A DNA stretch of 64,000 nt from a virus. The notes beneath the pieces were generated by a model. It was not told the origin of the DNA. It did no database searches and saw only the letters and a list, made by a program, of their open reading frames with translations. Both the position numbers and the translations under genes were made by a program. Below are positions 1 to 64,000 of the stretch, piece by piece. Numbering within the stretch: the first letter of the stretch is position 1; every line of letters starts with the position of its first letter. The DNA is taken from positions 1 to 64,000 of IMG/VR virus record IMGVR_UViG_3300018424_003600; one strand, 5' to 3'.

Positions 1-55
1 AACTGAGTAAATATTGCTATAATATATACATAAAGTTAGGAAATGAGAGGCACTG

Positions 56-1381
56 ATGGCTGTTTTAGCAAACGCAAAAGATACTGCTAGTAAACTTAAA
101 AACTGGCAACCTGATCCAGATATAACCCCCGAAGCACTTGAGGTAATGCGAGAAGAAGTTTACGACCGCATTATTATTGCACGAGTAGGCTTACTACTTC
201 GTCATCCTTTCTTTGGTAACATGGCTACACGTTTGCGCATTTTAGCAGCAGATGATTGGTTGCCTACAGCCGCAGTAGACGGACGTAATTTATACTATAA
301 CACACAATTCTTTAATGCAATGTCAAACAAAGAAATCGAGTTTGTTATTGCACACGAAATTTTACACTGTGTTTACGATCATTTAGAACGTAGAGGTGAT
401 CGTATTCCTATGCTATACAATATTGCCGCTGACTATAAAGTAAACAACCTGCTTGTAAGAGATCGCATTGGTGAAAAGCCAAAGATTGTAGATTGTTTCC
501 AAGACTTTAAATATGAAGAATATTCATCAGAAGAAATTTACGAAGAACTGTTTAAAGAAGCAGAAGAGCGTGGCAAAGAATATTTAGAACAACTAGGTGA
601 ATTGTTAGACGAACACTTAGATCCAGAATCAGGAGAAGGCGAAGCTGACGGTGATGCAGGCGAAGAAAAAGATTCAAAAGGTAATGCTGTAAGTAAAAAG
701 AAACCTAAATATTCTAAAGAAGAAGTTAAAAAGATTAAAGACGAAATTAAAGAATCTATGATTAATTCTGCGCAAAGTGCAGGTGCAGGAAATGTTCCTG
801 CAGGTGTACAGCGCATGATTAAAGAACTTACAGAACCTAAAATGAATTGGCGTCAGATTTTACGCCAGCAAATTCAATCTACAATTAAAGACGATTATAC
901 ATTTGCTCGTCCATCACGTAAAGGTTGGCAAAGCGGTGCTATACTTCCTGGTATGAATTTTGCAGAAACTATTGATCTTTGTATTTGTTTAGATATGTCA
1001 GGTTCAATTGGCGATGCACAAGGTCGCGACTTCTTAAGTGAAGTTAAAGGTATTATGGAAGAATACAAAGACTACAAAATTAAATTGTGGTGCTTTGATA
1101 CTGCTGTTTACAACGAAGATGATTTTAGTGCAGACGATGGACGTGATTTATTAGACTACGAAATTATGGGCGGTGGTGGCACTGACTTCATGGTAAATTG
1201 GGAATACATGAAAGAAAATGACATTACGCCTAAAAAGTTTATTATGTTTACAGACGGTTATGCTTGGGATAGCTGGGGTGACCCAGACTACTGTGATACA
1301 GTGTTTATTATTCACAGCAACCGTGATAAAGGGTTACAAGCGCCATTTGGTGTTACAGCCCATTACGAAGAAGCTGCATGA
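56..1381 (+). CDS. HExxH putative metallopeptidase + VWA domain protein (DUF2201-like; usual partner of a MoxR AAA+ ATPase)
   Basis: 'PTAAVDG...AHEILH' HExxH region, acidic linker, C-terminal MIDAS 'DMSGS' plus 'GGGTDF' and 'FTDGY'. Confidence 0.85.
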   Translation: MAVLANAKDTASKLKNWQPDPDITPEALEVMREEVYDRIIIARVGLLLRHPFFGNMATRLRILAADDWLPTAAVDGRNLYYNTQFFNAMSNKEIEFVIAHEILHCVYDHLERRGDRIPMLYNIAADYKVNNLLVRDRIGEKPKIVDCFQDFKYEEYSSEEIYEELFKEAEERGKEYLEQLGELLDEHLDPESGEGEADGDAGEEKDSKGNAVSKKKPKYSKEEVKKIKDEIKESMINSAQSAGAGNVPAGVQRMIKELTEPKMNWRQILRQQIQSTIKDDYTFARPSRKGWQSGAILPGMNFAETIDLCICLDMSGSIGDAQGRDFLSEVKGIMEEYKDYKIKLWCFDTAVYNEDDFSADDGRDLLDYEIMGGGGTDFMVNWEYMKENDITPKKFIMFTDGYAWDSWGDPDYCDTVFIIHSNRDKGLQAPFGVTAHYEEAA

Positions 1382-1659
1382 TACTAAACAAAGAACCAAA
1401 TCCACTTAACGTATTCAAGGCTAGGAGAGTAAATCATCCACTGCCGCATTTTGAATACGTTAATGTTCCTATAAAATACAATCTTGAAGGTAGTCTAGAT
1501 AAATGGATTGATCGAAATCTAAAGAACAGATATTTTATAGGTAAAAACGTATCTTTAGATAAAAATAATTCGTTATCTAGTGTACTTACAGTTGGATTTG
1601 AAGAAAAGAAAGATATGAGTTATTTCATGTTAGCTTGTCCACATTTGAAGTACACATAA
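1378..1659 (+). CDS. hypothetical phage protein
   Basis: 93-aa ORF with ATGA overlap with upstream stop. Confidence 0.7.
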   Translation: MILNKEPNPLNVFKARRVNHPLPHFEYVNVPIKYNLEGSLDKWIDRNLKNRYFIGKNVSLDKNNSLSSVLTVGFEEKKDMSYFMLACPHLKYT

Positions 1660-1698
1660 ATAAAGTGCGCATATATATTACTATAGGAGAAAACAAAT

Positions 1699-1944
1699 AT
1701 GAGCGATGATAAAAACGCAGCACCAGAAGCAGAAGTAAAAGAAACTACTACAGCATCTGCTCAAGAGCAACAAAGTCCTGATTTAACAGTTCAAGATCTA
1801 CAAGCTCTTAAGAGTATTATCGATGTTGCTAGTCAGCGTGGTGCATTTAAACCAAATGAAATGATGGCTGTTGGACAAACTTACAATAAACTAGAAGTAT
1901 TTTTAGCCGCAGTTACTCAACAACAACCTGCACAAGGAGCATAA
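1699..1944 (+). CDS. hypothetical phage protein
   Basis: 81-aa ORF, AGGAG RBS, TAAATA at 1657-1662. Confidence 0.75.
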   Translation: MSDDKNAAPEAEVKETTTASAQEQQSPDLTVQDLQALKSIIDVASQRGAFKPNEMMAVGQTYNKLEVFLAAVTQQQPAQGA

Positions 1945-1945
1945 T

Positions 1946-2545
1946 ATGTTGAAACATGTAGGCCGTATGGTCAGAAACAAAAGAAAGGTTGTAGTAGCAT
2001 ATAGAGTTGTCCCAGGAGAAGCAGACAGTGCTATTGTAATTACTACAGAAAATTTAGAAGCTGCGGATCACGATACACTAATGAAAACCGTAGAATCTCC
2101 AGCTGGACAAGATGCAGATGAATTTGCACTAGTTATGGCTAGAACTAGATTATCAGATGGAAGTAATATGCTTTCTAGATTCCATACAACTGGAAAGATG
2201 GTTAAAGTAAAACAATCTGATATTGAAATGATTCCAAATTCAAACACTACTATTAATCTTGCAGAACTTAATAAAGTTATTGCAGAACAAAAAGGGGTTA
2301 GTATCGAAGATTTGGCTATTCAACCAGAAGGCGGCACTGTTGCAACAGTAAAAAAAGAAGATAGTCCTGTAGCAGAAACTGCTGCACCTAGTGACGGTGT
2401 ATTATCTGATGAAGATTTAGCTGCACAATATAGATCACAAGCAGATTCATTATTTAAAGAAGCAAAACGACTTCGTGAGCAGGCAGAAGAGCTAGTGCCT
2501 ACTAAAAAGAGAGCCAAATCAGAGAAATCAACAGAAAGTGTCTGA
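1946..2545 (+). CDS. hypothetical phage protein with C-terminal coiled coil
   Basis: 199-aa ORF, AAGGAG RBS, helical C-terminus (AAQYRSQADSLFKEAKRLREQAEEL). Confidence 0.75.
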   Translation: MLKHVGRMVRNKRKVVVAYRVVPGEADSAIVITTENLEAADHDTLMKTVESPAGQDADEFALVMARTRLSDGSNMLSRFHTTGKMVKVKQSDIEMIPNSNTTINLAELNKVIAEQKGVSIEDLAIQPEGGTVATVKKEDSPVAETAAPSDGVLSDEDLAAQYRSQADSLFKEAKRLREQAEELVPTKKRAKSEKSTESV

Positions 2546-2858
2546 AGCATCTAAACTTCCACCCGAAGTTGTTGATCATTGGCCCGAAATATTCAAAGAC
2601 GTTGAAATTAAAGCAGTACCACTCGAATATATTCATAGCGTCCATGTTCATTTTCACGATGGAAATATATGGGAAATTGATATGGACAGTCAGGAAGTTT
2701 CAGGCAGTGATCAATTAACTGAAATAGAAGATTCGTTAGAAGCATTTTTTGCAGAATACGACGAATCAATATCACATGTCGATTTTCGTTTAAATACCTC
2801 AAAAGTAGTTAAAGATGTCAAAGCTAGAACTCAAAAGTTCATGAAAAAGAGAAGATAG
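2538..2858 (+). CDS. hypothetical phage protein
   Basis: 106-aa ORF, GTG start overlapping the upstream gene. Confidence 0.7.
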   Translation: MSEASKLPPEVVDHWPEIFKDVEIKAVPLEYIHSVHVHFHDGNIWEIDMDSQEVSGSDQLTEIEDSLEAFFAEYDESISHVDFRLNTSKVVKDVKARTQKFMKKRR

Positions 2859-2881
2859 AATTAGGTAATCTTAGAAATTTG

Positions 2882-2889
2882 TATAAATA
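2882..2889 (+). promoter_or_regulatory. T4-type late promoter (TATAAATA)
   Basis: Exact TATAAATA in the intergenic gap upstream of the fibre gene at 2920. Confidence 0.7.
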
Positions 2890-2919
2890 CATATAATAAG
2901 ATATTCCAGGAGTATAAAC

Positions 2920-3999
2920 ATGGCATTACGTCTAAGACGAGGAACAGACGCAGAACGTCAACTAATAACACCATTAGAAGGTGAATTAATCTATACAACA
3001 GATACCAAACTACTTTGGATTGGTGACGGAGGTACTGTCGGCGGCAATCTAGTAACAGGCGGCGCAGGCACACCTTTTGCACTTGCAGATGCAACTGATG
3101 TTGATACAACCGGAGTACAAGATCAACAAGTATTACAATATAATGCGTTGTCAGGTAACTGGGAACCTGGAATTACTCAACAAGTTACAAGCGAATTAGA
3201 CGACTTAACAAACGTAGTAGCAGCAAATCCAAACCTTAATGATGTATTATCTTGGGATGGATTAAATTGGACTGCAACTGCAAGTAATGTTACTTTAGAC
3301 AGTTTAACTGATGTTGTATCTGGACCAGCCGTACTAGGAGACTTTTTAGTATATGACGGTGCTAACTGGATACCACAAAGTAGTGCAGAAGTAGGACTTA
3401 CAAATCTTACAGCAGATATTAAAGGTAGTGTGTTTGCAGACGATTCTACTTTACTAGTAGATGGTATAAATGGTACTTTGTCAAACGGTTCATTAGTATT
3501 TGAAAACAATACTATTTCAGCAGTAATTGATGATAATATTACTATCAAAACAGAAATTTTAGCACAACAGTTTTATGGTGTAGAAAACACTACTGACGGA
3601 ACATTGTACACTCTAGAAGCATTTAGAGGAACTGAGACATCCCCTGCGGTTGTACAAGCAGGAGATCCTGTTGGTACACTAGCATTTGCAGGATATGACG
3701 GAACTTCCACAGTAACACAAGGTGCTATTAACGTATCTATAGATACTGTTACTGGAACCAATCAGTTACCAGGTAAAATGTCTGTTTATTTACACGACTA
3801 TGATGGAAACTATTTTATAGCTATAGGAGCTGACTCTAGAGGTACTGTTACAGTTCCTACACTTAAAGTAACACCATATGCAGATGCTGCGGCTAGAGAT
3901 GCAGCAATTCCATCTCCTGAAGCAGGAATGATGGTGTATATCACATCAACAAATAAACATCAAGGATACGATGGTACTACTTGGAACGATTTCTATTAA
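2920..3999 (+). CDS. virion fibre/decoration protein with Mtd-N-like N-terminal domain
   Basis: N-terminus 'MALRLRRGT..ER....P.EGE..YTTDT..L.IGDG'; three 'LxDxTDV...L.(Y/W)...NW' repeats; C-terminal 'RDA...P.AGM.VY....YDG..W'; late promoter upstream. Confidence 0.65.
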   Translation: MALRLRRGTDAERQLITPLEGELIYTTDTKLLWIGDGGTVGGNLVTGGAGTPFALADATDVDTTGVQDQQVLQYNALSGNWEPGITQQVTSELDDLTNVVAANPNLNDVLSWDGLNWTATASNVTLDSLTDVVSGPAVLGDFLVYDGANWIPQSSAEVGLTNLTADIKGSVFADDSTLLVDGINGTLSNGSLVFENNTISAVIDDNITIKTEILAQQFYGVENTTDGTLYTLEAFRGTETSPAVVQAGDPVGTLAFAGYDGTSTVTQGAINVSIDTVTGTNQLPGKMSVYLHDYDGNYFIAIGADSRGTVTVPTLKVTPYADAAARDAAIPSPEAGMMVYITSTNKHQGYDGTTWNDFY

Positions 4000-4022
4000 T
4001 CCAAATACATAATTATATTAGT

Positions 4023-4057
4023 AATCCTCTGATATATAATATGTCAGGGGATTTTTT
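4023..4057 (+). terminator. stem-loop plus U-tract (Rho-independent terminator-like) that also covers the RBS of the next gene
   Basis: aatcctctgatata/tatgtcaggggatt pair (with G-U) followed by TTTT, directly before ATG 4058. Confidence 0.55.
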
Positions 4058-5008
4058 ATGAAGGTATTATTAACAGGATCATCAGGATTTATTGGTCAAC
4101 ACTTAACTCCACGTTTAGAAAACGATCACACATTATATCACTTAAAGAGCGATCTATTAGATTTTGACAGTGTTCAACAAGAAGTTGATGCTATTAAACC
4201 AGACATCATTGTTCACTTAGCAGCTCGTACAGAAGTTGAAAATAGTTTTTACGAACAAATTACATTTAGTCAAATTAACTATGTAGGCACTGTGAATCTT
4301 ATCGAAGCTGCAAGCAAAGTTAAGAATTTAAAAAACTTTGTATTTGCCAGCACTATGGAAGTATACGGATGGCAACCTATAAGTGACGAAGTACGTGACA
4401 ACATTACACCTAAAAAGTTTATAGCATTTGACGAAAATACTACCCCTAATCCAAATGCTCCGTATGCTGTTGCAAAGTACGGTTGTGAAAAGTATCTAGA
4501 ATATGCACATAGAAGTTTAGGATTACCGTTTACTGCAATACGTCAAACTAATAGTTACGGACGCAAGGACAACGACTTCTTTGTAACAGAACAAATTATT
4601 ACACAAATGATTAAAAATCCTAATCGTATTGAACTAGGATATGCAGAACCATATCGTAACTTTATCTTTATTGACGATTTATTAGATGCTTGGTGTACAG
4701 TTATTAACAACCCTAGCAAAGTAAACAATGGTTATATTTTTACGATCGGTCCTGACAATCCTATTAAGATTAAAGATTATGTTGATATGATTGCCAATAA
4801 AATTGGTTGGACAGGTGAAGTTGTTTGGGATACCAAACCAATAAGACCTGGTGAAATTTATTGGCTAAACAGTAACCATAGGTTAATAACTAGTATCACT
4901 GGATGGGAACCTAAAGTAAGTTTAAGTGACGGTTTAGATTATACTATAAATGTATGGAAGAATTTATTAGGACAACAACCAATCAATAAGGTTATTCGTC
5001 TTAACTAA
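4058..5008 (+). CDS. NAD-dependent NDP-sugar epimerase/dehydratase (extended SDR)
   Basis: 'TGSSGFIG' Rossmann motif, 'HLAA', 'ASTMEVYG', YxxxK 'YAVAK', 'RNFIFIDD', 'GWEPK'. Confidence 0.9.
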   Translation: MKVLLTGSSGFIGQHLTPRLENDHTLYHLKSDLLDFDSVQQEVDAIKPDIIVHLAARTEVENSFYEQITFSQINYVGTVNLIEAASKVKNLKNFVFASTMEVYGWQPISDEVRDNITPKKFIAFDENTTPNPNAPYAVAKYGCEKYLEYAHRSLGLPFTAIRQTNSYGRKDNDFFVTEQIITQMIKNPNRIELGYAEPYRNFIFIDDLLDAWCTVINNPSKVNNGYIFTIGPDNPIKIKDYVDMIANKIGWTGEVVWDTKPIRPGEIYWLNSNHRLITSITGWEPKVSLSDGLDYTINVWKNLLGQQPINKVIRLN

Positions 5009-5761
5009 GTAATTAGACTTTAGTGTTGTATTATTCCACACAACGTTAGACAGATCTAAATACCCAGATTTGTTAATATTACTTTCTATAAAATCTGCTA
5101 GAATTTTATTGTTTTCATTTGTCATATGACAGTGTCTTAAATCAATATATTTTTTATAATCTTGGCTTTGTTTTTGTGTTGTATTCCAAGATTCTAACTC
5201 TAAATCATATACATGTTTTAAATCTGGATATGCATTTACAAAAATTGTATCCGGTCTAGCTAACTTAATACTATCAATTATTGCTTGTTTTAAAAGATTT
5301 TCTCGTTCTTCGTCTTTATGATAAACGTCTTTAAAAAAATTAGTTAAAGATTTAAAGTATTGTTTATCAGAATAATCTTTTGCAAATTCTATCTTTTCTA
5401 CAGCATCTTCATAAGAAGCACAATGTACCCAACCATTAAAGTTTGTACTATAACGAAACGGGCTTGTTATAGTAAAGATACACTTTTCATATTTTTTATG
5501 ATTATTAATAAATTGATTATAACTATAATATAAGTCACTACCACTTTGTCCATAAACATCTGCATCTAAATGTCTATGCCAGCCTATATATTTTTCTCCC
5601 CACTTAGATAAAACCATAGAGGAATCTTCTTTAGAATACTTACGTTTACAAACTTTATAAACTTCTCTTATAAATCCTTCAGCAGTAATGTGCCACTCTA
5701 AATGCGGATTTGCTGCAAAGCTGTCACCAAATATTGCTATTTTATTCACTAGGGTTTCCAA
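4967..5761 (-). CDS. SGNH/GDSL-like protein
   Basis: 'IAIFGDSF' block I, 'GQSGS' block II, C-terminal His ('RHCHM'); true start may be GTG at 5749. Confidence 0.55.
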   Translation of the reverse strand: METLVNKIAIFGDSFAANPHLEWHITAEGFIREVYKVCKRKYSKEDSSMVLSKWGEKYIGWHRHLDADVYGQSGSDLYYSYNQFINNHKKYEKCIFTITSPFRYSTNFNGWVHCASYEDAVEKIEFAKDYSDKQYFKSLTNFFKDVYHKDEERENLLKQAIIDSIKLARPDTIFVNAYPDLKHVYDLELESWNTTQKQSQDYKKYIDLRHCHMTNENNKILADFIESNINKSGYLDLSNVVWNNTTLKSNYLVKTNNLIDWLLS

Positions 5762-7227
5762 TTAAGTTTATTATCAATATATTTTCTTATAAATGCATCT
5801 GTATTAACTCTACCTTCAGGTCCGTCAAAAATTGCAACTGGTGTAGTTAGTCTTTCTTCAACTTCTTTGCCATGCATCGCATTAGTAGCAAGCATCCATA
5901 TATCTGTCATTAAGGGCTTATCTTCAAGACGTACAGACTTTGCAATGTCTAAAGCTTCGTCCATTGTCATATAGTCATTTTCCCAATTCACAGCATTTCT
6001 AGACGGATCTCTATCAATAGATTCTTGATAAGCTGATCCGTTTTCTACTTGGCGTTCTCTATATCCATACTTTTCCCAATTTAACGTAAACTCAGAAGTA
6101 TTTCCATAACTATGTCTATTAATTATTAACGGGTGTATAGATACATAAATTTCAGGAGGCAATGCATTAATCCATTTTATAGTTGATGCTATAGTTTCTT
6201 TTGTTTCATAAGGAAGACCAACTATAAAAGAAAGAGTTGCTGCATATAACTCACGACCATTATTATTAAAATAATTATAGATATCATAAAATCCTTGCTT
6301 AACTTTTTCAGGGTCCATTCCTTTTCCGATTGTTTTTCCGCTTTCGCGGTTAAGAGTTTCAATCCCATATGCATGACCTAGAAATCCCATTTGTAGTAAA
6401 AGTTCTTTATCTTGAGGTCTGCTTATAAGCAAGTCTCCTCGAATAAACCCGGCAAAAAAGGGATCAAAGTTTAGCTCTTGTACACCTTCTGCATACGTCC
6501 TTATTTTCTCTGTTGTTTCGTTAAATGTACTATCTGCAACAATATAATTTTTTACACCAAATCTGTCATAATTTTCTTTCATTTGAGTTACAAAGTCTTC
6601 CTTTGCAGCAATATAGTTTCCTTTAGCTTTTAAATAAGGAAAGTCACAAAATGAACATTTAAATTTACACCCTCTAGAAAATTCCATAGTAAGCCATTCG
6701 CCTTCTTGTATAAAATCTCTATCTTGATACTGTACTTCTAAATCTGTCATATAGCCTGCATGATGAGGACTATCTGTACTGTTAGCTAGTATAACTTTTT
6801 TATCTGTCCAGGGAAACTCTGTTTTTATTAAAGGCAATCCGTTGTTAAACAAATAGTCTAACAATTTTAGTATAGCATTTTCAGCATGTCCTACTATATA
6901 ATAATCAATGTAGTTTGCATCATAAGTAGGAAATCCTTGCATACCTGCTAAAAGGTATAGATGCGGATATGTGTCTTTAATCCATTTAGTAAATGCTTCT
7001 AGCTTTGGTGTCCAAAAAGTAAAAACTTGTCCAAAACCTATAAATTTAGTATTTGAATTGACTCTAGATCTAACTAATTCTTTTAGTTCTTCAAGTTCCC
7101 AACTAATAGTATAATCAATAACTTCAACATCCCAGTTATGATTTCTAAGGTGATGTGCAATCCTATAACAACCAAAACCTCTTATAATGTCGTCACTTGA
7201 AATGTTAAAAATTAAAGTATGATTCAT
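5749..7227 (-). CDS. cobalamin-dependent (class B-like) radical SAM enzyme
   Basis: 'SRGCKFKCSFC' CxxxCxxC, 'ADSTFN', 'YGIETLN...IGKG', 'FIVGLPYET'; N-terminal B12-binding-like region ('LRNHNWDVEVID', 'DYYIVGHAE'). Confidence 0.85.
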   Translation of the reverse strand: MNHTLIFNISSDDIIRGFGCYRIAHHLRNHNWDVEVIDYTISWELEELKELVRSRVNSNTKFIGFGQVFTFWTPKLEAFTKWIKDTYPHLYLLAGMQGFPTYDANYIDYYIVGHAENAILKLLDYLFNNGLPLIKTEFPWTDKKVILANSTDSPHHAGYMTDLEVQYQDRDFIQEGEWLTMEFSRGCKFKCSFCDFPYLKAKGNYIAAKEDFVTQMKENYDRFGVKNYIVADSTFNETTEKIRTYAEGVQELNFDPFFAGFIRGDLLISRPQDKELLLQMGFLGHAYGIETLNRESGKTIGKGMDPEKVKQGFYDIYNYFNNNGRELYAATLSFIVGLPYETKETIASTIKWINALPPEIYVSIHPLIINRHSYGNTSEFTLNWEKYGYRERQVENGSAYQESIDRDPSRNAVNWENDYMTMDEALDIAKSVRLEDKPLMTDIWMLATNAMHGKEVEERLTTPVAIFDGPEGRVNTDAFIRKYIDNKLNWKP

Positions 7228-7242
7228 GTATTATCTCTTTTA

Positions 7243-8301
7243 TTAATCAAAGTAGTTTTCTAAACTACCTTTACGTTTAACATCTAATGTATTACAGTGA
7301 AAACCACCACTCATACTACGTGCTTGTCTAGCAGGACAAGGGACACTTTCAATACCATACTTTTCTAGTATACGCATTAACGGTTCTTGATCCTTGTCAA
7401 TTACTACACAATTTTCATTAATACTTAGCAGATTCATCCCAATCCAAGGTGAGCAAGGGCTTACACCATTTGGCAAATTGCAATTGGGTGCAACTAGGTC
7501 GTCCATACCTACAAAAATCTTATCCCATTTTTCAAAAATCTTTGGATAATGATCTGGACTACAACGTTCTGCATTAAACATAACTAAGCCCGGACGTAGT
7601 GGAATAACTGTACTGTCAAAGTGTGCAAAGAAATAAAAGTCTTCTGCAAGATGCAAACGATATCCTCTAGGTTCTACAATAGTTTTTAACCATTCGTATC
7701 CTAGTATACTTCCTGTGTTACTGTGTTGGTACAACAAGTCTCTACCTAGTCTTACTACGTTAGGTGCTTCCCAAACAATTTCATTGTTACGCACCGTAGG
7801 GACACTTAAATCGTCAAATTGATATAAGTCGTCCTTTAGTATAGGTGAAGGACTTTTAATCCACTGTGTGCCTTCTTTCATTTGCTGATACAAATAATCA
7901 TAGTACACTCTAGTTTCATACTGCCTTGCTCTCATAGGACTGCTACATTCAATAATCATGTTATCTAACGGTAATAACAAATCTCTTGGGCAAAAGCTAT
8001 ACCAGCCAGTAGTAGTCCAGTCAGGTGAACTAAATTCTTTACTGTGATCAGTAGGAGTAGGACGATGTACTTTAATGCCTAACTTAGTTAGTGTGTCGGC
8101 CAAGATATCTAAATCTTCTTCTGCCTCTTCCATAATTTGTTTGTCATGTGGTCCTTCTAAGCCTACAAGTTCTTCTTCACTATAAGTAGCATAAGAAAAA
8201 CTACGAACACTCGGGTCCATTGTAGGTAGTACTGCACCCTTTGCTGTACCAACAAAAATCTCTTCTAATGGATCCCAATCATTGTTCGATTGTACTGCCA
8301 T
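7243..8301 (-). CDS. amidinotransferase (glycine/inosamine-phosphate amidinotransferase family)
   Basis: 'NDWDPLEEIFVG', 'CPRD', 'HFDST...LRPG', 'WIGMNLLS', catalytic 'GGFHCNT'; AAGGAG RBS. Confidence 0.9.
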   Translation of the reverse strand: MAVQSNNDWDPLEEIFVGTAKGAVLPTMDPSVRSFSYATYSEEELVGLEGPHDKQIMEEAEEDLDILADTLTKLGIKVHRPTPTDHSKEFSSPDWTTTGWYSFCPRDLLLPLDNMIIECSSPMRARQYETRVYYDYLYQQMKEGTQWIKSPSPILKDDLYQFDDLSVPTVRNNEIVWEAPNVVRLGRDLLYQHSNTGSILGYEWLKTIVEPRGYRLHLAEDFYFFAHFDSTVIPLRPGLVMFNAERCSPDHYPKIFEKWDKIFVGMDDLVAPNCNLPNGVSPCSPWIGMNLLSINENCVVIDKDQEPLMRILEKYGIESVPCPARQARSMSGGFHCNTLDVKRKGSLENYFD

Positions 8302-9178
8302 CTAAAACTCCTTTGTCTAAATAATTGTGGAAGCTAAGTCTGTTAGTGATACCTCCACGATTGTAATCGTTCCAAATTCCATTACCTAATCCAAAAAGGA
8401 CAGTAGAACTTGGTTCAGTATTTGTAAGATTACAAAATTTTATTTGTGTATCTTTATACTTGTTTACTATATAATCTGGTTCAAAATTTTTAATTAATTC
8501 TAAACCTAGTATTGCACCTAGTCTATTTTGATAGTTTGCTTTTTCATAAACAAATAATGTATCGTCATCATCTTTTCGTGTTAAACGCATACCAATTCGT
8601 GCGTGTGCAACAGGAAACATTTTACTCAAACTAAAAGTTATATCAGTAATACACTTATGAGTAAAATCAAATTCAAGTCCTGAACTAATTGTATAATATG
8701 CACAGTCTATTAGTACAGGAATACCTAATGCATCACAATTATGTAATATAAAATCCATTTGTTCATGTTTGTTTCCTGTGTCAGCAAAAGGATAACTTAT
8801 AATTACTGCATCGTTTTTATCAAGTTTAGTATCCTCAATATATGCCCAATCTAAATTGCTGTTTCGCCATGCAAGCTGATGGTACAAATATTCCGATTTA
8901 AAAATTCTAAACCGTCTGTTTAAATTTTTTAAATAAAATTTATCAAATGCTTCACTTGTGCCGTGCGAATAAACAGCATATTTGAATTCGTCTAGTCCTT
9001 TAAATGTATTAGGATGACGTTTAATCCATTCTAAATATTCTTTACAAAAAGTTCTGTTAATATCAACATCACCAAAGTTTTCTAAACTTATAGTTTTTAT
9101 AACATCTAGTACTGTGCTATCGTTTACAGCAGTAGAGTGTCCAAAAGGCAAATGTTTTTTATCATAAGTATAGCTCAT
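8279..9178 (-). CDS. PLP-dependent fold-type I enzyme (aminotransferase/decarboxylase-like)
   Basis: 'GTSEAFD', 'IDCAY' (DxAY), 'FSLSKMF....RIG' PLP-lysine motif; ATG 9178 overlaps the upstream stop. Confidence 0.7.
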   Translation of the reverse strand: MSYTYDKKHLPFGHSTAVNDSTVLDVIKTISLENFGDVDINRTFCKEYLEWIKRHPNTFKGLDEFKYAVYSHGTSEAFDKFYLKNLNRRFRIFKSEYLYHQLAWRNSNLDWAYIEDTKLDKNDAVIISYPFADTGNKHEQMDFILHNCDALGIPVLIDCAYYTISSGLEFDFTHKCITDITFSLSKMFPVAHARIGMRLTRKDDDDTLFVYEKANYQNRLGAILGLELIKNFEPDYIVNKYKDTQIKFCNLTNTEPSSTVLFGLGNGIWNDYNRGGITNRLSFHNYLDKGVLDGSTIEQ

Positions 9179-9696
9179 TCGTCTAACCACGTAATTTGCA
9201 TTACTACAAAATCTGTAAAACCAAAGTTACCAACACCGTGCCAAGCGTATGCACTCCAAGAATATGTGTCTCCTACACTCCATTTAGTATGTGTATCATT
9301 TTTTATTTGTAGTACTTGTCCGGGTTCCCAGTCTGTGAGCATTACAATAGTTCTATTGATATTTTCTGATTGTACTTCTGTAATGTTGTTATAACGCACA
9401 AAAGTAGAATAGCTATCATAATGCATCCAAAGATTGTAACCAGGGGTAAGTTTTAAAAAGTTATAATGATGTTTTTTATCTTTGAAAGGTTCTATGTAAG
9501 AAGTTAATGTATCATCTAGTGTTGGAGAGAACGCCATAAAATGTTTAGAACATTCTTTTGGCATGTTAAGATTACGATAGTGCGATTCTAAGTTTAATTT
9601 TTTTACCGTAGCAAAATTTTCCCAAACATCATCTGCAGGGACTTCGTCTATCATATATGTCTCTTGCCAGTCAAAGACTGAATAATCTATACTCAT
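9175..9696 (-). CDS. 2OG-Fe(II) oxygenase-like (AspH-like cupin) protein
   Basis: HxD 'WMHYD', distal His 'WHGVGN', 'W..G' beta-strands. Confidence 0.65.
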   Translation of the reverse strand: MSIDYSVFDWQETYMIDEVPADDVWENFATVKKLNLESHYRNLNMPKECSKHFMAFSPTLDDTLTSYIEPFKDKKHHYNFLKLTPGYNLWMHYDSYSTFVRYNNITEVQSENINRTIVMLTDWEPGQVLQIKNDTHTKWSVGDTYSWSAYAWHGVGNFGFTDFVVMQITWLDE

Positions 9697-10938
9697 TTAT
9701 AACTCTAAATTTTTTATTTGCTGCTTATTATATATCAGCAACGATTGCATGTCTTGCTGGATCCTGGCTAGTTCTTCATTGCTATATGCTGCAATAGTAT
9801 CTATAACATCAAAAATTTTATACATACGTTTTGTATGATCAAATTCATCATCATAGGATTCGTCCCAATAATTACCAAAAGTTTTGAAGCCCATATCTTT
9901 TGCAGTTTGCAGAGACTTTGGCGGTCCAACAATTACAAAAGGCATATGGTTAAAAATTGCAGATAAAGTTTTATCGCTTATGTAACTAGTAATATCTAAA
10001 AAACTTGATTCATTTACAATACTACAGAATGCATCAGAATATATTGTGTTTGGCATATCTGGCACATTATCAAATTCTGGTAACTTAAATCTATCTAAAA
10101 TGTTGCCTTCTAATACTGTAGGATTTTTAACATTAACATCTAACGACAAAGGAACTGTTTCATTTAATTTTTTAAAACCATTCAGTAGCTTGTTATTAGG
10201 TTCGAACCAAATATTTCTTTTAAAGTTTTCTTGTGTAGATTTATAACTCCAACTAATTTTAGAGTTATAATTTTTAAGATATGCTGCTATGATATGTCTA
10301 TAAGGTTCATATCTCCAATTTGAATTAACAAACGTATATTTTATTTTTTGTTTTTGTACAACAGATTTATCAATATTTTGTTTTATGTACTGCTGTAAAA
10401 ATAAATCTTTCCATGCAAACTTTAAATTTTTATATCTCAAAAATGCTTTTGAAACACCGTGTTCAGAAGTATAAACTGTTACGTTATTTAAATTGTTGTT
10501 ATTAACAAAATCTTGTATACTATCTAATTGTCCGCAGCGTGGATTATTAAAAATTCCTGCGTTTATGCCATTATCATTATTAAGTTGCAAAAAGTTTTGT
10601 TTTGCCCTTCTTGAATGATATACTCTATCACTATCGTATTTCATTAGATTTTCAGTTAAAAAAATGTGCAAACCTTGTTTGTTTAAAAAATCAACTGTTG
10701 AGCTATCGTATTTTAGAGTGTTGAATTGCACTGACTCAAACGTATTGTTAAACATCATATAAGGAACATTTATATTTCCTAATAACTCTATATAATTTTT
10801 AAAGTCTTGTATCTTAGGAGAATAGAAATGTTCTTCGCCGCTATCGTAATCAGCTAATAACACACGACTACAGTCTTCCAATATTAAACATGAGGTTCCA
10901 TTGAAATTTTCTAATAAAATTATTCTATCAGATTTCAT
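9697..10938 (-). CDS. putative glycosyltransferase (GT-B-like), paralog of 27110..28366
   Basis: C-terminal 'SIVNES.F...ISDKT...I....PFVIVG......GFKTF..YWDESYD' motif resembling the GT10/exostosin-type nucleotide-binding half. Confidence 0.5.
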   Translation of the reverse strand: MKSDRIILLENFNGTSCLILEDCSRVLLADYDSGEEHFYSPKIQDFKNYIELLGNINVPYMMFNNTFESVQFNTLKYDSSTVDFLNKQGLHIFLTENLMKYDSDRVYHSRRAKQNFLQLNNDNGINAGIFNNPRCGQLDSIQDFVNNNNLNNVTVYTSEHGVSKAFLRYKNLKFAWKDLFLQQYIKQNIDKSVVQKQKIKYTFVNSNWRYEPYRHIIAAYLKNYNSKISWSYKSTQENFKRNIWFEPNNKLLNGFKKLNETVPLSLDVNVKNPTVLEGNILDRFKLPEFDNVPDMPNTIYSDAFCSIVNESSFLDITSYISDKTLSAIFNHMPFVIVGPPKSLQTAKDMGFKTFGNYWDESYDDEFDHTKRMYKIFDVIDTIAAYSNEELARIQQDMQSLLIYNKQQIKNLEL

Positions 10939-11428
10939 TAACAATGCCTGTAACTTGTAAAGTATATCTATTGTGCATACCTAAATTTATAGCACTGTGA
11001 GGTGTTTCACCTTGCCAAGATTTAACGTTGCCCGATTTCCAATTTGTAAAACAGTCGTTGTTTACAACTAGCATATGCCCTGGTACACTATCTTCTAAAA
11101 ATATGACGTAGCGTTTTATGTTGTTTAAATCTGTAACATTATATTTTTTAGAATAAAATCCATATTTGTCTTGATGTACTGGAAGATAGTTACCAGGAAC
11201 TAATCGATGTATTGCAATGCCAATATGTTTAAGATTAGGAAAATAAGATTTAACTGTTTCTGTAAATTCATTGGTATACGACAATTGATATACATCAATT
11301 GTTAATTTTTCTAAATCGTGTCCACTGTTTTTCCAATGTTCAACTTGATTAGGATCTTTGAAATGTTCAGTAGTATAGTTGAGTTTTTTATAGAAATCAT
11401 TCCAAAAAGGTTCAATATGCACAGTCAT
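10928..11428 (-). CDS. 2OG-Fe(II) oxygenase-like protein
   Basis: 'LPVHQD', 'HSAINLG...RYTLQ' (HxD...H...R). Confidence 0.7.
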   Translation of the reverse strand: MTVHIEPFWNDFYKKLNYTTEHFKDPNQVEHWKNSGHDLEKLTIDVYQLSYTNEFTETVKSYFPNLKHIGIAIHRLVPGNYLPVHQDKYGFYSKKYNVTDLNNIKRYVIFLEDSVPGHMLVVNNDCFTNWKSGNVKSWQGETPHSAINLGMHNRYTLQVTGIVNEI

Positions 11429-11432
11429 AACG

Positions 11433-11462
11433 TATTTATAACCCTACTTTATATCATAAATA
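11433..11462. promoter_or_regulatory. back-to-back late promoters: TATAAATA (minus, 11433-11440) and TAAATA (plus, 11457-11462)
   Basis: Each motif lies 4 nt before the ATG of one of two divergent genes. Confidence 0.6.
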
Positions 11463-11466
11463 TGTT

Positions 11467-12150
11467 ATGATTGAAAGAATTTCACTTGTTGTTTCAAACA
11501 AATTAATGGATGAAGCACGTAACTCCTTACCCAATATTGATTTTAAATTAAGTTTAAATCAACCTACTGGTGATTTCTTTTACGATCCTTGGGAAATTAA
11601 AGACGAATTTAAAAATACTGTTTGGGAAGAAATTATTGATAGTTTGCCTAGCGATCGAGGCGAAGCTAGAATTATAAAACTAGACATTAAAACGTGTTAT
11701 GCTATGCATTCTGACATTGATGATAGATGGCATTTGGCATTACAAAAAGGTGAAAGCTATCTAGTAGACTTAGACAAAAAAGACATGCACCAAACACTGC
11801 CAGGTATTTGGTATATTATGGATGCCGGAAGACTACATAGTGCAGTAAATTTTGGAGATGCTAGTAGATATCAATTGGTTGTTAGAAAACTACTGAATAA
11901 AAATACACTAACTGCTCCAGTAGGAGTAAATTTATCTATTAACAATCCTCCTGAAAATTATAGATATGTTGTAGATCAATTTATTAGTCCAAAGTTAAAT
12001 TACTGGAACAAAAATAATAAATTATCAAATTTCAAACAAAATAACGACAAATCAATTTCTTTTATGTTAGAAAAAGATTCAATATCTGAATTAGAAAAAG
12101 CAGTAGACAAACTTAACTTAGACACAAGAGTAATTTATGACTCCATTTAA
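11467..12150 (+). CDS. 2OG-Fe(II) oxygenase-like (Asp/Asn beta-hydroxylase-like) protein
   Basis: 'YAMHSD', 'HSAVNFG...RYQLV'; extra C-terminal domain. Confidence 0.7.
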   Translation: MIERISLVVSNKLMDEARNSLPNIDFKLSLNQPTGDFFYDPWEIKDEFKNTVWEEIIDSLPSDRGEARIIKLDIKTCYAMHSDIDDRWHLALQKGESYLVDLDKKDMHQTLPGIWYIMDAGRLHSAVNFGDASRYQLVVRKLLNKNTLTAPVGVNLSINNPPENYRYVVDQFISPKLNYWNKNNKLSNFKQNNDKSISFMLEKDSISELEKAVDKLNLDTRVIYDSI

Positions 12151-12691
12151 AAAATATATAGATGGCAACTTATGTCAAGCAACACCTATATATGACGGGC
12201 TTTATGACGATGACACATTTGTAATGAAATTTAAAGATTCGTTTTGGTTTAACCAAGAAATAAGAGGCATAGGATTAATATCTCACAAATGGTATGCTCC
12301 TGAGATTACTTCTGTTAACTCTTTAGAAAAAGAAATTAAATTTAAGTGGTATGATACTAATCTAAATCATTTATTTCATTTTAACAAAAATTTACCAAAT
12401 GACTGGAGAGAACAAATTAAGTATATTCTACAAGACTTAAAGGATGCAGGATTATATAAACTTAATATATATCCACATACTTTTTTTGTAAAAAACGATA
12501 AAATTTGTATAATGGATTTACATGCCTGTCTATGTCACGATGACGAAATAAAACAAGATGCTATTGGAGATGTTATAAACGACAAAAATAGATTTCAATT
12601 TGAAAACGGCATTTTAAATATCAAAGATACATATGAATATACAATAAAACAAAACATAGGAAACTGGCCTGGGAATTTTTTAAATGGTTAA
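12137..12691 (+). CDS. degenerate protein-kinase-like fold protein
   Basis: 'VMKF....FNQE.......WYAPEI', 'ILQDL...GLYKLNIYP', 'IMDLH'. Confidence 0.45.
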   Translation: MTPFKKYIDGNLCQATPIYDGLYDDDTFVMKFKDSFWFNQEIRGIGLISHKWYAPEITSVNSLEKEIKFKWYDTNLNHLFHFNKNLPNDWREQIKYILQDLKDAGLYKLNIYPHTFFVKNDKICIMDLHACLCHDDEIKQDAIGDVINDKNRFQFENGILNIKDTYEYTIKQNIGNWPGNFLNG

Positions 12692-13232
12692 ATTTATAGG
12701 AAACTGTAATAACATAATAGACTGGAATGCAGTTATTGAATGTGTAAACAATTCTACACCTGCGTACATAGGTCCAAGACACGATGTAGGACATCATGTA
12801 GAAGGTGTTCAGGAAGTTGCAGCACCGTTGCGTGATGCAGGTTATAAATTTAAAGCAGAAGGCGGTAATGCTAGTTGGGAAATGCATTTTCCGGGCGAAC
12901 AATTCCCCAAAGAAATAGTTACAACATTTATGGATTTTGTCGGAATGAAATCGTATATAAATTGTTGGATTAGTAAAGTATTACCAGGCGATGTTGCACC
13001 GTGGCATTGGGATATTACAGATGACGAAAAAACGTTAGATGCTAGTGGAGATCTTAAAAGATTTCATTGTCATATAGATATTCCTAGACCTGGACATATT
13101 TTTATTTTAGACGATACTTGTTTATATAATGAAGCACAAGGAAATGTATATCAATGGCCAGATAGAAAAAGCTGGCATGCTGGTGCAAATGCAGGACTAA
13201 CTCCAAAGTATCTTTTTAATATATGGGGTTAA
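12684..13232 (+). CDS. 2OG-Fe(II) oxygenase-like protein
   Basis: 'PGDVAPWHWD', 'WHAGANAGLTPKY'. Confidence 0.7.
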   Translation: MVKFIGNCNNIIDWNAVIECVNNSTPAYIGPRHDVGHHVEGVQEVAAPLRDAGYKFKAEGGNASWEMHFPGEQFPKEIVTTFMDFVGMKSYINCWISKVLPGDVAPWHWDITDDEKTLDASGDLKRFHCHIDIPRPGHIFILDDTCLYNEAQGNVYQWPDRKSWHAGANAGLTPKYLFNIWG

Positions 13233-14044
13233 TAAAATTCTAAAGTATTTATACCAAGTACTTTTCTAAACTCTGGTGTAAACTTACAATCAACTCGCAT
13301 ACCGTATTCAATTTCTTTAGATTCTTCACCTCCATGCCAATCTTGGTCATTCCAAAAACCTGCATGACAATTTAGATAGTGCTTGTTTTGTGTTTCTGGA
13401 TCCCATATATAAAATCCTCTTTTTGTACGATAGCGTATGTGTATAAATTCGTTGTTGTGCGGACTATATTGTTTATCGTCCATGACGCCATTGTTTGCAT
13501 CTAAATCTCTGTGTTCAAATGCTCTTCCGTTATGATCACAATGAAAAAATATCACACGTCCTATTTGATCAATAACACCTTCTGTAACTAAATTTTCTAC
13601 CCATTTAACTGCTCCTGGAAAATATGAGCTTTCTTCTGTTTTTTGACGTTCGGCATTGCGTTCGTTCCAATCGCCTTCATTCCATAAAAAATAATATATG
13701 TAAGGATCGTTAGCATCTAGAGTAGCTTTTAAATAACGTGTAAAAATATTTCGTTGTTTATAGTCACCAAAATTAGTAGGTAATATTTTATTGCCTTCTA
13801 TCTTAATAGGATTATCGTCTGGTAATGCTTGATATTCTTCCCATGCCTTGTATATAGGCTTCCAATTAATAGTGTAACTACAATCTTTCCAATCAAACCC
13901 GGGTGCCATCCACGTGCCTTCTTTTGCATAATCTCGTGCTAGTGCAAATCCTCGACATATTTCAGGATGCAAATTTTTGAATCCTTCTATGTCTAAGTAA
14001 GGATCTAAGTTAATATACGGTTTTCCGCCAATTCCTCTTATCAT
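13229..14044 (-). CDS. putative 2OG-Fe(II) oxygenase-like protein
   Basis: 'IGRVIFF', 'FEHRD', 'WHGGE', 'MRVD' fit an HxD...H...R pattern. Confidence 0.5.
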   Translation of the reverse strand: MIRGIGGKPYINLDPYLDIEGFKNLHPEICRGFALARDYAKEGTWMAPGFDWKDCSYTINWKPIYKAWEEYQALPDDNPIKIEGNKILPTNFGDYKQRNIFTRYLKATLDANDPYIYYFLWNEGDWNERNAERQKTEESSYFPGAVKWVENLVTEGVIDQIGRVIFFHCDHNGRAFEHRDLDANNGVMDDKQYSPHNNEFIHIRYRTKRGFYIWDPETQNKHYLNCHAGFWNDQDWHGGEESKEIEYGMRVDCKFTPEFRKVLGINTLEFY

Positions 14045-14047
14045 ATA

Positions 14048-14068
14048 ACTACTTATGCGGTAAGTAGT
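14048..14068. promoter_or_regulatory. divergent late-promoter variants (TAAGTA on both strands) forming a perfect 8-bp inverted repeat
   Basis: actactta-tgcgg-taagtagt; each TAAGTA is 5 nt before a divergent ATG (14044, 14072). Confidence 0.55.
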
Positions 14069-14071
14069 AGT

Positions 14072-14764
14072 ATGAATACTAAGTTTGAGTATTATTTTAA
14101 CGACATACCCGGAACTGGACTCTGTAGAAACAATTTAATTTATACAAGTCTTGTTGATTCTAATTTGACTACATTTGTACAATGGTATTATAATGACGGA
14201 GAATACCATAAAGGACAAAATCAAGTAGTTGATCCTAGTCTAATGCAAGAAAAATTTGATAGAGAAGTAAAATACTTAACTCTAATGACTGAAAATTTTC
14301 CCGAGCTTGTTCCTAAAATAAAAGAGATTGATACTACAAACCGTAAAATTTATTTAGAAATTGACGGAAAAGATTTTTGGAATCGTGCAGGTTGCTTAAC
14401 AGAAAATTATGATAATGTGTTACCGGACTGGCAAGATCAAATGATCGAAATAATTAATGCACATAAAAGTTTAGGCCTTCACAAATATTCAATGCATCCT
14501 TCAAGTTATTTTGTAATAGATGGAAAACTAAAAAGTATTAATTACTTTTTTACATACCATAACACCGAACCTAACTTTAGTATTGCAGATGTAGAAAGTC
14601 ACATATACAGTACACGTCAAGATAAAATGCGAGAGCATTTAGAAACTTTAGGTATTGAGTGGAATACTCCGCAGACATTCGAAACTATGGATAAATTATG
14701 CTGGAATAGTTTTAGAAATAATTATCCTATAGAGTTTATAGAAAGAGTTTTACAAAAAATATGA
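14072..14764 (+). CDS. degenerate protein-kinase-like fold protein
   Basis: 'FDREVKYL.......VPKI', 'GLHKYSMHP', 'LKSINYF'; distant paralog of 12137..12691 (shared LPxDWxxQ). Confidence 0.45.
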   Translation: MNTKFEYYFNDIPGTGLCRNNLIYTSLVDSNLTTFVQWYYNDGEYHKGQNQVVDPSLMQEKFDREVKYLTLMTENFPELVPKIKEIDTTNRKIYLEIDGKDFWNRAGCLTENYDNVLPDWQDQMIEIINAHKSLGLHKYSMHPSSYFVIDGKLKSINYFFTYHNTEPNFSIADVESHIYSTRQDKMREHLETLGIEWNTPQTFETMDKLCWNSFRNNYPIEFIERVLQKI

Positions 14765-15441
14765 ATTTATACTTAAATCCAAAATGGCAGAGAATTGGAA
14801 TTAGTCTTAGTGGAGGAGCAGATAGTGCTTTATTAGCATACCTTATCTTAAAACAAACTAATGCCGAAATATTTTTTACTACACAAATACGTATGTGGAA
14901 GTCGAGACCTTGGCAAGGATATATTGCAAGACAAGTAGTACGTTGGTTTAAATTTAATTTTCCGCACACAATACATCACATTGAAGGATTTATTCCTCCA
15001 GAAATGGAAGAACCGCATACTACAAATATAAAAGACGAATACGGTAAAATTAAACCTGGTAATAGAATTATACTTAGGGCGCATAATGAATATATTGCAC
15101 ACGAACACAAATTAGATGCTTGGTTTGCAGGAGTAAATAAAAATCCAGACATAGAAATACCCGGAGCATTATCTGAAAGAGACGAAGGTACGTTACCTGT
15201 ACATATGGAACATATGGGAGTTGACATTTATCATCCTTTCGTGTATACTAGTAAAGACTGGATTATAAAACAGTACTATGAAAATAAAATAGAAGATTTA
15301 TTAAATTTAACTCGAAGTTGCGAAGGCGAGTTTGAAGGATTAGATTATACTACATGGACTCCGGGTAAAAATGTACCCACTTGCGGAGAATGTTTTTGGT
15401 GTAAAGAAAGAGAATGGGCTATTAACAAATGTCAAGATTAA
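14761..15441 (+). CDS. QueC-like PP-loop ATPase (7-cyano-7-deazaguanine synthase-like)
   Basis: PP-loop 'ISLSGGADS', 'PF...SKD', Zn motif 'TRSC...CGECFWC'. Confidence 0.7.
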   Translation: MNLYLNPKWQRIGISLSGGADSALLAYLILKQTNAEIFFTTQIRMWKSRPWQGYIARQVVRWFKFNFPHTIHHIEGFIPPEMEEPHTTNIKDEYGKIKPGNRIILRAHNEYIAHEHKLDAWFAGVNKNPDIEIPGALSERDEGTLPVHMEHMGVDIYHPFVYTSKDWIIKQYYENKIEDLLNLTRSCEGEFEGLDYTTWTPGKNVPTCGECFWCKEREWAINKCQD

Positions 15442-16016
15442 TTACCTTTGGTTGTTCTTACACTTGGGGAGCCGGGTTACCTGGAGATGGTCTTTTTCCA
15501 AGCAAATTATCATGGCCAGTTTTAGTAGCTGAAGAATTAAACTTAGAGTTAATAAACAAAGGAGAACCTTCTGCTAGTAACACAGAAATATTATATGAGA
15601 TTTTAACATTTGATTATAAACCAACAGATATTATTGTAATTATGTGGACACATACACATAGAGATTTAATTTTTAGTAAATGGGGTGCTAGATTTAAGTC
15701 ATTAAGAAAAAGATTTAATGCTTCAAAAAAAGATAAATCTTGGCAAAAAATGATGAACAAAACAGATTATAATACAAAAAGTTGGTTGTGTATTCATCAT
15801 GCAGATCTTTTTTTAAGATCAAAAAATTTAAAATATTTACACTATCCATTTTCTATACACGAGTTGTCTAAATGCACAATTAAAGGATTAGAAATTTCAA
15901 ATTTTTGCAAAGATGGTATGGTTTTGTTAGACAAAGGGACAGATAATTTACATCCTGGTATACGATCTCATAAAGCTACTAGTAAGAATATAGTTAAGGT
16001 ATTAAATGAAAAATAA
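15429..16016 (+). CDS. SGNH/GDSL-like protein
   Basis: 'FGCSYTWG', 'N.G..SASN', C-terminal DxxH 'DNLHPG'. Confidence 0.65.
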   Translation: MSRLITFGCSYTWGAGLPGDGLFPSKLSWPVLVAEELNLELINKGEPSASNTEILYEILTFDYKPTDIIVIMWTHTHRDLIFSKWGARFKSLRKRFNASKKDKSWQKMMNKTDYNTKSWLCIHHADLFLRSKNLKYLHYPFSIHELSKCTIKGLEISNFCKDGMVLLDKGTDNLHPGIRSHKATSKNIVKVLNEK

Positions 16017-17274
16017 ATCGTGTACATTTTGTATGCACCCGTTTACAGGGCTTGCTACACGAGAAGACGGAGCAATTAAGGTTTGTTGCCGTAGTGCTCC
16101 TATTGGATTTATACAAAATGAAACTCTAGAAGAAGCATGGAACAACGATACCATGCGAGAAGTACGCAGGCAAGTATTAAATAACGAGCGTCCAGAAGTT
16201 TGTAAGCCGTGCTTTGACCTAGAAGATCAGGGCGTACAGAGCTTACGACAGCGTCATATAGCAGGGGTTATACCAGAAGCACGTATAAACTTGTATCCAG
16301 ATGCACTAGACGCACTAGACGACAATTATACAATGCCATTTGAGCTTCCTACTATGGAAATTAAGCTCAATAATCTCTGTAACCTCAAATGTCGTATGTG
16401 CAATCCTTTAGATAGTACACAATGGAAAGACTGGAGTGAGGTAAAACCTTTTTACGAAAAAGAGAATAATATTCTTATTCCAATTATAGACAAACTTACA
16501 GACACACCTGGAAAATATATTGGACCGTTTGACAACAGTGAAAACTGGTGGGCATCCTTTACTAAACTATTGCCGCACTTCCGCAGAGTAGAATTTGCGG
16601 GTGGGGAACCTTTGATGGATCCTTATCATTACAAGATACTTGACATGTTAGCACCTTACGGCGAAAACATAGAACTAAAGTATGCTACAAACGGTACTAC
16701 GCTAGGTATAAAAGGGGGACGCACTATACACGACTATTGGCCTAAGTTTAAATCAATCGCTGTAAACGTAAGTATAGACGGTATACACGATGTCTACGAG
16801 TACATTAGAGGCAATGGTAAGTTTAGCGAAATAGAAGAAAACATCAAAGTGTTTAAGTCATTTCCTAATGTAAGTCGTGTAGTAGGTGCGTTTACTGTAC
16901 AAGCAAACAATATTATGCAGATTGACAAAGTAATAGAATACTTTTTAGAAGAAATGGGTATTGTTTTTTACTCGCATCGTGTAAACTATCCCATGGCACT
17001 ATCTGCTCAAGTTATTCCAAACTTTTTAAAAACAATTGTAATTAATAATCTTGAACAAATGAAACACAAAGTATTAGGCTATAGTTTAGTTAAAGAGTAT
17101 GATATAATAAAGCAAGTTACACTACAACAAATACAAGATAATATAAATTTCTTAGAAGCAAAAGACATGCATCCTACCCATTGGCAAGATTGTGTAAATT
17201 TTAATCGTGCGCTAGATAAAACACGTAATCAAGATTTTCTTACTGTAAACCCGGAGTTTGCTCCGTATGTATAG
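16006..17274 (+). CDS. radical SAM enzyme with N-terminal twitch/SPASM-like domain
   Basis: 'CNLKCRMC', 'FAGGEP', 'YATNG', 'VSIDG...YIRG'; N-terminal 'CMHPF...DG...CC...CKPC'. Confidence 0.9.
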   Translation: MKNKSCTFCMHPFTGLATREDGAIKVCCRSAPIGFIQNETLEEAWNNDTMREVRRQVLNNERPEVCKPCFDLEDQGVQSLRQRHIAGVIPEARINLYPDALDALDDNYTMPFELPTMEIKLNNLCNLKCRMCNPLDSTQWKDWSEVKPFYEKENNILIPIIDKLTDTPGKYIGPFDNSENWWASFTKLLPHFRRVEFAGGEPLMDPYHYKILDMLAPYGENIELKYATNGTTLGIKGGRTIHDYWPKFKSIAVNVSIDGIHDVYEYIRGNGKFSEIEENIKVFKSFPNVSRVVGAFTVQANNIMQIDKVIEYFLEEMGIVFYSHRVNYPMALSAQVIPNFLKTIVINNLEQMKHKVLGYSLVKEYDIIKQVTLQQIQDNINFLEAKDMHPTHWQDCVNFNRALDKTRNQDFLTVNPEFAPYV

Positions 17275-18178
17275 AATAGAAAGTAGATGGGGTCATCAAG
17301 ATAGTATACATGTTGAATGGAATATTGGTAAACGCTGTAACCTAGACTGTGCGTATTGTCCTGCTGAAATACACGACAATTTTTCACCACACACTGACTT
17401 AGATGTTATGGTTAACACAATATACGAATTAGAAAAAATAAACAAACCTATACGTTTAAGTTTAACTGGCGGTGAACCTACTGTGCATCCTAAAATTAAT
17501 GATATATTAGAATGTGCTAGTGCTAGACTACAATGGCTAAGTGTTACAACTAATGCATTACGTTCCCCCGAATGGTATATTAAACAGCCTGTGGACCAAT
17601 GGGTGTTTAGTTTACATTTTGACAATGAACATTCTATAAGAGCAACAGAAAATGTTGTTAGATATACACAGTTGCTTGATATGGAGAGTAAGGATACTAA
17701 ATTTCAAGTAAACTTAATGTGTCATCATGAATATATGGAAGATGTAAAGGCTGCTGCTATTTTGTTAGATTCTCATCATGTTCCGTATGTAACTAGACGT
17801 ATACGCTGGACTAAAGCAGATGACAGAGATTACTTTGACGATATGCGTTATAAAGAAAAAGACCTAGAATGGATACTTAGTAAAACTTCAACTGTTAAAG
17901 CAAATTGTGTTATCGACGGGGAACACAAAGTACATGCTAATGATATTATTAAGTACAAATGGAATCAATTTGAAAATTGGACTTGTAATGCAGGGCTAGA
18001 AAGTCTAATGATTAACTGGGACGGTGAAGTACATCGTGCTACATGTAGAGTAGGTGGGAGCTTAGGCAATATTTACGACGGTAGTTTTGAAATACCAAAA
18101 GAACCAATTGTTTGTACACGTAAATGGTGTACCTGTGCAGCAGACATTCCGTTGACTAAAGTAAACGTTGTTTCCTAG
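17267..18178 (+). CDS. radical SAM enzyme with C-terminal twitch/SPASM-like domain
   Basis: 'CNLDCAYC', 'LTGGEP', 'TTN', C-terminal 'CNAG...DG.V..ATC...C...CTC'; ATG 17267 with GGAG RBS. Confidence 0.9.
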   Translation: MYRIESRWGHQDSIHVEWNIGKRCNLDCAYCPAEIHDNFSPHTDLDVMVNTIYELEKINKPIRLSLTGGEPTVHPKINDILECASARLQWLSVTTNALRSPEWYIKQPVDQWVFSLHFDNEHSIRATENVVRYTQLLDMESKDTKFQVNLMCHHEYMEDVKAAAILLDSHHVPYVTRRIRWTKADDRDYFDDMRYKEKDLEWILSKTSTVKANCVIDGEHKVHANDIIKYKWNQFENWTCNAGLESLMINWDGEVHRATCRVGGSLGNIYDGSFEIPKEPIVCTRKWCTCAADIPLTKVNVVS

Positions 18179-19133
18179 CATTTGTTTCTGGTTGACAATC
18201 ACACACTCCTTGTTTCCTGCAAATAGTAGGTATTATTGTTGGAGCAAACTTGTTAATAAAATCTTCATCATAAATGTTATAGCATGTATCTAAATTATAA
18301 ATTGGTTGTCCACAGCCTCCTCTAATATCACCAGTTTTATCAATAAAGAAAGTATCTATTCCAATATTACATTCCCAACCTGTAAAAATATTTTTATTGT
18401 TTAGCGATAGCCAGTTACGTGGAACTTCTTGTTCTGTTTTATCAGAAAAAATTACTGTAGGATTATTTCTAGGTAACTTCTCAGCACCGAGCCAATATTC
18501 TTTGTTAGGCCAACGCTTTAAAGAATTGCTAAGATAGTCTTTTTGTTCTTGTGTATATTTTTGTTTATCATTGTGTACTTCAAGTGCAGTAATTGGCCAT
18601 TCATATTTGCTTTTCTTAAGTGCTTCAACTATAGAAACGCATTTGTCCCAAACAGTTGGATCCATTAATACCATTCCATTCACAGTTTTATTTTTAGTGT
18701 ATAAAATATCACCAACTTCTGCAATGTGTGCAGGATCAACTCTTTCGTGATGACAACTTAACATAGTATGGTCAACATAATCGCCATACTCGTTCCACCA
18801 TCGTATAGTTCTACTTCCATTAGAACTCATACTAATAACACACTTATGTTCTTCGCTAAAATATTTTACAAAAGTGCCAAACTCTCTCCATAATGTAGGT
18901 TCACCGCCGATTATATGTAGATGTATTTCACGTTTATTTCCATTACTTTTATAATAATCAATAATATGACTAAGATTATCTTTTATTCTTTCAAACTTAG
19001 GCCATGGTGTATCACCTTCGTGATATCCTGGAAAACAATACCAGCAATTATAGTTACAAATATTACTTAAAAATAATTCTATCCTTAAAATATCTTTAGG
19101 TATATTTGATTCTATTCTAATTATGTCTTTCAT
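18156..19133 (-). CDS. radical SAM enzyme with C-terminal twitch/SPASM-like domain
   Basis: 'CNYNCWYC', 'IGGEP', 'SSNG', C-terminal 'CNIG...G.I.GGC...C....CDC'. Confidence 0.9.
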   Translation of the reverse strand: MKDIIRIESNIPKDILRIELFLSNICNYNCWYCFPGYHEGDTPWPKFERIKDNLSHIIDYYKSNGNKREIHLHIIGGEPTLWREFGTFVKYFSEEHKCVISMSSNGSRTIRWWNEYGDYVDHTMLSCHHERVDPAHIAEVGDILYTKNKTVNGMVLMDPTVWDKCVSIVEALKKSKYEWPITALEVHNDKQKYTQEQKDYLSNSLKRWPNKEYWLGAEKLPRNNPTVIFSDKTEQEVPRNWLSLNNKNIFTGWECNIGIDTFFIDKTGDIRGGCGQPIYNLDTCYNIYDEDFINKFAPTIIPTICRKQGVCDCQPETNARKQRLL

Positions 19134-20509
19134 AGCAAATGCTCTAACTCTGGAAAAATACTTGAAGCTGATAAACCTCGTATATTGTCTAGTTTGTTTA
19201 CATATTCTTTAAAACCTGATAACAACCGGCTGTTGTCATATTTGTGCATATAATTTAAAATGCCTTCCCACTGATTCCAACCTTTTGGATTTTTAACCCA
19301 AAAATCATCATCTTGAGTATAATTGTCCCACAACCATTGTTTTAGTTCATCAAATTTTTGTTGTACTTCTTGTTTATCCTTTTCTGGAAGTATTGAAATA
19401 TTAAGAAATGTTGGAATATGTACTAGGTGTGCATTAACTAGTCCGCCGCCCATTACGTGTCCGTCAATAGTTCCTATATTCATTTTTTTAAAATTACTGT
19501 TTACTTTCCATTTTATAAAATCAGGTATATGTTTTATATTAAAAATTTGTATAGCTGTTGCTATGCTAACATGAATATTATCAGGCGTATTATCAAGTAA
19601 GTGCAGTGTGCGTTCTACATCTTTAAAACTTGTTGGATATCTTATATACTCGTCTCTTTCAAAACAAGCATCTATACTTACAGCAAATTTTACCTTTTTG
19701 AATTTACTCCAAATATTAATTAATTCTTCATCAACAAGTATACCATTTGAGTTATATCGAAGTAATATGTTTTGCGCATAGCCTTGACGTATGATTTCTT
19801 CTAAAAAAGTTTTATGTTCTTTAATCATTAACGGTTCGCCGCCTGCAAAGTACACTTGCTTTAGATTAGGTATTTGTTCATACAACTCGTCCCAAAATTT
19901 TCCTTCTTCATACCATTTGTTGTTAAACCCCTTTTTGTCCCAAGTCATTTGATTTTTAACTTCGGGGTCTTGGAGCACTGGTATAAGTTTTTTCCAATCA
20001 CCTACCCATTTGCTACTATCATGAGGTGAACACATTACACACTTAATATTACAAGTATGTCCTAAGCGTAAATCTAAATATTGTAAACGACTAGGAACAG
20101 TACCATCTTCTTCTGTTTGTTGTATTAATTCTTCAACATCTAAACCTTCATCTTGTATCCAAAAGCCTGTTTCCCAAATACGTTTACTTACAATTCCTTG
20201 ATCTTCTTCTTTAAAACATCCTGTACAACTTGCTGGTATATTACCTTCTAGCATAGTTTTACGAACACTACACATATACTTGTTATTAAATGCTTCTAAC
20301 GGAGCAGTGTGTGCAAAGTTAGCAGGTTCTCCGTCCTCATTTTTAACCAATCCAATTTTATGATCAAAACCTGCTCCACTAGCATTTGATGTACAACACA
20401 ATCTCATATCGCCGTTAGGGCGAGTGGCTAAATGTATCCACGGCAAAATACAAAATGTTGGTGAGCCTGTTATATCTTCAAGCTGTTTTTTATATTTTTC
20501 TATTGCCAT
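19130..20509 (-). CDS. radical SAM enzyme with N-terminal twitch/SPASM-like domain
   Basis: 'CNIKCVMC', 'FAGGEP', 'YNSNG', 'SIDA...YIRYP'; N-terminal 'CILPW...NG..RLCC...CTGC'. Confidence 0.9.
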   Translation of the reverse strand: MAIEKYKKQLEDITGSPTFCILPWIHLATRPNGDMRLCCTSNASGAGFDHKIGLVKNEDGEPANFAHTAPLEAFNNKYMCSVRKTMLEGNIPASCTGCFKEEDQGIVSKRIWETGFWIQDEGLDVEELIQQTEEDGTVPSRLQYLDLRLGHTCNIKCVMCSPHDSSKWVGDWKKLIPVLQDPEVKNQMTWDKKGFNNKWYEEGKFWDELYEQIPNLKQVYFAGGEPLMIKEHKTFLEEIIRQGYAQNILLRYNSNGILVDEELINIWSKFKKVKFAVSIDACFERDEYIRYPTSFKDVERTLHLLDNTPDNIHVSIATAIQIFNIKHIPDFIKWKVNSNFKKMNIGTIDGHVMGGGLVNAHLVHIPTFLNISILPEKDKQEVQQKFDELKQWLWDNYTQDDDFWVKNPKGWNQWEGILNYMHKYDNSRLLSGFKEYVNKLDNIRGLSASSIFPELEHLL

Positions 20510-21111
20510 TAGCTGCTTCTTTTTCCAATTATCATGTATCTATTATACAAAGGCAAAGATAATGTATCTTTGTATATAGGATTTATTTTACTCATTCTTA
20601 CAAAATCATCAATATCAAACGCACATCTAATGTGTTCTTCAATATCAGTAAAATTATTACTTTGTAATACAATCAACGAATCTGCTGGTACTAAATCTAA
20701 CCATGCTTCATACTGTTCTTGCGTTAAATGTTCGCAACTTGTATTAATAATAATATCCGCACCATAGTAATATTTAGACATGTCAGCAGTAATAGCTTGA
20801 AACTTACCATCAATGTGATATCTTTTGTTTATAGTATTTGCAACTTCTTCACATTCAGGGTCTATATCAATACTACTGATTGTAGTGATAGGAATGTTAC
20901 TATTAAAAAGTAAACTAGCAAGTACACCATTCCAACCTGCACATATTTCAATAGAATTATCATCAAGTTCTATATGTTCTTGTAATTTTTCTATAAGCCA
21001 TATTTTTGAATTTATTTGACCTTTCCAAAAACTTTCTAAGGTACGGTATCTGTCTTCGCTGTTTCGAATTGCGTCCATCCAAAATAATATGTCCTGTATG
21101 TCAACTTTCAT
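20509..21111 (-). CDS. class I SAM-dependent methyltransferase-like protein
   Basis: 'EICAGWNG' motif I variant, 'SIDID', 'ADM', 'IINTSCEH'. Confidence 0.65.
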   Translation of the reverse strand: MKVDIQDILFWMDAIRNSEDRYRTLESFWKGQINSKIWLIEKLQEHIELDDNSIEICAGWNGVLASLLFNSNIPITTISSIDIDPECEEVANTINKRYHIDGKFQAITADMSKYYYGADIIINTSCEHLTQEQYEAWLDLVPADSLIVLQSNNFTDIEEHIRCAFDIDDFVRMSKINPIYKDTLSLPLYNRYMIIGKRSS

Positions 21112-22108
21112 TTTTTACCTTTGGCAATTTTGAATCTGCACTACTAACACATGTTGGAGTAATACATTTACGCGGTTCTTTAAATATTTCAAATCCTTCA
21201 CTAAGTGTTCCAATTGGCTCATCATGGCAACTATAGCTACGTTTAACTTCATTTTCACGTATTACAATACCTTGATAGCCTGCATTACAAGTCCATCCTT
21301 GAAACTTATTAAATCCAAACGCATTAAATCTTTCTGCTTGATCTATATAATATGTATTTCCTTTACTGTCTAAGAGTTCAACTTGTAACAAAGGAATTAA
21401 CTTTTTGTATCTATCTGGGATTTGTTGTGGGAATCCTGTTTGCATTCTTCCAATTTGTTCAGTTGTGTATCCAGATACAACATAGGATGCAGTAGGATCG
21501 GACTGGGGTTTAAGTGTGACATTGATACCTCTATCGGCAAACCGCTCACAGCGTTCGTATAATTCGTCAAACATTTCTGGAACCATAACTTGATTGATTG
21601 TGACAAACGTTTCATCGTTCATTAACTGGAGGCACTTGTCTCCAAACTCCTGTTCTTTTGCAAACTCTGCGTGGTAACTTGCTGTTATACTCCTACGCTC
21701 TAGAGTTTTAGTATTGTCTAACCATTTACTCCACCATTTGCTTCCTGGCGAAAGATTTGTAGTCATGTGTATACTCTGATACCCGGGTGCTGTATCACTA
21801 CAGTAATGATCTATGATCTCCCCAAAGTATTTATAGGCTGTTGGTTCACCACCGCTAAAACTGAAGTGGAAATCTGTAAAACCATTTGCACGAGCCTGTG
21901 CTTTGATGCTGTCAAGGGTGTTTAAGTAAATTTTTAAATCTTGGTGGTCTGGGGTACTAGATCTAGCGTATGGCCAGCAATATGAGCAGTTATAATTACA
22001 AAATCTAGCCAGAATCCACGAAACTGTAAAAAGATGGCTCTTTAGGAGGGTTTTCTGCCCAAACTCTGTAATATTATCCCACGGTATGTCTTGAAAATTA
22101 TTGTTCAT
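21101..22108 (-). CDS. radical SAM enzyme with C-terminal twitch/SPASM-like domain
   Basis: 'CNYNCSYC', 'FSGGEP', 'MTTN', C-terminal 'CNAG...SC...C...CVSSAD'; ATG 22108 overlaps the upstream stop. Confidence 0.9.
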   Translation of the reverse strand: MNNNFQDIPWDNITEFGQKTLLKSHLFTVSWILARFCNYNCSYCWPYARSSTPDHQDLKIYLNTLDSIKAQARANGFTDFHFSFSGGEPTAYKYFGEIIDHYCSDTAPGYQSIHMTTNLSPGSKWWSKWLDNTKTLERRSITASYHAEFAKEQEFGDKCLQLMNDETFVTINQVMVPEMFDELYERCERFADRGINVTLKPQSDPTASYVVSGYTTEQIGRMQTGFPQQIPDRYKKLIPLLQVELLDSKGNTYYIDQAERFNAFGFNKFQGWTCNAGYQGIVIRENEVKRSYSCHDEPIGTLSEGFEIFKEPRKCITPTCVSSADSKLPKVKNES

Positions 22109-23151
22109 TTTCTTTGATCGTATACACTTTTTGAACACGACTTAACACAAGTCATGCACTTATTTTTTCCTTGCCAGTACTCTGGTAATAACTTAAATAA
22201 TATTTTATCAGTATGCAAAACACCGTCTTGACAATTTGGTAAACCAACTCGTTGTATTATTTCCTTTGTATTGTCTACTGCTAAATTACGCAAAGTATGT
22301 ATTGGTAATTTTTCTTCAATATGGTTTTCTAGATAATCACTTCCTAACCAACAACACGGAAAAATATTTCCGTAAGGATCTATATAAACACTTTGGTCTG
22401 TCTGACATAACGGGTTAATTGTTGCATTAGATAAAACGTTTTCTCTAATATTTTTATCAACTAGTTTATCTAACTCTAAATTAGGAGTTTTTTTAAATTT
22501 TGAACGCTGTGCAGGTTCTAAATAATATATTACTTCACCATTATCGTTGTGTACTTCAAATTTATCTATATTATAAAATCTCGAAGTACTAATAAAATTA
22601 ATTTTTTCAACACCTAAATTTAATATATATTTTTCAAGTTCTTCTACGTCATGTTCGTTATGTGCAAACACAAGACTATCTACTCTTGCTTTTCCTCCTG
22701 CATCAACAAATGCACGTAAATTTTCAATTACTTTATCAAACTTTGTATTTTTACGATATAGTTCATGCTTACCCTTAAAGCCGTCTACAGCAAATATAAC
22801 TTCGACATTTTGTTTTGCAAGTTTGCGCCACCATTCTGTATTACGCATACCTCCGTTAGTATGTATTGCAAGTCTAGCAGTTGGATTGCACTCTCGAACA
22901 TAAGAATAAATTTCTAAACAATCTTTTGCAAATGCAGGATCACCGTAGTTGCCGCAACTGTAAAAATTATCTAGTTGTGCTAAAAAGTGTTTAGGAAACC
23001 ATTCTTTAAATTGTTCAATACTAATATCGCCATTACGTATAAAAGGACGAGTTTTGCCACCATTAAAATTTCTAGCACACATTGGACATTGTGCTTGACA
23101 CTTATCTGTTAGTTCAATGTGAACTTGTTTTATCTTATATACTGGCTGCAT
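22105..23151 (-). CDS. radical SAM enzyme with C-terminal twitch/SPASM domain
   Basis: 'CQAQCPMC', 'GNYGDP', 'HTNG', 'FAVDG...YR', C-terminal 'C......YID..G.IFPCC...CMTCVKSC'. Confidence 0.9.
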   Translation of the reverse strand: MQPVYKIKQVHIELTDKCQAQCPMCARNFNGGKTRPFIRNGDISIEQFKEWFPKHFLAQLDNFYSCGNYGDPAFAKDCLEIYSYVRECNPTARLAIHTNGGMRNTEWWRKLAKQNVEVIFAVDGFKGKHELYRKNTKFDKVIENLRAFVDAGGKARVDSLVFAHNEHDVEELEKYILNLGVEKINFISTSRFYNIDKFEVHNDNGEVIYYLEPAQRSKFKKTPNLELDKLVDKNIRENVLSNATINPLCQTDQSVYIDPYGNIFPCCWLGSDYLENHIEEKLPIHTLRNLAVDNTKEIIQRVGLPNCQDGVLHTDKILFKLLPEYWQGKNKCMTCVKSCSKSVYDQRK

Positions 23152-23818
23152 TAAATTGTTCCTCTAGCCAGTCAAAGTCATTTATAAGTTTTAACGCAGC
23201 ATCATTATTAGAATTTACTGTACCGTATTCTTTTCCAGCTAGTGCTCCGCTAATTGCCCATTTACCATTTTTACGTTCTTCGCCTACACTACACCAAATT
23301 TTTAATCTAGATTCTGTTTCTTCGCTTACTTGTCCTTCAATTACTTTTGACGACAATTTAACACATTCTCTAAATGCACTACGCCAAGAACTATAAGGGT
23401 CTGTATTAAAGGAGGTATAATTTGATATTTGTTCAACTACTTTAAACTTATCGCTTATACTAGTTGTCATATCAGTTTTACTAGTATCCATATTAATTGT
23501 TAATTTACGAGGTAATAACTTTACTCCGCCATAGCCGTAAATTAAATCGTTAACAGGATTTTGACTGCGCCATACGTGTACAGTATCTAAATCCCAGTCT
23601 GGAACTACATAATCAAAATTAAAGTTGTCTACAATGAGAGCATCAGCGTCTACTATCCAAACCATTTTTGTTAGGCATTTTTTAGCAGCAGCAATATGGG
23701 CTTGGTGTATTCCTTTTACTCCGTTAATACGTTTAGCAACAGGAAACCGTTTTTTTAGTTTTTCGTAATTTGTGTCTGCATAACGTTCATTATAACTTAT
23801 AAAGACTATATCGTACAT
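23135..23818 (-). CDS. putative glycosyltransferase (GT-A-like, DxD), paralog of 28368..29297
   Basis: 'YDIVFISYNE', 'GVKG...AH..AA', 'VDAD', 'YGYGGVK', 'WRSAFRE.VKL'. Confidence 0.6.
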   Translation of the reverse strand: MYDIVFISYNERYADTNYEKLKKRFPVAKRINGVKGIHQAHIAAAKKCLTKMVWIVDADALIVDNFNFDYVVPDWDLDTVHVWRSQNPVNDLIYGYGGVKLLPRKLTINMDTSKTDMTTSISDKFKVVEQISNYTSFNTDPYSSWRSAFRECVKLSSKVIEGQVSEETESRLKIWCSVGEERKNGKWAISGALAGKEYGTVNSNNDAALKLINDFDWLEEQFNAASI

Positions 23819-23820
23819 GT

Positions 23821-25047
23821 TTATGTTTTTCTAGTGTTGCCATAATGAACAACTTCTATACCTTCTAGTTTTGGCATAGTCCTCCAAGGATCAACAATTA
23901 CACTACCTGTTGTAGGAGTGAAGTACATTTCATCATCAGTAACACTAACTCCTGTGCCTGAATAAGTTACTTTAGCATTATGTGCCATTAATACTACAGC
24001 AGGTTCATCATCAACAGTTGTATCTCCTGTAAGAGGATCTGCATATGTTAATTTTACGCCTGCGGCTTCTACAAAGTGTCCGACTAATTCACTATAACTT
24101 CCTATAGTGTACGGTACGTAAGGCTTATATGCTCTGCCATGAATTACTACAGGCAGATTCTTTTCTTGTGCGATAGATATTAATTTTTCAGCCATGTTTT
24201 TTGCTTGCATATCTCTACTATGCATAATAGCATGGAATAAATCATAACCTAAATCTAGTTTTTCTGCTAGATATCTTAGTGCAATGTTGTCTCTAGGATG
24301 ACATGCACCTGCATCACCTAAACCAGCAGTTAAATAACGAGGACCTGTAATACGTTGTGTTGCTTTTTTAAGTGCATCTGTAACTACATCAACGTTTATA
24401 TTACCATTACGTTCAGCAACGTCTTGAATCATATTAACTAAACCAATTTTAGCACTAATAAATGTATTATAAAAAACTTTAATTGCTTCTGCTTCGTCCC
24501 ATGTTCCAATATTTACAATTGGATTGTTTTCCATTAGCGGCTGATAAAAATCTGTAAGTATTTTTGCATCGCCTGTTTCTGAACCATCATCCGTTCCAAT
24601 AATTAAACATTCAGGATTTACCATATCCCATTTGACTGATCCCATAGCAATTAAATAAGGATTATAGATAAATCTTGCATTTGTAATACAAGGACGTAAA
24701 TGTTCTCTAACTGTGCCTGGTAAAACTGTACTAATAAGAACAACCAATTGCTGTTGTGTTACATATTTGTTAATTTCAGTTAGAACATCTTGGACAATAC
24801 TGTAATCAAAATCTTTTGTAGGTAAGTTAGCAATAGGTTTACTTCCACCGTATTCTTCACTGTGCGGAGTTGGCACAGCTACAAAAATTAAATCTGCATT
24901 TTGAACTGCTTCTTCAACGGTATTTAATAACGGAATTTTTGCACTAGGATCCTTTACAACATCATATCCAACAACATTGTAATGATGACTCATAACCTCT
25001 GCACAAGGTAATCCTAATTTTCCGCATCCTATCATTGCTACGTTCAT
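23821..25047 (-). CDS. ugd: UDP-glucose/GDP-mannose 6-dehydrogenase family protein
   Basis: 'IGCGKLG', 'FVAVPTP', 'ISTVLPGT', 'K.FYN.FI..KI', catalytic Cys in 'GAC HPRD'. Confidence 0.88.
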   Translation of the reverse strand: MNVAMIGCGKLGLPCAEVMSHHYNVVGYDVVKDPSAKIPLLNTVEEAVQNADLIFVAVPTPHSEEYGGSKPIANLPTKDFDYSIVQDVLTEINKYVTQQQLVVLISTVLPGTVREHLRPCITNARFIYNPYLIAMGSVKWDMVNPECLIIGTDDGSETGDAKILTDFYQPLMENNPIVNIGTWDEAEAIKVFYNTFISAKIGLVNMIQDVAERNGNINVDVVTDALKKATQRITGPRYLTAGLGDAGACHPRDNIALRYLAEKLDLGYDLFHAIMHSRDMQAKNMAEKLISIAQEKNLPVVIHGRAYKPYVPYTIGSYSELVGHFVEAAGVKLTYADPLTGDTTVDDEPAVVLMAHNAKVTYSGTGVSVTDDEMYFTPTTGSVIVDPWRTMPKLEGIEVVHYGNTRKT

Positions 25048-25091
25048 ATTTTTTCCTCTTATATTTTTATAGTTATCTAAGTATTTTTAAT

Positions 25092-25832
25092 TTATTTTAG
25101 ATTGTGAAGAATTTGTTGTGTCCAAAGATCAATACCTTTCCTAGAAGGATGGTTATCTGTATCATATCCAAATACATCTCCTTGAAATTTGCGTTGTAAT
25201 CTTAGTTTTTGTCCAGAACCTGTGATTACTACACTATTATCTTGGCTGTACGTTGGTATTGATTTTTCGTAATCATAAGTTGCTGAAAAAATACTGCTCT
25301 TATAACTAGGATCTCTTAGTAGGTTATAAAACGACTCACACAAAACATTCAAATAAGGATATTGTTTTGTTAAACTTAAATCAATGTCGCTACATCCGCC
25401 AATTAAATTTATTTTAGTTTTATATGTTTTTCCGATTTCGTTTAAGTTATAGTAAAAAAGATCTATTAAAGTTTTATTAAATTCTTTATAATTGCCATTT
25501 TTAAATATGTGACTAAAATTAGCTGTATTATGATTTATCTTAGATATAACACTTCTCATTGGTTCTGTTTGTATTACTAATATACAAGTTTTAGGTTTTC
25601 TAAAAGATTTTACAGTGTAAGATTCTAATACACCTCTTAAGGATTCTAATATAAATTCATTACTTACGCCGCCTTGAGAAAAATTTTCAATTTCTGAAAA
25701 ATATTCTAATAGTTTTTCGCTGAAATAATTGTCGCCATTGTCGATAAAAGATCCGTCAGGCGTTGTCCAAGCGCCTCTACCCCAGCTGTCTCCAAAAATT
25801 AAAGCTCTGTGATACTTTGATGCTTTCCACAT
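25092..25832 (-). CDS. SGNH/GDSL-like protein
   Basis: 'IFGDSWG', 'N.SQGGVSN', C-terminal 'DNHP'. Confidence 0.6.
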   Translation of the reverse strand: MWKASKYHRALIFGDSWGRGAWTTPDGSFIDNGDNYFSEKLLEYFSEIENFSQGGVSNEFILESLRGVLESYTVKSFRKPKTCILVIQTEPMRSVISKINHNTANFSHIFKNGNYKEFNKTLIDLFYYNLNEIGKTYKTKINLIGGCSDIDLSLTKQYPYLNVLCESFYNLLRDPSYKSSIFSATYDYEKSIPTYSQDNSVVITGSGQKLRLQRKFQGDVFGYDTDNHPSRKGIDLWTQQILHNLK

Positions 25833-27106
25833 TATATTAACTCATAAATTTCTGGAAATTTAACAGGACGCATATTGTCTAAGGTTTTTAAATAATCAAG
25901 TGTTTGGTCTAACTTATCACTCCAGTCTTCACTATTCATAAAATCTATTAATCCGCTCCATTGTTGTACTTCGCTGTTGTCTGGATATTTTGCCATAAAG
26001 TTTCTTAACTTTTCTTCTACTCGTTTTTTTGATTCAGCAGATAAAACCTTTGTACAAAGATATTGAGGCCAATGTAGTGTAGCAGCGTGAAATAGTCCGT
26101 TACGTCTTGTTCTTTTTCCTATTTTTTTAAAGTTTTGCGACCAAAGCCATTCAGCAAATTCTGGTAGCCAATAGATGTTAAGTGCCTGAACAGTAGTGTT
26201 AATGTCTACAATAATGTCGCCGCCAGTAGTATTATCAAATGTTTTTAAATTCTTTACTACTTCATCCCACTTTGAAGGATATCTAATATAAGAATTTAAA
26301 TCTTCGTGCGCATCTAAACTTACCATAATGTGTGTTTTCTTAAAGTGAGTCCAAAGCTCTAACAATTCTTCGTCTACAACAGTGGCATTTGTATGATAAC
26401 GTATTTCTACATTTTTAGCATGATCAATTTCTACAAGATATTTTATTAAGTCTTTGTGTTGTTTAATTAGTAGAGGCTCTCCTCCTGCAAAAATAAGATC
26501 TCTAATATTATGTACATCTTTATAAAAGCTATCCCAAAACGCTTGGTTTCTATACCATTCGAACTGTTCAACAACAATATTACTTTTATGTTCCCAATCC
26601 CACTTAGCTTCACTAGTTAAATTTTTTGCAAGTATTTTAGAATGATTAAGCCATTTACTGCTATCATGTGGTCTACACATTATACACTGTAAATTACAAG
26701 TATTGCCTAATCTAAAATCAACACTAACAATGCCGCTATCTATAGAACCGTCTTCATTTGTTTCTGCAACAATTTGTCTTAGTTCATTTATTTTTATAGG
26801 GCTCCATTGATTTGCCCAAACATCGTTTTCGTTCTGTCTATGACTTCTGACTCCAGCAGCTTCTTCTTTATAACAACTATTACAGTACTTGACAGGTTCA
26901 TTGTTGAGCATCTTTTTGCGAACTTCTTTGTATTGCGGACTATTCCAAATTTCTTCCCAAGTCATATTATTAAGATTTAATTCGTGTATAGGAGAAGCAA
27001 CACAACATAGTTGCACTGCGCCGTTTGTTTGTGTTGCACAATGTATCCACGGCATTATACAAAATTTTTCTGTGGATTTTAATCTATCAAAAAGTGGTTT
27101 TGTCAT
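25832..27106 (-). CDS. radical SAM enzyme with N-terminal twitch/SPASM-like domain
   Basis: 'CNLQCIMC', 'FAGGEP', 'YHTNA', 'SLDA...YIRYP'; N-terminal 'CIMPW...NG..QLCC...CNSC'; close paralog of 19130..20509. Confidence 0.9.
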   Translation of the reverse strand: MTKPLFDRLKSTEKFCIMPWIHCATQTNGAVQLCCVASPIHELNLNNMTWEEIWNSPQYKEVRKKMLNNEPVKYCNSCYKEEAAGVRSHRQNENDVWANQWSPIKINELRQIVAETNEDGSIDSGIVSVDFRLGNTCNLQCIMCRPHDSSKWLNHSKILAKNLTSEAKWDWEHKSNIVVEQFEWYRNQAFWDSFYKDVHNIRDLIFAGGEPLLIKQHKDLIKYLVEIDHAKNVEIRYHTNATVVDEELLELWTHFKKTHIMVSLDAHEDLNSYIRYPSKWDEVVKNLKTFDNTTGGDIIVDINTTVQALNIYWLPEFAEWLWSQNFKKIGKRTRRNGLFHAATLHWPQYLCTKVLSAESKKRVEEKLRNFMAKYPDNSEVQQWSGLIDFMNSEDWSDKLDQTLDYLKTLDNMRPVKFPEIYELI

Positions 27107-27109
27107 TAT

Positions 27110-28366
27110 CTATTCCATAAGTGCATTCATTAAATCTTCTTTGAGATTTTTATATATTGTAACATCGTGTCTTTCTTTTAGCAATCTATAATTATGTTCA
27201 AATATAGGTTTCATTTCTATCATAAGTTTGTTTAATTCTTCATGAGTCCTGCTTATAAAAGTGTTTATACTAGTAATAGCCATTTTTAGTCTTGTTTTAT
27301 CGTCTAGTACATCGTCGTAGGATTCGTCTATATAGTCTCCAAATGTTTTATAGCCTAACTCTTTAAGTAATTTTACTGTTCCAGGGCGAGCAATTGCAAC
27401 AAAAGGTTGCATAAAAACAATAGGCTTAAACATTTTTTCACTTAAAAATAAAGTATCTTGTCCTTGAGCTTTGTTTTCAAAAAATGTTTCTGTTACAATA
27501 TACAAATAACTATCATAATATTTTCTTATTTTTCCCCATTCGTTTGATGCAGGATTTTGAACTTCAGGATTTATTCCATCATTGTATGTTAACGGAATTA
27601 ACGGCTTTACTTCGTTGATATATTTTTCTTTTAGATCTGGATAGTCTTGGTAAAAACAATCTTCAACCCAATCAGTATAATCTTTGCCGTATCCTGCAGA
27701 CTTAGCACAGGTTAAAATTCCTTGTTTTTTTACATCAAATAAACTCGTTACTGTTGCATATCTATGTATCGAAGGTCTTCTATTTAAACATATAAATTTA
27801 TGTGTTCGAGGACGCTCTACAGCATTCATAAATGTGTTATAGTGTGTATCTCCGTTATAGTTTCCGTATATTTGCCGTTCCCAAGTATTAAAAGTTACTG
27901 TTTTTACAGTAGGATGAGGATTATAATTTCCTGATAAAAAAACAACATGTTTTTCTTTTAGGTCATATTTAGATTTTAATATGTCTAAAAGACTATCCCA
28001 CCAAGTCCATGTCCATCCTTCAAATGGACAAAGAAGCAATATTTTACAATTACCTTTTTTAATTTGTTCAATAATTTCAGGTTCTATCTCAACTTGATCA
28101 AATACAGTTTCTATTGACCAAAGACTAAGTGGTATTGGATAATAAAATTTTGGTGCTTTTTTTGTAAACTTATTACGCTTGGGTATTTTAGAAATAGGTT
28201 TATAAACAAGTTCAAAATCATTACCAAACACTGCATAAAGATGTGTTGTGTCTACTAAATCCACTTGAGGATTAGCTGTATGCTTCCGGTATAACTTTTT
28301 AGTAAATCCGTTAACATAAGGAAGTTTATTTTTTCGAGGTTTTATGTCTACATAAATTGGAATCAT
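27110..28366 (-). CDS. putative glycosyltransferase (GT-B-like)
   Basis: 'FICLNRR...HR', 'IVTET.F', 'FLSEK.FKPI...QPF', 'LGYKTF..YIDESYD'. Confidence 0.5.
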   Translation of the reverse strand: MIPIYVDIKPRKNKLPYVNGFTKKLYRKHTANPQVDLVDTTHLYAVFGNDFELVYKPISKIPKRNKFTKKAPKFYYPIPLSLWSIETVFDQVEIEPEIIEQIKKGNCKILLLCPFEGWTWTWWDSLLDILKSKYDLKEKHVVFLSGNYNPHPTVKTVTFNTWERQIYGNYNGDTHYNTFMNAVERPRTHKFICLNRRPSIHRYATVTSLFDVKKQGILTCAKSAGYGKDYTDWVEDCFYQDYPDLKEKYINEVKPLIPLTYNDGINPEVQNPASNEWGKIRKYYDSYLYIVTETFFENKAQGQDTLFLSEKMFKPIVFMQPFVAIARPGTVKLLKELGYKTFGDYIDESYDDVLDDKTRLKMAITSINTFISRTHEELNKLMIEMKPIFEHNYRLLKERHDVTIYKNLKEDLMNALME

Positions 28367-28367
28367 A

Positions 28368-29297
28368 TTACAACTTTTCTATAAATCTTTGATGGTCTGT
28401 TCTAGCAGGATGTTCATATACTTCTTTAAAAAATTTACTTTGATCTTTATCAAGTGGTGCTGCTGCTATAGGTAATTTGAGCTCACTTACTAGTTGCTGT
28501 CCTAATACTACAGTTTCTTCTAATAATGTATCATTGGTGATTTTCTTTGAAACAGTATTATCCCAATAATTATTAAGATATTCAAAGTCACGAACATTAA
28601 CATAATCCCAGTCTGTACACATAGTTTTATATAACCCTTCTCTAGCACCATATATAGCCCAAAGCCCGTTAGTAACATCAGAACCTACCATACTCCAAAT
28701 GTACAGCCAATGTAGGCAACGCCAATGATTATTTTTAAATTCTTCTTTAGCAATTCTTACACCACGATCAGTGGCAAGTTTTACTCCTTCTCTAAATCCT
28801 GCTCTCCAAGCCTGTGCAGGTGTTTCATTATTATATACATCAGAATATGTACTGTTCATTTGTATGTAATGAGCGTCCCAACAAAAGTCTACTTGGGCAT
28901 GAGCATTATTTGGATCTGCATTTTCATGAGTACGCATACGTAAAACATATTGTTTAGGCCAACATTTAAGTCCACCATTGCCATAACGCAACCCGTTGAT
29001 TTCGTTTCTGCCGCACCAACTTATTACAGCATTTTCTAAATCCATGTGTTCGTTAAAATCAATTTCTTGGTTTAAAAAATCTTCCCTAATCCTATTGTCG
29101 CCGTCAACAGTAATAAACCGCTCAGTTTCTGATAATTCAGCACAAGCCTTGTGTGCAGCATCTGAACCTTTTACTCCGTGTACACGCTTTGCCCAGGGCA
29201 CTTTTGAACACAAGTCTGCGTAATTTTTTTCTGCATTTGGTTCATCATAACTTAGATAAATTATGTCGTAGTCAATAGGTTTAAAAATTTTTGACAT
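28368..29297 (-). CDS. putative glycosyltransferase (GT-A-like, DxD)
   Basis: 'YDIIYLSYDEP', 'GVKGSDAAH', 'VDGD', 'YGNGGLK', 'AWRAGFREGVKL'. Confidence 0.6.
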   Translation of the reverse strand: MSKIFKPIDYDIIYLSYDEPNAEKNYADLCSKVPWAKRVHGVKGSDAAHKACAELSETERFITVDGDNRIREDFLNQEIDFNEHMDLENAVISWCGRNEINGLRYGNGGLKCWPKQYVLRMRTHENADPNNAHAQVDFCWDAHYIQMNSTYSDVYNNETPAQAWRAGFREGVKLATDRGVRIAKEEFKNNHWRCLHWLYIWSMVGSDVTNGLWAIYGAREGLYKTMCTDWDYVNVRDFEYLNNYWDNTVSKKITNDTLLEETVVLGQQLVSELKLPIAAAPLDKDQSKFFKEVYEHPARTDHQRFIEKL

Positions 29298-30601
29298 TAC
29301 TCAAGTACCTCATGTGTATAATGATTAAAATACTTTGATGTATATACGCTTACTTCATCAGTTTCATAGTCTGATTCAAAATCAAAAGAAACTGTAGATT
29401 CCAATATTTCTTTTAGTTTAAAAGACAAACTTCTATACAAAACATTAGGATTGCTAGGAGAAGTTACACTAAAATAAAGCATAGAATTAGAATTAGCAAA
29501 TGAAGTTTTTAAAAACTTTTTAGTTAATGGATGAAGTGCAATGTTCCACTTTTTGTTTATTTTATTTTGTGTTAGTACAATATCTACATCTATAGCCGAC
29601 TGTATTCTATATAATTGTCTTTCTAATAAAACTAAACTTCCGTTTTTAAGTTCTTCAATGTTTGTAAATTTAACATTATCTTTTAAATTTTCCCCGTGTA
29701 CAATATTGTTGTTAGAGGTATAATAAAATTGTGTTATTCTATCAGTTGAGTAATTTTCAAATTCAGTAGTGCTATCTTTTTCGACAAACATATAAAGACT
29801 ATTATTATCTAAAAATAGTTCATAATTATCAACATTTTCAAATTCTAAGTCTTTGTTTTCGTCATCATATAACTTTACATTTTTTTCGACTAAAGTAGCA
29901 TTGTTTGTTCTAAACTTACTACCTTTGCGTTGATTCTTTTTAATTTTATAAACTTTGTTGTTTATAAAAATATGCTGACCTTCGTAGTGTTCAACATCGT
30001 CGTACCAAACATCAACATTTACTCCTACATACTGCTGTTCTTTAACAATCATTTTACCAGTATTAATTTCGTGCGTAGGTGTAGGTACGTCTGGAATATA
30101 TACATCTTTAATATATATTCTACTGATATTTTCTAAACTAGAAGCAGCCTTTACATCTACATTTAAAATGTAAACATTATTGTCAAACCATACAAAATTA
30201 CCTTTGTTATATTTTTCTCCTTGTTTCCAAATAAAAACATCAATACCTTTATACTCTTTTATAAACTTGTATAACGGATTTATATTTGAAAACTCAATCT
30301 TAGGAAGTTCGTAACAAAAATTACCAAGAGAATTTGCTGCTAGTTCAGCATTTATTTTTTTCAAACGAGTTTGCTTTTCGACTATGTCGTAAATTACTGT
30401 ATATTCGTCAATATTTGACTCACCATTTAAAATAGGTTTAGCATCATATATAGGAACAGCTAGTACATCATATTCGCTATCTTCTTTTGTGCCACTAACT
30501 TTGTGTATTTTTCCAGTTGCTTGGTCATAATACACATATGCATCATTTGATGCTGCTTTTACTTTTAAATTAGTTATTAGTTCAGCTAGATTAGACGCCA
30601 T
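29297..30601 (-). CDS. hypothetical protein with two CBM5/12-like aromatic repeats
   Basis: 434-aa ORF; repeats 'YKGIDVFIWKQGEKYNKGNFVWFDNNVY' and 'YVGVNVDVWYDDVEHYEGQHIFINNKVY'. Confidence 0.55.
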   Translation of the reverse strand: MASNLAELITNLKVKAASNDAYVYYDQATGKIHKVSGTKEDSEYDVLAVPIYDAKPILNGESNIDEYTVIYDIVEKQTRLKKINAELAANSLGNFCYELPKIEFSNINPLYKFIKEYKGIDVFIWKQGEKYNKGNFVWFDNNVYILNVDVKAASSLENISRIYIKDVYIPDVPTPTHEINTGKMIVKEQQYVGVNVDVWYDDVEHYEGQHIFINNKVYKIKKNQRKGSKFRTNNATLVEKNVKLYDDENKDLEFENVDNYELFLDNNSLYMFVEKDSTTEFENYSTDRITQFYYTSNNNIVHGENLKDNVKFTNIEELKNGSLVLLERQLYRIQSAIDVDIVLTQNKINKKWNIALHPLTKKFLKTSFANSNSMLYFSVTSPSNPNVLYRSLSFKLKEILESTVSFDFESDYETDEVSVYTSKYFNHYTHEVLE

Positions 30602-31433
30602 TATAACTCCTATAACTTTTTAAAACCGGTGTTTTTTCAATAAAACTATTTTCTGTATAATGAAAAATTCCTGATTGTATATAGTTGCCTATTTGTAATT
30701 CGCAGTTTTCTGTCGTATATACTGGTATCTTATCTTGCCAACTTGATTTAACTTGTTCCCATCCTTGACAATATGGTTTCATATGTACAAATGTTGGAAA
30801 ACTAGTTTTAGAATTTGTGATTTCAGTTTCACAGTCTAAAATTTTAGTAACAATTGCTGCACAAACATCGATACTTACATGTTTGGGTCTAGTTTCTGGT
30901 GTAAGATTTTTTTCGTAAAATGCTTCCCAGTTTTGTATTACAAGTTCTAGCCATGTATAAAATTCTTGTGCAAAATCTGATTTTTTAAAGTAATGAAATC
31001 CTGCAAACAAATTAGGCAAATTATTATCAATAAATGTTTTTCTATAATAACTAGTGTTTGCAGTGTTTCCTCTATAGTCTAGTACTTTGTTTGTAAAAAA
31101 TAGCTCATAGTTCGATAAGAAGTCCCACCATCTATCAATGTTTTGTAAAACTAGCATATCAGTATCCATTACAATAGTTTCATCATATGGACTAGCATGA
31201 TAGATTTTCCAACGATTTTCTACTTTCCATTCACTTTCTTCAGCAGCGTCTCCAAAAGGGATCGGAATAATGTTATCAAAAAACTTTTGGTAATTTAAAG
31301 GAACATCGTCATCAGTAATAACTGAAATTTTAGTTTCTTTATTGTGTGTTTGTAAACTCATTGCTAACAAACATGCTTGCATTACATAATCTGTTTCGCC
31401 GTTTTGTGCTAGAACAACTATACCTTTACTCAT
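30591..31433 (-). CDS. putative glycosyltransferase (GT8/mannosyltransferase-like, DxD)
   Basis: 'KG..V.A.N...DY', 'SPYDETIVMDTD', 'HMKP', 'FHY'. Confidence 0.65.
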   Translation of the reverse strand: MSKGIVVLAQNGETDYVMQACLLAMSLQTHNKETKISVITDDDVPLNYQKFFDNIIPIPFGDAAEESEWKVENRWKIYHASPYDETIVMDTDMLVLQNIDRWWDFLSNYELFFTNKVLDYRGNTANTSYYRKTFIDNNLPNLFAGFHYFKKSDFAQEFYTWLELVIQNWEAFYEKNLTPETRPKHVSIDVCAAIVTKILDCETEITNSKTSFPTFVHMKPYCQGWEQVKSSWQDKIPVYTTENCELQIGNYIQSGIFHYTENSFIEKTPVLKSYRSYNGV

Positions 31434-32281
31434 AGAGGTACCTCATCAATAATTCTACCTAAACTAAATTTATTCATTACATGAATGTTTTGTCCTTTGG
31501 TTTTGATTGCAGTGTATTCTCCTAAATAATCTTTCTTTTCAACTAAAAACATCATTTCGTCATCTTGTAGTTTCCAAAGGATATCTTTGTCGGTTGTGTA
31601 AAGCATAGAACCCGGTAACTGAGATGCAAAACTTCCTGATTCAAAACCATTCATAATATGAATAGCAATACTAAATGCAAAGTCATTTCTAAAAAGTGAA
31701 GAATTAATTTGGTATGTTCGTTTGTAATGTGTCCATTCTTGCTCTATGTGTTGTACTAAATCAAAGAATATTTTATTAGTTGGTGTTTTTCTAAAAAACA
31801 CAACAGTTGCCCAATAAAAATCTACACTAGAATCAGTAATGTATTTGAATTCATTTTCATTTCTAACTTTTGCTATATCATTAGAATTTTTATAAAGAGC
31901 AAAATCTACATCTAGATCAAATACATTTGATAACATATTGTTAGACACAACATAATCAGTGTCCATTATAATAGTTTCGTCATAAGGAGAAAGTTCGTAG
32001 ACACTTGCACGATTACTATTCTTAAAACTTGCAGTTCTTTGAGACATAGCACCATCATGGAACAGCCTAGAGTTTGTTCCATCTGTCCAATCTAGTTCAA
32101 TTACAGTATCAAATATACTAGAATCAAAAGAACCTTTTAAATAGTCAACGCAATCTGTTGCTACTGTAGTAGGTAAATTTAAATATTTTTTTATTCTTTT
32201 TGCTAAAAAAACAGCCTGCTTAACATAGTCAATTTGTGAATTATTTTTGGCTATTAAAAATACACCTTTAGTCTTGCTCAT
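31430..32281 (-). CDS. putative glycosyltransferase (GT8/mannosyltransferase-like, DxD), paralog of 30591..31433
   Basis: 'KGV..IA.N....DY', 'SPYDETIIMDTD', 'RNDFAFS', 'HVMNK'. Confidence 0.65.
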   Translation of the reverse strand: MSKTKGVFLIAKNNSQIDYVKQAVFLAKRIKKYLNLPTTVATDCVDYLKGSFDSSIFDTVIELDWTDGTNSRLFHDGAMSQRTASFKNSNRASVYELSPYDETIIMDTDYVVSNNMLSNVFDLDVDFALYKNSNDIAKVRNENEFKYITDSSVDFYWATVVFFRKTPTNKIFFDLVQHIEQEWTHYKRTYQINSSLFRNDFAFSIAIHIMNGFESGSFASQLPGSMLYTTDKDILWKLQDDEMMFLVEKKDYLGEYTAIKTKGQNIHVMNKFSLGRIIDEVPL

Positions 32282-32624
32282 ATCCTACTAATTTTTCCAC
32301 TTTTCTATTTTTCTTAAGATTACTATATTCTGAATAATAATCGTTAGATGCACTAGAATACTTTTCAACAATTTCTTCTAAAAAATCTTCTAAGTTATCA
32401 ATAGAAGCAGGCAAGCCGTTGTCGTCAATTAATACCGTTGTATCTTGTCCTAGATTCAACATTGTACTACAAAAGGTTATAAGTTCTCTAGTTATGGTAA
32501 ATTGACAGCCGCTAAAAAAATGTATCAAATCGTCATTGTATTTTTCTTTGAGGAGACGCTTTTGATTGTTGAGTGTAGTCATATAGTTGGAAAAGTCAAG
32601 TGCTTTTTCTAAACGTTCATCCAT
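32268..32624 (-). CDS. hypothetical protein, first gene of the glycosyltransferase operon
   Basis: 118-aa ORF with CAGGAG RBS. Confidence 0.7.
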   Translation of the reverse strand: MDERLEKALDFSNYMTTLNNQKRLLKEKYNDDLIHFFSGCQFTITRELITFCSTMLNLGQDTTVLIDDNGLPASIDNLEDFLEEIVEKYSSASNDYYSEYSNLKKNRKVEKLVGYEQD

Positions 32625-32697
32625 AGATTTCTCCTGTGTGTATTATATATTGTGTGGAGCAGATTTTTAAAGTCAATCTGACTTTGCCATTTATATT

Positions 32698-32726
32698 ATA
32701 ATAACACAGGATTTAAGAAATGTCAA
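32698..32726 (-). promoter_or_regulatory. sigma70-type promoter (TTGACA-17 bp-TATTAT, extended -10 TG)
   Basis: Minus strand reads ttgaca tttcttaaatcctgtgt tattat, upstream of the leftward modification operon. Confidence 0.6.
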
Positions 32727-32729
32727 GGA

Positions 32730-35700
32730 TTAAGAAGCCCAATAAATTAAGGTACTTGCACTTACTGAATTTCCATCGTTGTGTGTATAAGTAACTGTTA
32801 AATTTTCGTAAAAGCCTTGAGATTTTGTACCGGCTCTCCAAGTTCCAGTTACAGTGCCGTCAGTAACTTGAGATCCATTAACGCTAGTAAGTGTAGTATT
32901 TGCGCCGCTTTCGCTCCACGTTCCTACTCCATTAGGTAATGCACTACCACCTGTGTCGTAGGCTGTGAGAGTAATACTAAAGCTACTTCCGCTAGTTACT
33001 ATAATATAACCAACACCAGGCAAGCCGCCGATACTACCAATTGTTGGTCCTGTTGCTGCATCAATTGTTGCATTATCTGTATCTAATGTGTCAGTACCGT
33101 GTGCTAGTACTGCTGTAAGTGAACTGCCTGGGTAACCTGCTGTATCAAATACTAATTGACCTGATGTACCATTACCCGATACAACCAATGTATTAAGATC
33201 ACGATACATATATGCTGTTACTGTAGTAGTTGTATTTGATGTTGACCAAATTGCAACTGCTGAATCACCTTCTTGATAAGAACTAGCATCAAAGTATATC
33301 TGTCCGCTGACTGTAGGCGGTGGTGTTGCTGTAACTAGAACACTATCAGTTGCTAAAGTTCCGCTATCATCTATTAATGAAAAACTCCAAGTACCTGCAG
33401 AACTAAGTGTTTGTGATAAACTTGACGGATTTAGCGTTGGGCTGAAGCTACCTTGAGATACTCCGTCTTTGAAATATTCAATATAAACATTGTTAGCATT
33501 TGAATAACTCCATGCTACTGTAAACGTGGTAGAATTCGCAACACCAGAACTTGGCGAAACTTGAATCGATCCGCTTGGTGGAGGATATCTCACTTGTAGT
33601 GTGTTTGATGTTGTAGAGCCGCCAATTGAACTAGTTCCTGATAAAGTTATATAATAGTCAATCTCACCGGTATGGACTTGATTAGATACGGTATAGTTTC
33701 CGCTCGAGTCAGCATTAAAAGTTACGCTAGTACCTGAAGTACTCCATGGCTGTCCACCTGGATACAATGTGCCATATACAGTAAGGATGTATGTTCCGTT
33801 TGGTTCAGCGTTTGTTAATGATACTGTATATGGCTCGTTAACTTCTACAGAGCTAGGACTTATAGTTAGACTAGGAGCATATGTAACTGTTGTAGAAGCC
33901 GAATCACTGCCTGCACTGTCAGATATAGATGCTGACCATGTACCGACAACATTCAACGGTCCAACAACCGAACCGGTGGCGTCTGTAGATTGTGCATGGA
34001 GGATGCCGTTTGGTTTATATAATGATGCAACAGTACCAGTACCATAAGAATTCCATGTAAGTGTAAAGTTATCTGAATTAATTGCGCCGCTGCTTGGTGA
34101 TAAACTAATAGTCGGCGGGTCTGCTGCAGGTGGATTAATTGTTTGTACAACTGTTATTGAACTAGGAGATCCAACTCCAAACGTAAATACATATGTAAAC
34201 GTTCCCCAGTCAGTGTGTACTCCAGATCCAGAAGCTTCTCCATTTGAGTCTAAAATAACGTTATTGTTTCCAGTGAATGGGCCTCTATCGTAAGTCCAAC
34301 TTATATTTACAGTATCTCCTGGAGTTCCCGAAACTGCTATAGTATATGTATCAGACTGCCCTGTTCCTGCTGCACCTGTGAATCCAATAGGATTTGGTGT
34401 GATTGAAGCTGAGTTTGGTCTATATCCGATAGTTGTTTCAACAGTATTTGCTGCTACAGTTCCGCCTGCGCCAGTAGCAGTACCGGATATTGCTACCGTA
34501 CCTACAGAATTTTGCGCAGGAATTGTTTGGGTTCCTGACGTAGCTGTTCCTGGAGAGGTTATTGAATTTCCGAGTACACCAACTATTACTCTAGTTGTAG
34601 ATGTTGCATTTGTTGCCGACCAACTAAAATCAAATGGGTCACCTATATATGCCGATGACGGTGCTGTAATAGTCATAGTCGGTGATGGTGCTGCTGAGCC
34701 AACATTAACAGTTTGTGAAGTTGTTACACTTCCTGCTCCGTTAGTTGCAGTAAGCGTATATGTAGTATTTGTTGTAGGAGATATTGTTGTAGCACCACTT
34801 GAAGCATTAACTGATCCAATTCCTTGGTCAATAGTAACAGTATCAGCATATTGTACAACCCAGCTTAGTGTTGTACTATCTCCTGATGTGATAGAACTTG
34901 ATCCTGCTGTAAAATATACTATTGAGGGAATATCAATAACAGTAGCACTATCGTTTATATTAACTCCGTCATAACTAGCTGCTCCTGCAATGGAGCCTCT
35001 GCCTGAGACTGTAATCGATACACTATTAGATCCTGTTTTAGAACCAGATGTATTGTTGATAGGACTACCTACTAAAGAATATCCGACTGATGCATTTGTA
35101 TCGTTTGGATCAAGTGTCCAATTAAATGTTGCTGTGTCACCTGAATTATATTGTGCTTGATCCCAACTAGCGGCAGTTAATACAGAAGCCTGAGATGTTA
35201 CTACTATTGTGTCTTCTACGTATGTTGCACCTTTTACTGACGTTAGTCCATTAGGATATCCATTTGGTGAAATTCTAACAGTCCATGTGCCTGTGAGTGC
35301 CGGAGTTGACGTAGCCGATCCTATTAAATCAGTACCATTTGGTACTCCGTACGTAATGCCATTAGAACCAATTATACTAACTATTGAACTAGTATATCCT
35401 CCAGCATTCCACGAATAGGTAACACTATTGTTAACTTCTACTGTACTTGCAGCATATGATATTGACGGTGCTTGAACTCCTTCAAAAGTAGTCGAATACG
35501 ATCCGTTGCCCCAAGAGTTAGACGTTGTAATATTTGCTGTGTATGTTCCTGTTCCTGTTGGTGTAATTGTTTCGTTGCCGGATGTAAGGTTACTACTAAA
35601 AATAGTAGTTCCGTTATGGTTAGTTACTGTAACTGTAGTTGTTGTGCCGCCGCCGGAAGTCCAAGAAAGTAACGTTGAACTTCTTGTGTCAACACCACTA

Positions 35701-37226
35701 TCATTAAAACTAATACTAGGCGTTGGAGGATCTTGTGTTGCTGCAACGTAGTGAGTTGCACTTACAGTGCCTGCCGCGTTTGATGCTGTTAGTGTATATG
35801 TAATGTTGTTTGAAATAGTTACATTTTCAGTACCTGTTGCGCCTGTAACTGTAACTGATGGCGATCCGTCATCTGCAGAAAGTATCAAAGTTGTTGCATT
35901 ACTAACATTCCACGATAATCCTATACTACTTCCAATTGTAGCAGAGCTTGCGCCGCCAAACGAATTAATAACAGGGGGTTGTACAACACTAACTGTTGCT
36001 GTTGCTGAGTCTGTTCCGTCACTGTTTGTAGCTGTTAGAGTGTATGTTGTTGATGATGTAGGACCAACAACTGTACTTCCACTAGAAGAATTAACCGTTC
36101 CGATGCCTCTGTTGATACTTGCACTTGTTCCATTTAATATAGTCCAAGATAATGTAGAACTGCTTCCACTTGAAATGCTGCTAGGTAATGCTGTAAAACT
36201 TGTAATAGTTGGCGGAACTGGAATTGTATTACCTAAAGGAGTAAGTAATGATCCAACCGGCGGAGTTGAAATAACCACAGTGTCATAATCAGTTCCATTA
36301 ATGTTAACTTGTCCATTTGGTAGTGCAACTTCTGCTATACTACTAAAGTCTCCTAGTACAGTTTCGTCAATTCCCCATGTTGTATTATTTGGTGCATCGT
36401 CTGTAAATGATGCTTTAAATTGTATTGTAGTTGCATTAACTTCTCTAGCAAATAATTCATAATCATTTCTAGTATAAACTGAGCCGCCTGTTTGACGGTA
36501 TACTTTTTGATATGCAGAGCCAAGTTGATAGTTTCCTATACTATAACCTGTTCCTGCGCCTGTACTACTAGAAGTTGCATTTGCTTTAAACGAAATAGCA
36601 CCCATAGCACTTAGTCTAGTTTGCCAGTCAACTGTTTTAGCTTGAGATCCTGTATATGCAACATTTGCACTACATCTAATTTGTCCGCCGGCATTAAAAA
36701 ATTCTTGTCTTGCAATTGCACTTGCAAAAGTAACTTGGAAAATATGGTTAATTGTTCCATTCCAGTTACCACTTACTGTATTATATCTTGTACTAGTTAT
36801 TACTGCATTTTGAGAATCTAGTAGTGCAGAAACACTTAGTTGTGTTGTTGCATCAACTAAAAATTTATCAGTATCAATGTCTGTTGCAAGAGACTCTAAA
36901 CCTTGCATATAAATTTCTTCAACTTTATCAGTATCTTCAAGATTTATATCGTAGTCGCCCACAACAAAGGGATTTATAGTTACACTAGAAGCACCTAATT
37001 GGTGTGCTCTAATACGGATTAAATCAATATAAAGATTTTCGTAATCTTCTGCTGAAATTTTATCAGCATCTAAAGGATCAGTTACTGATCCTGTACCAGT
37101 AACACTTTGAGTAGTAAATGATTGTCCATAACCGTATGTAGGCGTAACAGATGTTGAACTACCAAGAATCAAATTAACTTGATCTCTAAGAGTATTATAT
37201 CTATTAGCTAGAATTACAGTTGGCAT
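32730..37226 (-). CDS. virion structural protein: N-terminal domain paralogous to 37291..38241 fused to a long Ser/Thr-rich Ig/PKD-like repeat array
   Basis: Repeats 'P.I.SF.A..SSI..G.S.TLSW.......I..GIG.V....G......PT..TTYTLTATN..G'; TAAATA at 37252-37257. Confidence 0.7.
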   Translation of the reverse strand: MPTVILANRYNTLRDQVNLILGSSTSVTPTYGYGQSFTTQSVTGTGSVTDPLDADKISAEDYENLYIDLIRIRAHQLGASSVTINPFVVGDYDINLEDTDKVEEIYMQGLESLATDIDTDKFLVDATTQLSVSALLDSQNAVITSTRYNTVSGNWNGTINHIFQVTFASAIARQEFFNAGGQIRCSANVAYTGSQAKTVDWQTRLSAMGAISFKANATSSSTGAGTGYSIGNYQLGSAYQKVYRQTGGSVYTRNDYELFAREVNATTIQFKASFTDDAPNNTTWGIDETVLGDFSSIAEVALPNGQVNINGTDYDTVVISTPPVGSLLTPLGNTIPVPPTITSFTALPSSISSGSSSTLSWTILNGTSASINRGIGTVNSSSGSTVVGPTSSTTYTLTATNSDGTDSATATVSVVQPPVINSFGGASSATIGSSIGLSWNVSNATTLILSADDGSPSVTVTGATGTENVTISNNITYTLTASNAAGTVSATHYVAATQDPPTPSISFNDSGVDTRSSTLLSWTSGGGTTTTVTVTNHNGTTIFSSNLTSGNETITPTGTGTYTANITTSNSWGNGSYSTTFEGVQAPSISYAASTVEVNNSVTYSWNAGGYTSSIVSIIGSNGITYGVPNGTDLIGSATSTPALTGTWTVRISPNGYPNGLTSVKGATYVEDTIVVTSQASVLTAASWDQAQYNSGDTATFNWTLDPNDTNASVGYSLVGSPINNTSGSKTGSNSVSITVSGRGSIAGAASYDGVNINDSATVIDIPSIVYFTAGSSSITSGDSTTLSWVVQYADTVTIDQGIGSVNASSGATTISPTTNTTYTLTATNGAGSVTTSQTVNVGSAAPSPTMTITAPSSAYIGDPFDFSWSATNATSTTRVIVGVLGNSITSPGTATSGTQTIPAQNSVGTVAISGTATGAGGTVAANTVETTIGYRPNSASITPNPIGFTGAAGTGQSDTYTIAVSGTPGDTVNISWTYDRGPFTGNNNVILDSNGEASGSGVHTDWGTFTYVFTFGVGSPSSITVVQTINPPAADPPTISLSPSSGAINSDNFTLTWNSYGTGTVASLYKPNGILHAQSTDATGSVVGPLNVVGTWSASISDSAGSDSASTTVTYAPSLTISPSSVEVNEPYTVSLTNAEPNGTYILTVYGTLYPGGQPWSTSGTSVTFNADSSGNYTVSNQVHTGEIDYYITLSGTSSIGGSTTSNTLQVRYPPPSGSIQVSPSSGVANSTTFTVAWSYSNANNVYIEYFKDGVSQGSFSPTLNPSSLSQTLSSAGTWSFSLIDDSGTLATDSVLVTATPPPTVSGQIYFDASSYQEGDSAVAIWSTSNTTTTVTAYMYRDLNTLVVSGNGTSGQLVFDTAGYPGSSLTAVLAHGTDTLDTDNATIDAATGPTIGSIGGLPGVGYIIVTSGSSFSITLTAYDTGGSALPNGVGTWSESGANTTLTSVNGSQVTDGTVTGTWRAGTKSQGFYENLTVTYTHNDGNSVSASTLIYWAS

Positions 37227-37290
37227 CTACATCTCTCTTTTTTAATTATAGTATTTATTTAGAAAAAAATTCTAATAAATTACTATAGGA

Positions 37291-38241
37291 TTATGCCAAC
37301 TCGTGGTCGTTAAAATAAGTAGGAGCAGGAACAACTACGTCTGAGTCAGCTCTATAATGCTGAACAAAACTTTCAAGTCTTCCGTCTACATTGTTGTCAA
37401 TATTATTATCAAATACAGTATCGTTAAATTCAACTCTAAAAATAATTCTATTTGCTATATCACTTCTAGCTTTAATAGTGTATAAGTTGCCTGCATATAT
37501 ACCACTGTATGTTCCTGCGCCAACTTTTTGGTAGATTGTTTGATAAGCACTAGTTAAACCATAATTACCAATTGCTTGTGTTACCGTATCTGCATTTGAA
37601 CCAATTTTTTGATAAGTTTCGTTTGCTTTAAATTTAATAATTCCAACTTGCGAAGTTAGCTGCGTCCAATCTAACCCTTTTGGCGTTGCTGCGTTAGTTA
37701 CATTTGCTGTAAATCTAATTTCTCCGCCTGTGTTAAAAAAGAATCTTCTGTGATTTTCTGACGAAAAAGTAACTGTAAATTCATGATATAATAGACCGTT
37801 CCAATTTGAAGCTCTAGCAGTAGCAATACCATATTCTAAAGATGCTTGTGTGCTATCCATTAACCTCTTATCAGCTTCTACTTGAGTCATTAAACGTTCA
37901 AAATCAGCAATACCTTTTTTATCACCGTCTGGATCTGTACTTGATACACCATCATCATTTACAAAAAAGCTAGTTTCTTCTGCAACTACGTTTAAATTTT
38001 GTATTACTTCAGCAATACCAGTATCGCCAGGTCCAACTTGGTGGACTCTTGCTTTAATAATATCAGTATAGATGTTGTTTAAATCTTCGGCAGTGATAAC
38101 ATTATTATTATCACCCGGCGCACTAGATACTTGATTACTTGACAGTGTTTGTCCATAACCGTTTTGTCCCGAGCCTGTTCCTAAAATTAGTTCTACTCGA
38201 GATTGTAAGTTATTAATTCGTGCTGCTGTAATATCTGCCAT
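37291..38241 (-). CDS. putative virion structural (tail/baseplate-associated) protein
   Basis: 316 aa in the tail operon; shares 'N.L...V.LILG....GYGQ', 'F.S...R..FFN.GG.IR', 'K..DW', 'IGNY.L.SAYQ..Y' with the downstream gene. Confidence 0.6.
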   Translation of the reverse strand: MADITAARINNLQSRVELILGTGSGQNGYGQTLSSNQVSSAPGDNNNVITAEDLNNIYTDIIKARVHQVGPGDTGIAEVIQNLNVVAEETSFFVNDDGVSSTDPDGDKKGIADFERLMTQVEADKRLMDSTQASLEYGIATARASNWNGLLYHEFTVTFSSENHRRFFFNTGGEIRFTANVTNAATPKGLDWTQLTSQVGIIKFKANETYQKIGSNADTVTQAIGNYGLTSAYQTIYQKVGAGTYSGIYAGNLYTIKARSDIANRIIFRVEFNDTVFDNNIDNNVDGRLESFVQHYRADSDVVVPAPTYFNDHELA

Positions 38242-38250
38242 GACGATTCC

Positions 38251-39738
38251 TTATACCTTTAGCACACATTCTACTAACTTTTCACCCTCGTCATGATTGC
38301 TTTCTAGTGCAATTCCAACCATTGATCCGCCATTAATTGCAGTACTTGCACAACCATTTTCGTCTACATATACTGCATCACCTTTGCTTACTGGACCAAT
38401 TACTCTAACCGGTAAGCGTCCTTTTAAGCCAATGTATTGTCCTTCTGCATCACTGTTCATCATTACAGCAGGCTGAGTTGACACTACACCAATTGCTATA
38501 CAACCTCTGCCAGCTGCTTCAACTTCATGATCATCATGTCTGCACACACATACTACTGTACCTGGTGCTAATTCTTCGCCTGTGCTGTATTTTTCTGCTA
38601 AGTCAGCATAACGTGCTGTTGTTGCTGTACCGTCAAATAAATTTGCTGCAATAGTTCCTGTCGCATCTCTAACTGCAACTGTATCTGGATTTGCACTTGT
38701 ACTTGCACTACGGAAATTTGTTCCTACTCTAAGTGTATTTGCCTTAGTAGCTTCACCAACAAATGATGTAGCGTATACATTTGCCCATGTTGCAGAACCT
38801 GAACCTAAATTAAATGTTGCATCTGCTCCAGGAATAAGCGATGTAGAGTTTATTGTTGCAACGTGGGTTAATGTGCCGCCGCTGTCTGTAGTTTTAAACT
38901 TAATTACACCATTATTTGTAACGTTTTGAATTACGCCATCAAATCCATTAGTATCAATTTTTATGTGTAAATCATTACTATCTCCAACAAAGGCACCAGA
39001 GTCAGGTATTTCAATTGATTCTGTAAAGACAGTATTTTGTCCTTGTGAAATTTGTACAAAATCACTAGCAGGAATACCTCCTAATTTTGCTGCGTTAGAC
39101 GCTGTACCCCAGAAATAGTGATCAGTACTTGTTACACCATTAGTTGCTGCCTTTGTATTTTTAAGGGTAATACCTTTTTTGATTCTATCAAATCCTTGAG
39201 CTCTTAAGTTAACTTCGCTTACATTTAAGTCAAATTCATTTGGGCTAGTTATAAATAGATATTCATCTTCAATAATGGCTACAATAATGCCTCTTGGAGT
39301 ACTAGTAGTATCTAAAACTTCCATACTTTGCATTTGGGTTACGCCTTCGCCTGCATTCTGCGGGCCAATTAGTATGAAGCTAGTTCCGTTGTATACATAA
39401 AGCTGATCGTTTGCACTATCCCACCAAAAATCTCCTACTGCAAGTCCGCTTGGCTCGCCTGTTGAAATTTCTGCGCCGCCTGTTGTTCGCCATTGTGCGC
39501 CGTCATAAAATTTTAATTTGCTATTTCCAGTATCAAACCAAATCTGTCCGCTGATTGGTCTTGCTGGCTGATTTGCTCCAGCAAAATTTTCTAGCAAAAA
39601 CAGGAAGTTTTCATTCTGGATCTCACCGTAACCTGCATAGTTTTTACCTATAAATTTTAGGTCAGTGGTTTGATCAACAGTTCCGTCTTCGACTGTTGTT
39701 AATAATGTATTGTTATATCTGTCTATTTGATAAGCCAT
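38251..39738 (-). CDS. tail fibre-like protein with C-terminal Peptidase_G2/IMC-like chaperone domain
   Basis: Shared fibre N-terminus (GKNYAGYGE..NENF..LLENFA); C-terminal 'ADLAEKY...PGTVV...IGVVST.PA..MN...GL.GR.PV.V.G...KGD...IALE'; TAAATA at 39764-39769. Confidence 0.7.
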   Translation of the reverse strand: MAYQIDRYNNTLLTTVEDGTVDQTTDLKFIGKNYAGYGEIQNENFLFLLENFAGANQPARPISGQIWFDTGNSKLKFYDGAQWRTTGGAEISTGEPSGLAVGDFWWDSANDQLYVYNGTSFILIGPQNAGEGVTQMQSMEVLDTTSTPRGIIVAIIEDEYLFITSPNEFDLNVSEVNLRAQGFDRIKKGITLKNTKAATNGVTSTDHYFWGTASNAAKLGGIPASDFVQISQGQNTVFTESIEIPDSGAFVGDSNDLHIKIDTNGFDGVIQNVTNNGVIKFKTTDSGGTLTHVATINSTSLIPGADATFNLGSGSATWANVYATSFVGEATKANTLRVGTNFRSASTSANPDTVAVRDATGTIAANLFDGTATTARYADLAEKYSTGEELAPGTVVCVCRHDDHEVEAAGRGCIAIGVVSTQPAVMMNSDAEGQYIGLKGRLPVRVIGPVSKGDAVYVDENGCASTAINGGSMVGIALESNHDEGEKLVECVLKV

Positions 39739-39775
39739 TCGTGTAACCCCTAAGCATTTATATTATTTATCGTTT

Positions 39776-41722
39776 TTATGGATATGCGGTTGTTGATACC
39801 CACTGCCAATTTGTTCCGTTACTTTCAAATGTCATTACAGATCTTACTGGCGATAGTACAACACTACCAGATGCACCAGCTGGATCAAATACTACATCTT
39901 GCGTAACAGTTTCGTTTAATGTTCCTCCTGCATCAACAGCAATATAACTTATTTGTTTTATTGATTCAATATCAACACCCGATACAGTTGCGCCTGAATA
40001 TGATGTTGCATGTATTCTAGCTACCTTTCTGTTATGTGTTGTTGTTAAAGGATACAAATCATCTAAATATCCTGCTACAGCATTTTGTAATGCTGTACCA
40101 GAACCTAAACCTGTAATGTCCATAGAAAATACTATAGTTTCTGTTGCAATTTCTTCGTCTACATAGCCTTTGTTTGCAACTGTATCATCTGAATCTTCGC
40201 TAACTGATAAAATTGCTGCTTGTTTTTCACTAATTGCTTTGCCTGCACCAGTAATTTTTTGATTATCTGTTATATTAATGTCACCTAATGCAGTAATATT
40301 GATACCATTAGTACCAACAAGATTCATTGCTAACAGATTGTCAGATGCATCGCCTAGTGATATAGCTGCACCTACTTTAATAGTAGTTCCGTCAAGTCTT
40401 ATATTATCAACAGATAATGCTGATAGTGTACCAAGACTTGTTAATTGTGGAGCACTTGTAACATTAACTAAACTGTTGTTTGTTAGTTTGTCTACGCCAC
40501 CAATTTTATAAGTTAAATTTGTATTCAATAAGTCTATGTTTACGTTAGATGTGAAGGCATTTGTTGCAAATCTCCAAAGCAAATCTTTACTTCCACTTAG
40601 ACTATTAACTCTTAATCCTGATTCGTCTGCTAATCCATCAGTTAAAGCAGTACTATCATTAAGTATACCAATCTCTATGAGTTTATCTTCTACTCTAAGT
40701 GTTTGTACATCAAGTGCTACACGGTCACCTTCAACAATTAAATCTCCGGTTACTCTCAAGTCACCTTCTACATCTAGTGTATACTCTGGTAATCTATCAG
40801 TTGTAAAAATACCAACTCTTGCTGTACTTGCATCTACATAAACAGCATCAACTGTAACAGCACCAAAAACCGACGACTTAACACGTAAACTTAAATCATG
40901 GTCTGTTAGCTGATTTTCAATGTAAAAACGTGGTCCTACAACTCTTTGAACATTGTTTTGAGATAATCCAATAGTTAAACCACCTGAGTTTTGTATAGTT
41001 AATGTTCCGGTTGTAACACCATTAGCAGTTGACGGGAGGAAACTATCAGCAGTTCTTACAACTCCTGAAGCAGTTACTAGTGCGTTTGCAGAATCAGCAG
41101 TTCCTCTATATTTAAAATTGCTTTTATCGATTATGTTATAGCCTTGATAGATAATACCGTCTGGATTAGTATCTGTAACAAGACTTAAAATTCTTTGACT
41201 GTATATCGGTGTAAATTCAATATTACTAATAACAGCAGACATTGTACCGCCTATATACAAATAAACAACTGTTCGAGAACGACTTTGTGTATCTAATATA
41301 CTTCCAACTTCAAAACCACTTTTTCCTTGTGCTTCTGTATATTGAGGACCAACAAGTATTAAATCAACACCATCAAAAGCATAAAGTTGATTTGCTAAAT
41401 TATCAATCCATAAGTCTCCAGCAACCATCTGCGGTCTTGTATCTGTTACGCTAGGTCCGCCACTTGCTTTCCATTGCGTTCCATCATAAACTTTTAAACG
41501 TTGCTCTGATGTATCCCACCATATTTGACCAATAATAGGATTGCTAGGAGCAGCAGTATTTGCAAAATTTTCTAAAAGTTTTACAAAGTTCTCGTTAAAG
41601 TATTCACCATATCCGCTATAGTTTCTACCAACAAGAGTAAGATTGGTGCTATTAGTGTCTAATTGCCCGTCTATAAGATCTATTAGTAAAGTTCCATCTG
41701 TCTTGTTTATTTGGTAGCTCAT
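39776..41722 (-). CDS. tail fibre-like protein
   Basis: Shared N-terminal domain (GRNYSGYGE..NENF..LLENFA...GQ.WWD...YDG..W); 'VGI.T..PEYTLDVEGD', 'ANKGYVD'. Confidence 0.7.
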   Translation of the reverse strand: MSYQINKTDGTLLIDLIDGQLDTNSTNLTLVGRNYSGYGEYFNENFVKLLENFANTAAPSNPIIGQIWWDTSEQRLKVYDGTQWKASGGPSVTDTRPQMVAGDLWIDNLANQLYAFDGVDLILVGPQYTEAQGKSGFEVGSILDTQSRSRTVVYLYIGGTMSAVISNIEFTPIYSQRILSLVTDTNPDGIIYQGYNIIDKSNFKYRGTADSANALVTASGVVRTADSFLPSTANGVTTGTLTIQNSGGLTIGLSQNNVQRVVGPRFYIENQLTDHDLSLRVKSSVFGAVTVDAVYVDASTARVGIFTTDRLPEYTLDVEGDLRVTGDLIVEGDRVALDVQTLRVEDKLIEIGILNDSTALTDGLADESGLRVNSLSGSKDLLWRFATNAFTSNVNIDLLNTNLTYKIGGVDKLTNNSLVNVTSAPQLTSLGTLSALSVDNIRLDGTTIKVGAAISLGDASDNLLAMNLVGTNGINITALGDINITDNQKITGAGKAISEKQAAILSVSEDSDDTVANKGYVDEEIATETIVFSMDITGLGSGTALQNAVAGYLDDLYPLTTTHNRKVARIHATSYSGATVSGVDIESIKQISYIAVDAGGTLNETVTQDVVFDPAGASGSVVLSPVRSVMTFESNGTNWQWVSTTAYP

Positions 41723-41723
41723 G

Positions 41724-43781
41724 TTATTGTCCTGTATAAATTATGTAATTAACGGCTAAGTATGGGTTCATTACATTTAATGCTTCGCCTATTGATGTAT
41801 CAGTCTTAATACCTCCACTTGTCGCCAATCCTTGTGTTCCGCCGCCGCCTGGTTCAATAGGCAACGTAATAGCATTACTGTCTGAAGCTTCTCCAGCAGC
41901 AACTCTAATACCATAGAATTGACCGTTAGTAACATCGCCTTTTAAATCGTGTTCGTGTTCTGGTAAATTGTCTAATTCAATATTTACACCTTCAGAGCCT
42001 CCAGTGCCGCCCATTGAATCTGCTGCAATATCAGTTACTCTATTTGCGGTTGGGCCTCCCATGTTATCTAAGCCCATTGCAAATCTACCACGTAAGTCAG
42101 GTAGTGTAAATCTGTTAACTCCGTTGTCAGAAACTAGTGTCGGATCTTTAAAATTATGTTGGATTGCTAACCACAACTCATTATAATCTGTTTTAAGAAC
42201 TTCCGAACCATCGCACAATAACCATCCTTCTGGTGCTTCTTCGCCACCATATGGCATAATTGCTCCTGCAGGAACTAATGGTATTGATTTTAAGAAGTTA
42301 CGTTTTGTAATTCTGTAAACACCTGTTGTTCCAGTTGTTCTATTTAAAAGGATTTCGTCTGCATTACCTGCATCATATGTAACATCTTTACTACTAATAA
42401 ATCCATTGGAAATACTCACATTAAAAGTTTTGCTTGTTCCGCCAGTTTGTCCGTCGAATTCAAAACTATTATTTTCTACATCACCTGTAATATTAAATGT
42501 AGTTGAGCTTGCAAGTCTATCTGCTGAGCCTGCTCTCCCTGATACTGTACCGCTTACGTTACCTTGTAGGTTACCAAAAAATGTTGTAGCATAAACTTCA
42601 TCATATTTGTTGTTAGTTGTACCAATATTTCTAGCTGCATTTTCGTCTGGAACTACATTTCCAGTATATAAAATTCCGCCAATATCTACATCGCCTCCGA
42701 TGTAAGCGTTTAGTGAAACACCTAAGCCCCCTGTTGTTGTAATACTTCCTGTTCCTATCGATGTAGATTGTTCAGTACTAGCAACTTGAATTACTCCTGT
42801 TCCGGGTTCTCCAGTTTTTGGTGCAACTTTAATATTACCTTTAACATCTAATGCTTCTTCTGGAGCACCATTGTTAATACCTACTGAACCTTCACTATTA
42901 ATAGTTACTATTGTAGGAGACAAGTTACCATTACGCATTCTTACATCAATACTAGAACCATTTGTATTGTGTTGTATTACACCTGTTTCACCGTCAATAC
43001 CAATAGTTAATTGTCCGCCAGTACCAATGCTAATTCCGTCATTTGATTTTACACTAAGTTGGTAGTTGGTTGTACTTGCTGCATTGCCTTGTAAAAAATT
43101 ACTTGCAGATACAACTTCACCGCCTACAACTAATGCTTCAGCTTTTTCAGCAATACCATAATACTTTAATGTTTGTGTGCCAACTATTGCCTCATTAGCA
43201 ATGTTCATTCCTGCACTAATACCTTGTCTAAATCCTTTGATAGATGTTTTAGGTATAAATGATTGGCTACTAATAATAATTGCAGGTTTGTCTTCAACTT
43301 TAATAGTAAGAACACTATACGTAACATCATCTGTTCCTACTATTGATTCTGCTTGTGCTCCAGTTAAAAGGCCGTCGCTGAAACTTGGGCCAACTAGCAC
43401 CCAGCCTGCGCCAGTAAACAAATAAAGCTGTTGACTTTCTGTGTTTACCCAAAGATCACCGGCTGTTGAATTTGCTACAGCAGGTTGCGAAGTTGCTTTT
43501 TTAAGTCCGCCACTAGCAACCCAATTAGTACCATCATATACCTTTAATTGATCAATTCCTGCTGAAGTATCGTACCATAATTGTCCTTCTACTGGACGAG
43601 CAGGTGCTGTATTATTTGCAAAGTTTTCTAATAGATGTAACAGGTCTTCTGCAATTGCTTGTCCGTAACCAGTAGTAAATCTACCAGGAATACTTAAACT
43701 AGTTTCTTGGTTGAGAGTATTGTCTTCAACGGTAATTGTACCTTTGTTTACAGTATCGGTATAGTTTATTGTGTATGCCAT
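41724..43781 (-). CDS. tail fibre protein with phage tail collar domain
   Basis: Collar motif 'VPAGAIMPYGG..APEGWLLCDG....Y.EL...F.LPDLRGRF.MG'; 'LPEHEH'; C-terminal 'PYLAVNYII'. Confidence 0.85.
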   Translation of the reverse strand: MAYTINYTDTVNKGTITVEDNTLNQETSLSIPGRFTTGYGQAIAEDLLHLLENFANNTAPARPVEGQLWYDTSAGIDQLKVYDGTNWVASGGLKKATSQPAVANSTAGDLWVNTESQQLYLFTGAGWVLVGPSFSDGLLTGAQAESIVGTDDVTYSVLTIKVEDKPAIIISSQSFIPKTSIKGFRQGISAGMNIANEAIVGTQTLKYYGIAEKAEALVVGGEVVSASNFLQGNAASTTNYQLSVKSNDGISIGTGGQLTIGIDGETGVIQHNTNGSSIDVRMRNGNLSPTIVTINSEGSVGINNGAPEEALDVKGNIKVAPKTGEPGTGVIQVASTEQSTSIGTGSITTTGGLGVSLNAYIGGDVDIGGILYTGNVVPDENAARNIGTTNNKYDEVYATTFFGNLQGNVSGTVSGRAGSADRLASSTTFNITGDVENNSFEFDGQTGGTSKTFNVSISNGFISSKDVTYDAGNADEILLNRTTGTTGVYRITKRNFLKSIPLVPAGAIMPYGGEEAPEGWLLCDGSEVLKTDYNELWLAIQHNFKDPTLVSDNGVNRFTLPDLRGRFAMGLDNMGGPTANRVTDIAADSMGGTGGSEGVNIELDNLPEHEHDLKGDVTNGQFYGIRVAAGEASDSNAITLPIEPGGGGTQGLATSGGIKTDTSIGEALNVMNPYLAVNYIIYTGQ

Positions 43782-43792
43782 TTATATACCCC

Positions 43793-44395
43793 TTACCCTG
43801 CTAAACTCTGAACTCTTACAGTATAGTCAATTTGTATTAAGCGGTTTAACGATTTTTGCACAGGGTGGAAAATTACATGAGTGATTAATTTACCTTCTCC
43901 GTCCTGTGAATAACTACGTAACCCTAACTCGTCAAATACATATGGACTATCAGTTGCAGATGCAGTATCAAACGCCTCTTGACCGTTTGGCTCGCCATAA
44001 TCAAGCAAACAACTTACAACAATATCAGTATAATTTGTACCTGCAACGTGTCTTGTTTCTAACTTATTACGTGCAGGGTCTGTATTGTTTACGCTTCTGT
44101 CGTCTACAACTTTAGTGTAAGTTTGATTGTACAAACTTGCGTTTGTGCCAGTTGAATTTGGTGTTAGGTATGTAATAATACCAGTTGGATCGACGTTTGT
44201 ACCGCCGTTACCAAAACTCATCTGGTAAATGAATCCTTGTCCTTCGTTTGCCAAACTTTCTGCAAGCGCAATACTCATATTTTCATAATGAATTGCGTTG
44301 CGTTTGTCAACGTAGACTTTTTGAGATTCAGGGTCATATATTTTTATATGTCCTTGAACTAGTACTCCGTTTGTATCTTGCATAATGTCACTCAT
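43793..44395 (-). CDS. putative baseplate/fibre attachment protein
   Basis: 'G.IKI.D......VDKRNAI', 'FDELGL', 'LITHVIF.PVQKS.NR..QI.Y'; located between wedge and fibre genes; TAAATA at 44413-44418. Confidence 0.6.
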   Translation of the reverse strand: MSDIMQDTNGVLVQGHIKIYDPESQKVYVDKRNAIHYENMSIALAESLANEGQGFIYQMSFGNGGTNVDPTGIITYLTPNSTGTNASLYNQTYTKVVDDRSVNNTDPARNKLETRHVAGTNYTDIVVSCLLDYGEPNGQEAFDTASATDSPYVFDELGLRSYSQDGEGKLITHVIFHPVQKSLNRLIQIDYTVRVQSLAG

Positions 44396-44415
44396 CTATT
44401 TTTCCTATACTGTAT

Positions 44416-47400
44416 TTATTCTGGTAGCTCAGATGTTCCTGCACGTAAGAATCTTGCAATTGAATTTTCTGTATTTCCTAGTGTAGTTCCTTGTGTTGTC
44501 CACGCTCGACCTACTTTTTTAACAACTGTAATTCTAGAATTTTCTGCAGGAGTGTTTAATAAAGTAATACTATTTGTATCTGCATCAAAACTAAAATCTG
44601 CACTAATTGTTACATCGCCTTCTGGACTATCTAACGCAAGCGTTGGATCAAAAACTTCAATTGTAGTTTTACGCTGTCTTGTGCCGCCAACAAATACTTC
44701 AATTTCATTTATAGAATTAACATCGTAATCTATTTCAAAATTGTTTGTATTTCCGTCAGCTATTGTGTTATAAGCTAAAGTTGTATCTCTGTATGGAACG
44801 GTTTTACTTATGTTTTGATCAAATACATTTGTTCCCGCTGAGTGTACTTCTTTAACTCCTGTTCCTAGTGTACCTCTACGTAATTGACGTAATGTATTAT
44901 CTTCTTTTACAAAGTACTCTATACGTTCGCCATTTATAAAAATTACACCCGGTAAATTTAAATCTTTGTTAGGGGTTGATAGCGTAGATCCGTCAACAAC
45001 TTCTATACGTAAATCATAATAATTTAAATCTTGTGCAAGTGTAGTTGCTGCACTATCAAGTCGTTTAAAGTGTGTTCTGTTAAGCATATCTTTAAACTGT
45101 CTAAACGCAAATTTAGGAACACTTACATTAGCAGCAAAATGTAATATATCTATTACATCGTTTGCTTGTGGTGTAACTGTTAATCTAACTTTTTGTTTAT
45201 CATCTGTTATATAATAATCTACACTCGGAGTTAACAATTCTCCATTTAAAGATACCCAAACATACTGTGCATCTACAGCAGGTTTACGTAGTTTTATTTC
45301 ACCTAGTGTTAATCTGTTGTATGTTACATACTCTACTTCGCCTGCATATGTAGTAGTTCTTTCAACAACATCATAATTTATTCTTTCTAATTTTAGAATG
45401 TCATGATTTGTCATTTGAATAATTTCAACAGTTTCTTGATCAGCTGGCGGTGTATCTAATATTACTGTTGATCCAATAACACGATATTCACCATCTGTTA
45501 TAACATAGATATCTAATAAATCTCCAGGGGTACCAATATCATCTGGAAGTACAATACTACTGTTTGCAATATCAAATCTCCATTGTACCGGAGTTTCAAT
45601 TAATTTTCCATTTAAATAAACACTAACATCAGAAACATCTAAACTTCCTTGTGGTTGTTGGAAAATTTCTAAAGCATATTCTCTTTGATTGTTTTCTGGA
45701 ATTTCAAACTTTGTATTATAACCAGCGTTTAAAATTCTGTTTCCAACTTTTACAAGTATGTTATGTTGAGTTGGAGCAGCATAAAGAGGTGTTGACTGAA
45801 TATCATACTCTATACTAACACCATCACCTACAAACATACTTGACGACATTTGACTATAATTTACAACATCGCTGTTTCCAAATAGCGTAAAATTAATTAC
45901 ACTATTAAGATTTGGTGGTGTGTCAAAACGTATAAACGCTCTTGTTGAATCATTAGTGTTATAAACTGTTACGTCTTGCTGTACTCCATTAATATTAGCA
46001 TAGCCAGACATTCCTTCTACAAATTCAACATTAGTTTCAAAGTCTGTTTGTTCTCCGTCTCCAGTAAATTTACCATAATCAAGTATACTTTGAACACCTT
46101 GTGCAACTGCAACTATGTTAAGTTCCTCACCTCCAATTAAAGACGGAATAGTTATAATATTTGAACTCCAGTTAATTGTAAACTCAGAATCTGCAAGTAT
46201 TACATTGTCAACTTTTACAATTACTGCTGATATATTGTTAGGAATAACTCCTAGATTATAGTTAAGTGTTCCTGGAACTGCACGATAACTTTGAGAATAT
46301 ATTACGCCTTGTCCGTCGCTGTCTCTTGTATAAACTTTAATATCAAGTGTATCAAGAATTTGTCCAGGTACTAATTCTTCAGGACCACCACTAGTTGTTG
46401 GCGTAACAAATCCATCGCCGTCAACAATTATATCCTCAGCATTAAGTCCTGTTGCTGTTGAATATTGTAAGTCGCCGCCTTCTAATTGCGTATCATAACT
46501 ATCAGGGTCAATTTTAACACTGCCATCACTAGTAATTTTTCGAATAGCAAGTACGTCTCCGTCTAACATCAAAATATCTCTTGATGCTAGATCAATTGTA
46601 TCAGTTACTCCGTCGCCTGTAATGCTATTTGTAATAGCGTGTACATTTGTCGGTGTGCCTGCATCGTAGTCAGGATCATCAATTCTTACACCATTTTTAT
46701 ATAAGTTGTAAACAACTCCGTCTTCTAATGGTGCAGAAAGTTGAACCGAAACTGTTGAACCATCTGCTGTAAAAATTTCATCTTCAAATGTATTAACAAA
46801 AGAATCCCAATTATCAGTATACCAAGGTTGACTATCCCATCCTGCAGAACTTGTAAAGTCAAAACTTGTTACTTCAACTCCACCATAGTCAATACCTGTC
46901 ATTAGCTGCGCTAAATCTTTACCATACATTCCTGCTGTTGGTGCATATGCTAAATTAATTCTGTCTTGTGCAGTTAGCATACTTAATGGTTTATAATATT
47001 CTACACGAATACTTGCTCCAAGTGCAGGAGGTGTAGTAAATATAATTTTTCCTTGATGTCTAGTATATGTCTTACTATTGTCAATAATATTTTCGTATGA
47101 ATATTTGCTTCTTAATTGTAATACATCATCAACATAAATTTTAACTTTCTTTTTATCAAGGTCCATTGGCCATTCTAAGAAGAAACGTGTTTCAGAATTT
47201 GTTCCTACAAAAGTCTCGGTTTCTGCTAACGACTCTATAGTAAATGTTTTAGAAACACGGTCAAACTTAACTTTAACTCTTGTAGATCTTACAGATCCGT
47301 TGCCTAATACCGCAGTTGCTTTAGCAGGAGTTCCGGTATCTAGTTGTGAACCTTCAATTACTACTGTTGGTGCGCTTGTATAGCCTGTTCCAGGATTGGT

Positions 47401-50400
47401 GATTTCAATCTTTGTAATTTTTCCGTAACCTAAGTATGCCTTAGCTGTTGCGCCTGTACCATTGCCGCCTACAAATTTAATTATAGGTTCATAAGTATAT
47501 CCGCTTCCTGTATCACCTATATCAACTTTGGTTATTTGATAACCTAAATTATTCTTCCAGTTGTTTCTTGGTGGAGTTTCTAAATCAAAGTTTACATCTT
47601 GCAAACTGCCATCAACAATAATAGCTTTACTCGGTTCTATTTTTCCAGTCAAACTATTATACTTAGGCGGTAAATCAAAATCAGTTACTACACTGTTGGT
47701 TTCTTCAGTTACAGTATATTGACTTACAAATTCTCTTAATTTAGTTTTATAAGGTTTAAATTCTTCTACAAAATCTTGATAGCTTTGTAAATTATCATTA
47801 TTGAATGTAAGATCTTTTTGTCCTAGATCGCCTCGATTGTGTTTTGCTTTTACAAAACTAGTTTTAAATACCCAATCTGCTGCTGGCTGTTCAGCCAATA
47901 CATAACGTAGTGTAGAAGCAAAAAGTTTATTATATTCTACTTCTAAATCACCAACAAATAATTTATCACGTATAGTGTTAAGAATTATTCTTAGTTCAAA
48001 TGCAGGATTGCTATCATAAAAATAATTGTCAAAACTTCTATTACTATAACCTATAGTATTTTTACTAAAATTATACAATGACTCATTAAATTCTATGGTA
48101 CCATTTTGTCTACCAATAGTTTTATAATTAACAGTATAATCTTCTGTATCTTGAGTATCTATTTTTTCAAGTAATAACCAGCCGCCTGAGCCAATATTAT
48201 TAATTTTAATAACATCGCCAATGCTATCAGATAGCGTAGGTAACTGATAAGAACCATCAATGTTATGTTTAATGTTTGTAAACTGATTATAACCAGTAGC
48301 GTACCAATCTTTATAATCCCAATAAAGTTCTACGTTATATCCTTGAACTGATATTCTATTCCATGATTGGCTTTCTATATTCCAGCTATGTAGTGCCCAT
48401 TTATCCTGAACTTCACTATCTGCTGTTACAAGTGCAGTAAATGGTCTAACTGTTATAGTAGTGTTATTATCATATCCATAACCGTCATTAGTTATTTTAA
48501 CATTTGTTATTTGTCCTAAATTATTAAGAGTAATATCAAAATCTGCATCAAACCCTTTGCCGTTTATTTTAAATGAAGGTGCTACTTTGTAACCTCTTCC
48601 AGAATTAATAATATTAATTCTTGTAATTCTTCCATTTACTATCACAGGCTCTAAAATTGCTTGTGTAATTTTACTTGTACTAATATATTGTAATTCGCTA
48701 ATAGAGTCAACTGATATATCGTATTTTTTACTAATTAGCGTTGGCGCTTCGTCTTTTGCTGTTAAATCAGATATGTCATACTCATCAGTAATTAGACTAT
48801 TGCCTAATACAAAATTAACTCTTTCAATTGTTTGTTTAAGAGCTTCGATTCTATTAACAAACATACTTTGTCTAGGACGACTTTGTACACCATAACGATT
48901 TTTTACTGTTATATCAGGATCTGGAACTAATCTAGAATTTTCATCAAAGCCAATTAAACTATCAAACCATTTGCGCTCAATATCAGCATCAGGTTTAGAC
49001 GACTTGTCGTTTTCTGAAAGCAATTTATATTGACTATGTAGATTTTGATTTTCTTTTGGACCAGTTGAATATTTAATGTTAAGAACAACATCATCACCTT
49101 CAATAACATCGTCGCAGTTGTTTAAAACAAATTTGTTATTTGTTAGTAATGATAAAAACTTATAACCTTGTGTTCTAGGATTTGCAATAAGTGCTGCAAT
49201 ATCAAATATTGATAAGAATCTGTCTTCCATTACTGGAACTGTTCGTTTTGATTCTACCCAGTAGTAGTACTTGTTTTTAAAAGTTTTAGAAACATCATCA
49301 TATATAATTCTTGTAGAGAATTTTTCATCTCCATACAAAGATGTACCACTTATATCTTGTGATGCACCTTCTGGAGTATCTGCAAGAGTATCCCAAGAAC
49401 TTGGTAGGTAGTCACTTTCAACCCATTCATATATGTTAATAGTTGCGTTAGGTAATAATTTATTCCAGTTATTTTTTTGGAATGTAGTTGAACCTTGGTG
49501 TGCATTAGCAAATTTAGCTGTAGAAATATCCCACCAAACTTTACCAACATATTCGTCTGTCCACACTCTGTCAGGATCAACATTATTATCTGTAAGCTCT
49601 CCTGTGTTATAAAGCGCAGGATCGTATGGTGCTTTAAATGCTATTTCTTGATCAGCTACTCCTGGGATTTTTCCTTGTACAGGGTCTACATAATCAACAT
49701 AAGTGATAATTTCATTCTTTCTTTTATTGTAAAGAAATGCTCCTCTAATTTTAGAAACATCTACAGGAATAACATTTTGACTTATTGCTTCCCAAGCAAA
49801 TACACCATTACCTTTTCTAAAGTCTAACATAATGCCTTTGTAGTCGCCACTGTATTGTTGCGGCATTCCTACATAAACATGATTGTTATTTGAATATACA
49901 TTTTCGCCAAACATACGTTGTGACAACGAATATCTAAACTGTTCAGAATATATTAGTGTATCTTCTAAATTTTCGTAAACATAAACAACACCTTTATCAA
50001 GTATAATATTATTAAATGTAGTAAACTCAGCATCAAATGTTGTAGCAGTTCTTTCTTTAGATGTAGTATCTAATGTATAAGAGTTTTCATCTACTCTATC
50101 TGTATATGTGTCGAAACGTGTTGGAATTTTTTGATCGCCATTTAAACTTGATATAACAAGATTGTCTTCACCAAAGTTTAAACTGTAACCAAACCCTTCG
50201 CTTTCTTCATTATTTGGCGGCGTTAATGTTTGTGTTTGTACAAATTTTCCGTTAACTTGACTATAGATATAAACAATACCTTGATTAATCTTTTTGTCGT
50301 CATTATACGGTGCGCCTATAGCAATTTTTCTGCCATCTGGACTTAGACTAACAACATCTGCAAATCCTTCAGTATTATTAGGAGAAGGTATAACTTGATC

Positions 50401-53400
50401 TACCATATACTTGTCATCTACTTCCCTGTAAACTACAATAGATTTGTGTATAGTACTGTCTGTTTCCATTTGCTTACTAGTAACAATTAAAACATTACCA
50501 TCGTCACTAATATCGAACGCCTCACTAAATTGTTCAATATTTTGTATAGGATCAAATACTTCTTCATTATAAAAATGTGTTGATGTAAGATTCGGCAAGT
50601 AACCTAAGTAATCAATCTTAGTGCTTATTTCACTCCATGATGCATTTGAATTTGAAGGTACAGGTGCATTAACATCAATATTAGTATTAGCAGACCAAAG
50701 TTTGTTATCGTAAACAACTATATTACCAGATTTATAAGTATAAGAATTATCAAAATCTCCTCGATAATTTGTATCTTGGCCGTAACGCCAACTAATGTTA
50801 GTCCAATATATAGAATCTTGTATTACATTTTGTGTTTCAAGAATTGCTTTGTTTGCACGGTAGTAATTATCTTTATAAATTACAATATCGCCTATGTCAT
50901 ATGCTGTTAACTGGTACTCTCCTTTGAAATTATCTGACGGTTTTGTACCGTGTCTAACTATTTCAATAGTTCCTGGATATGTGCGTCTGCCTATTGAATC
51001 GTCTAATAATTCTTCTGTTGTGTCAACGCCCTTAGAGCCAATCATTAATGTATAATAATTATTATTTTGAGTAATTTTTACTAAATTACCAAACTGTCTA
51101 CCAGCATGTCTATATTCTGATACAAATATATTTTGTAAACGATATTCGCCTGCAACTCTTCTAAAAATAGCAACTGCGCCTTCGTTTTCTAGTCCAGTTT
51201 TTGCAACTCCGTATTTGTCTGCAGGAATATTGTAAACTTGAGTATAATCTTTGTTTAGACTGTAAGGAGGATTAGCTAGACGTTGTATTCCAGATTCAGT
51301 ATTTTCGTTGAAGAACCAATATTCTTCGTCAACAACTTCTGGTTGCGTAACAATATTTAAATTGCTATCATTTGCAAATACTAATAATTTACCTACTAAA
51401 TTTGTACCTAGTACAATATCATTATTAATATCTTCAACTGTACCAATTACTCTGTCAACATCGTTAACACCTCTAATGTTTGGATTAACTGTGTTGTTAG
51501 TTCCTGCTTTTCTACGGATTTCGTATCTTCCAATATTTGATAATTCATTCCAATTTCCTGACAACACTTTTACATAAACTCTAATACTATTAAAGTTTCT
51601 TCTCATAAACACAACTTCGGCACTACTTGTTGTAGTTGAAGTTAGTGCTAGTCCGCCTTGTCCGTCTCTTGGAATTTGTACATCTTCTAAAATATCACCA
51701 ATTTGTGGTTCATATGGGAAGCCTTGGAAGTCAAATTCTGTAAGTTCAAAATCTATGTATCCATCCCAAATATCAGTTATTGTATGTTTTTTGTTTAAAA
51801 ATTCGTATGTGAAAGCAGTATTACTTAAATCAATATTTCTATTATCTAAATCATACAATCTAAATTCGTATTCTTCTCCAACTTGTACTATGTTACTAAA
51901 TTCTTTTCCTACTCGAGCAATCCATCTATTATCAAGTTGCGGAGAACTAACTCCGCTAGTTCCGTCTGCGCCAGCCGGGTCACCAGTATACGAAAGACTT
52001 GACAAGAAGCTCGCTTGGTTTTTATTAGTAATGTATGGGCCAACGGCTGCAATTGTATTTTGAATATTGTAATAATAGTTTACTGGACGTTGCGAGTCAG
52101 CAGGTCTAACATCTGCATAAACTAGACCTTTACCTGAATCATAATATCTTCCATTGTTTGAATATGTAAATCCAGTTTCAATATACCAGTAACCTGCAAC
52201 AGCATCTGTTATAGAGTACGTTGATTCTTCTGTATAATCACCAATTAAATCGCCTTCGGCATTGTAAGCAGTACCAGAAATATCAAATACACCATTTGTG
52301 TTTGAAACATAAATTACTGCACTATCACGCCTTGTTCCAACATATACAATTTCCGCTGCGCCGGTGTCTGTAGTAAATGTATCGCCTACGTTAGGCAATG
52401 TAACAAATGTCTCAAGGAAAAATACATGATCTACTTTTTTAGCAATAGTATGTTCTTGATTTAACCAATTAACAGTTATTTCAGCAATTTCATTATCAAA
52501 CGGATATTGAATGTCTGAAGTATTGAATGCATAACTTACTGTATTCCAATATAAGTTTACTAAATCGCCCACTGCTGTACCAAGGTACATATCTTTAGGA
52601 GCTCTTACTAGAATGTGATCAACAGTATTGTTAGGTAATCCAGGATCGCCTGCAACTAATAAATTTAAACTGGTACTATCAGCATCTTGCTGTGATGCAA
52701 TATTAATATATGTATCAAATGTAGTAAACGGTTGATTGCCTATTTGTGGTAATATTTCTCTATTAGCTTTCCATAGTGTTTCTCTATAACGAACAATATC
52801 ACCTTTTACATAAGTCTTATCAGATTGAAAGTCAAAAGTTTGTTCATTTGTATTTGAATCTGTTTTATAAGCCAATTTAGTTTTAATATTACTTGCATTA
52901 GGAACACCTACTACTAAGTATTCACCATCTGGAGAAACATCTATACTTCTACTAAAGTCTAAATTATCTAATGCAAAATAATCATCATTGTCAAGTTCAA
53001 TTTCTTGAGACAAGTTTAAATTAGATGCTTCTCTACTTCTACGGTAGAAATAGACTTTTCCGTTTACATCATTTGGAGAAGCTACAAATACATTGTTGTT
53101 ATCTTTAGTTACAGCAAGACTATCTGTAAATCCATGAGTGGTACTATCGTACTCGCTAGGATTGACTATTGTTTGCTCATTATTGTAAACAGAATTATTT
53201 TCTAATACTGCCCAAGTGCTATTATAGTCATCTATCCATATTTTTTGATCTTGGTAAAATTCTTGGTTTGTTAAAGAATTAACTCCGTTAAGAGAATCTG
53301 TTCTAACAGTCCTTAACTTAACAACTGAAAAGTTTTCTTCTTCAAAATCTAAAACATCATCAGTTAGTTCATTACCAGCAAACGGAACTTCAATTTTTAT

Positions 53401-56400
53401 TTTATTAAGTTCTGCAGAAATAACTTTGTAAAATCCATTAAGTAAATATTCTTCTGCATGTTGTAATCCAATATAGTCTCCTTCAGTAACAATAGAAGCA
53501 GACCATCTATCTAGTGTAAGTTCTCCAATTCCGTAACCTGGATCTGCATCTTCAATCAAAGAAACTGTAAATTCAGATGCATATGCTCCTGAACGAACTA
53601 CTTGCATTACTGTCCAGTCATTAGACTCTGTGTTAGTAATCCAAATATTATCTCCTAAATTTAGTCCATTTACATTAACTAAAATTAAATTTGAAATATT
53701 ACCTATAGTTGTTGCAACATCACTTTCTTTAACATATCCGCCTGTTTTAATATATTCAGATTCAATATTTTTTACAGGAAGAGGTGCATGATCGTAATCT
53801 TCCGGTTTGTCATAAACTTCGTTTGGTAAAATTCTATATATCTTGTCATAGTTAGTAGCAGGTAATGTATTCAGCAATTCAAATGCTTGAGGCGATTCTT
53901 GAACTTTTTCTTCTTGAATAATGTATTCTACTTGTTTAATATCATCAACAGAACCATATCTTCCAACTTGTAATGCCCACTCTTCATAAAATTCTAAATT
54001 ATCTGTAGTCTTACCTAGAGCATCAAACAATTTAGTAAAGACATTCATAGTTCCTTTTTCTGCTATAGCTCCGCGATAAAACTTAAACTGACTTACATCG
54101 TCGTTAATAATGTTTGCAAGATACTGACGCTTTTGGTAACCAATTAGATGCTGAGCCATTCTTTGTTGTTCAATATCAAAACTATCGCTATCTAAATCAT
54201 AAAAGTCTGTAAACTGAGTAGTTCTGTAATCAAAGTTTGTTAACAACTGAGATTCTGGTTTCTCTGAAAGCAAGTACCAATCATTAGAATTAAAATTTTG
54301 TGATCCCGAAATATTTTTTGATGCAACATAATAATATTGTTTGTATTTTACTATGTCGCCAATTGTATAATCTTTCCATTGTGTCCAGTCAGTAAATGTT
54401 CCGTCGTCATACAAGAATCCCGGAATGTTTAATCCGCCATTCCAGTTATCTGATCTATAGCCACTAACTTTAATTCTTTCTTGTCTATAACCAGTTGATG
54501 GTCTATATATGATATCGTTAAACACTGTAGTATTATCTAATAACACAACATGTTCTTTTTGAATCAAAGGTAATGATGCATGGAATAAACCCTCGTCGGT
54601 ATTTGTAACTTCAACACCAAAACTGTTTTCGTTTCTAAGTAAACTATTAAATTCTGAATCTAAAAATAAACCGTCTGCTTTCAATATTGAATATCCATAA
54701 AACGGATCTTTAATATCGTCAACAACATAAAAATCTTTTTGGAATTCTAATATATTTGCAGCAGGACTTAGTGTAATAATACCTCCAGAAGCCCAACCTT
54801 GGGTTGTCCAGAACATAAATTCTTTTGCGCTTTGATTCCAATTGTTTACTTCTCCAAAGCCTTCACTCACATCGTCAAATATAAATCCAATATCTGTTAG
54901 TCTTTCGTTATACCCTAAAATAAAATCTACAACTTCTTGTACTGTTTTTAATCTAGTACCATATTCTAAAGTTTTTACAGATGTTTTATCAAAATTCTTT
55001 TTAAACTGTGCAACTCTGCCGCCTTCAATTGGCAAGGTTGGTAACTTAGAAAGATTTTCTAAAGTAAAACTTACTCCAGTTTCGAAAGATTTTGTAACTC
55101 TATAATACGAATTATTGTGTATTATAATTTCGCCTGCTGTATAAAGTGTATTAGAATCCCAAGGAACAACTGCTTCGTTTATTCCTCCTACCGTTACAGT
55201 AGAAGAAGATGAACCTTCTCTAGCTTCATAATATTCAAAATAAGGTTTTTCTAAATTGTAACCTCTAAGTACATAACCAACTTCGGCTTTTTCTACAATT
55301 AATCCACTGTATATTGCTAGTTGCGAAGGACTACTTGTGTTTAAGAAAATTTGGTAATTTTCTTGTGGTACAAAAATTCCATCTTGTGTAAGATTTTGTG
55401 TAGGTGATCTGCTATCAAGTATAAGATTGAATTTTGGTTTACTAGTAAAGCCTCCAATTTTTATACCAATTTGATTTGATATATTTTTAAGATTAGTTTC
55501 ATAACTTGAATAAAGTGTTAAAATATTACTTGCTACTAGATTGTAAACATAATTTACTAAACCAGAAGTTAACACTCTTGAATCTGAGTTGTAAGTATTT
55601 GGTAATAATAAATTTTTTGTTTCGATAGGTTTATTTGTTTCTTTATAAACCCATTGATTAGCTTTGTTTTTATTAATTCTAGATATATCAAAACCTAAGC
55701 CCATTACTTTTGCAGGCTTGTTTAATAGATAAGATGTTAATAGTGCAAACGGATATTCTGAACTTCTTCTCCATGCATTTTCTGTAGGAGAATAATCTCC
55801 AAAACTAAAGTTTCTAGACGTCTGCTGGATGTTAAATCCGTTAGCATATCCTATTCTAGTAGGAGTTACTAATTTTCCATCACTACCAACAGGAATATGA
55901 TTAGTTAGCCCAGGACGAGCATAATCTAAATTTATTCTAACGTTGCCGGGTTCTGCAATCTTACCGGCTTCTAAATCTTTCCACAACACCAAGTTATCAC
56001 CAGTATACGGCGCAGGACCATATACTTCATCCCACCAACTTGGTTTTATTGTGATGCCTAACATTTCCCATGGGCATGTGTGCGGACGATCTGTATCAAA
56101 CGCATAAACAAACAATGATCTCCAAAATCCTGGATTTTTATTTCCGTTTGGTGTTTTAGTATCGGAGTAATTAAATGTCCAAGCATTATTTCTATCGTAG
56201 AATGTATTGTTTGTATAACTTGTATTAGTTAAACTAGTAGTCAGCCATTGTTGGAAATCTCCAAGTAATGTTCTATTAATTTCATTTCTACTAAATTCAG
56301 TTTCTCTATGATCTCCTGGAATAAAATTATGAATGTCTAATCTATCTGTCGAATAATCAGCTTTAATGTTATTGAATATTCTTTTTTCTAATTCCAGTAA

Positions 56401-59400
56401 TAGTTCGTCTCTGTAATCTTTGTATGCTTTAATAAAGCTACCGTCATGTCCTTTAACAAAAGCAACGCCTAAAGGATACTCGTTAATTTCAACATTATCA
56501 TAATGTCCGTAAAAAGAACCGGTTGCAGGCATATAGAAAATTTTGTTTAAACCAACAAATGTAATTGTGTTAGCAGTATCATTTGCATCTGCATCTTTAG
56601 CAGCTTTTCTAGTTGTATATATAGGATAAAACCAGCCTCTAGTTCCTTTGTTGCTGCCTGATTCAGCTTGTCCGTAAATTTTAAATGGACCAGTTTCTGA
56701 AGGTTCATCTACTATAACTGTATCATCAATGTATAGTTCTGGTTCATATTTAGGATAAAGTCCTAACTTTGTAGGTGTTGGAGGAACAAATGATCCGTCA
56801 GTATTATCATACTCATAAATTTCTATCTTGTCATCTTCGACTTGTCCTGCATCAATACTTACATAACCTGTAGAGTCAAAATTATAATCTCTGCCATGTA
56901 TTAATTGTTCTCCGTTCAAGTATACTAAAACACTTTTTACAGACAAACTAGATAGATTAAAAGGAGAACTTAAAGGATATTCTTTTGTTCTAGGATCTAA
57001 AACTGTATATTCTATAATATTAGTGTTGCTATATGATAGCATATCACTAAAGTAAAACGGCTGAGTTTTTACTTTATCTTTATTAATTTCTTCTAATAAT
57101 TTATCAACATGTACTTTAGTAGTTCCGTCATACCCTAAACTTAGAGCACTTTCTAAAAATACTTTTTTAAATCTTGAATATTCATTTTTAGAATATTTTA
57201 AGGCTTTTATAATATTAGTTTCTTTATTTGTTATATGATATAAAGATAAATTTATCGGTCCGCTGTGTTTTACAAAACGCTTACCAAATCTATCTAAGTT
57301 TCCTAAATCACGCAAATTACTTGAGCCTAAAAACACACCTTTAAAGTTTGGTAATTCTTCAAGCATAGTGTCAACATGATCAACTACTTCACCTAAGGTA
57401 AACTCACTTACATCCTCGTTTAGTGGATTGCGTTCTAGGTTATGTGGGAACTCATAATGTCCATTACTATTTTTAGATGTTTTAGATCTTGTTTTTATTT
57501 TAACAATATCTCCAGAATTTAAATTATCATAAAATCTAACATATGCAATTTTGTTTATTCTGTCAAGTTCATAATCTGTTAATTTAATTTGTATTTTATT
57601 ATTAACATAAACTACAACATATAAATCATTTAAATCTCCAGAATTATTATAAACATCTATTGCAAAATTATTATTTTTTATGTCTGTTACATCGTATTGT
57701 CTAACAACATATTGTTTACTTTCTGTAGGAATGTTACTGAAAGCATTTACATAAGTAAAGTCCGAAAGTGTTTTGTATTTTTTTAGGTAGCCAGAACTAA
57801 TATCTTGAGATATAATTTCTGTTCCTTCTTGATATTCAAATGTATCGTTTAATAAATCAAAGTTAAAAAGTATATCACTCGAATTTTCAATAGTTCTGTA
57901 ATTTAAAGGAAATCCTAACTCTAAATCATTAGTACCTTCACCTAACTTATATGAAAATAATTTAGTTCCTTTAAAGGTAGTAGATTCATAATAAGTTTCG
58001 TCAGCAAAACTATTATCGTTTACATCACAAACTTCAAATAACGGAGACTGGTTTCTTTGAGTTTTTTCTTGTGCTTCTAGCCAGCTTCCGCCGTGATAGT
58101 GATAACTTTTTCCTGCATTTTTTACACCACTAGTTACTAGTATAGTTTCTAAATCTTGCGGTTCAGTATCATCAGTTTCAATTAATGCAATTTGTTTATT
58201 ATTACCAATTTCAATAAATTTAACTTGATAAATTTTTCCAGATACTAAAATATCAGTATCTGCTACAAAAAGAATGCGCATGCCTTCTGCTAAATCAATA
58301 CCGTCGATATTATACCCTAATGCTCCTTCAATTGTACTAAAAACATCTTTTGTAAAAGTATCAATTAAATCAACATCTTTTTTAGCAAAACTACCAAAGT
58401 TGTTTAATTTTAGTCCTGCTTCAAATTCAATAATCGGACGTTTAGCTCTTTTGCTTTCGTCAATATTTTCAGGTAAATTATTAAATTTAAAACTATCTTT
58501 TAAAACATCTTTATGGAACCATTTATTATAACGACTCCATGCGTTTCTATCTTTACTTGCTCTATTAATAATAATATAATCTGGTTCAGTTGCTGAAGCA
58601 GTAGCATCAGAAAAAGGTAATGTATCAAATTCTTCACTATCAAATGGAACATAACGTGCTTCTGTATATGCAGCAGGAATAATTAAATCTTGATCTTTGA
58701 TTAATTTAATATTTTCTCCTACACCTTCAACATACCAATTATTTTGAGCATAATAAGCAGGTTCAACATCGCCTTGGAACTTAATCTTCATACCGTTGGA
58801 CAATTCAACTCCGTTTGCACTTAGATATGTTTTCTTTCCTAAGATTTCGTCAGTAACATTTAAGAAAGCATTTTCTTCAATGTCATAAATTTTAATTAAT
58901 CCGCTAGTGTCAATTGAATTCTTGCTAACATAGTATAATCTATTAGGTGCGTTAAATGGAATTGTAAATTCAATTGTACCTTTTTCAACATATGCAACTG
59001 CAACTTCTTCACCTTCTTCACCTAATTTGCGTATTCCGTCAGGATAAAGTGTTGAAACGTTTTCATCATCTTCAAAAGTAACACTGCCGCCGGAAGGAAG
59101 AACAATAAAGTCTCCTTGATCATATTCATTGCCATATAGATCTGCTCCAAATAGTCCGTCAGCTCTTATTCCTTCTGTTCCTGCTGTTAATATTGCACTA
59201 CCTGGAGTAAAACTTCTAGTAATTGCAAATGCTATTGGATGTCCTGGAGTGTCAATATCAAAACGATAAGTTTGTCCTCTATAAAGTTTTAACGATGGAT
59301 TTCTAGTCAATCCGTCATTAAAGACATATGCTTTATTATCTCCTTGATCTTCAATAGTTACAGAATACGTACTAACAACTTCTCTACTTTGTCCTCTAAC

Positions 59401-59877
59401 AGGAATGCTAATAGGACCGTGCGGTAACCAATAATACTCACGGAAGTTTACAAACTTATCCCAATCTATACTTGGGTTCCAACTATAAGTTTCTTGATTA
59501 TTTAATCTACTATGGTTTTCTATATTTGCACCAAAAACATTTAGTTGTCCAAGATAGTCATTATAGTCTTTATAAAAAGTAACATTATCATACAGATCTT
59601 TAACTACTACGCTAGGTTCTAGTTGATAATCTTCTCTTGTTTTATTAACATCAGCAACATAATTGTCAGTTGACTGATGTGCTTTTGCTGTCCTTCTACC
59701 ATAATATCCATTTAATTTTTCAGCAACACCCGGTTGGATCATTTGATCCATTGTAGCTTGTAAAAACTTTTGGTTTGCCGTACTCCTAAAAAATCTAGGT
59801 AAAAAATCTGCAGAACTAATTTTATTATTTCCGCCTGGAATTGGCAAAGCCGAATCTTGTTGAGTTTTCTTAGCCAT
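44416..59877 (-). CDS. giant (5153 aa) baseplate wedge-like structural protein (gp7-like position)
   Basis: Directly follows gp6; N-terminal 'FLPRFF....KFL'; 'I...G.GY...P.....G.G.GA.A......G.IT.I.ITNPG.GY' repeats, 'F.GDG....F' repeats, 'Y..GDIV.Y' and FG-GAP-like repeats. Confidence 0.7.
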   Translation of the reverse strand: MAKKTQQDSALPIPGGNNKISSADFLPRFFRSTANQKFLQATMDQMIQPGVAEKLNGYYGRRTAKAHQSTDNYVADVNKTREDYQLEPSVVVKDLYDNVTFYKDYNDYLGQLNVFGANIENHSRLNNQETYSWNPSIDWDKFVNFREYYWLPHGPISIPVRGQSREVVSTYSVTIEDQGDNKAYVFNDGLTRNPSLKLYRGQTYRFDIDTPGHPIAFAITRSFTPGSAILTAGTEGIRADGLFGADLYGNEYDQGDFIVLPSGGSVTFEDDENVSTLYPDGIRKLGEEGEEVAVAYVEKGTIEFTIPFNAPNRLYYVSKNSIDTSGLIKIYDIEENAFLNVTDEILGKKTYLSANGVELSNGMKIKFQGDVEPAYYAQNNWYVEGVGENIKLIKDQDLIIPAAYTEARYVPFDSEEFDTLPFSDATASATEPDYIIINRASKDRNAWSRYNKWFHKDVLKDSFKFNNLPENIDESKRAKRPIIEFEAGLKLNNFGSFAKKDVDLIDTFTKDVFSTIEGALGYNIDGIDLAEGMRILFVADTDILVSGKIYQVKFIEIGNNKQIALIETDDTEPQDLETILVTSGVKNAGKSYHYHGGSWLEAQEKTQRNQSPLFEVCDVNDNSFADETYYESTTFKGTKLFSYKLGEGTNDLELGFPLNYRTIENSSDILFNFDLLNDTFEYQEGTEIISQDISSGYLKKYKTLSDFTYVNAFSNIPTESKQYVVRQYDVTDIKNNNFAIDVYNNSGDLNDLYVVVYVNNKIQIKLTDYELDRINKIAYVRFYDNLNSGDIVKIKTRSKTSKNSNGHYEFPHNLERNPLNEDVSEFTLGEVVDHVDTMLEELPNFKGVFLGSSNLRDLGNLDRFGKRFVKHSGPINLSLYHITNKETNIIKALKYSKNEYSRFKKVFLESALSLGYDGTTKVHVDKLLEEINKDKVKTQPFYFSDMLSYSNTNIIEYTVLDPRTKEYPLSSPFNLSSLSVKSVLVYLNGEQLIHGRDYNFDSTGYVSIDAGQVEDDKIEIYEYDNTDGSFVPPTPTKLGLYPKYEPELYIDDTVIVDEPSETGPFKIYGQAESGSNKGTRGWFYPIYTTRKAAKDADANDTANTITFVGLNKIFYMPATGSFYGHYDNVEINEYPLGVAFVKGHDGSFIKAYKDYRDELLLELEKRIFNNIKADYSTDRLDIHNFIPGDHRETEFSRNEINRTLLGDFQQWLTTSLTNTSYTNNTFYDRNNAWTFNYSDTKTPNGNKNPGFWRSLFVYAFDTDRPHTCPWEMLGITIKPSWWDEVYGPAPYTGDNLVLWKDLEAGKIAEPGNVRINLDYARPGLTNHIPVGSDGKLVTPTRIGYANGFNIQQTSRNFSFGDYSPTENAWRRSSEYPFALLTSYLLNKPAKVMGLGFDISRINKNKANQWVYKETNKPIETKNLLLPNTYNSDSRVLTSGLVNYVYNLVASNILTLYSSYETNLKNISNQIGIKIGGFTSKPKFNLILDSRSPTQNLTQDGIFVPQENYQIFLNTSSPSQLAIYSGLIVEKAEVGYVLRGYNLEKPYFEYYEAREGSSSSTVTVGGINEAVVPWDSNTLYTAGEIIIHNNSYYRVTKSFETGVSFTLENLSKLPTLPIEGGRVAQFKKNFDKTSVKTLEYGTRLKTVQEVVDFILGYNERLTDIGFIFDDVSEGFGEVNNWNQSAKEFMFWTTQGWASGGIITLSPAANILEFQKDFYVVDDIKDPFYGYSILKADGLFLDSEFNSLLRNENSFGVEVTNTDEGLFHASLPLIQKEHVVLLDNTTVFNDIIYRPSTGYRQERIKVSGYRSDNWNGGLNIPGFLYDDGTFTDWTQWKDYTIGDIVKYKQYYYVASKNISGSQNFNSNDWYLLSEKPESQLLTNFDYRTTQFTDFYDLDSDSFDIEQQRMAQHLIGYQKRQYLANIINDDVSQFKFYRGAIAEKGTMNVFTKLFDALGKTTDNLEFYEEWALQVGRYGSVDDIKQVEYIIQEEKVQESPQAFELLNTLPATNYDKIYRILPNEVYDKPEDYDHAPLPVKNIESEYIKTGGYVKESDVATTIGNISNLILVNVNGLNLGDNIWITNTESNDWTVMQVVRSGAYASEFTVSLIEDADPGYGIGELTLDRWSASIVTEGDYIGLQHAEEYLLNGFYKVISAELNKIKIEVPFAGNELTDDVLDFEEENFSVVKLRTVRTDSLNGVNSLTNQEFYQDQKIWIDDYNSTWAVLENNSVYNNEQTIVNPSEYDSTTHGFTDSLAVTKDNNNVFVASPNDVNGKVYFYRRSREASNLNLSQEIELDNDDYFALDNLDFSRSIDVSPDGEYLVVGVPNASNIKTKLAYKTDSNTNEQTFDFQSDKTYVKGDIVRYRETLWKANREILPQIGNQPFTTFDTYINIASQQDADSTSLNLLVAGDPGLPNNTVDHILVRAPKDMYLGTAVGDLVNLYWNTVSYAFNTSDIQYPFDNEIAEITVNWLNQEHTIAKKVDHVFFLETFVTLPNVGDTFTTDTGAAEIVYVGTRRDSAVIYVSNTNGVFDISGTAYNAEGDLIGDYTEESTYSITDAVAGYWYIETGFTYSNNGRYYDSGKGLVYADVRPADSQRPVNYYYNIQNTIAAVGPYITNKNQASFLSSLSYTGDPAGADGTSGVSSPQLDNRWIARVGKEFSNIVQVGEEYEFRLYDLDNRNIDLSNTAFTYEFLNKKHTITDIWDGYIDFELTEFDFQGFPYEPQIGDILEDVQIPRDGQGGLALTSTTTSSAEVVFMRRNFNSIRVYVKVLSGNWNELSNIGRYEIRRKAGTNNTVNPNIRGVNDVDRVIGTVEDINNDIVLGTNLVGKLLVFANDSNLNIVTQPEVVDEEYWFFNENTESGIQRLANPPYSLNKDYTQVYNIPADKYGVAKTGLENEGAVAIFRRVAGEYRLQNIFVSEYRHAGRQFGNLVKITQNNNYYTLMIGSKGVDTTEELLDDSIGRRTYPGTIEIVRHGTKPSDNFKGEYQLTAYDIGDIVIYKDNYYRANKAILETQNVIQDSIYWTNISWRYGQDTNYRGDFDNSYTYKSGNIVVYDNKLWSANTNIDVNAPVPSNSNASWSEISTKIDYLGYLPNLTSTHFYNEEVFDPIQNIEQFSEAFDISDDGNVLIVTSKQMETDSTIHKSIVVYREVDDKYMVDQVIPSPNNTEGFADVVSLSPDGRKIAIGAPYNDDKKINQGIVYIYSQVNGKFVQTQTLTPPNNEESEGFGYSLNFGEDNLVISSLNGDQKIPTRFDTYTDRVDENSYTLDTTSKERTATTFDAEFTTFNNIILDKGVVYVYENLEDTLIYSEQFRYSLSQRMFGENVYSNNNHVYVGMPQQYSGDYKGIMLDFRKGNGVFAWEAISQNVIPVDVSKIRGAFLYNKRKNEIITYVDYVDPVQGKIPGVADQEIAFKAPYDPALYNTGELTDNNVDPDRVWTDEYVGKVWWDISTAKFANAHQGSTTFQKNNWNKLLPNATINIYEWVESDYLPSSWDTLADTPEGASQDISGTSLYGDEKFSTRIIYDDVSKTFKNKYYYWVESKRTVPVMEDRFLSIFDIAALIANPRTQGYKFLSLLTNNKFVLNNCDDVIEGDDVVLNIKYSTGPKENQNLHSQYKLLSENDKSSKPDADIERKWFDSLIGFDENSRLVPDPDITVKNRYGVQSRPRQSMFVNRIEALKQTIERVNFVLGNSLITDEYDISDLTAKDEAPTLISKKYDISVDSISELQYISTSKITQAILEPVIVNGRITRINIINSGRGYKVAPSFKINGKGFDADFDITLNNLGQITNVKITNDGYGYDNNTTITVRPFTALVTADSEVQDKWALHSWNIESQSWNRISVQGYNVELYWDYKDWYATGYNQFTNIKHNIDGSYQLPTLSDSIGDVIKINNIGSGGWLLLEKIDTQDTEDYTVNYKTIGRQNGTIEFNESLYNFSKNTIGYSNRSFDNYFYDSNPAFELRIILNTIRDKLFVGDLEVEYNKLFASTLRYVLAEQPAADWVFKTSFVKAKHNRGDLGQKDLTFNNDNLQSYQDFVEEFKPYKTKLREFVSQYTVTEETNSVVTDFDLPPKYNSLTGKIEPSKAIIVDGSLQDVNFDLETPPRNNWKNNLGYQITKVDIGDTGSGYTYEPIIKFVGGNGTGATAKAYLGYGKITKIEITNPGTGYTSAPTVVIEGSQLDTGTPAKATAVLGNGSVRSTRVKVKFDRVSKTFTIESLAETETFVGTNSETRFFLEWPMDLDKKKVKIYVDDVLQLRSKYSYENIIDNSKTYTRHQGKIIFTTPPALGASIRVEYYKPLSMLTAQDRINLAYAPTAGMYGKDLAQLMTGIDYGGVEVTSFDFTSSAGWDSQPWYTDNWDSFVNTFEDEIFTADGSTVSVQLSAPLEDGVVYNLYKNGVRIDDPDYDAGTPTNVHAITNSITGDGVTDTIDLASRDILMLDGDVLAIRKITSDGSVKIDPDSYDTQLEGGDLQYSTATGLNAEDIIVDGDGFVTPTTSGGPEELVPGQILDTLDIKVYTRDSDGQGVIYSQSYRAVPGTLNYNLGVIPNNISAVIVKVDNVILADSEFTINWSSNIITIPSLIGGEELNIVAVAQGVQSILDYGKFTGDGEQTDFETNVEFVEGMSGYANINGVQQDVTVYNTNDSTRAFIRFDTPPNLNSVINFTLFGNSDVVNYSQMSSSMFVGDGVSIEYDIQSTPLYAAPTQHNILVKVGNRILNAGYNTKFEIPENNQREYALEIFQQPQGSLDVSDVSVYLNGKLIETPVQWRFDIANSSIVLPDDIGTPGDLLDIYVITDGEYRVIGSTVILDTPPADQETVEIIQMTNHDILKLERINYDVVERTTTYAGEVEYVTYNRLTLGEIKLRKPAVDAQYVWVSLNGELLTPSVDYYITDDKQKVRLTVTPQANDVIDILHFAANVSVPKFAFRQFKDMLNRTHFKRLDSAATTLAQDLNYYDLRIEVVDGSTLSTPNKDLNLPGVIFINGERIEYFVKEDNTLRQLRRGTLGTGVKEVHSAGTNVFDQNISKTVPYRDTTLAYNTIADGNTNNFEIDYDVNSINEIEVFVGGTRQRKTTIEVFDPTLALDSPEGDVTISADFSFDADTNSITLLNTPAENSRITVVKKVGRAWTTQGTTLGNTENSIARFLRAGTSELPE

Positions 59878-62800
59878 TAGTAACTATAACCTCCGCCTGT
59901 AGAGCTTGATGTAGATGATGCACTACTTGTTATTTGATTAGATGTTGTGCTTGTTGAACTTGTAATTACATTGCCGCTTGCTTGTAAATTAGTTGCTGTA
60001 ATTTCGTCTATTGTTTCTATGTCAGATACTTTTGCGCCGCTGGCAAAAATTTCATCTGCTTCAGATTTTATTTCAAATAAACTACCAAAACTTTGTGTAG
60101 TTTGTCTAGGTACAATTAATATACTAACTAATTTTGGCGATAACTGACTCATAATATAAGAACTTAGCTCTTGGAAATAAAATGTTTCACCAAAATCCCA
60201 ATTTTCAATATCAAAGAAACGATTTATTGATTCAATAATATCAGATTTAAGTTCATTATCATTAATTACTAAGTTAGGATTTTTTACAATTTTAAATTTA
60301 ACTTGTAAATCTGCAGGTGCTTTGTCGCCAAATAAAATTTTATATTTTACTGGATGATATATAATTTCATCACTTATACTTTTAATTTCATTAATTGAAC
60401 TTCCATAAGATCTAAAAAGCTCATCATTACTTGGCGGCTTTGGTTTTACAGAAAGTGTTCCATCAATATATTGTTTGACTTGATCGTCATATGTTTTTGA
60501 TAAAATATATGTATCAATAATATTTGATGCACTAGGATCTATTCTGTATCCACTGTCTGCAACATGAACATAATGAAGTTTTAATCCTGCTCTACCATAG
60601 TATGCTTTGTAGTTTACATCAAGTGTAGTATTGTTTAATGTTTTATTAAGTTTCTTAAAAACACCTTCGTCTATCAAGTAAAAAATTTGTCCGTTATTGT
60701 CCCATTGGGTATACGGAGCAATACTAGATTCATTTTGCACTAAAACAACTTCACTTGTTGAATTATCAAGATATTTAAAATCTTCGACGCCATCTGTAGT
60801 AGTATATTTCTTTTGGAATATAATTTTTTCTTCTGTAGAAATTGAAGTATCTTCTTCTCCAACTATTTGTTCAAAGATATCCGGATCATCAACTACCCCG
60901 TCATCATCTAAATCAATAAATTGTACTTGTATTTTACGACTATCTAAGTAACCTTCAGAATCTTTATAAGCATCAGTTATGGTCCAAGTAAAATCTTTTG
61001 TAAATGGTGTTAATTGTCCAGGTTGAGTATTGATGTTTAGCACATCAATTCTATCTCTAACAACTTGTCCAGTTGACGGATCGTAAATTTTATCAGCACT
61101 ATCAAAGAAAAATCTTATTTCGTCTGCACTTTCAAAAACATATCTTAACTGTCTATATGTTATTGTGTATTTTTCACCGTCTGTTTTAAAATACAACATC
61201 CAACTAGAATCTAAGTTTTCTCCAGTTGTGTCTCCTGCTTTACCAGTTGCAAAATCGCTAATAGTATTAATATCTTCTGCTAATACTATTTTCCAAATTC
61301 TGTCTGTTATATCGTATCTTAAAGCAAAATCTTTATATTCAAATGTTTGATCAATGATTTCTGTTTTAAGATCGTCTACTAATGATTTAGAATAGTTAGG
61401 AATAACTTGTGAAATTAATGCACCGTCAGGAATAATATCATTTAATATAACCGGACCAGTTCCGTCATCTTCAACATCAACACCTGTGTTAGAAACTGCA
61501 ATAACTTTTGCCCATTTATATGTAGATTGACCTTTTTTAATAGTTCCTGTTTCGTTCCATGTGCCGTTTGGCATGAAGGTTTTTGTATCCGGAGACGTAA
61601 ATTTAATTAAGGATCCAGGTTCTACAAAACGGAGTGCATTAACTGTAAAGTCACCTAAAGGATATGTTTGATTTGAAGAATCTTTAAACAAGCCTGTACA
61701 AATATTTGTGCCTTTAGTTGACTGTGTCCACGTTGCATTAAGGTCACTTACTATTGTTTTAGGATATTTTGCTAAAAAGAAATTTTTAGAATTTATATTA
61801 CCAATAATACGCTCAACTGTATTGTAAATAATACCTTCAATGTCAGTTTGAGTTGTAAATGTAAAAGATTGTTTTTCTACAAATTCTTCTTTGTATAATA
61901 TTCCGTCATCTGCAAACAAACTTGTATTTGAATATTTTCCACTAGCATCTTTTAAATCAAAAAATCTGCTTATTCCGCTTGATATTCTATTTGAACTTTT
62001 TGTTTTAATAATATCTTGGCTTATAGCAAGAGGTCCAACATTGTAATCTTCGCCTGTAACTAGTCTATTTTGTGTATAATAAGTTGCTGGAGCATTTGCT
62101 TTTATTTCTTCATTAGATTCTGTTGCAGTTCCATTTGTTACTGTGTAATTTAATTTTAATCCAATTGTAAGTGTTTGCTTAGTACCATTTCTAGCTTGGT
62201 AAGGAATATCAATACTAACTGTATTAATTGCTCCAGGAGTTATAACACTTTTTAAACCATTACTAGTTCTATAATATACTTTAAAATCTCCTGCTGGTAA
62301 ATTACCAAAAACACCATCACTAAAAACTAAATTAATTCTATCACCTATTCTTGTAGTGACTGCAAAAACATCTCTTGTTTGATTAAACAAACTATTATAG
62401 ATAACATTATTTCCTTCTGTAGAAGAAACTTTTGTCCACTGTTTATTTTCTATTCCTAAACTATTAACTTCATATAACCAAACATCGGTATCATTAATAT
62501 TTCTTGAATCGATTGCCACTGATTGGTTTGGTATCGGATTTGACATGTTAAACGAGCCGTTTTCAAGACGTCCTTGACGGAAGTGCATAAAAAATCCTGT
62601 ATTATTAGATCCTGCGCCTTGTCCATCATCACGGAAAAGAAATGCTGGACTATTGCCAGGCAACGGTGGTTCTTCTACAATACTTCCAGAAGAAATGTCT
62701 GAACTTACAATTTCAAATCTAGTTGTAACACCTTCTATTTGTTTTGTAAACGGATATACTGCACTACCTGTGTTTAGTGCGTTTATACGATATTTTTGAG

Positions 62801-63350
62801 TTTGTACATCTGCAACCTGTTCTGATTTTAGTGGATTTCCAATTGAGTTTGCAAGCGGCATTGCAGAATTTAAAATTTTAACAAATTGTTCAAAATAGTT
62901 TGTATTTGCTTGGTCATTCCATTTTACAGTAATGCCAGCTAGATTTAACCCGTTACTATCTATAATACTCTCAGTTGTTGATAATGTATCAATTTTTAAT
63001 AATCCGTTGGCTGCTTGATTTCTGCGTGGATTATAAGAAAGCATACGTGCAAGACGTAGTACACTTTCTCTACGTTCTGCTGTTTCAAGGAAGTTTTCAC
63101 GAGCATTTAGATCTACACGGAATGATAAGTTTTGCCCAAGGAAAGCAATCATATCAATCAGTGCAAGATATTCGCTTGACTCAATGTAATCGTTAAAATC
63201 TTCTGGATAGTTTTGACGCAGATAATTAATCATTGTTCTGCGTAGGTTATCAAAATCATAGCTTTGGAAATCTGCGTTCCTAAAGCTCTGGTAAATTCTT
63301 TTCCAATCTTCGGCTACAAGTAGCCTAGACTGTCTATCGGTTGCAGCCAT
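59877..63350 (-). CDS. baseplate wedge subunit (T4 gp6-like)
   Basis: 'DFDNLR..MINYL....F.DY', 'ENFLETA.RRESV..LA..LSYNP', 'FSDGVFG.LP', 'ES.EEIK.NAP..Y.TQNR.VT.EDY'; TAAATA at 63375-63380. Confidence 0.85.
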   Translation of the reverse strand: MAATDRQSRLLVAEDWKRIYQSFRNADFQSYDFDNLRRTMINYLRQNYPEDFNDYIESSEYLALIDMIAFLGQNLSFRVDLNARENFLETAERRESVLRLARMLSYNPRRNQAANGLLKIDTLSTTESIIDSNGLNLAGITVKWNDQANTNYFEQFVKILNSAMPLANSIGNPLKSEQVADVQTQKYRINALNTGSAVYPFTKQIEGVTTRFEIVSSDISSGSIVEEPPLPGNSPAFLFRDDGQGAGSNNTGFFMHFRQGRLENGSFNMSNPIPNQSVAIDSRNINDTDVWLYEVNSLGIENKQWTKVSSTEGNNVIYNSLFNQTRDVFAVTTRIGDRINLVFSDGVFGNLPAGDFKVYYRTSNGLKSVITPGAINTVSIDIPYQARNGTKQTLTIGLKLNYTVTNGTATESNEEIKANAPATYYTQNRLVTGEDYNVGPLAISQDIIKTKSSNRISSGISRFFDLKDASGKYSNTSLFADDGILYKEEFVEKQSFTFTTQTDIEGIIYNTVERIIGNINSKNFFLAKYPKTIVSDLNATWTQSTKGTNICTGLFKDSSNQTYPLGDFTVNALRFVEPGSLIKFTSPDTKTFMPNGTWNETGTIKKGQSTYKWAKVIAVSNTGVDVEDDGTGPVILNDIIPDGALISQVIPNYSKSLVDDLKTEIIDQTFEYKDFALRYDITDRIWKIVLAEDINTISDFATGKAGDTTGENLDSSWMLYFKTDGEKYTITYRQLRYVFESADEIRFFFDSADKIYDPSTGQVVRDRIDVLNINTQPGQLTPFTKDFTWTITDAYKDSEGYLDSRKIQVQFIDLDDDGVVDDPDIFEQIVGEEDTSISTEEKIIFQKKYTTTDGVEDFKYLDNSTSEVVLVQNESSIAPYTQWDNNGQIFYLIDEGVFKKLNKTLNNTTLDVNYKAYYGRAGLKLHYVHVADSGYRIDPSASNIIDTYILSKTYDDQVKQYIDGTLSVKPKPPSNDELFRSYGSSINEIKSISDEIIYHPVKYKILFGDKAPADLQVKFKIVKNPNLVINDNELKSDIIESINRFFDIENWDFGETFYFQELSSYIMSQLSPKLVSILIVPRQTTQSFGSLFEIKSEADEIFASGAKVSDIETIDEITATNLQASGNVITSSTSTTSNQITSSASSTSSSTGGGYSY

Positions 63351-63410
63351 ATTAGTATTCCTTGTTTACTATGATATTTATCTGATATTGAAAAGTGCGT
63401 GTTTAATTGT

Positions 63411-63848
63411 TTACGAAAGTAAACCGTTTTCTTTGTCAAATTTAAATCGTAATTGGTCTACAATTTGATATGGTAAAAATGTTATTGTACACTCTACTTG
63501 TAATCCTTGCTCATACGTGTCAACGATAATTTCTTCTGCACGTACTCTTGGATCATAGTTGATAATTGTAGTTACATCTTCAATTACAAGTTCTTGTACT
63601 TCGTTTGTAAATGGCTCATATAATATATCCCATATTATTGTGCCAAATGTAGGATCACTAAGTTTTTCAGTTTGTCTAATATGAAAGTGGTTGATTATAT
63701 CTTGTTTTATTAGATCGAAATCATATAAACTAAAACTTTTAGCGTCTGAGATCGTAGAAAAACCTCTATAAGCTCTGCCTGAAGAAGCATCACGCATTGT
63801 TTGTTTAACAGTTACACGTTTATATAAATTTTTTTCTAATTCGCTCAT
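63411..63848 (-). CDS. baseplate wedge subunit (T4 gp25-like)
   Basis: 'D.DLIKQDI.N....R..E....P.FG..I...L.EP....I..YDPRV'; upstream of gp6; TAAATA at 63853-63858. Confidence 0.85.
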   Translation of the reverse strand: MSELEKNLYKRVTVKQTMRDASSGRAYRGFSTISDAKSFSLYDFDLIKQDIINHFHIRQTEKLSDPTFGTIIWDILYEPFTNEVQELVIEDVTTIINYDPRVRAEEIIVDTYEQGLQVECTITFLPYQIVDQLRFKFDKENGLLS

Positions 63849-63860
63849 ACTATATTTACC

Positions 63861-64000
63861 CTATTGTACTGTACGTGGAACTTCTTCAACTGTTGAAACA
63901 CTGTCTTTACCACTAATTGTTGGTGGTGTAGTTGTTTTTGACAATTCTTGTTCTAAACTTTTTAGAGCGTCAGCTTTTTCATTTTTAAATCTATTTACAA
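63861..64000 (-). CDS. 3' end of a gene truncated by the window edge (by position possibly the baseplate hub/gp5-like gene)
   Basis: Open frame ...VNRFKNEKADALKSLEQELSKTTTPPTISGKDSVSTVEEVPRTVQ* ending at TAG 63861-63863. Confidence 0.45.
   Translation of the reverse strand, partial: VNRFKNEKADALKSLEQELSKTTTPPTISGKDSVSTVEEVPRTVQ

Follow-up and report, generated by a model that had tools for sequence, protein, structure and literature searches.

A composite, candidate glycan-tailoring gene island beside the fibre genes of an uncultured Rak2/XacN1-like jumbo myovirus

Similar gene sets have been mentioned, uncharacterised, in the genome descriptions of phages CP220/CPt10 (PMC2853527) and S-SCSM2R (PMC12801897) and among the host-recognition clusters of pelagimyophages (PMC7029224). 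CP220 and S-SCSM2R independently combine radical SAM, amidinotransferase and glycosyltransferase genes, as does the island considered here. A preliminary description of this DNA knew of no characterised pathway with such content; it is correct that none has been characterised, but the combination itself had already been described in these phages.

The window is the whole stretch analysed, 64,000 nucleotides of IMG/VR record IMGVR_UViG_3300018424_003600. This contig, a fragment, covers about 20% (CheckV completeness 20%) of the genome of a Rak2/XacN1-like jumbo myovirus, an uncultured phage whose complete relatives measure 345–364 kb. Thirty-two contiguous ORFs, g01 to g32, span positions 4058–32624 (28 kb) almost without gaps: they overlap or abut, and the sole gaps are of about 39, 28 and 45 nt. 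Transmembrane segments are found in none of the 32 products, all of which are soluble cytoplasmic proteins. On the left the island is bounded by a fibre protein with an Mtd_N domain (2920..3999, plus strand; PF18454, 33.2 bits), and its synteny with module A is shared by several relatives. On the right lies a fibre-like protein of 1498 residues (32730..37226, minus) with 31% Ser+Thr and a weak Ig match, its slot being filled in relatives by a paralogue of the fibre protein at 37291; fibres, a baseplate wedge, a gp25-like protein and the hub are encoded beyond the right end. The number of genes, the jumbo-phage assignment and the setting between a fibre gene and tail/baseplate genes are as first described.

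The claimed StrB1-type amidinotransferase is confirmed. The product of g04 (7243..8301, minus) matches the L-arginine amidinotransferase of PDB 1bwd over its full length (E 4.1e-84) and SxtG and AGAT at E about 1e-54 to 1e-57, and its catalytic residues, Cys336 and His227, do not vary among 40 homologues; the position of StrB1 Asp179 is occupied instead by Glu. The PLP enzyme, g05 (8279..9190, minus), is probably a fold-type-I aminotransferase (HisC/CobD-like): it carries an SLSK...ARIG motif, and its matches to Aminotran_1_2 (E 0.003) and NF006967 (E 2e-5) stay under cut-off. The two genes occur together in 48 of 52 loci families. Both nucleotide-sugar enzymes were also correctly recognised. 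One, g01 (4058..5008, plus), is an extended-SDR NDP-sugar epimerase/4,6-dehydratase (PF01370, 134 bits; PF16363, 127 bits) with LegB and RmlB as its closest NCBIfam models, both under cut-off; the other, g24 (23821..25047, minus), is a nucleotide-sugar 6-dehydrogenase of the UDP-Glc/GDP-Man type (PF03721, 65 bits; PF00984, 61 bits) that scores 154 bits against TIGR03026, short of the 189.8 cut-off.

All eight of the radical SAM proteins originally counted exceed the PF04055 cut-off (35.5–48.7 bits versus 29.5) and keep an intact CX3CX2C motif. Three belong to the N-terminal-twitch family NF033640 of NCBIfam (327–387 bits, cut-off 170): g16 (16006..17274, plus; 327 bits), which has a Cys cluster at its N-terminus as well as CX3CX2C, g19 (19130..20509, minus; 387.5 bits) and g26 (25832..27106, minus; 373.7 bits). 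The short proteins g17 (17258..18178, plus; 39.6 bits, with a C-terminal Cys cluster), g18 (18156..19133, minus; 48.7 bits, recognised also by its Cys pattern) and g21 (21101..22138, minus; 47.8 bits) are paralogues, and g22 (22105..23151, minus; 44.5 bits) has a C-terminal SPASM/twitch-like cluster and weak matches to BlsE and a tungsten-cofactor maturase. The eighth, g03 (5749..7227, minus; 44.4 bits, CX3CX2C at residue 187), is methylase-like and of the B12-binding type, with a weak B12-binding match; its nearest NCBIfam models, of the PhpK, HpnJ and BzaD classes, all lie far under cut-off. Homologues of g19 occur at 36 IMG/VR and 78 cellular loci, mostly of Bdellovibrionota, in which homologues of g21 (42–53% identity) adjoin N-twitch arrays. 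On a Bacteriovoracaceae MAG contig, cellular homologues of the radical SAM block are located among bona fide GT2 genes. The phage glycosyltransferase families are mostly absent from the cellular Bdellovibrionota arrays, which counts against the glycan-tailoring explanation developed below.

Other members of the island are assigned by motif or weak profile, and here the first reading stands in part; that the 2OG, SGNH, methyltransferase and kinase-like calls stay at motif level counts against the glycan-tailoring explanation. The five proposed 2OG-Fe(II)-like oxygenases do contain an HxD...H motif, at the level of motif or weak match. Three of them, g06 (9175..9696, minus), g08 (10928..11428, minus; the first gene of the leftward unit) and g11 (12684..13232, plus), are paralogues whose H, D, H triad is invariant in 78 unique sequences of their family; g08 is 39% identical to an annotated 2OG oxygenase of S-SCSM2R that adjoins the amidinotransferase of that phage. 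A weak match to Asp/Arg hydroxylases was obtained for g09 (11467..12150, plus; PF05118, 18.2 bits, cut-off 22.6). The separate family of g12 (13229..14044, minus) has no match in PDB or Pfam, and its H178, D180 and H237 are invariant in 12 homologues. The supposed kinase-fold proteins, paralogues g10 (12137..12691, plus) and g13 (14072..14764, plus), are kinase-like insofar as their family profile reaches TTK/Bud32 at E about 1e-3, but an invariant Asp was not found in the family, and g10 is without the catalytic Asp. The QueC-like ATPase, g14 (14761..15441, plus), is probably a PP-loop ATP-pyrophosphatase-like protein of the QueC/TilS/NAD-synthase class, with an SGGADS motif, a sub-threshold QueC score (19.9 bits versus 22) and TilS_N at E 0.003. 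The three SGNH-like proteins are recognised by GDS blocks: g15 (15429..16016, plus) and g25 (25092..25832, minus; FGDS block) are related to one another (hhalign 82%, E 1e-5; the alignment covers blocks I and II), and g02 (4967..5761, minus; N-terminal FGDS block) has no family match and aligns with them within the motif alone. None of 25 homologues of g25 has a Pfam domain. The methyltransferase-like g20 (20509..21111, minus) is likewise identified by motif, with no family match; it is a member of the conserved core, occurring in 31 loci families and in the cultured Ralstonia phage RsoM2USA.

Six glycosyltransferase-like genes were claimed, and six are assigned by fold or profile; none has a Pfam match. 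The GT8-like proteins g30 (30591..31433, minus), with a profile match to glycogenin at E 4.6e-7, and g31 (31430..32281, minus), placed by paralogy to g30, glycogenin profile and synteny, both occur in G001–G004; g30, highly conserved, has over 1000 homologues, of which the top 120 share 64–86% identity with it. Both g23 (23135..23818, minus; model pLDDT 88) and its paralogue g28 (28368..29297, minus; 32.5% identity to g23) adopt a GT-A fold in which the DxD motif is invariant, D57xD59 in g23. The best Foldseek matches of g23 are ppGalNAc-T, WrtF and SunS, and its VIA-align Z scores are 11.4 for B4GALNT1, 10.0 for WrtF and 9.5 for SunS. In the fibre-proximal block g28 is 71–92% identical across 34 syntenic loci, and at one locus (L076) it is fused with a g23-like domain. 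The GT-B-like g07 (9697..10944, minus) is homologous in its C-terminal half to g27 (32% identity over 115 residues, E 1e-15), the alignment falling within A1.

The model of g27 (27110..28366, minus; pLDDT 94) shows a glycosyltransferase of GT-B fold, from a viral family without annotation: all 50 of its top 50 VIA-align matches are glycosyltransferases. Its relatives in BFVD reach TM 0.70, and one BFVD phage protein fuses a g27-like GT-B with a UDP-Glc/GDP-Man dehydrogenase domain. T4 DNA glucosyltransferases are among its structural neighbours (T4 BGT, Z 11.3), tied with fucosyltransferases (alpha-1,3-FucT, 10.9). The former likeness counts against the glycan-tailoring explanation. Modification of DNA by the island enzymes is a reading that we disfavour.

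With nucleotide-sugar enzymes, a StrB1-type amidinotransferase and six glycosyltransferase folds in one island, a tailored, probably guanidino-bearing sugar is reasonable. The two domain fusions noted above, the GT2 neighbours of the cellular radical SAM homologues and the gene sets of CP220 and S-SCSM2R also count in favour. We consider it fairly likely that a tailored glycoconjugate is made, and the product of the island is probably an unusual guanidino-bearing glycan. Gene families and folds, product solubility, synteny and modular conservation are established directly; we infer all of the chemical steps, their order and the acceptor. Nucleotide sugars would first be made and oxidised by g24, the SDR g01 and the HxD...H oxygenase-like proteins. 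A keto group could then be transaminated by g05, and g04 would amidinate the resulting amine from arginine to give the guanidino group. Further tailoring might comprise C-methylation by g03, methylation by g20, amidation by g14, acylation or deacylation by g02, g15 and g25, and radical dehydrogenation, epimerisation or deoxygenation by the seven twitch/SPASM-type radical SAMs. Finally, g07/g27 (GT-B), g23/g28 (GT-A) and g30/g31 (GT8-like) may assemble the sugars on an acceptor. A composite glycan-tailoring island acting through these steps is the best explanation overall, but a tentative one, drawn from sequences and models.

With considerable doubt, we prefer as acceptor the fibre or virion proteins of the phage itself. 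At 34 loci the genes keep the strict order fibres-g32-g31-g30-g29-g28, and the position of the island beside fibre genes is conserved among relatives. The block begins with g32 (32268..32624, minus), a small acidic protein left unassigned, 58–68% identical at the 34 loci and 36% in RsoM2USA, and includes g29 (29297..30601, minus), 29–37% identical in syntenic loci, which has no match in Pfam, PHROGs or PDB and a poor Atlas model. The gene order recurs in RsoM2USA and continues there with an N-twitch radical SAM, g23 and g20; ORFs 361, 359 and 356 upstream of these core genes are virion proteins confirmed by mass spectrometry (PMC8504454). Also counted for a virion target are the GT8-like pair downstream of baseplate/fibre genes in four relatives (two of them complete genomes), the lack of transmembrane segments, the Ser/Thr-rich fibre-like neighbour and the late-type motif ATAAATA ahead of structural genes and g08/g09. 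Intergenic DNA, 1.46% of the contig, holds 7 of the 12 ATAAATA sites, each facing a structural gene, g08 or g09; a predicted divergent late-type pair (TATAAATA / ATAAATA; 11433..11462) serves the latter two, with TATAAATA 5 nt upstream of the g08 start and ATAAATA just upstream of g09.

The proposal of virion hyper-glycosylation nevertheless finds no direct support, and the fibre-proximal glycosyltransferase block is preceded by a sigma-70-like promoter, not the late-type motif. The predicted promoter (TTGACA-17-TATTAT; 32698..32726, minus), upstream of g32, is the top-scoring site within 23000–40000, and some 19 distinct relatives retain TTGACA-N17-TATACT amid diverged flanking sequence. This conservation suggests early transcription by the host RNA polymerase, not co-expression with late structural genes, and it counts against the best explanation. 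A close rival, ranked second and judged somewhat less likely still, is that a host envelope glycan is the acceptor.

A single indivisible 28-kb pathway is not what the relatives display. The fibre-adjacent core (g32–g28 with an N-twitch radical SAM, the GT-A protein g23 and g20) is kept in 34 of them, whereas the radical SAM block and amidinotransferase module are variable and sometimes lie elsewhere in the genome. In the complete relative G002 the amidinotransferase/radical SAM module is about 90 kb from the fibre-proximal glycosyltransferase pair, so that fibre adjacency is not obligatory for this module, a further point against the best explanation. Because its modules differ in conservation, in predicted promoter type and, in that complete relative, in genome position, the island is not indivisible; it is of the composite "host-recognition-cluster" type rather than a single fixed pathway.

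The record that carries the island is linear, 75,652 bp long and without a terminal repeat; the window is its first 64 kb, and CheckV puts its completeness at 20%. T4-type tail parts occupy the right-hand side of the window, among them a baseplate wedge, a gp25-like gene, a hub/lysozyme, and several fibre proteins. The wedge matches phrog_10646 (E 2.4e-297), and its best cultured counterparts, at 35–37% identity, belong to Phosso, Atu_ph07, SCTP-2, RaK2, and Erwinia and Salmonella jumbo phages, which are myoviruses of 337–490 kb. Since IMG/VR relatives also reach 345 and 364 kb, with estimated completeness of 99–100%, the jumbo-phage origin proposed in the preliminary description holds, and the wedge marks the backbone as Rak2/Atu_ph07/XacN1-like. 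When 24 kb of the island was compared by Megablast with 50,697 phage records, no match was returned.

Several genes around the island deserve mention in their own right. A single open reading frame of 5153 amino acids (44416–59877, minus strand) lies between fibre genes and the baseplate wedge; the corresponding region of the cultured phage RsoM2USA includes ORF361, a protein of more than 288 kDa confirmed in the virion by mass spectrometry. Past the structural module, at the far end of the contig, the plus strand encodes an SbcC-like nuclease subunit (contig 73397–75169, L001:13397-15169; phrog_77, E 4e-103). The fibre protein on the left flank (2920–3999, plus strand) has at its N terminus an Mtd_N domain, known from the DGR target of Bordetella phage BPP-1, its major tropism determinant. 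A DUF2201 metallopeptidase/VWA-like protein (56–1381, plus strand) is conserved on the same flank, and the presence of a MoxR-type AAA ATPase near the DUF2201-like gene in relatives (L033:15614-16705) suggests a CobT/MoxR-VWA-like pair.

The island itself (4058–32624) is almost entirely coding. Its 32 open reading frames, g01 to g32 in coordinate order, overlap or abut, and the sole gaps, of about 39, 28, and 45 nt, amount to some 110 nt in total. The eight radical SAM (rSAM) genes first described there are all confirmed, with PF04055 scores of 35.5–48.7 bits against a gathering score of 29.5 and an intact CX3CX2C motif in every one. Three of them, g16, g19, and g26, are members of the NCBIfam family NF033640 (N_Twi_rSAM), scoring 327.2, 387.5, and 373.7 bits against a curated cut-off of 170, whereas the remaining five score 29–44 bits and hence are not members. 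The architecture of the three is “permuted”: a four-cysteine, twitch-like domain lies N-terminal to the CX3CX2C core. Pfam SPASM matches fall at residues 9–69 and 16–79 of these N-twitch enzymes, and Cys20, Cys38, Cys95, Cys98, Cys153, Cys157, and Cys160 are invariant in 19 sequences. To our knowledge NF033640 is a catalogued family with no known substrate; here three copies are found in one phage island, beside four rSAMs with C-terminal cysteine clusters (g17, g18, g21, and g22). The other rSAM, g03, is of the B12-domain type. Literature searches on the N-terminal twitch, and on Bdellovibrio radical SAM together with phage, yielded nothing relevant.

The six glycosyltransferase-like genes of the preliminary description also stand, as a GT-B pair (g27 and g07), a GT-A pair (g23 and g28), and a GT8-like pair (g30 and g31), with assignments made at the level of fold or profile and library models matching none of them. 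The AlphaFold model of g27 (47 homologues; pLDDT 94) has a GT-B fold with two Rossmann domains, and its top 50 VIA-align matches are all glycosyltransferases, with Z scores up to 11.3. The assignment of g07 was judged by homology of its C-terminal half with g27 alone. In the model of g23 (pLDDT 88) the fold is that of GT-A enzymes and nucleotide-diphospho-sugar transferases; Z scores against GT-A enzymes and same-fold nucleotidyltransferases run from 11.4 to 8.2, and PBCV-1 A64R is among the neighbours (Z 8.8). Asp57 and Asp59 of its DxD motif are invariant, and g28 is a paralogue. A role for g23 as a sugar-phosphate nucleotidyltransferase was rejected: the fold is common to both classes, but the protein has the DxD motif and a GT2-like N terminus and no GGxGxR. 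Profile A6, built on g30 and g31, matches glycogenin-1 (GT8) over residues 13–104 with an E value of 4.6e-7, and the D90xD92 motif is invariant; neither protein matches Pfam, Glyco_transf_8 included.

The neighbouring g29 was also tried as a glycosyltransferase and set aside, its Atlas model being poor (pLDDT 0.50), its neighbours no better than chance (0.77), and viral loci absent; g29 and g32 thus carry no assignment. Searches of PDB sequences with g27, g28, g29, and the family profiles A1, A2, and A5 gave nothing meaningful, and matches of A1 to TAL effectors were judged spurious. Pfam, NCBIfam, and PHROGs contain no match for g02, g07, g15, g20, g23, g25, g27, g28, g29, or g31, and the 170 homologues of g27 carry no Pfam domain. 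Two fusions were encountered among relatives: g28-like and g23-like GT-A domains occur in a single protein at L076:9045-10586, and in an uncultured phage protein (BFVD A0A6J5TB28) a g27-like GT-B domain is joined to a UDP-Glc/GDP-Man dehydrogenase domain.

The top structural neighbour of g27 is T4 beta-glucosyltransferase (Z 11.3), with the T4 alpha-glucosyltransferase at 10.0, and one might suppose that modified bases in the phage DNA are decorated by the transferases and tailoring enzymes, with escape from restriction as the benefit. A PP-loop, QueC-like gene in the island would suit such a role, and thymidine hypermodification clusters are known to include rSAM, PLP, and kinase genes. However, the T4 score ties with those of alpha-1,3-fucosyltransferases (10.9 and 10.8) and exostosins (10.8), and the nearest BFVD relatives of g27 are not T4-type DNA glucosyltransferases. 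Moreover, the thymidylate-synthase-family hydroxymethylase (PF00303) and TGT/DpdA (PF01702) are absent from G002 and G003, the complete relatives bearing amidinotransferase/rSAM modules on which the check was made, the genome of the window being 20% complete. For these searches, positive controls were obtained in 10 of 14 genomes and in 14 of 14; the control for PF12851 (Tet_JBP) was silent, so that search carries no weight. DNA hypermodification is regarded as improbable.

The amidinotransferase g04 belongs to the StrB1/AGAT family of pentein fold; it aligns end to end (residues 3–350, E 4.1e-84) with StrB1 (1bwd), the L-arginine:inosamine-phosphate amidinotransferase of Streptomyces griseus, which is its best PDB match anywhere; SxtG, AGAT, and HsvA follow at E values of 1e-53 to 1e-57. 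The nucleophilic Cys and the His of the StrB1 triad (C332, H227, and D179) are conserved in g04 and invariant across 40 phage homologues, whereas the third position is Glu in g04 and Asp in 23 of the 40. Unlike the context of StrB1, that of g04 includes no cyclitol-forming enzyme. For g04, an amino sugar or sugar nucleotide would be the likelier acceptor. By family assignment g01 is an extended-SDR NDP-sugar epimerase/dehydratase and g24 a nucleotide-sugar dehydrogenase.

Other genes are placed by motifs. An HxD...H triad is found in five proteins; it is invariant in the g06/g08/g11 family, represented by 78 sequences, and also in that of g12. The SxSK motif of class-I/II aminotransferases is present in g05, together with sub-threshold family matches, and an SGGxDS motif in g14. 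Weak matches to protein-kinase folds, without an invariant Asp, characterize g10 and g13; g15 and g25 are mutually related and have GDS-type blocks in common; and the methyltransferase-like call for g20 is based on a motif alone.

With a streptomycin enzyme as the best PDB match of g04, it is conceivable that the StrB1-like amidinotransferase, the PLP enzyme, the kinase-like proteins, the rSAMs, and a few of the glycosyltransferases produce a diffusible small molecule, namely a pseudo-oligosaccharide of aminoglycoside-like or guanidino type, with the host or competitors as its target. The characterized amidinotransferases known to us all act on small-molecule amines, and aminoglycosides are tailored by twitch and B12 rSAMs such as BtrN and GenK. 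Homologues in the cultured phage S-SCSM2R were labelled “antibiotic synthesis genes” by its authors (PMC12801897). On the other hand, Pfam and NCBIfam reveal no cyclitol-forming enzyme (inositol-phosphate synthase or 2-deoxy-scyllo-inosose synthase), exporter, or self-resistance gene among the 32 genes, and the kinase-like proteins lack the conserved catalytic Asp. Six glycosyltransferases and a conserved linkage to fibres would be unexpected for such a product, which we consider quite unlikely.

Comparison by tblastn of all window proteins with about 115 IMG/VR loci shows the island to be composite, its modules having separate histories. One gene order recurs unchanged in 34 loci, where fibre genes homologous to 43793, 41724, 39776, 38251, and 37291 are followed by g32-g31-g30-g29-g28, with identities of 58–92% overall (71–92% for g28, 58–72% for g30). 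Past g28 the content differs from locus to locus, with N-twitch rSAMs, g27-like genes, g24, g01, and g23 in variable order. In four relatives, both complete genomes among them, the GT8-like pair is found downstream of the wedge and fibre genes. The rSAM block g16–g23 co-occurs in about 35 loci, and the amidinotransferase module (g04, g05, and the small HxD...H proteins) in about 45. Within the lineage of the window the neighbours of this module are the Mtd_N fibre and the DUF2201 gene; G002, a complete relative, has it about 90 kb away from the fibre-proximal glycosyltransferase pair. A single operon was rejected in view of the conservation of modules, their predicted promoter types, and their positions in a complete relative. 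Further enzymes recur in related islands, with flavin-dependent tryptophan-halogenase genes (L053:7806-9365) in nine of them and fatty-acid-desaturase genes (L061:19246-20016) likewise in nine; S-SCSM2R has a PrnA-like gene near its cluster.

Signals for expression differ along the island. The T4 late promoter is TATAAATA, and the full octamer is not enriched across the window, where 5 copies were found and 14.7 expected. Only the positional test of the heptamer ATAAATA in intergenic DNA is informative: 7 of its 12 sites in the contig fall within the 1.46% that is intergenic, and each of these faces a downstream gene (fibre 2920, the 1498-residue protein, fibre 38251, the wedge, gene 71478, or the divergent g08/g09). 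Because ATAAATA resembles the T4 late promoter, the g08 and g09 units are predicted to be expressed late. The 105 nt that separate g32 from the fibre gene contain a sigma-70-like promoter, TTGACA-17-TATTAT (32698–32726, minus strand). About 19 distinct related contigs keep its −35 and −10 elements, whereas the bases around them have diverged. Scans for sigma-70 promoters and terminators were at chance level overall, and the conserved site upstream of g32 alone was retained. In view of this site, the fibre-proximal glycosyltransferase block, g32–g28, is probably transcribed early by the host RNA polymerase. With two predicted promoter classes, it seems unlikely that the island is simply co-expressed as a unit. 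In the 27-nt divergent gap between g12 and g13 (14042–14074), TAAGTA stands 5 nt ahead of both start codons, leaving no space for a ribosome-binding site, and the mRNAs may therefore be leaderless. Directly 3′ of the Mtd_N fibre gene, a 14-pair hairpin with a T-run (4023–4053, plus strand) ends 5 nt before the start of g01 and is likely to be a terminator that parts the fibre gene from the island.

Early expression of the glycosyltransferase block, to which the conserved sigma-70-like promoter points, would fit remodelling of the host envelope, in which unusual nucleotide sugars and soluble glycosyltransferases would act on lipid-linked LPS, capsule, or S-layer precursors of the host. The altered surface might exclude superinfecting phage or keep progeny from adsorbing to debris. 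The GT8-like character of g30 and g31 is consistent with this role, as is the hypervariable content of the island, which recalls O-antigen loci. Host-envelope modification is also the published reading for the host recognition clusters (HRCs) of pelagimyophages and cyanomyophages, where GT8 is named as an LPS family (PMC7029224). However, no initiating phosphoglycosyl transferase, flippase, polymerase, ligase, or transporter was found with Pfam among the 32 proteins, and none of them has a segment of transmembrane strength (no 19-residue window has a mean hydropathy above 1.55). In addition, the fibre-proximal block is highly conserved among phages with differing fibres, is kept by phages of very different hosts, and also occurs in a Ralstonia phage, so that an acceptor intrinsic to the phage fits better than host-specific glycans. 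Action on the host surface is an appreciable possibility, though a doubtful one.

The nearest cellular N-twitch rSAMs come overwhelmingly from metagenome-assembled genomes (MAGs) of Bdellovibrionota, at no more than 49% identity. Five Bdellovibrionota genomes contain 17–39 matches each, and 0 of 14 control genomes has one above the cut-off. Many of these genes are in tandem arrays, often with a g21-like rSAM at the end and a g05-like PLP enzyme alongside; G006, a 1.9-Mb Bdellovibrionales chromosome, has arrays of 6–9 paralogues (C1:792375-803016 and 1068646-1092743; L134, L102, and L097). Since the phage glycosyltransferase families are absent from most Bdellovibrionota arrays, the rSAM chemistry is not bound to those particular transferases. 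On a contig of a Bacteriovoracaceae MAG, homologues of g19, g20, g21, g22, g28, and g05 are mixed in among other genes, namely two bona fide GT2 genes and those for a PP-loop protein, an amine-oxidase/UGM-like flavoprotein, and an Asp/Arg-hydroxylase-like protein. A search for Wzx (PF01943) in five Bdellovibrionota genomes gave no match on cluster-bearing contigs.

Tandem arrays of 6–8 N-twitch paralogues without the phage transferases might also be taken to mean that the rSAM and HxD...H enzymes act directly on protein or peptide side chains, by hydroxylation, cross-linking, or epimerization, with sugars added later or never. Most SPASM/twitch rSAMs mature peptides, and RiPP maturases are the weak NCBIfam neighbours of the island enzymes. 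Asp/Asn-hydroxylase-like proteins recur in such islands, and POGLUT1 is among the structural neighbours of g27. Nevertheless, overlapping small reading frames aside, the non-coding gaps are too small for a precursor-peptide gene; there is no match to an RRE or a leader peptidase; and nucleotide-sugar enzymes and an amidinotransferase of small-molecule type are integral to the island. Little credence is given to direct protein modification.

The combination of enzymes had been thought unreported, but published precedents exist. Such islands have been noticed in CP220/CPt10 (PMC2853527), in the HRCs (PMC7029224), and in S-SCSM2R (2025; PMC12801897), each without an assigned product or target. 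In the Campylobacter phages CP220 and CPt10, Timms et al. (2010) described an interchangeable module of unassigned function with rSAMs and a putative glycine amidinotransferase. As here, it is a myovirus island adjoining baseplate genes, with five rSAMs, an amidinotransferase, and two genes of the nucleotide-diphospho-sugar-transferase fold. However, at 10–12 genes it is much smaller; its amidinotransferase is only 26% identical to g04; and N-terminal-twitch rSAM matches above E 1e-5, a GT8-like pair, and an annotated dehydrogenase or SDR pair are all absent. The HRC, as described by Zaragoza-Solas et al. (2020), is an uncharacterized hypervariable island within the structural region, where tail-fibre genes, glycosyltransferases, UDP-glucose 6-dehydrogenase, and rSAM cassettes are mixed as they are here. 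The present island likewise has fibres on either side and variable content past g28. The definition of the HRC, though, refers to the interval from VrlC to gp14 in T4-like, Tevenvirinae-type genomes, whereas this backbone is that of a Rak2/XacN1-like jumbo phage, and the island is far more heavily loaded with rSAMs, oxygenases, and amidinotransferase. CP220 and S-SCSM2R, in gp080–089 and ORF301–310, respectively, have independently combined rSAM, amidinotransferase, 2OG-oxygenase, and glycosyltransferase genes. These combinations, the two domain fusions, and the gene neighbourhood on the Bacteriovoracaceae contig all favour a sugar pathway.

A cultured parallel in gene order is the Ralstonia jumbo phage RsoM2USA, in which ORF354–347 (MG752970, all annotated as hypothetical) read fibre, g32, g31, g30, a small reading frame, g28, an N-twitch rSAM, g23, and g20, at 23–44% identity to the island proteins. 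This cassette has the gene order of the conserved core in minimal form, about 6 kb with one rSAM, and lacks the amidinotransferase module, the dehydrogenase, and a GT-B gene. Just upstream of it, the products of ORF361, ORF359, and ORF356 have been identified in virions by mass spectrometry (PMC8504454). Few versions are as large or as complete as the present island. What it adds is the separation of a conserved fibre-proximal core from variable modules, the two predicted promoter classes, and RsoM2USA as a cultured minimal carrier.

Glycosylation of the virion, specifically of its fibres, is held tentatively and with slight preference, ahead of action on the host surface. It is preferred because the synteny with fibres is lineage-wide, all products are soluble, the genes abut a fibre-like protein with 31% Ser/Thr, and there are precedents in other viruses. 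Known targets of virus glycosylation include the capsid of PBCV-1, the fibrils of Mimivirus, and the capsid and tail tube of mycobacteriophages, which are O-glycosylated. Those systems, as here, have their own sugar-nucleotide enzymes and glycosyltransferases; their targets are demonstrated. We know of no rSAM or amidinotransferase in any of the three. A marine phage proteomics paper contains no data on phage glycosylation.

A more specific proposal, and a rather unlikely one in its full extent, is that the N-twitch rSAMs, the StrB1-type amidinotransferase, and the phage glycosyltransferases make a new class of radical-edited guanidino glycan on the fibres of this jumbo-phage lineage, and that the related arrays act comparably on surface structures of the predatory Bdellovibrionota.

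To devote a third of a 75-kb stretch to oxygen-sensitive iron-sulfur chemistry is rare among phages. Glycan chemistry outside any characterized pathway is suggested by the set as a whole, in which eight rSAMs are combined with a streptomycin-type amidinotransferase, six glycosyltransferases, and sugar-nucleotide enzymes. The core cassette has been kept beside the tail fibres across a jumbo-phage lineage, and NF033640 has expanded to 17–39 copies in Bdellovibrionota genomes. Because reduced versions are present in the cultured phages RsoM2USA, CP220, and S-SCSM2R, the question is open to bench work. The identity of the product would give a function to a large orphan enzyme family, and could uncover a new layer of host recognition, cloaking, or superinfection control.
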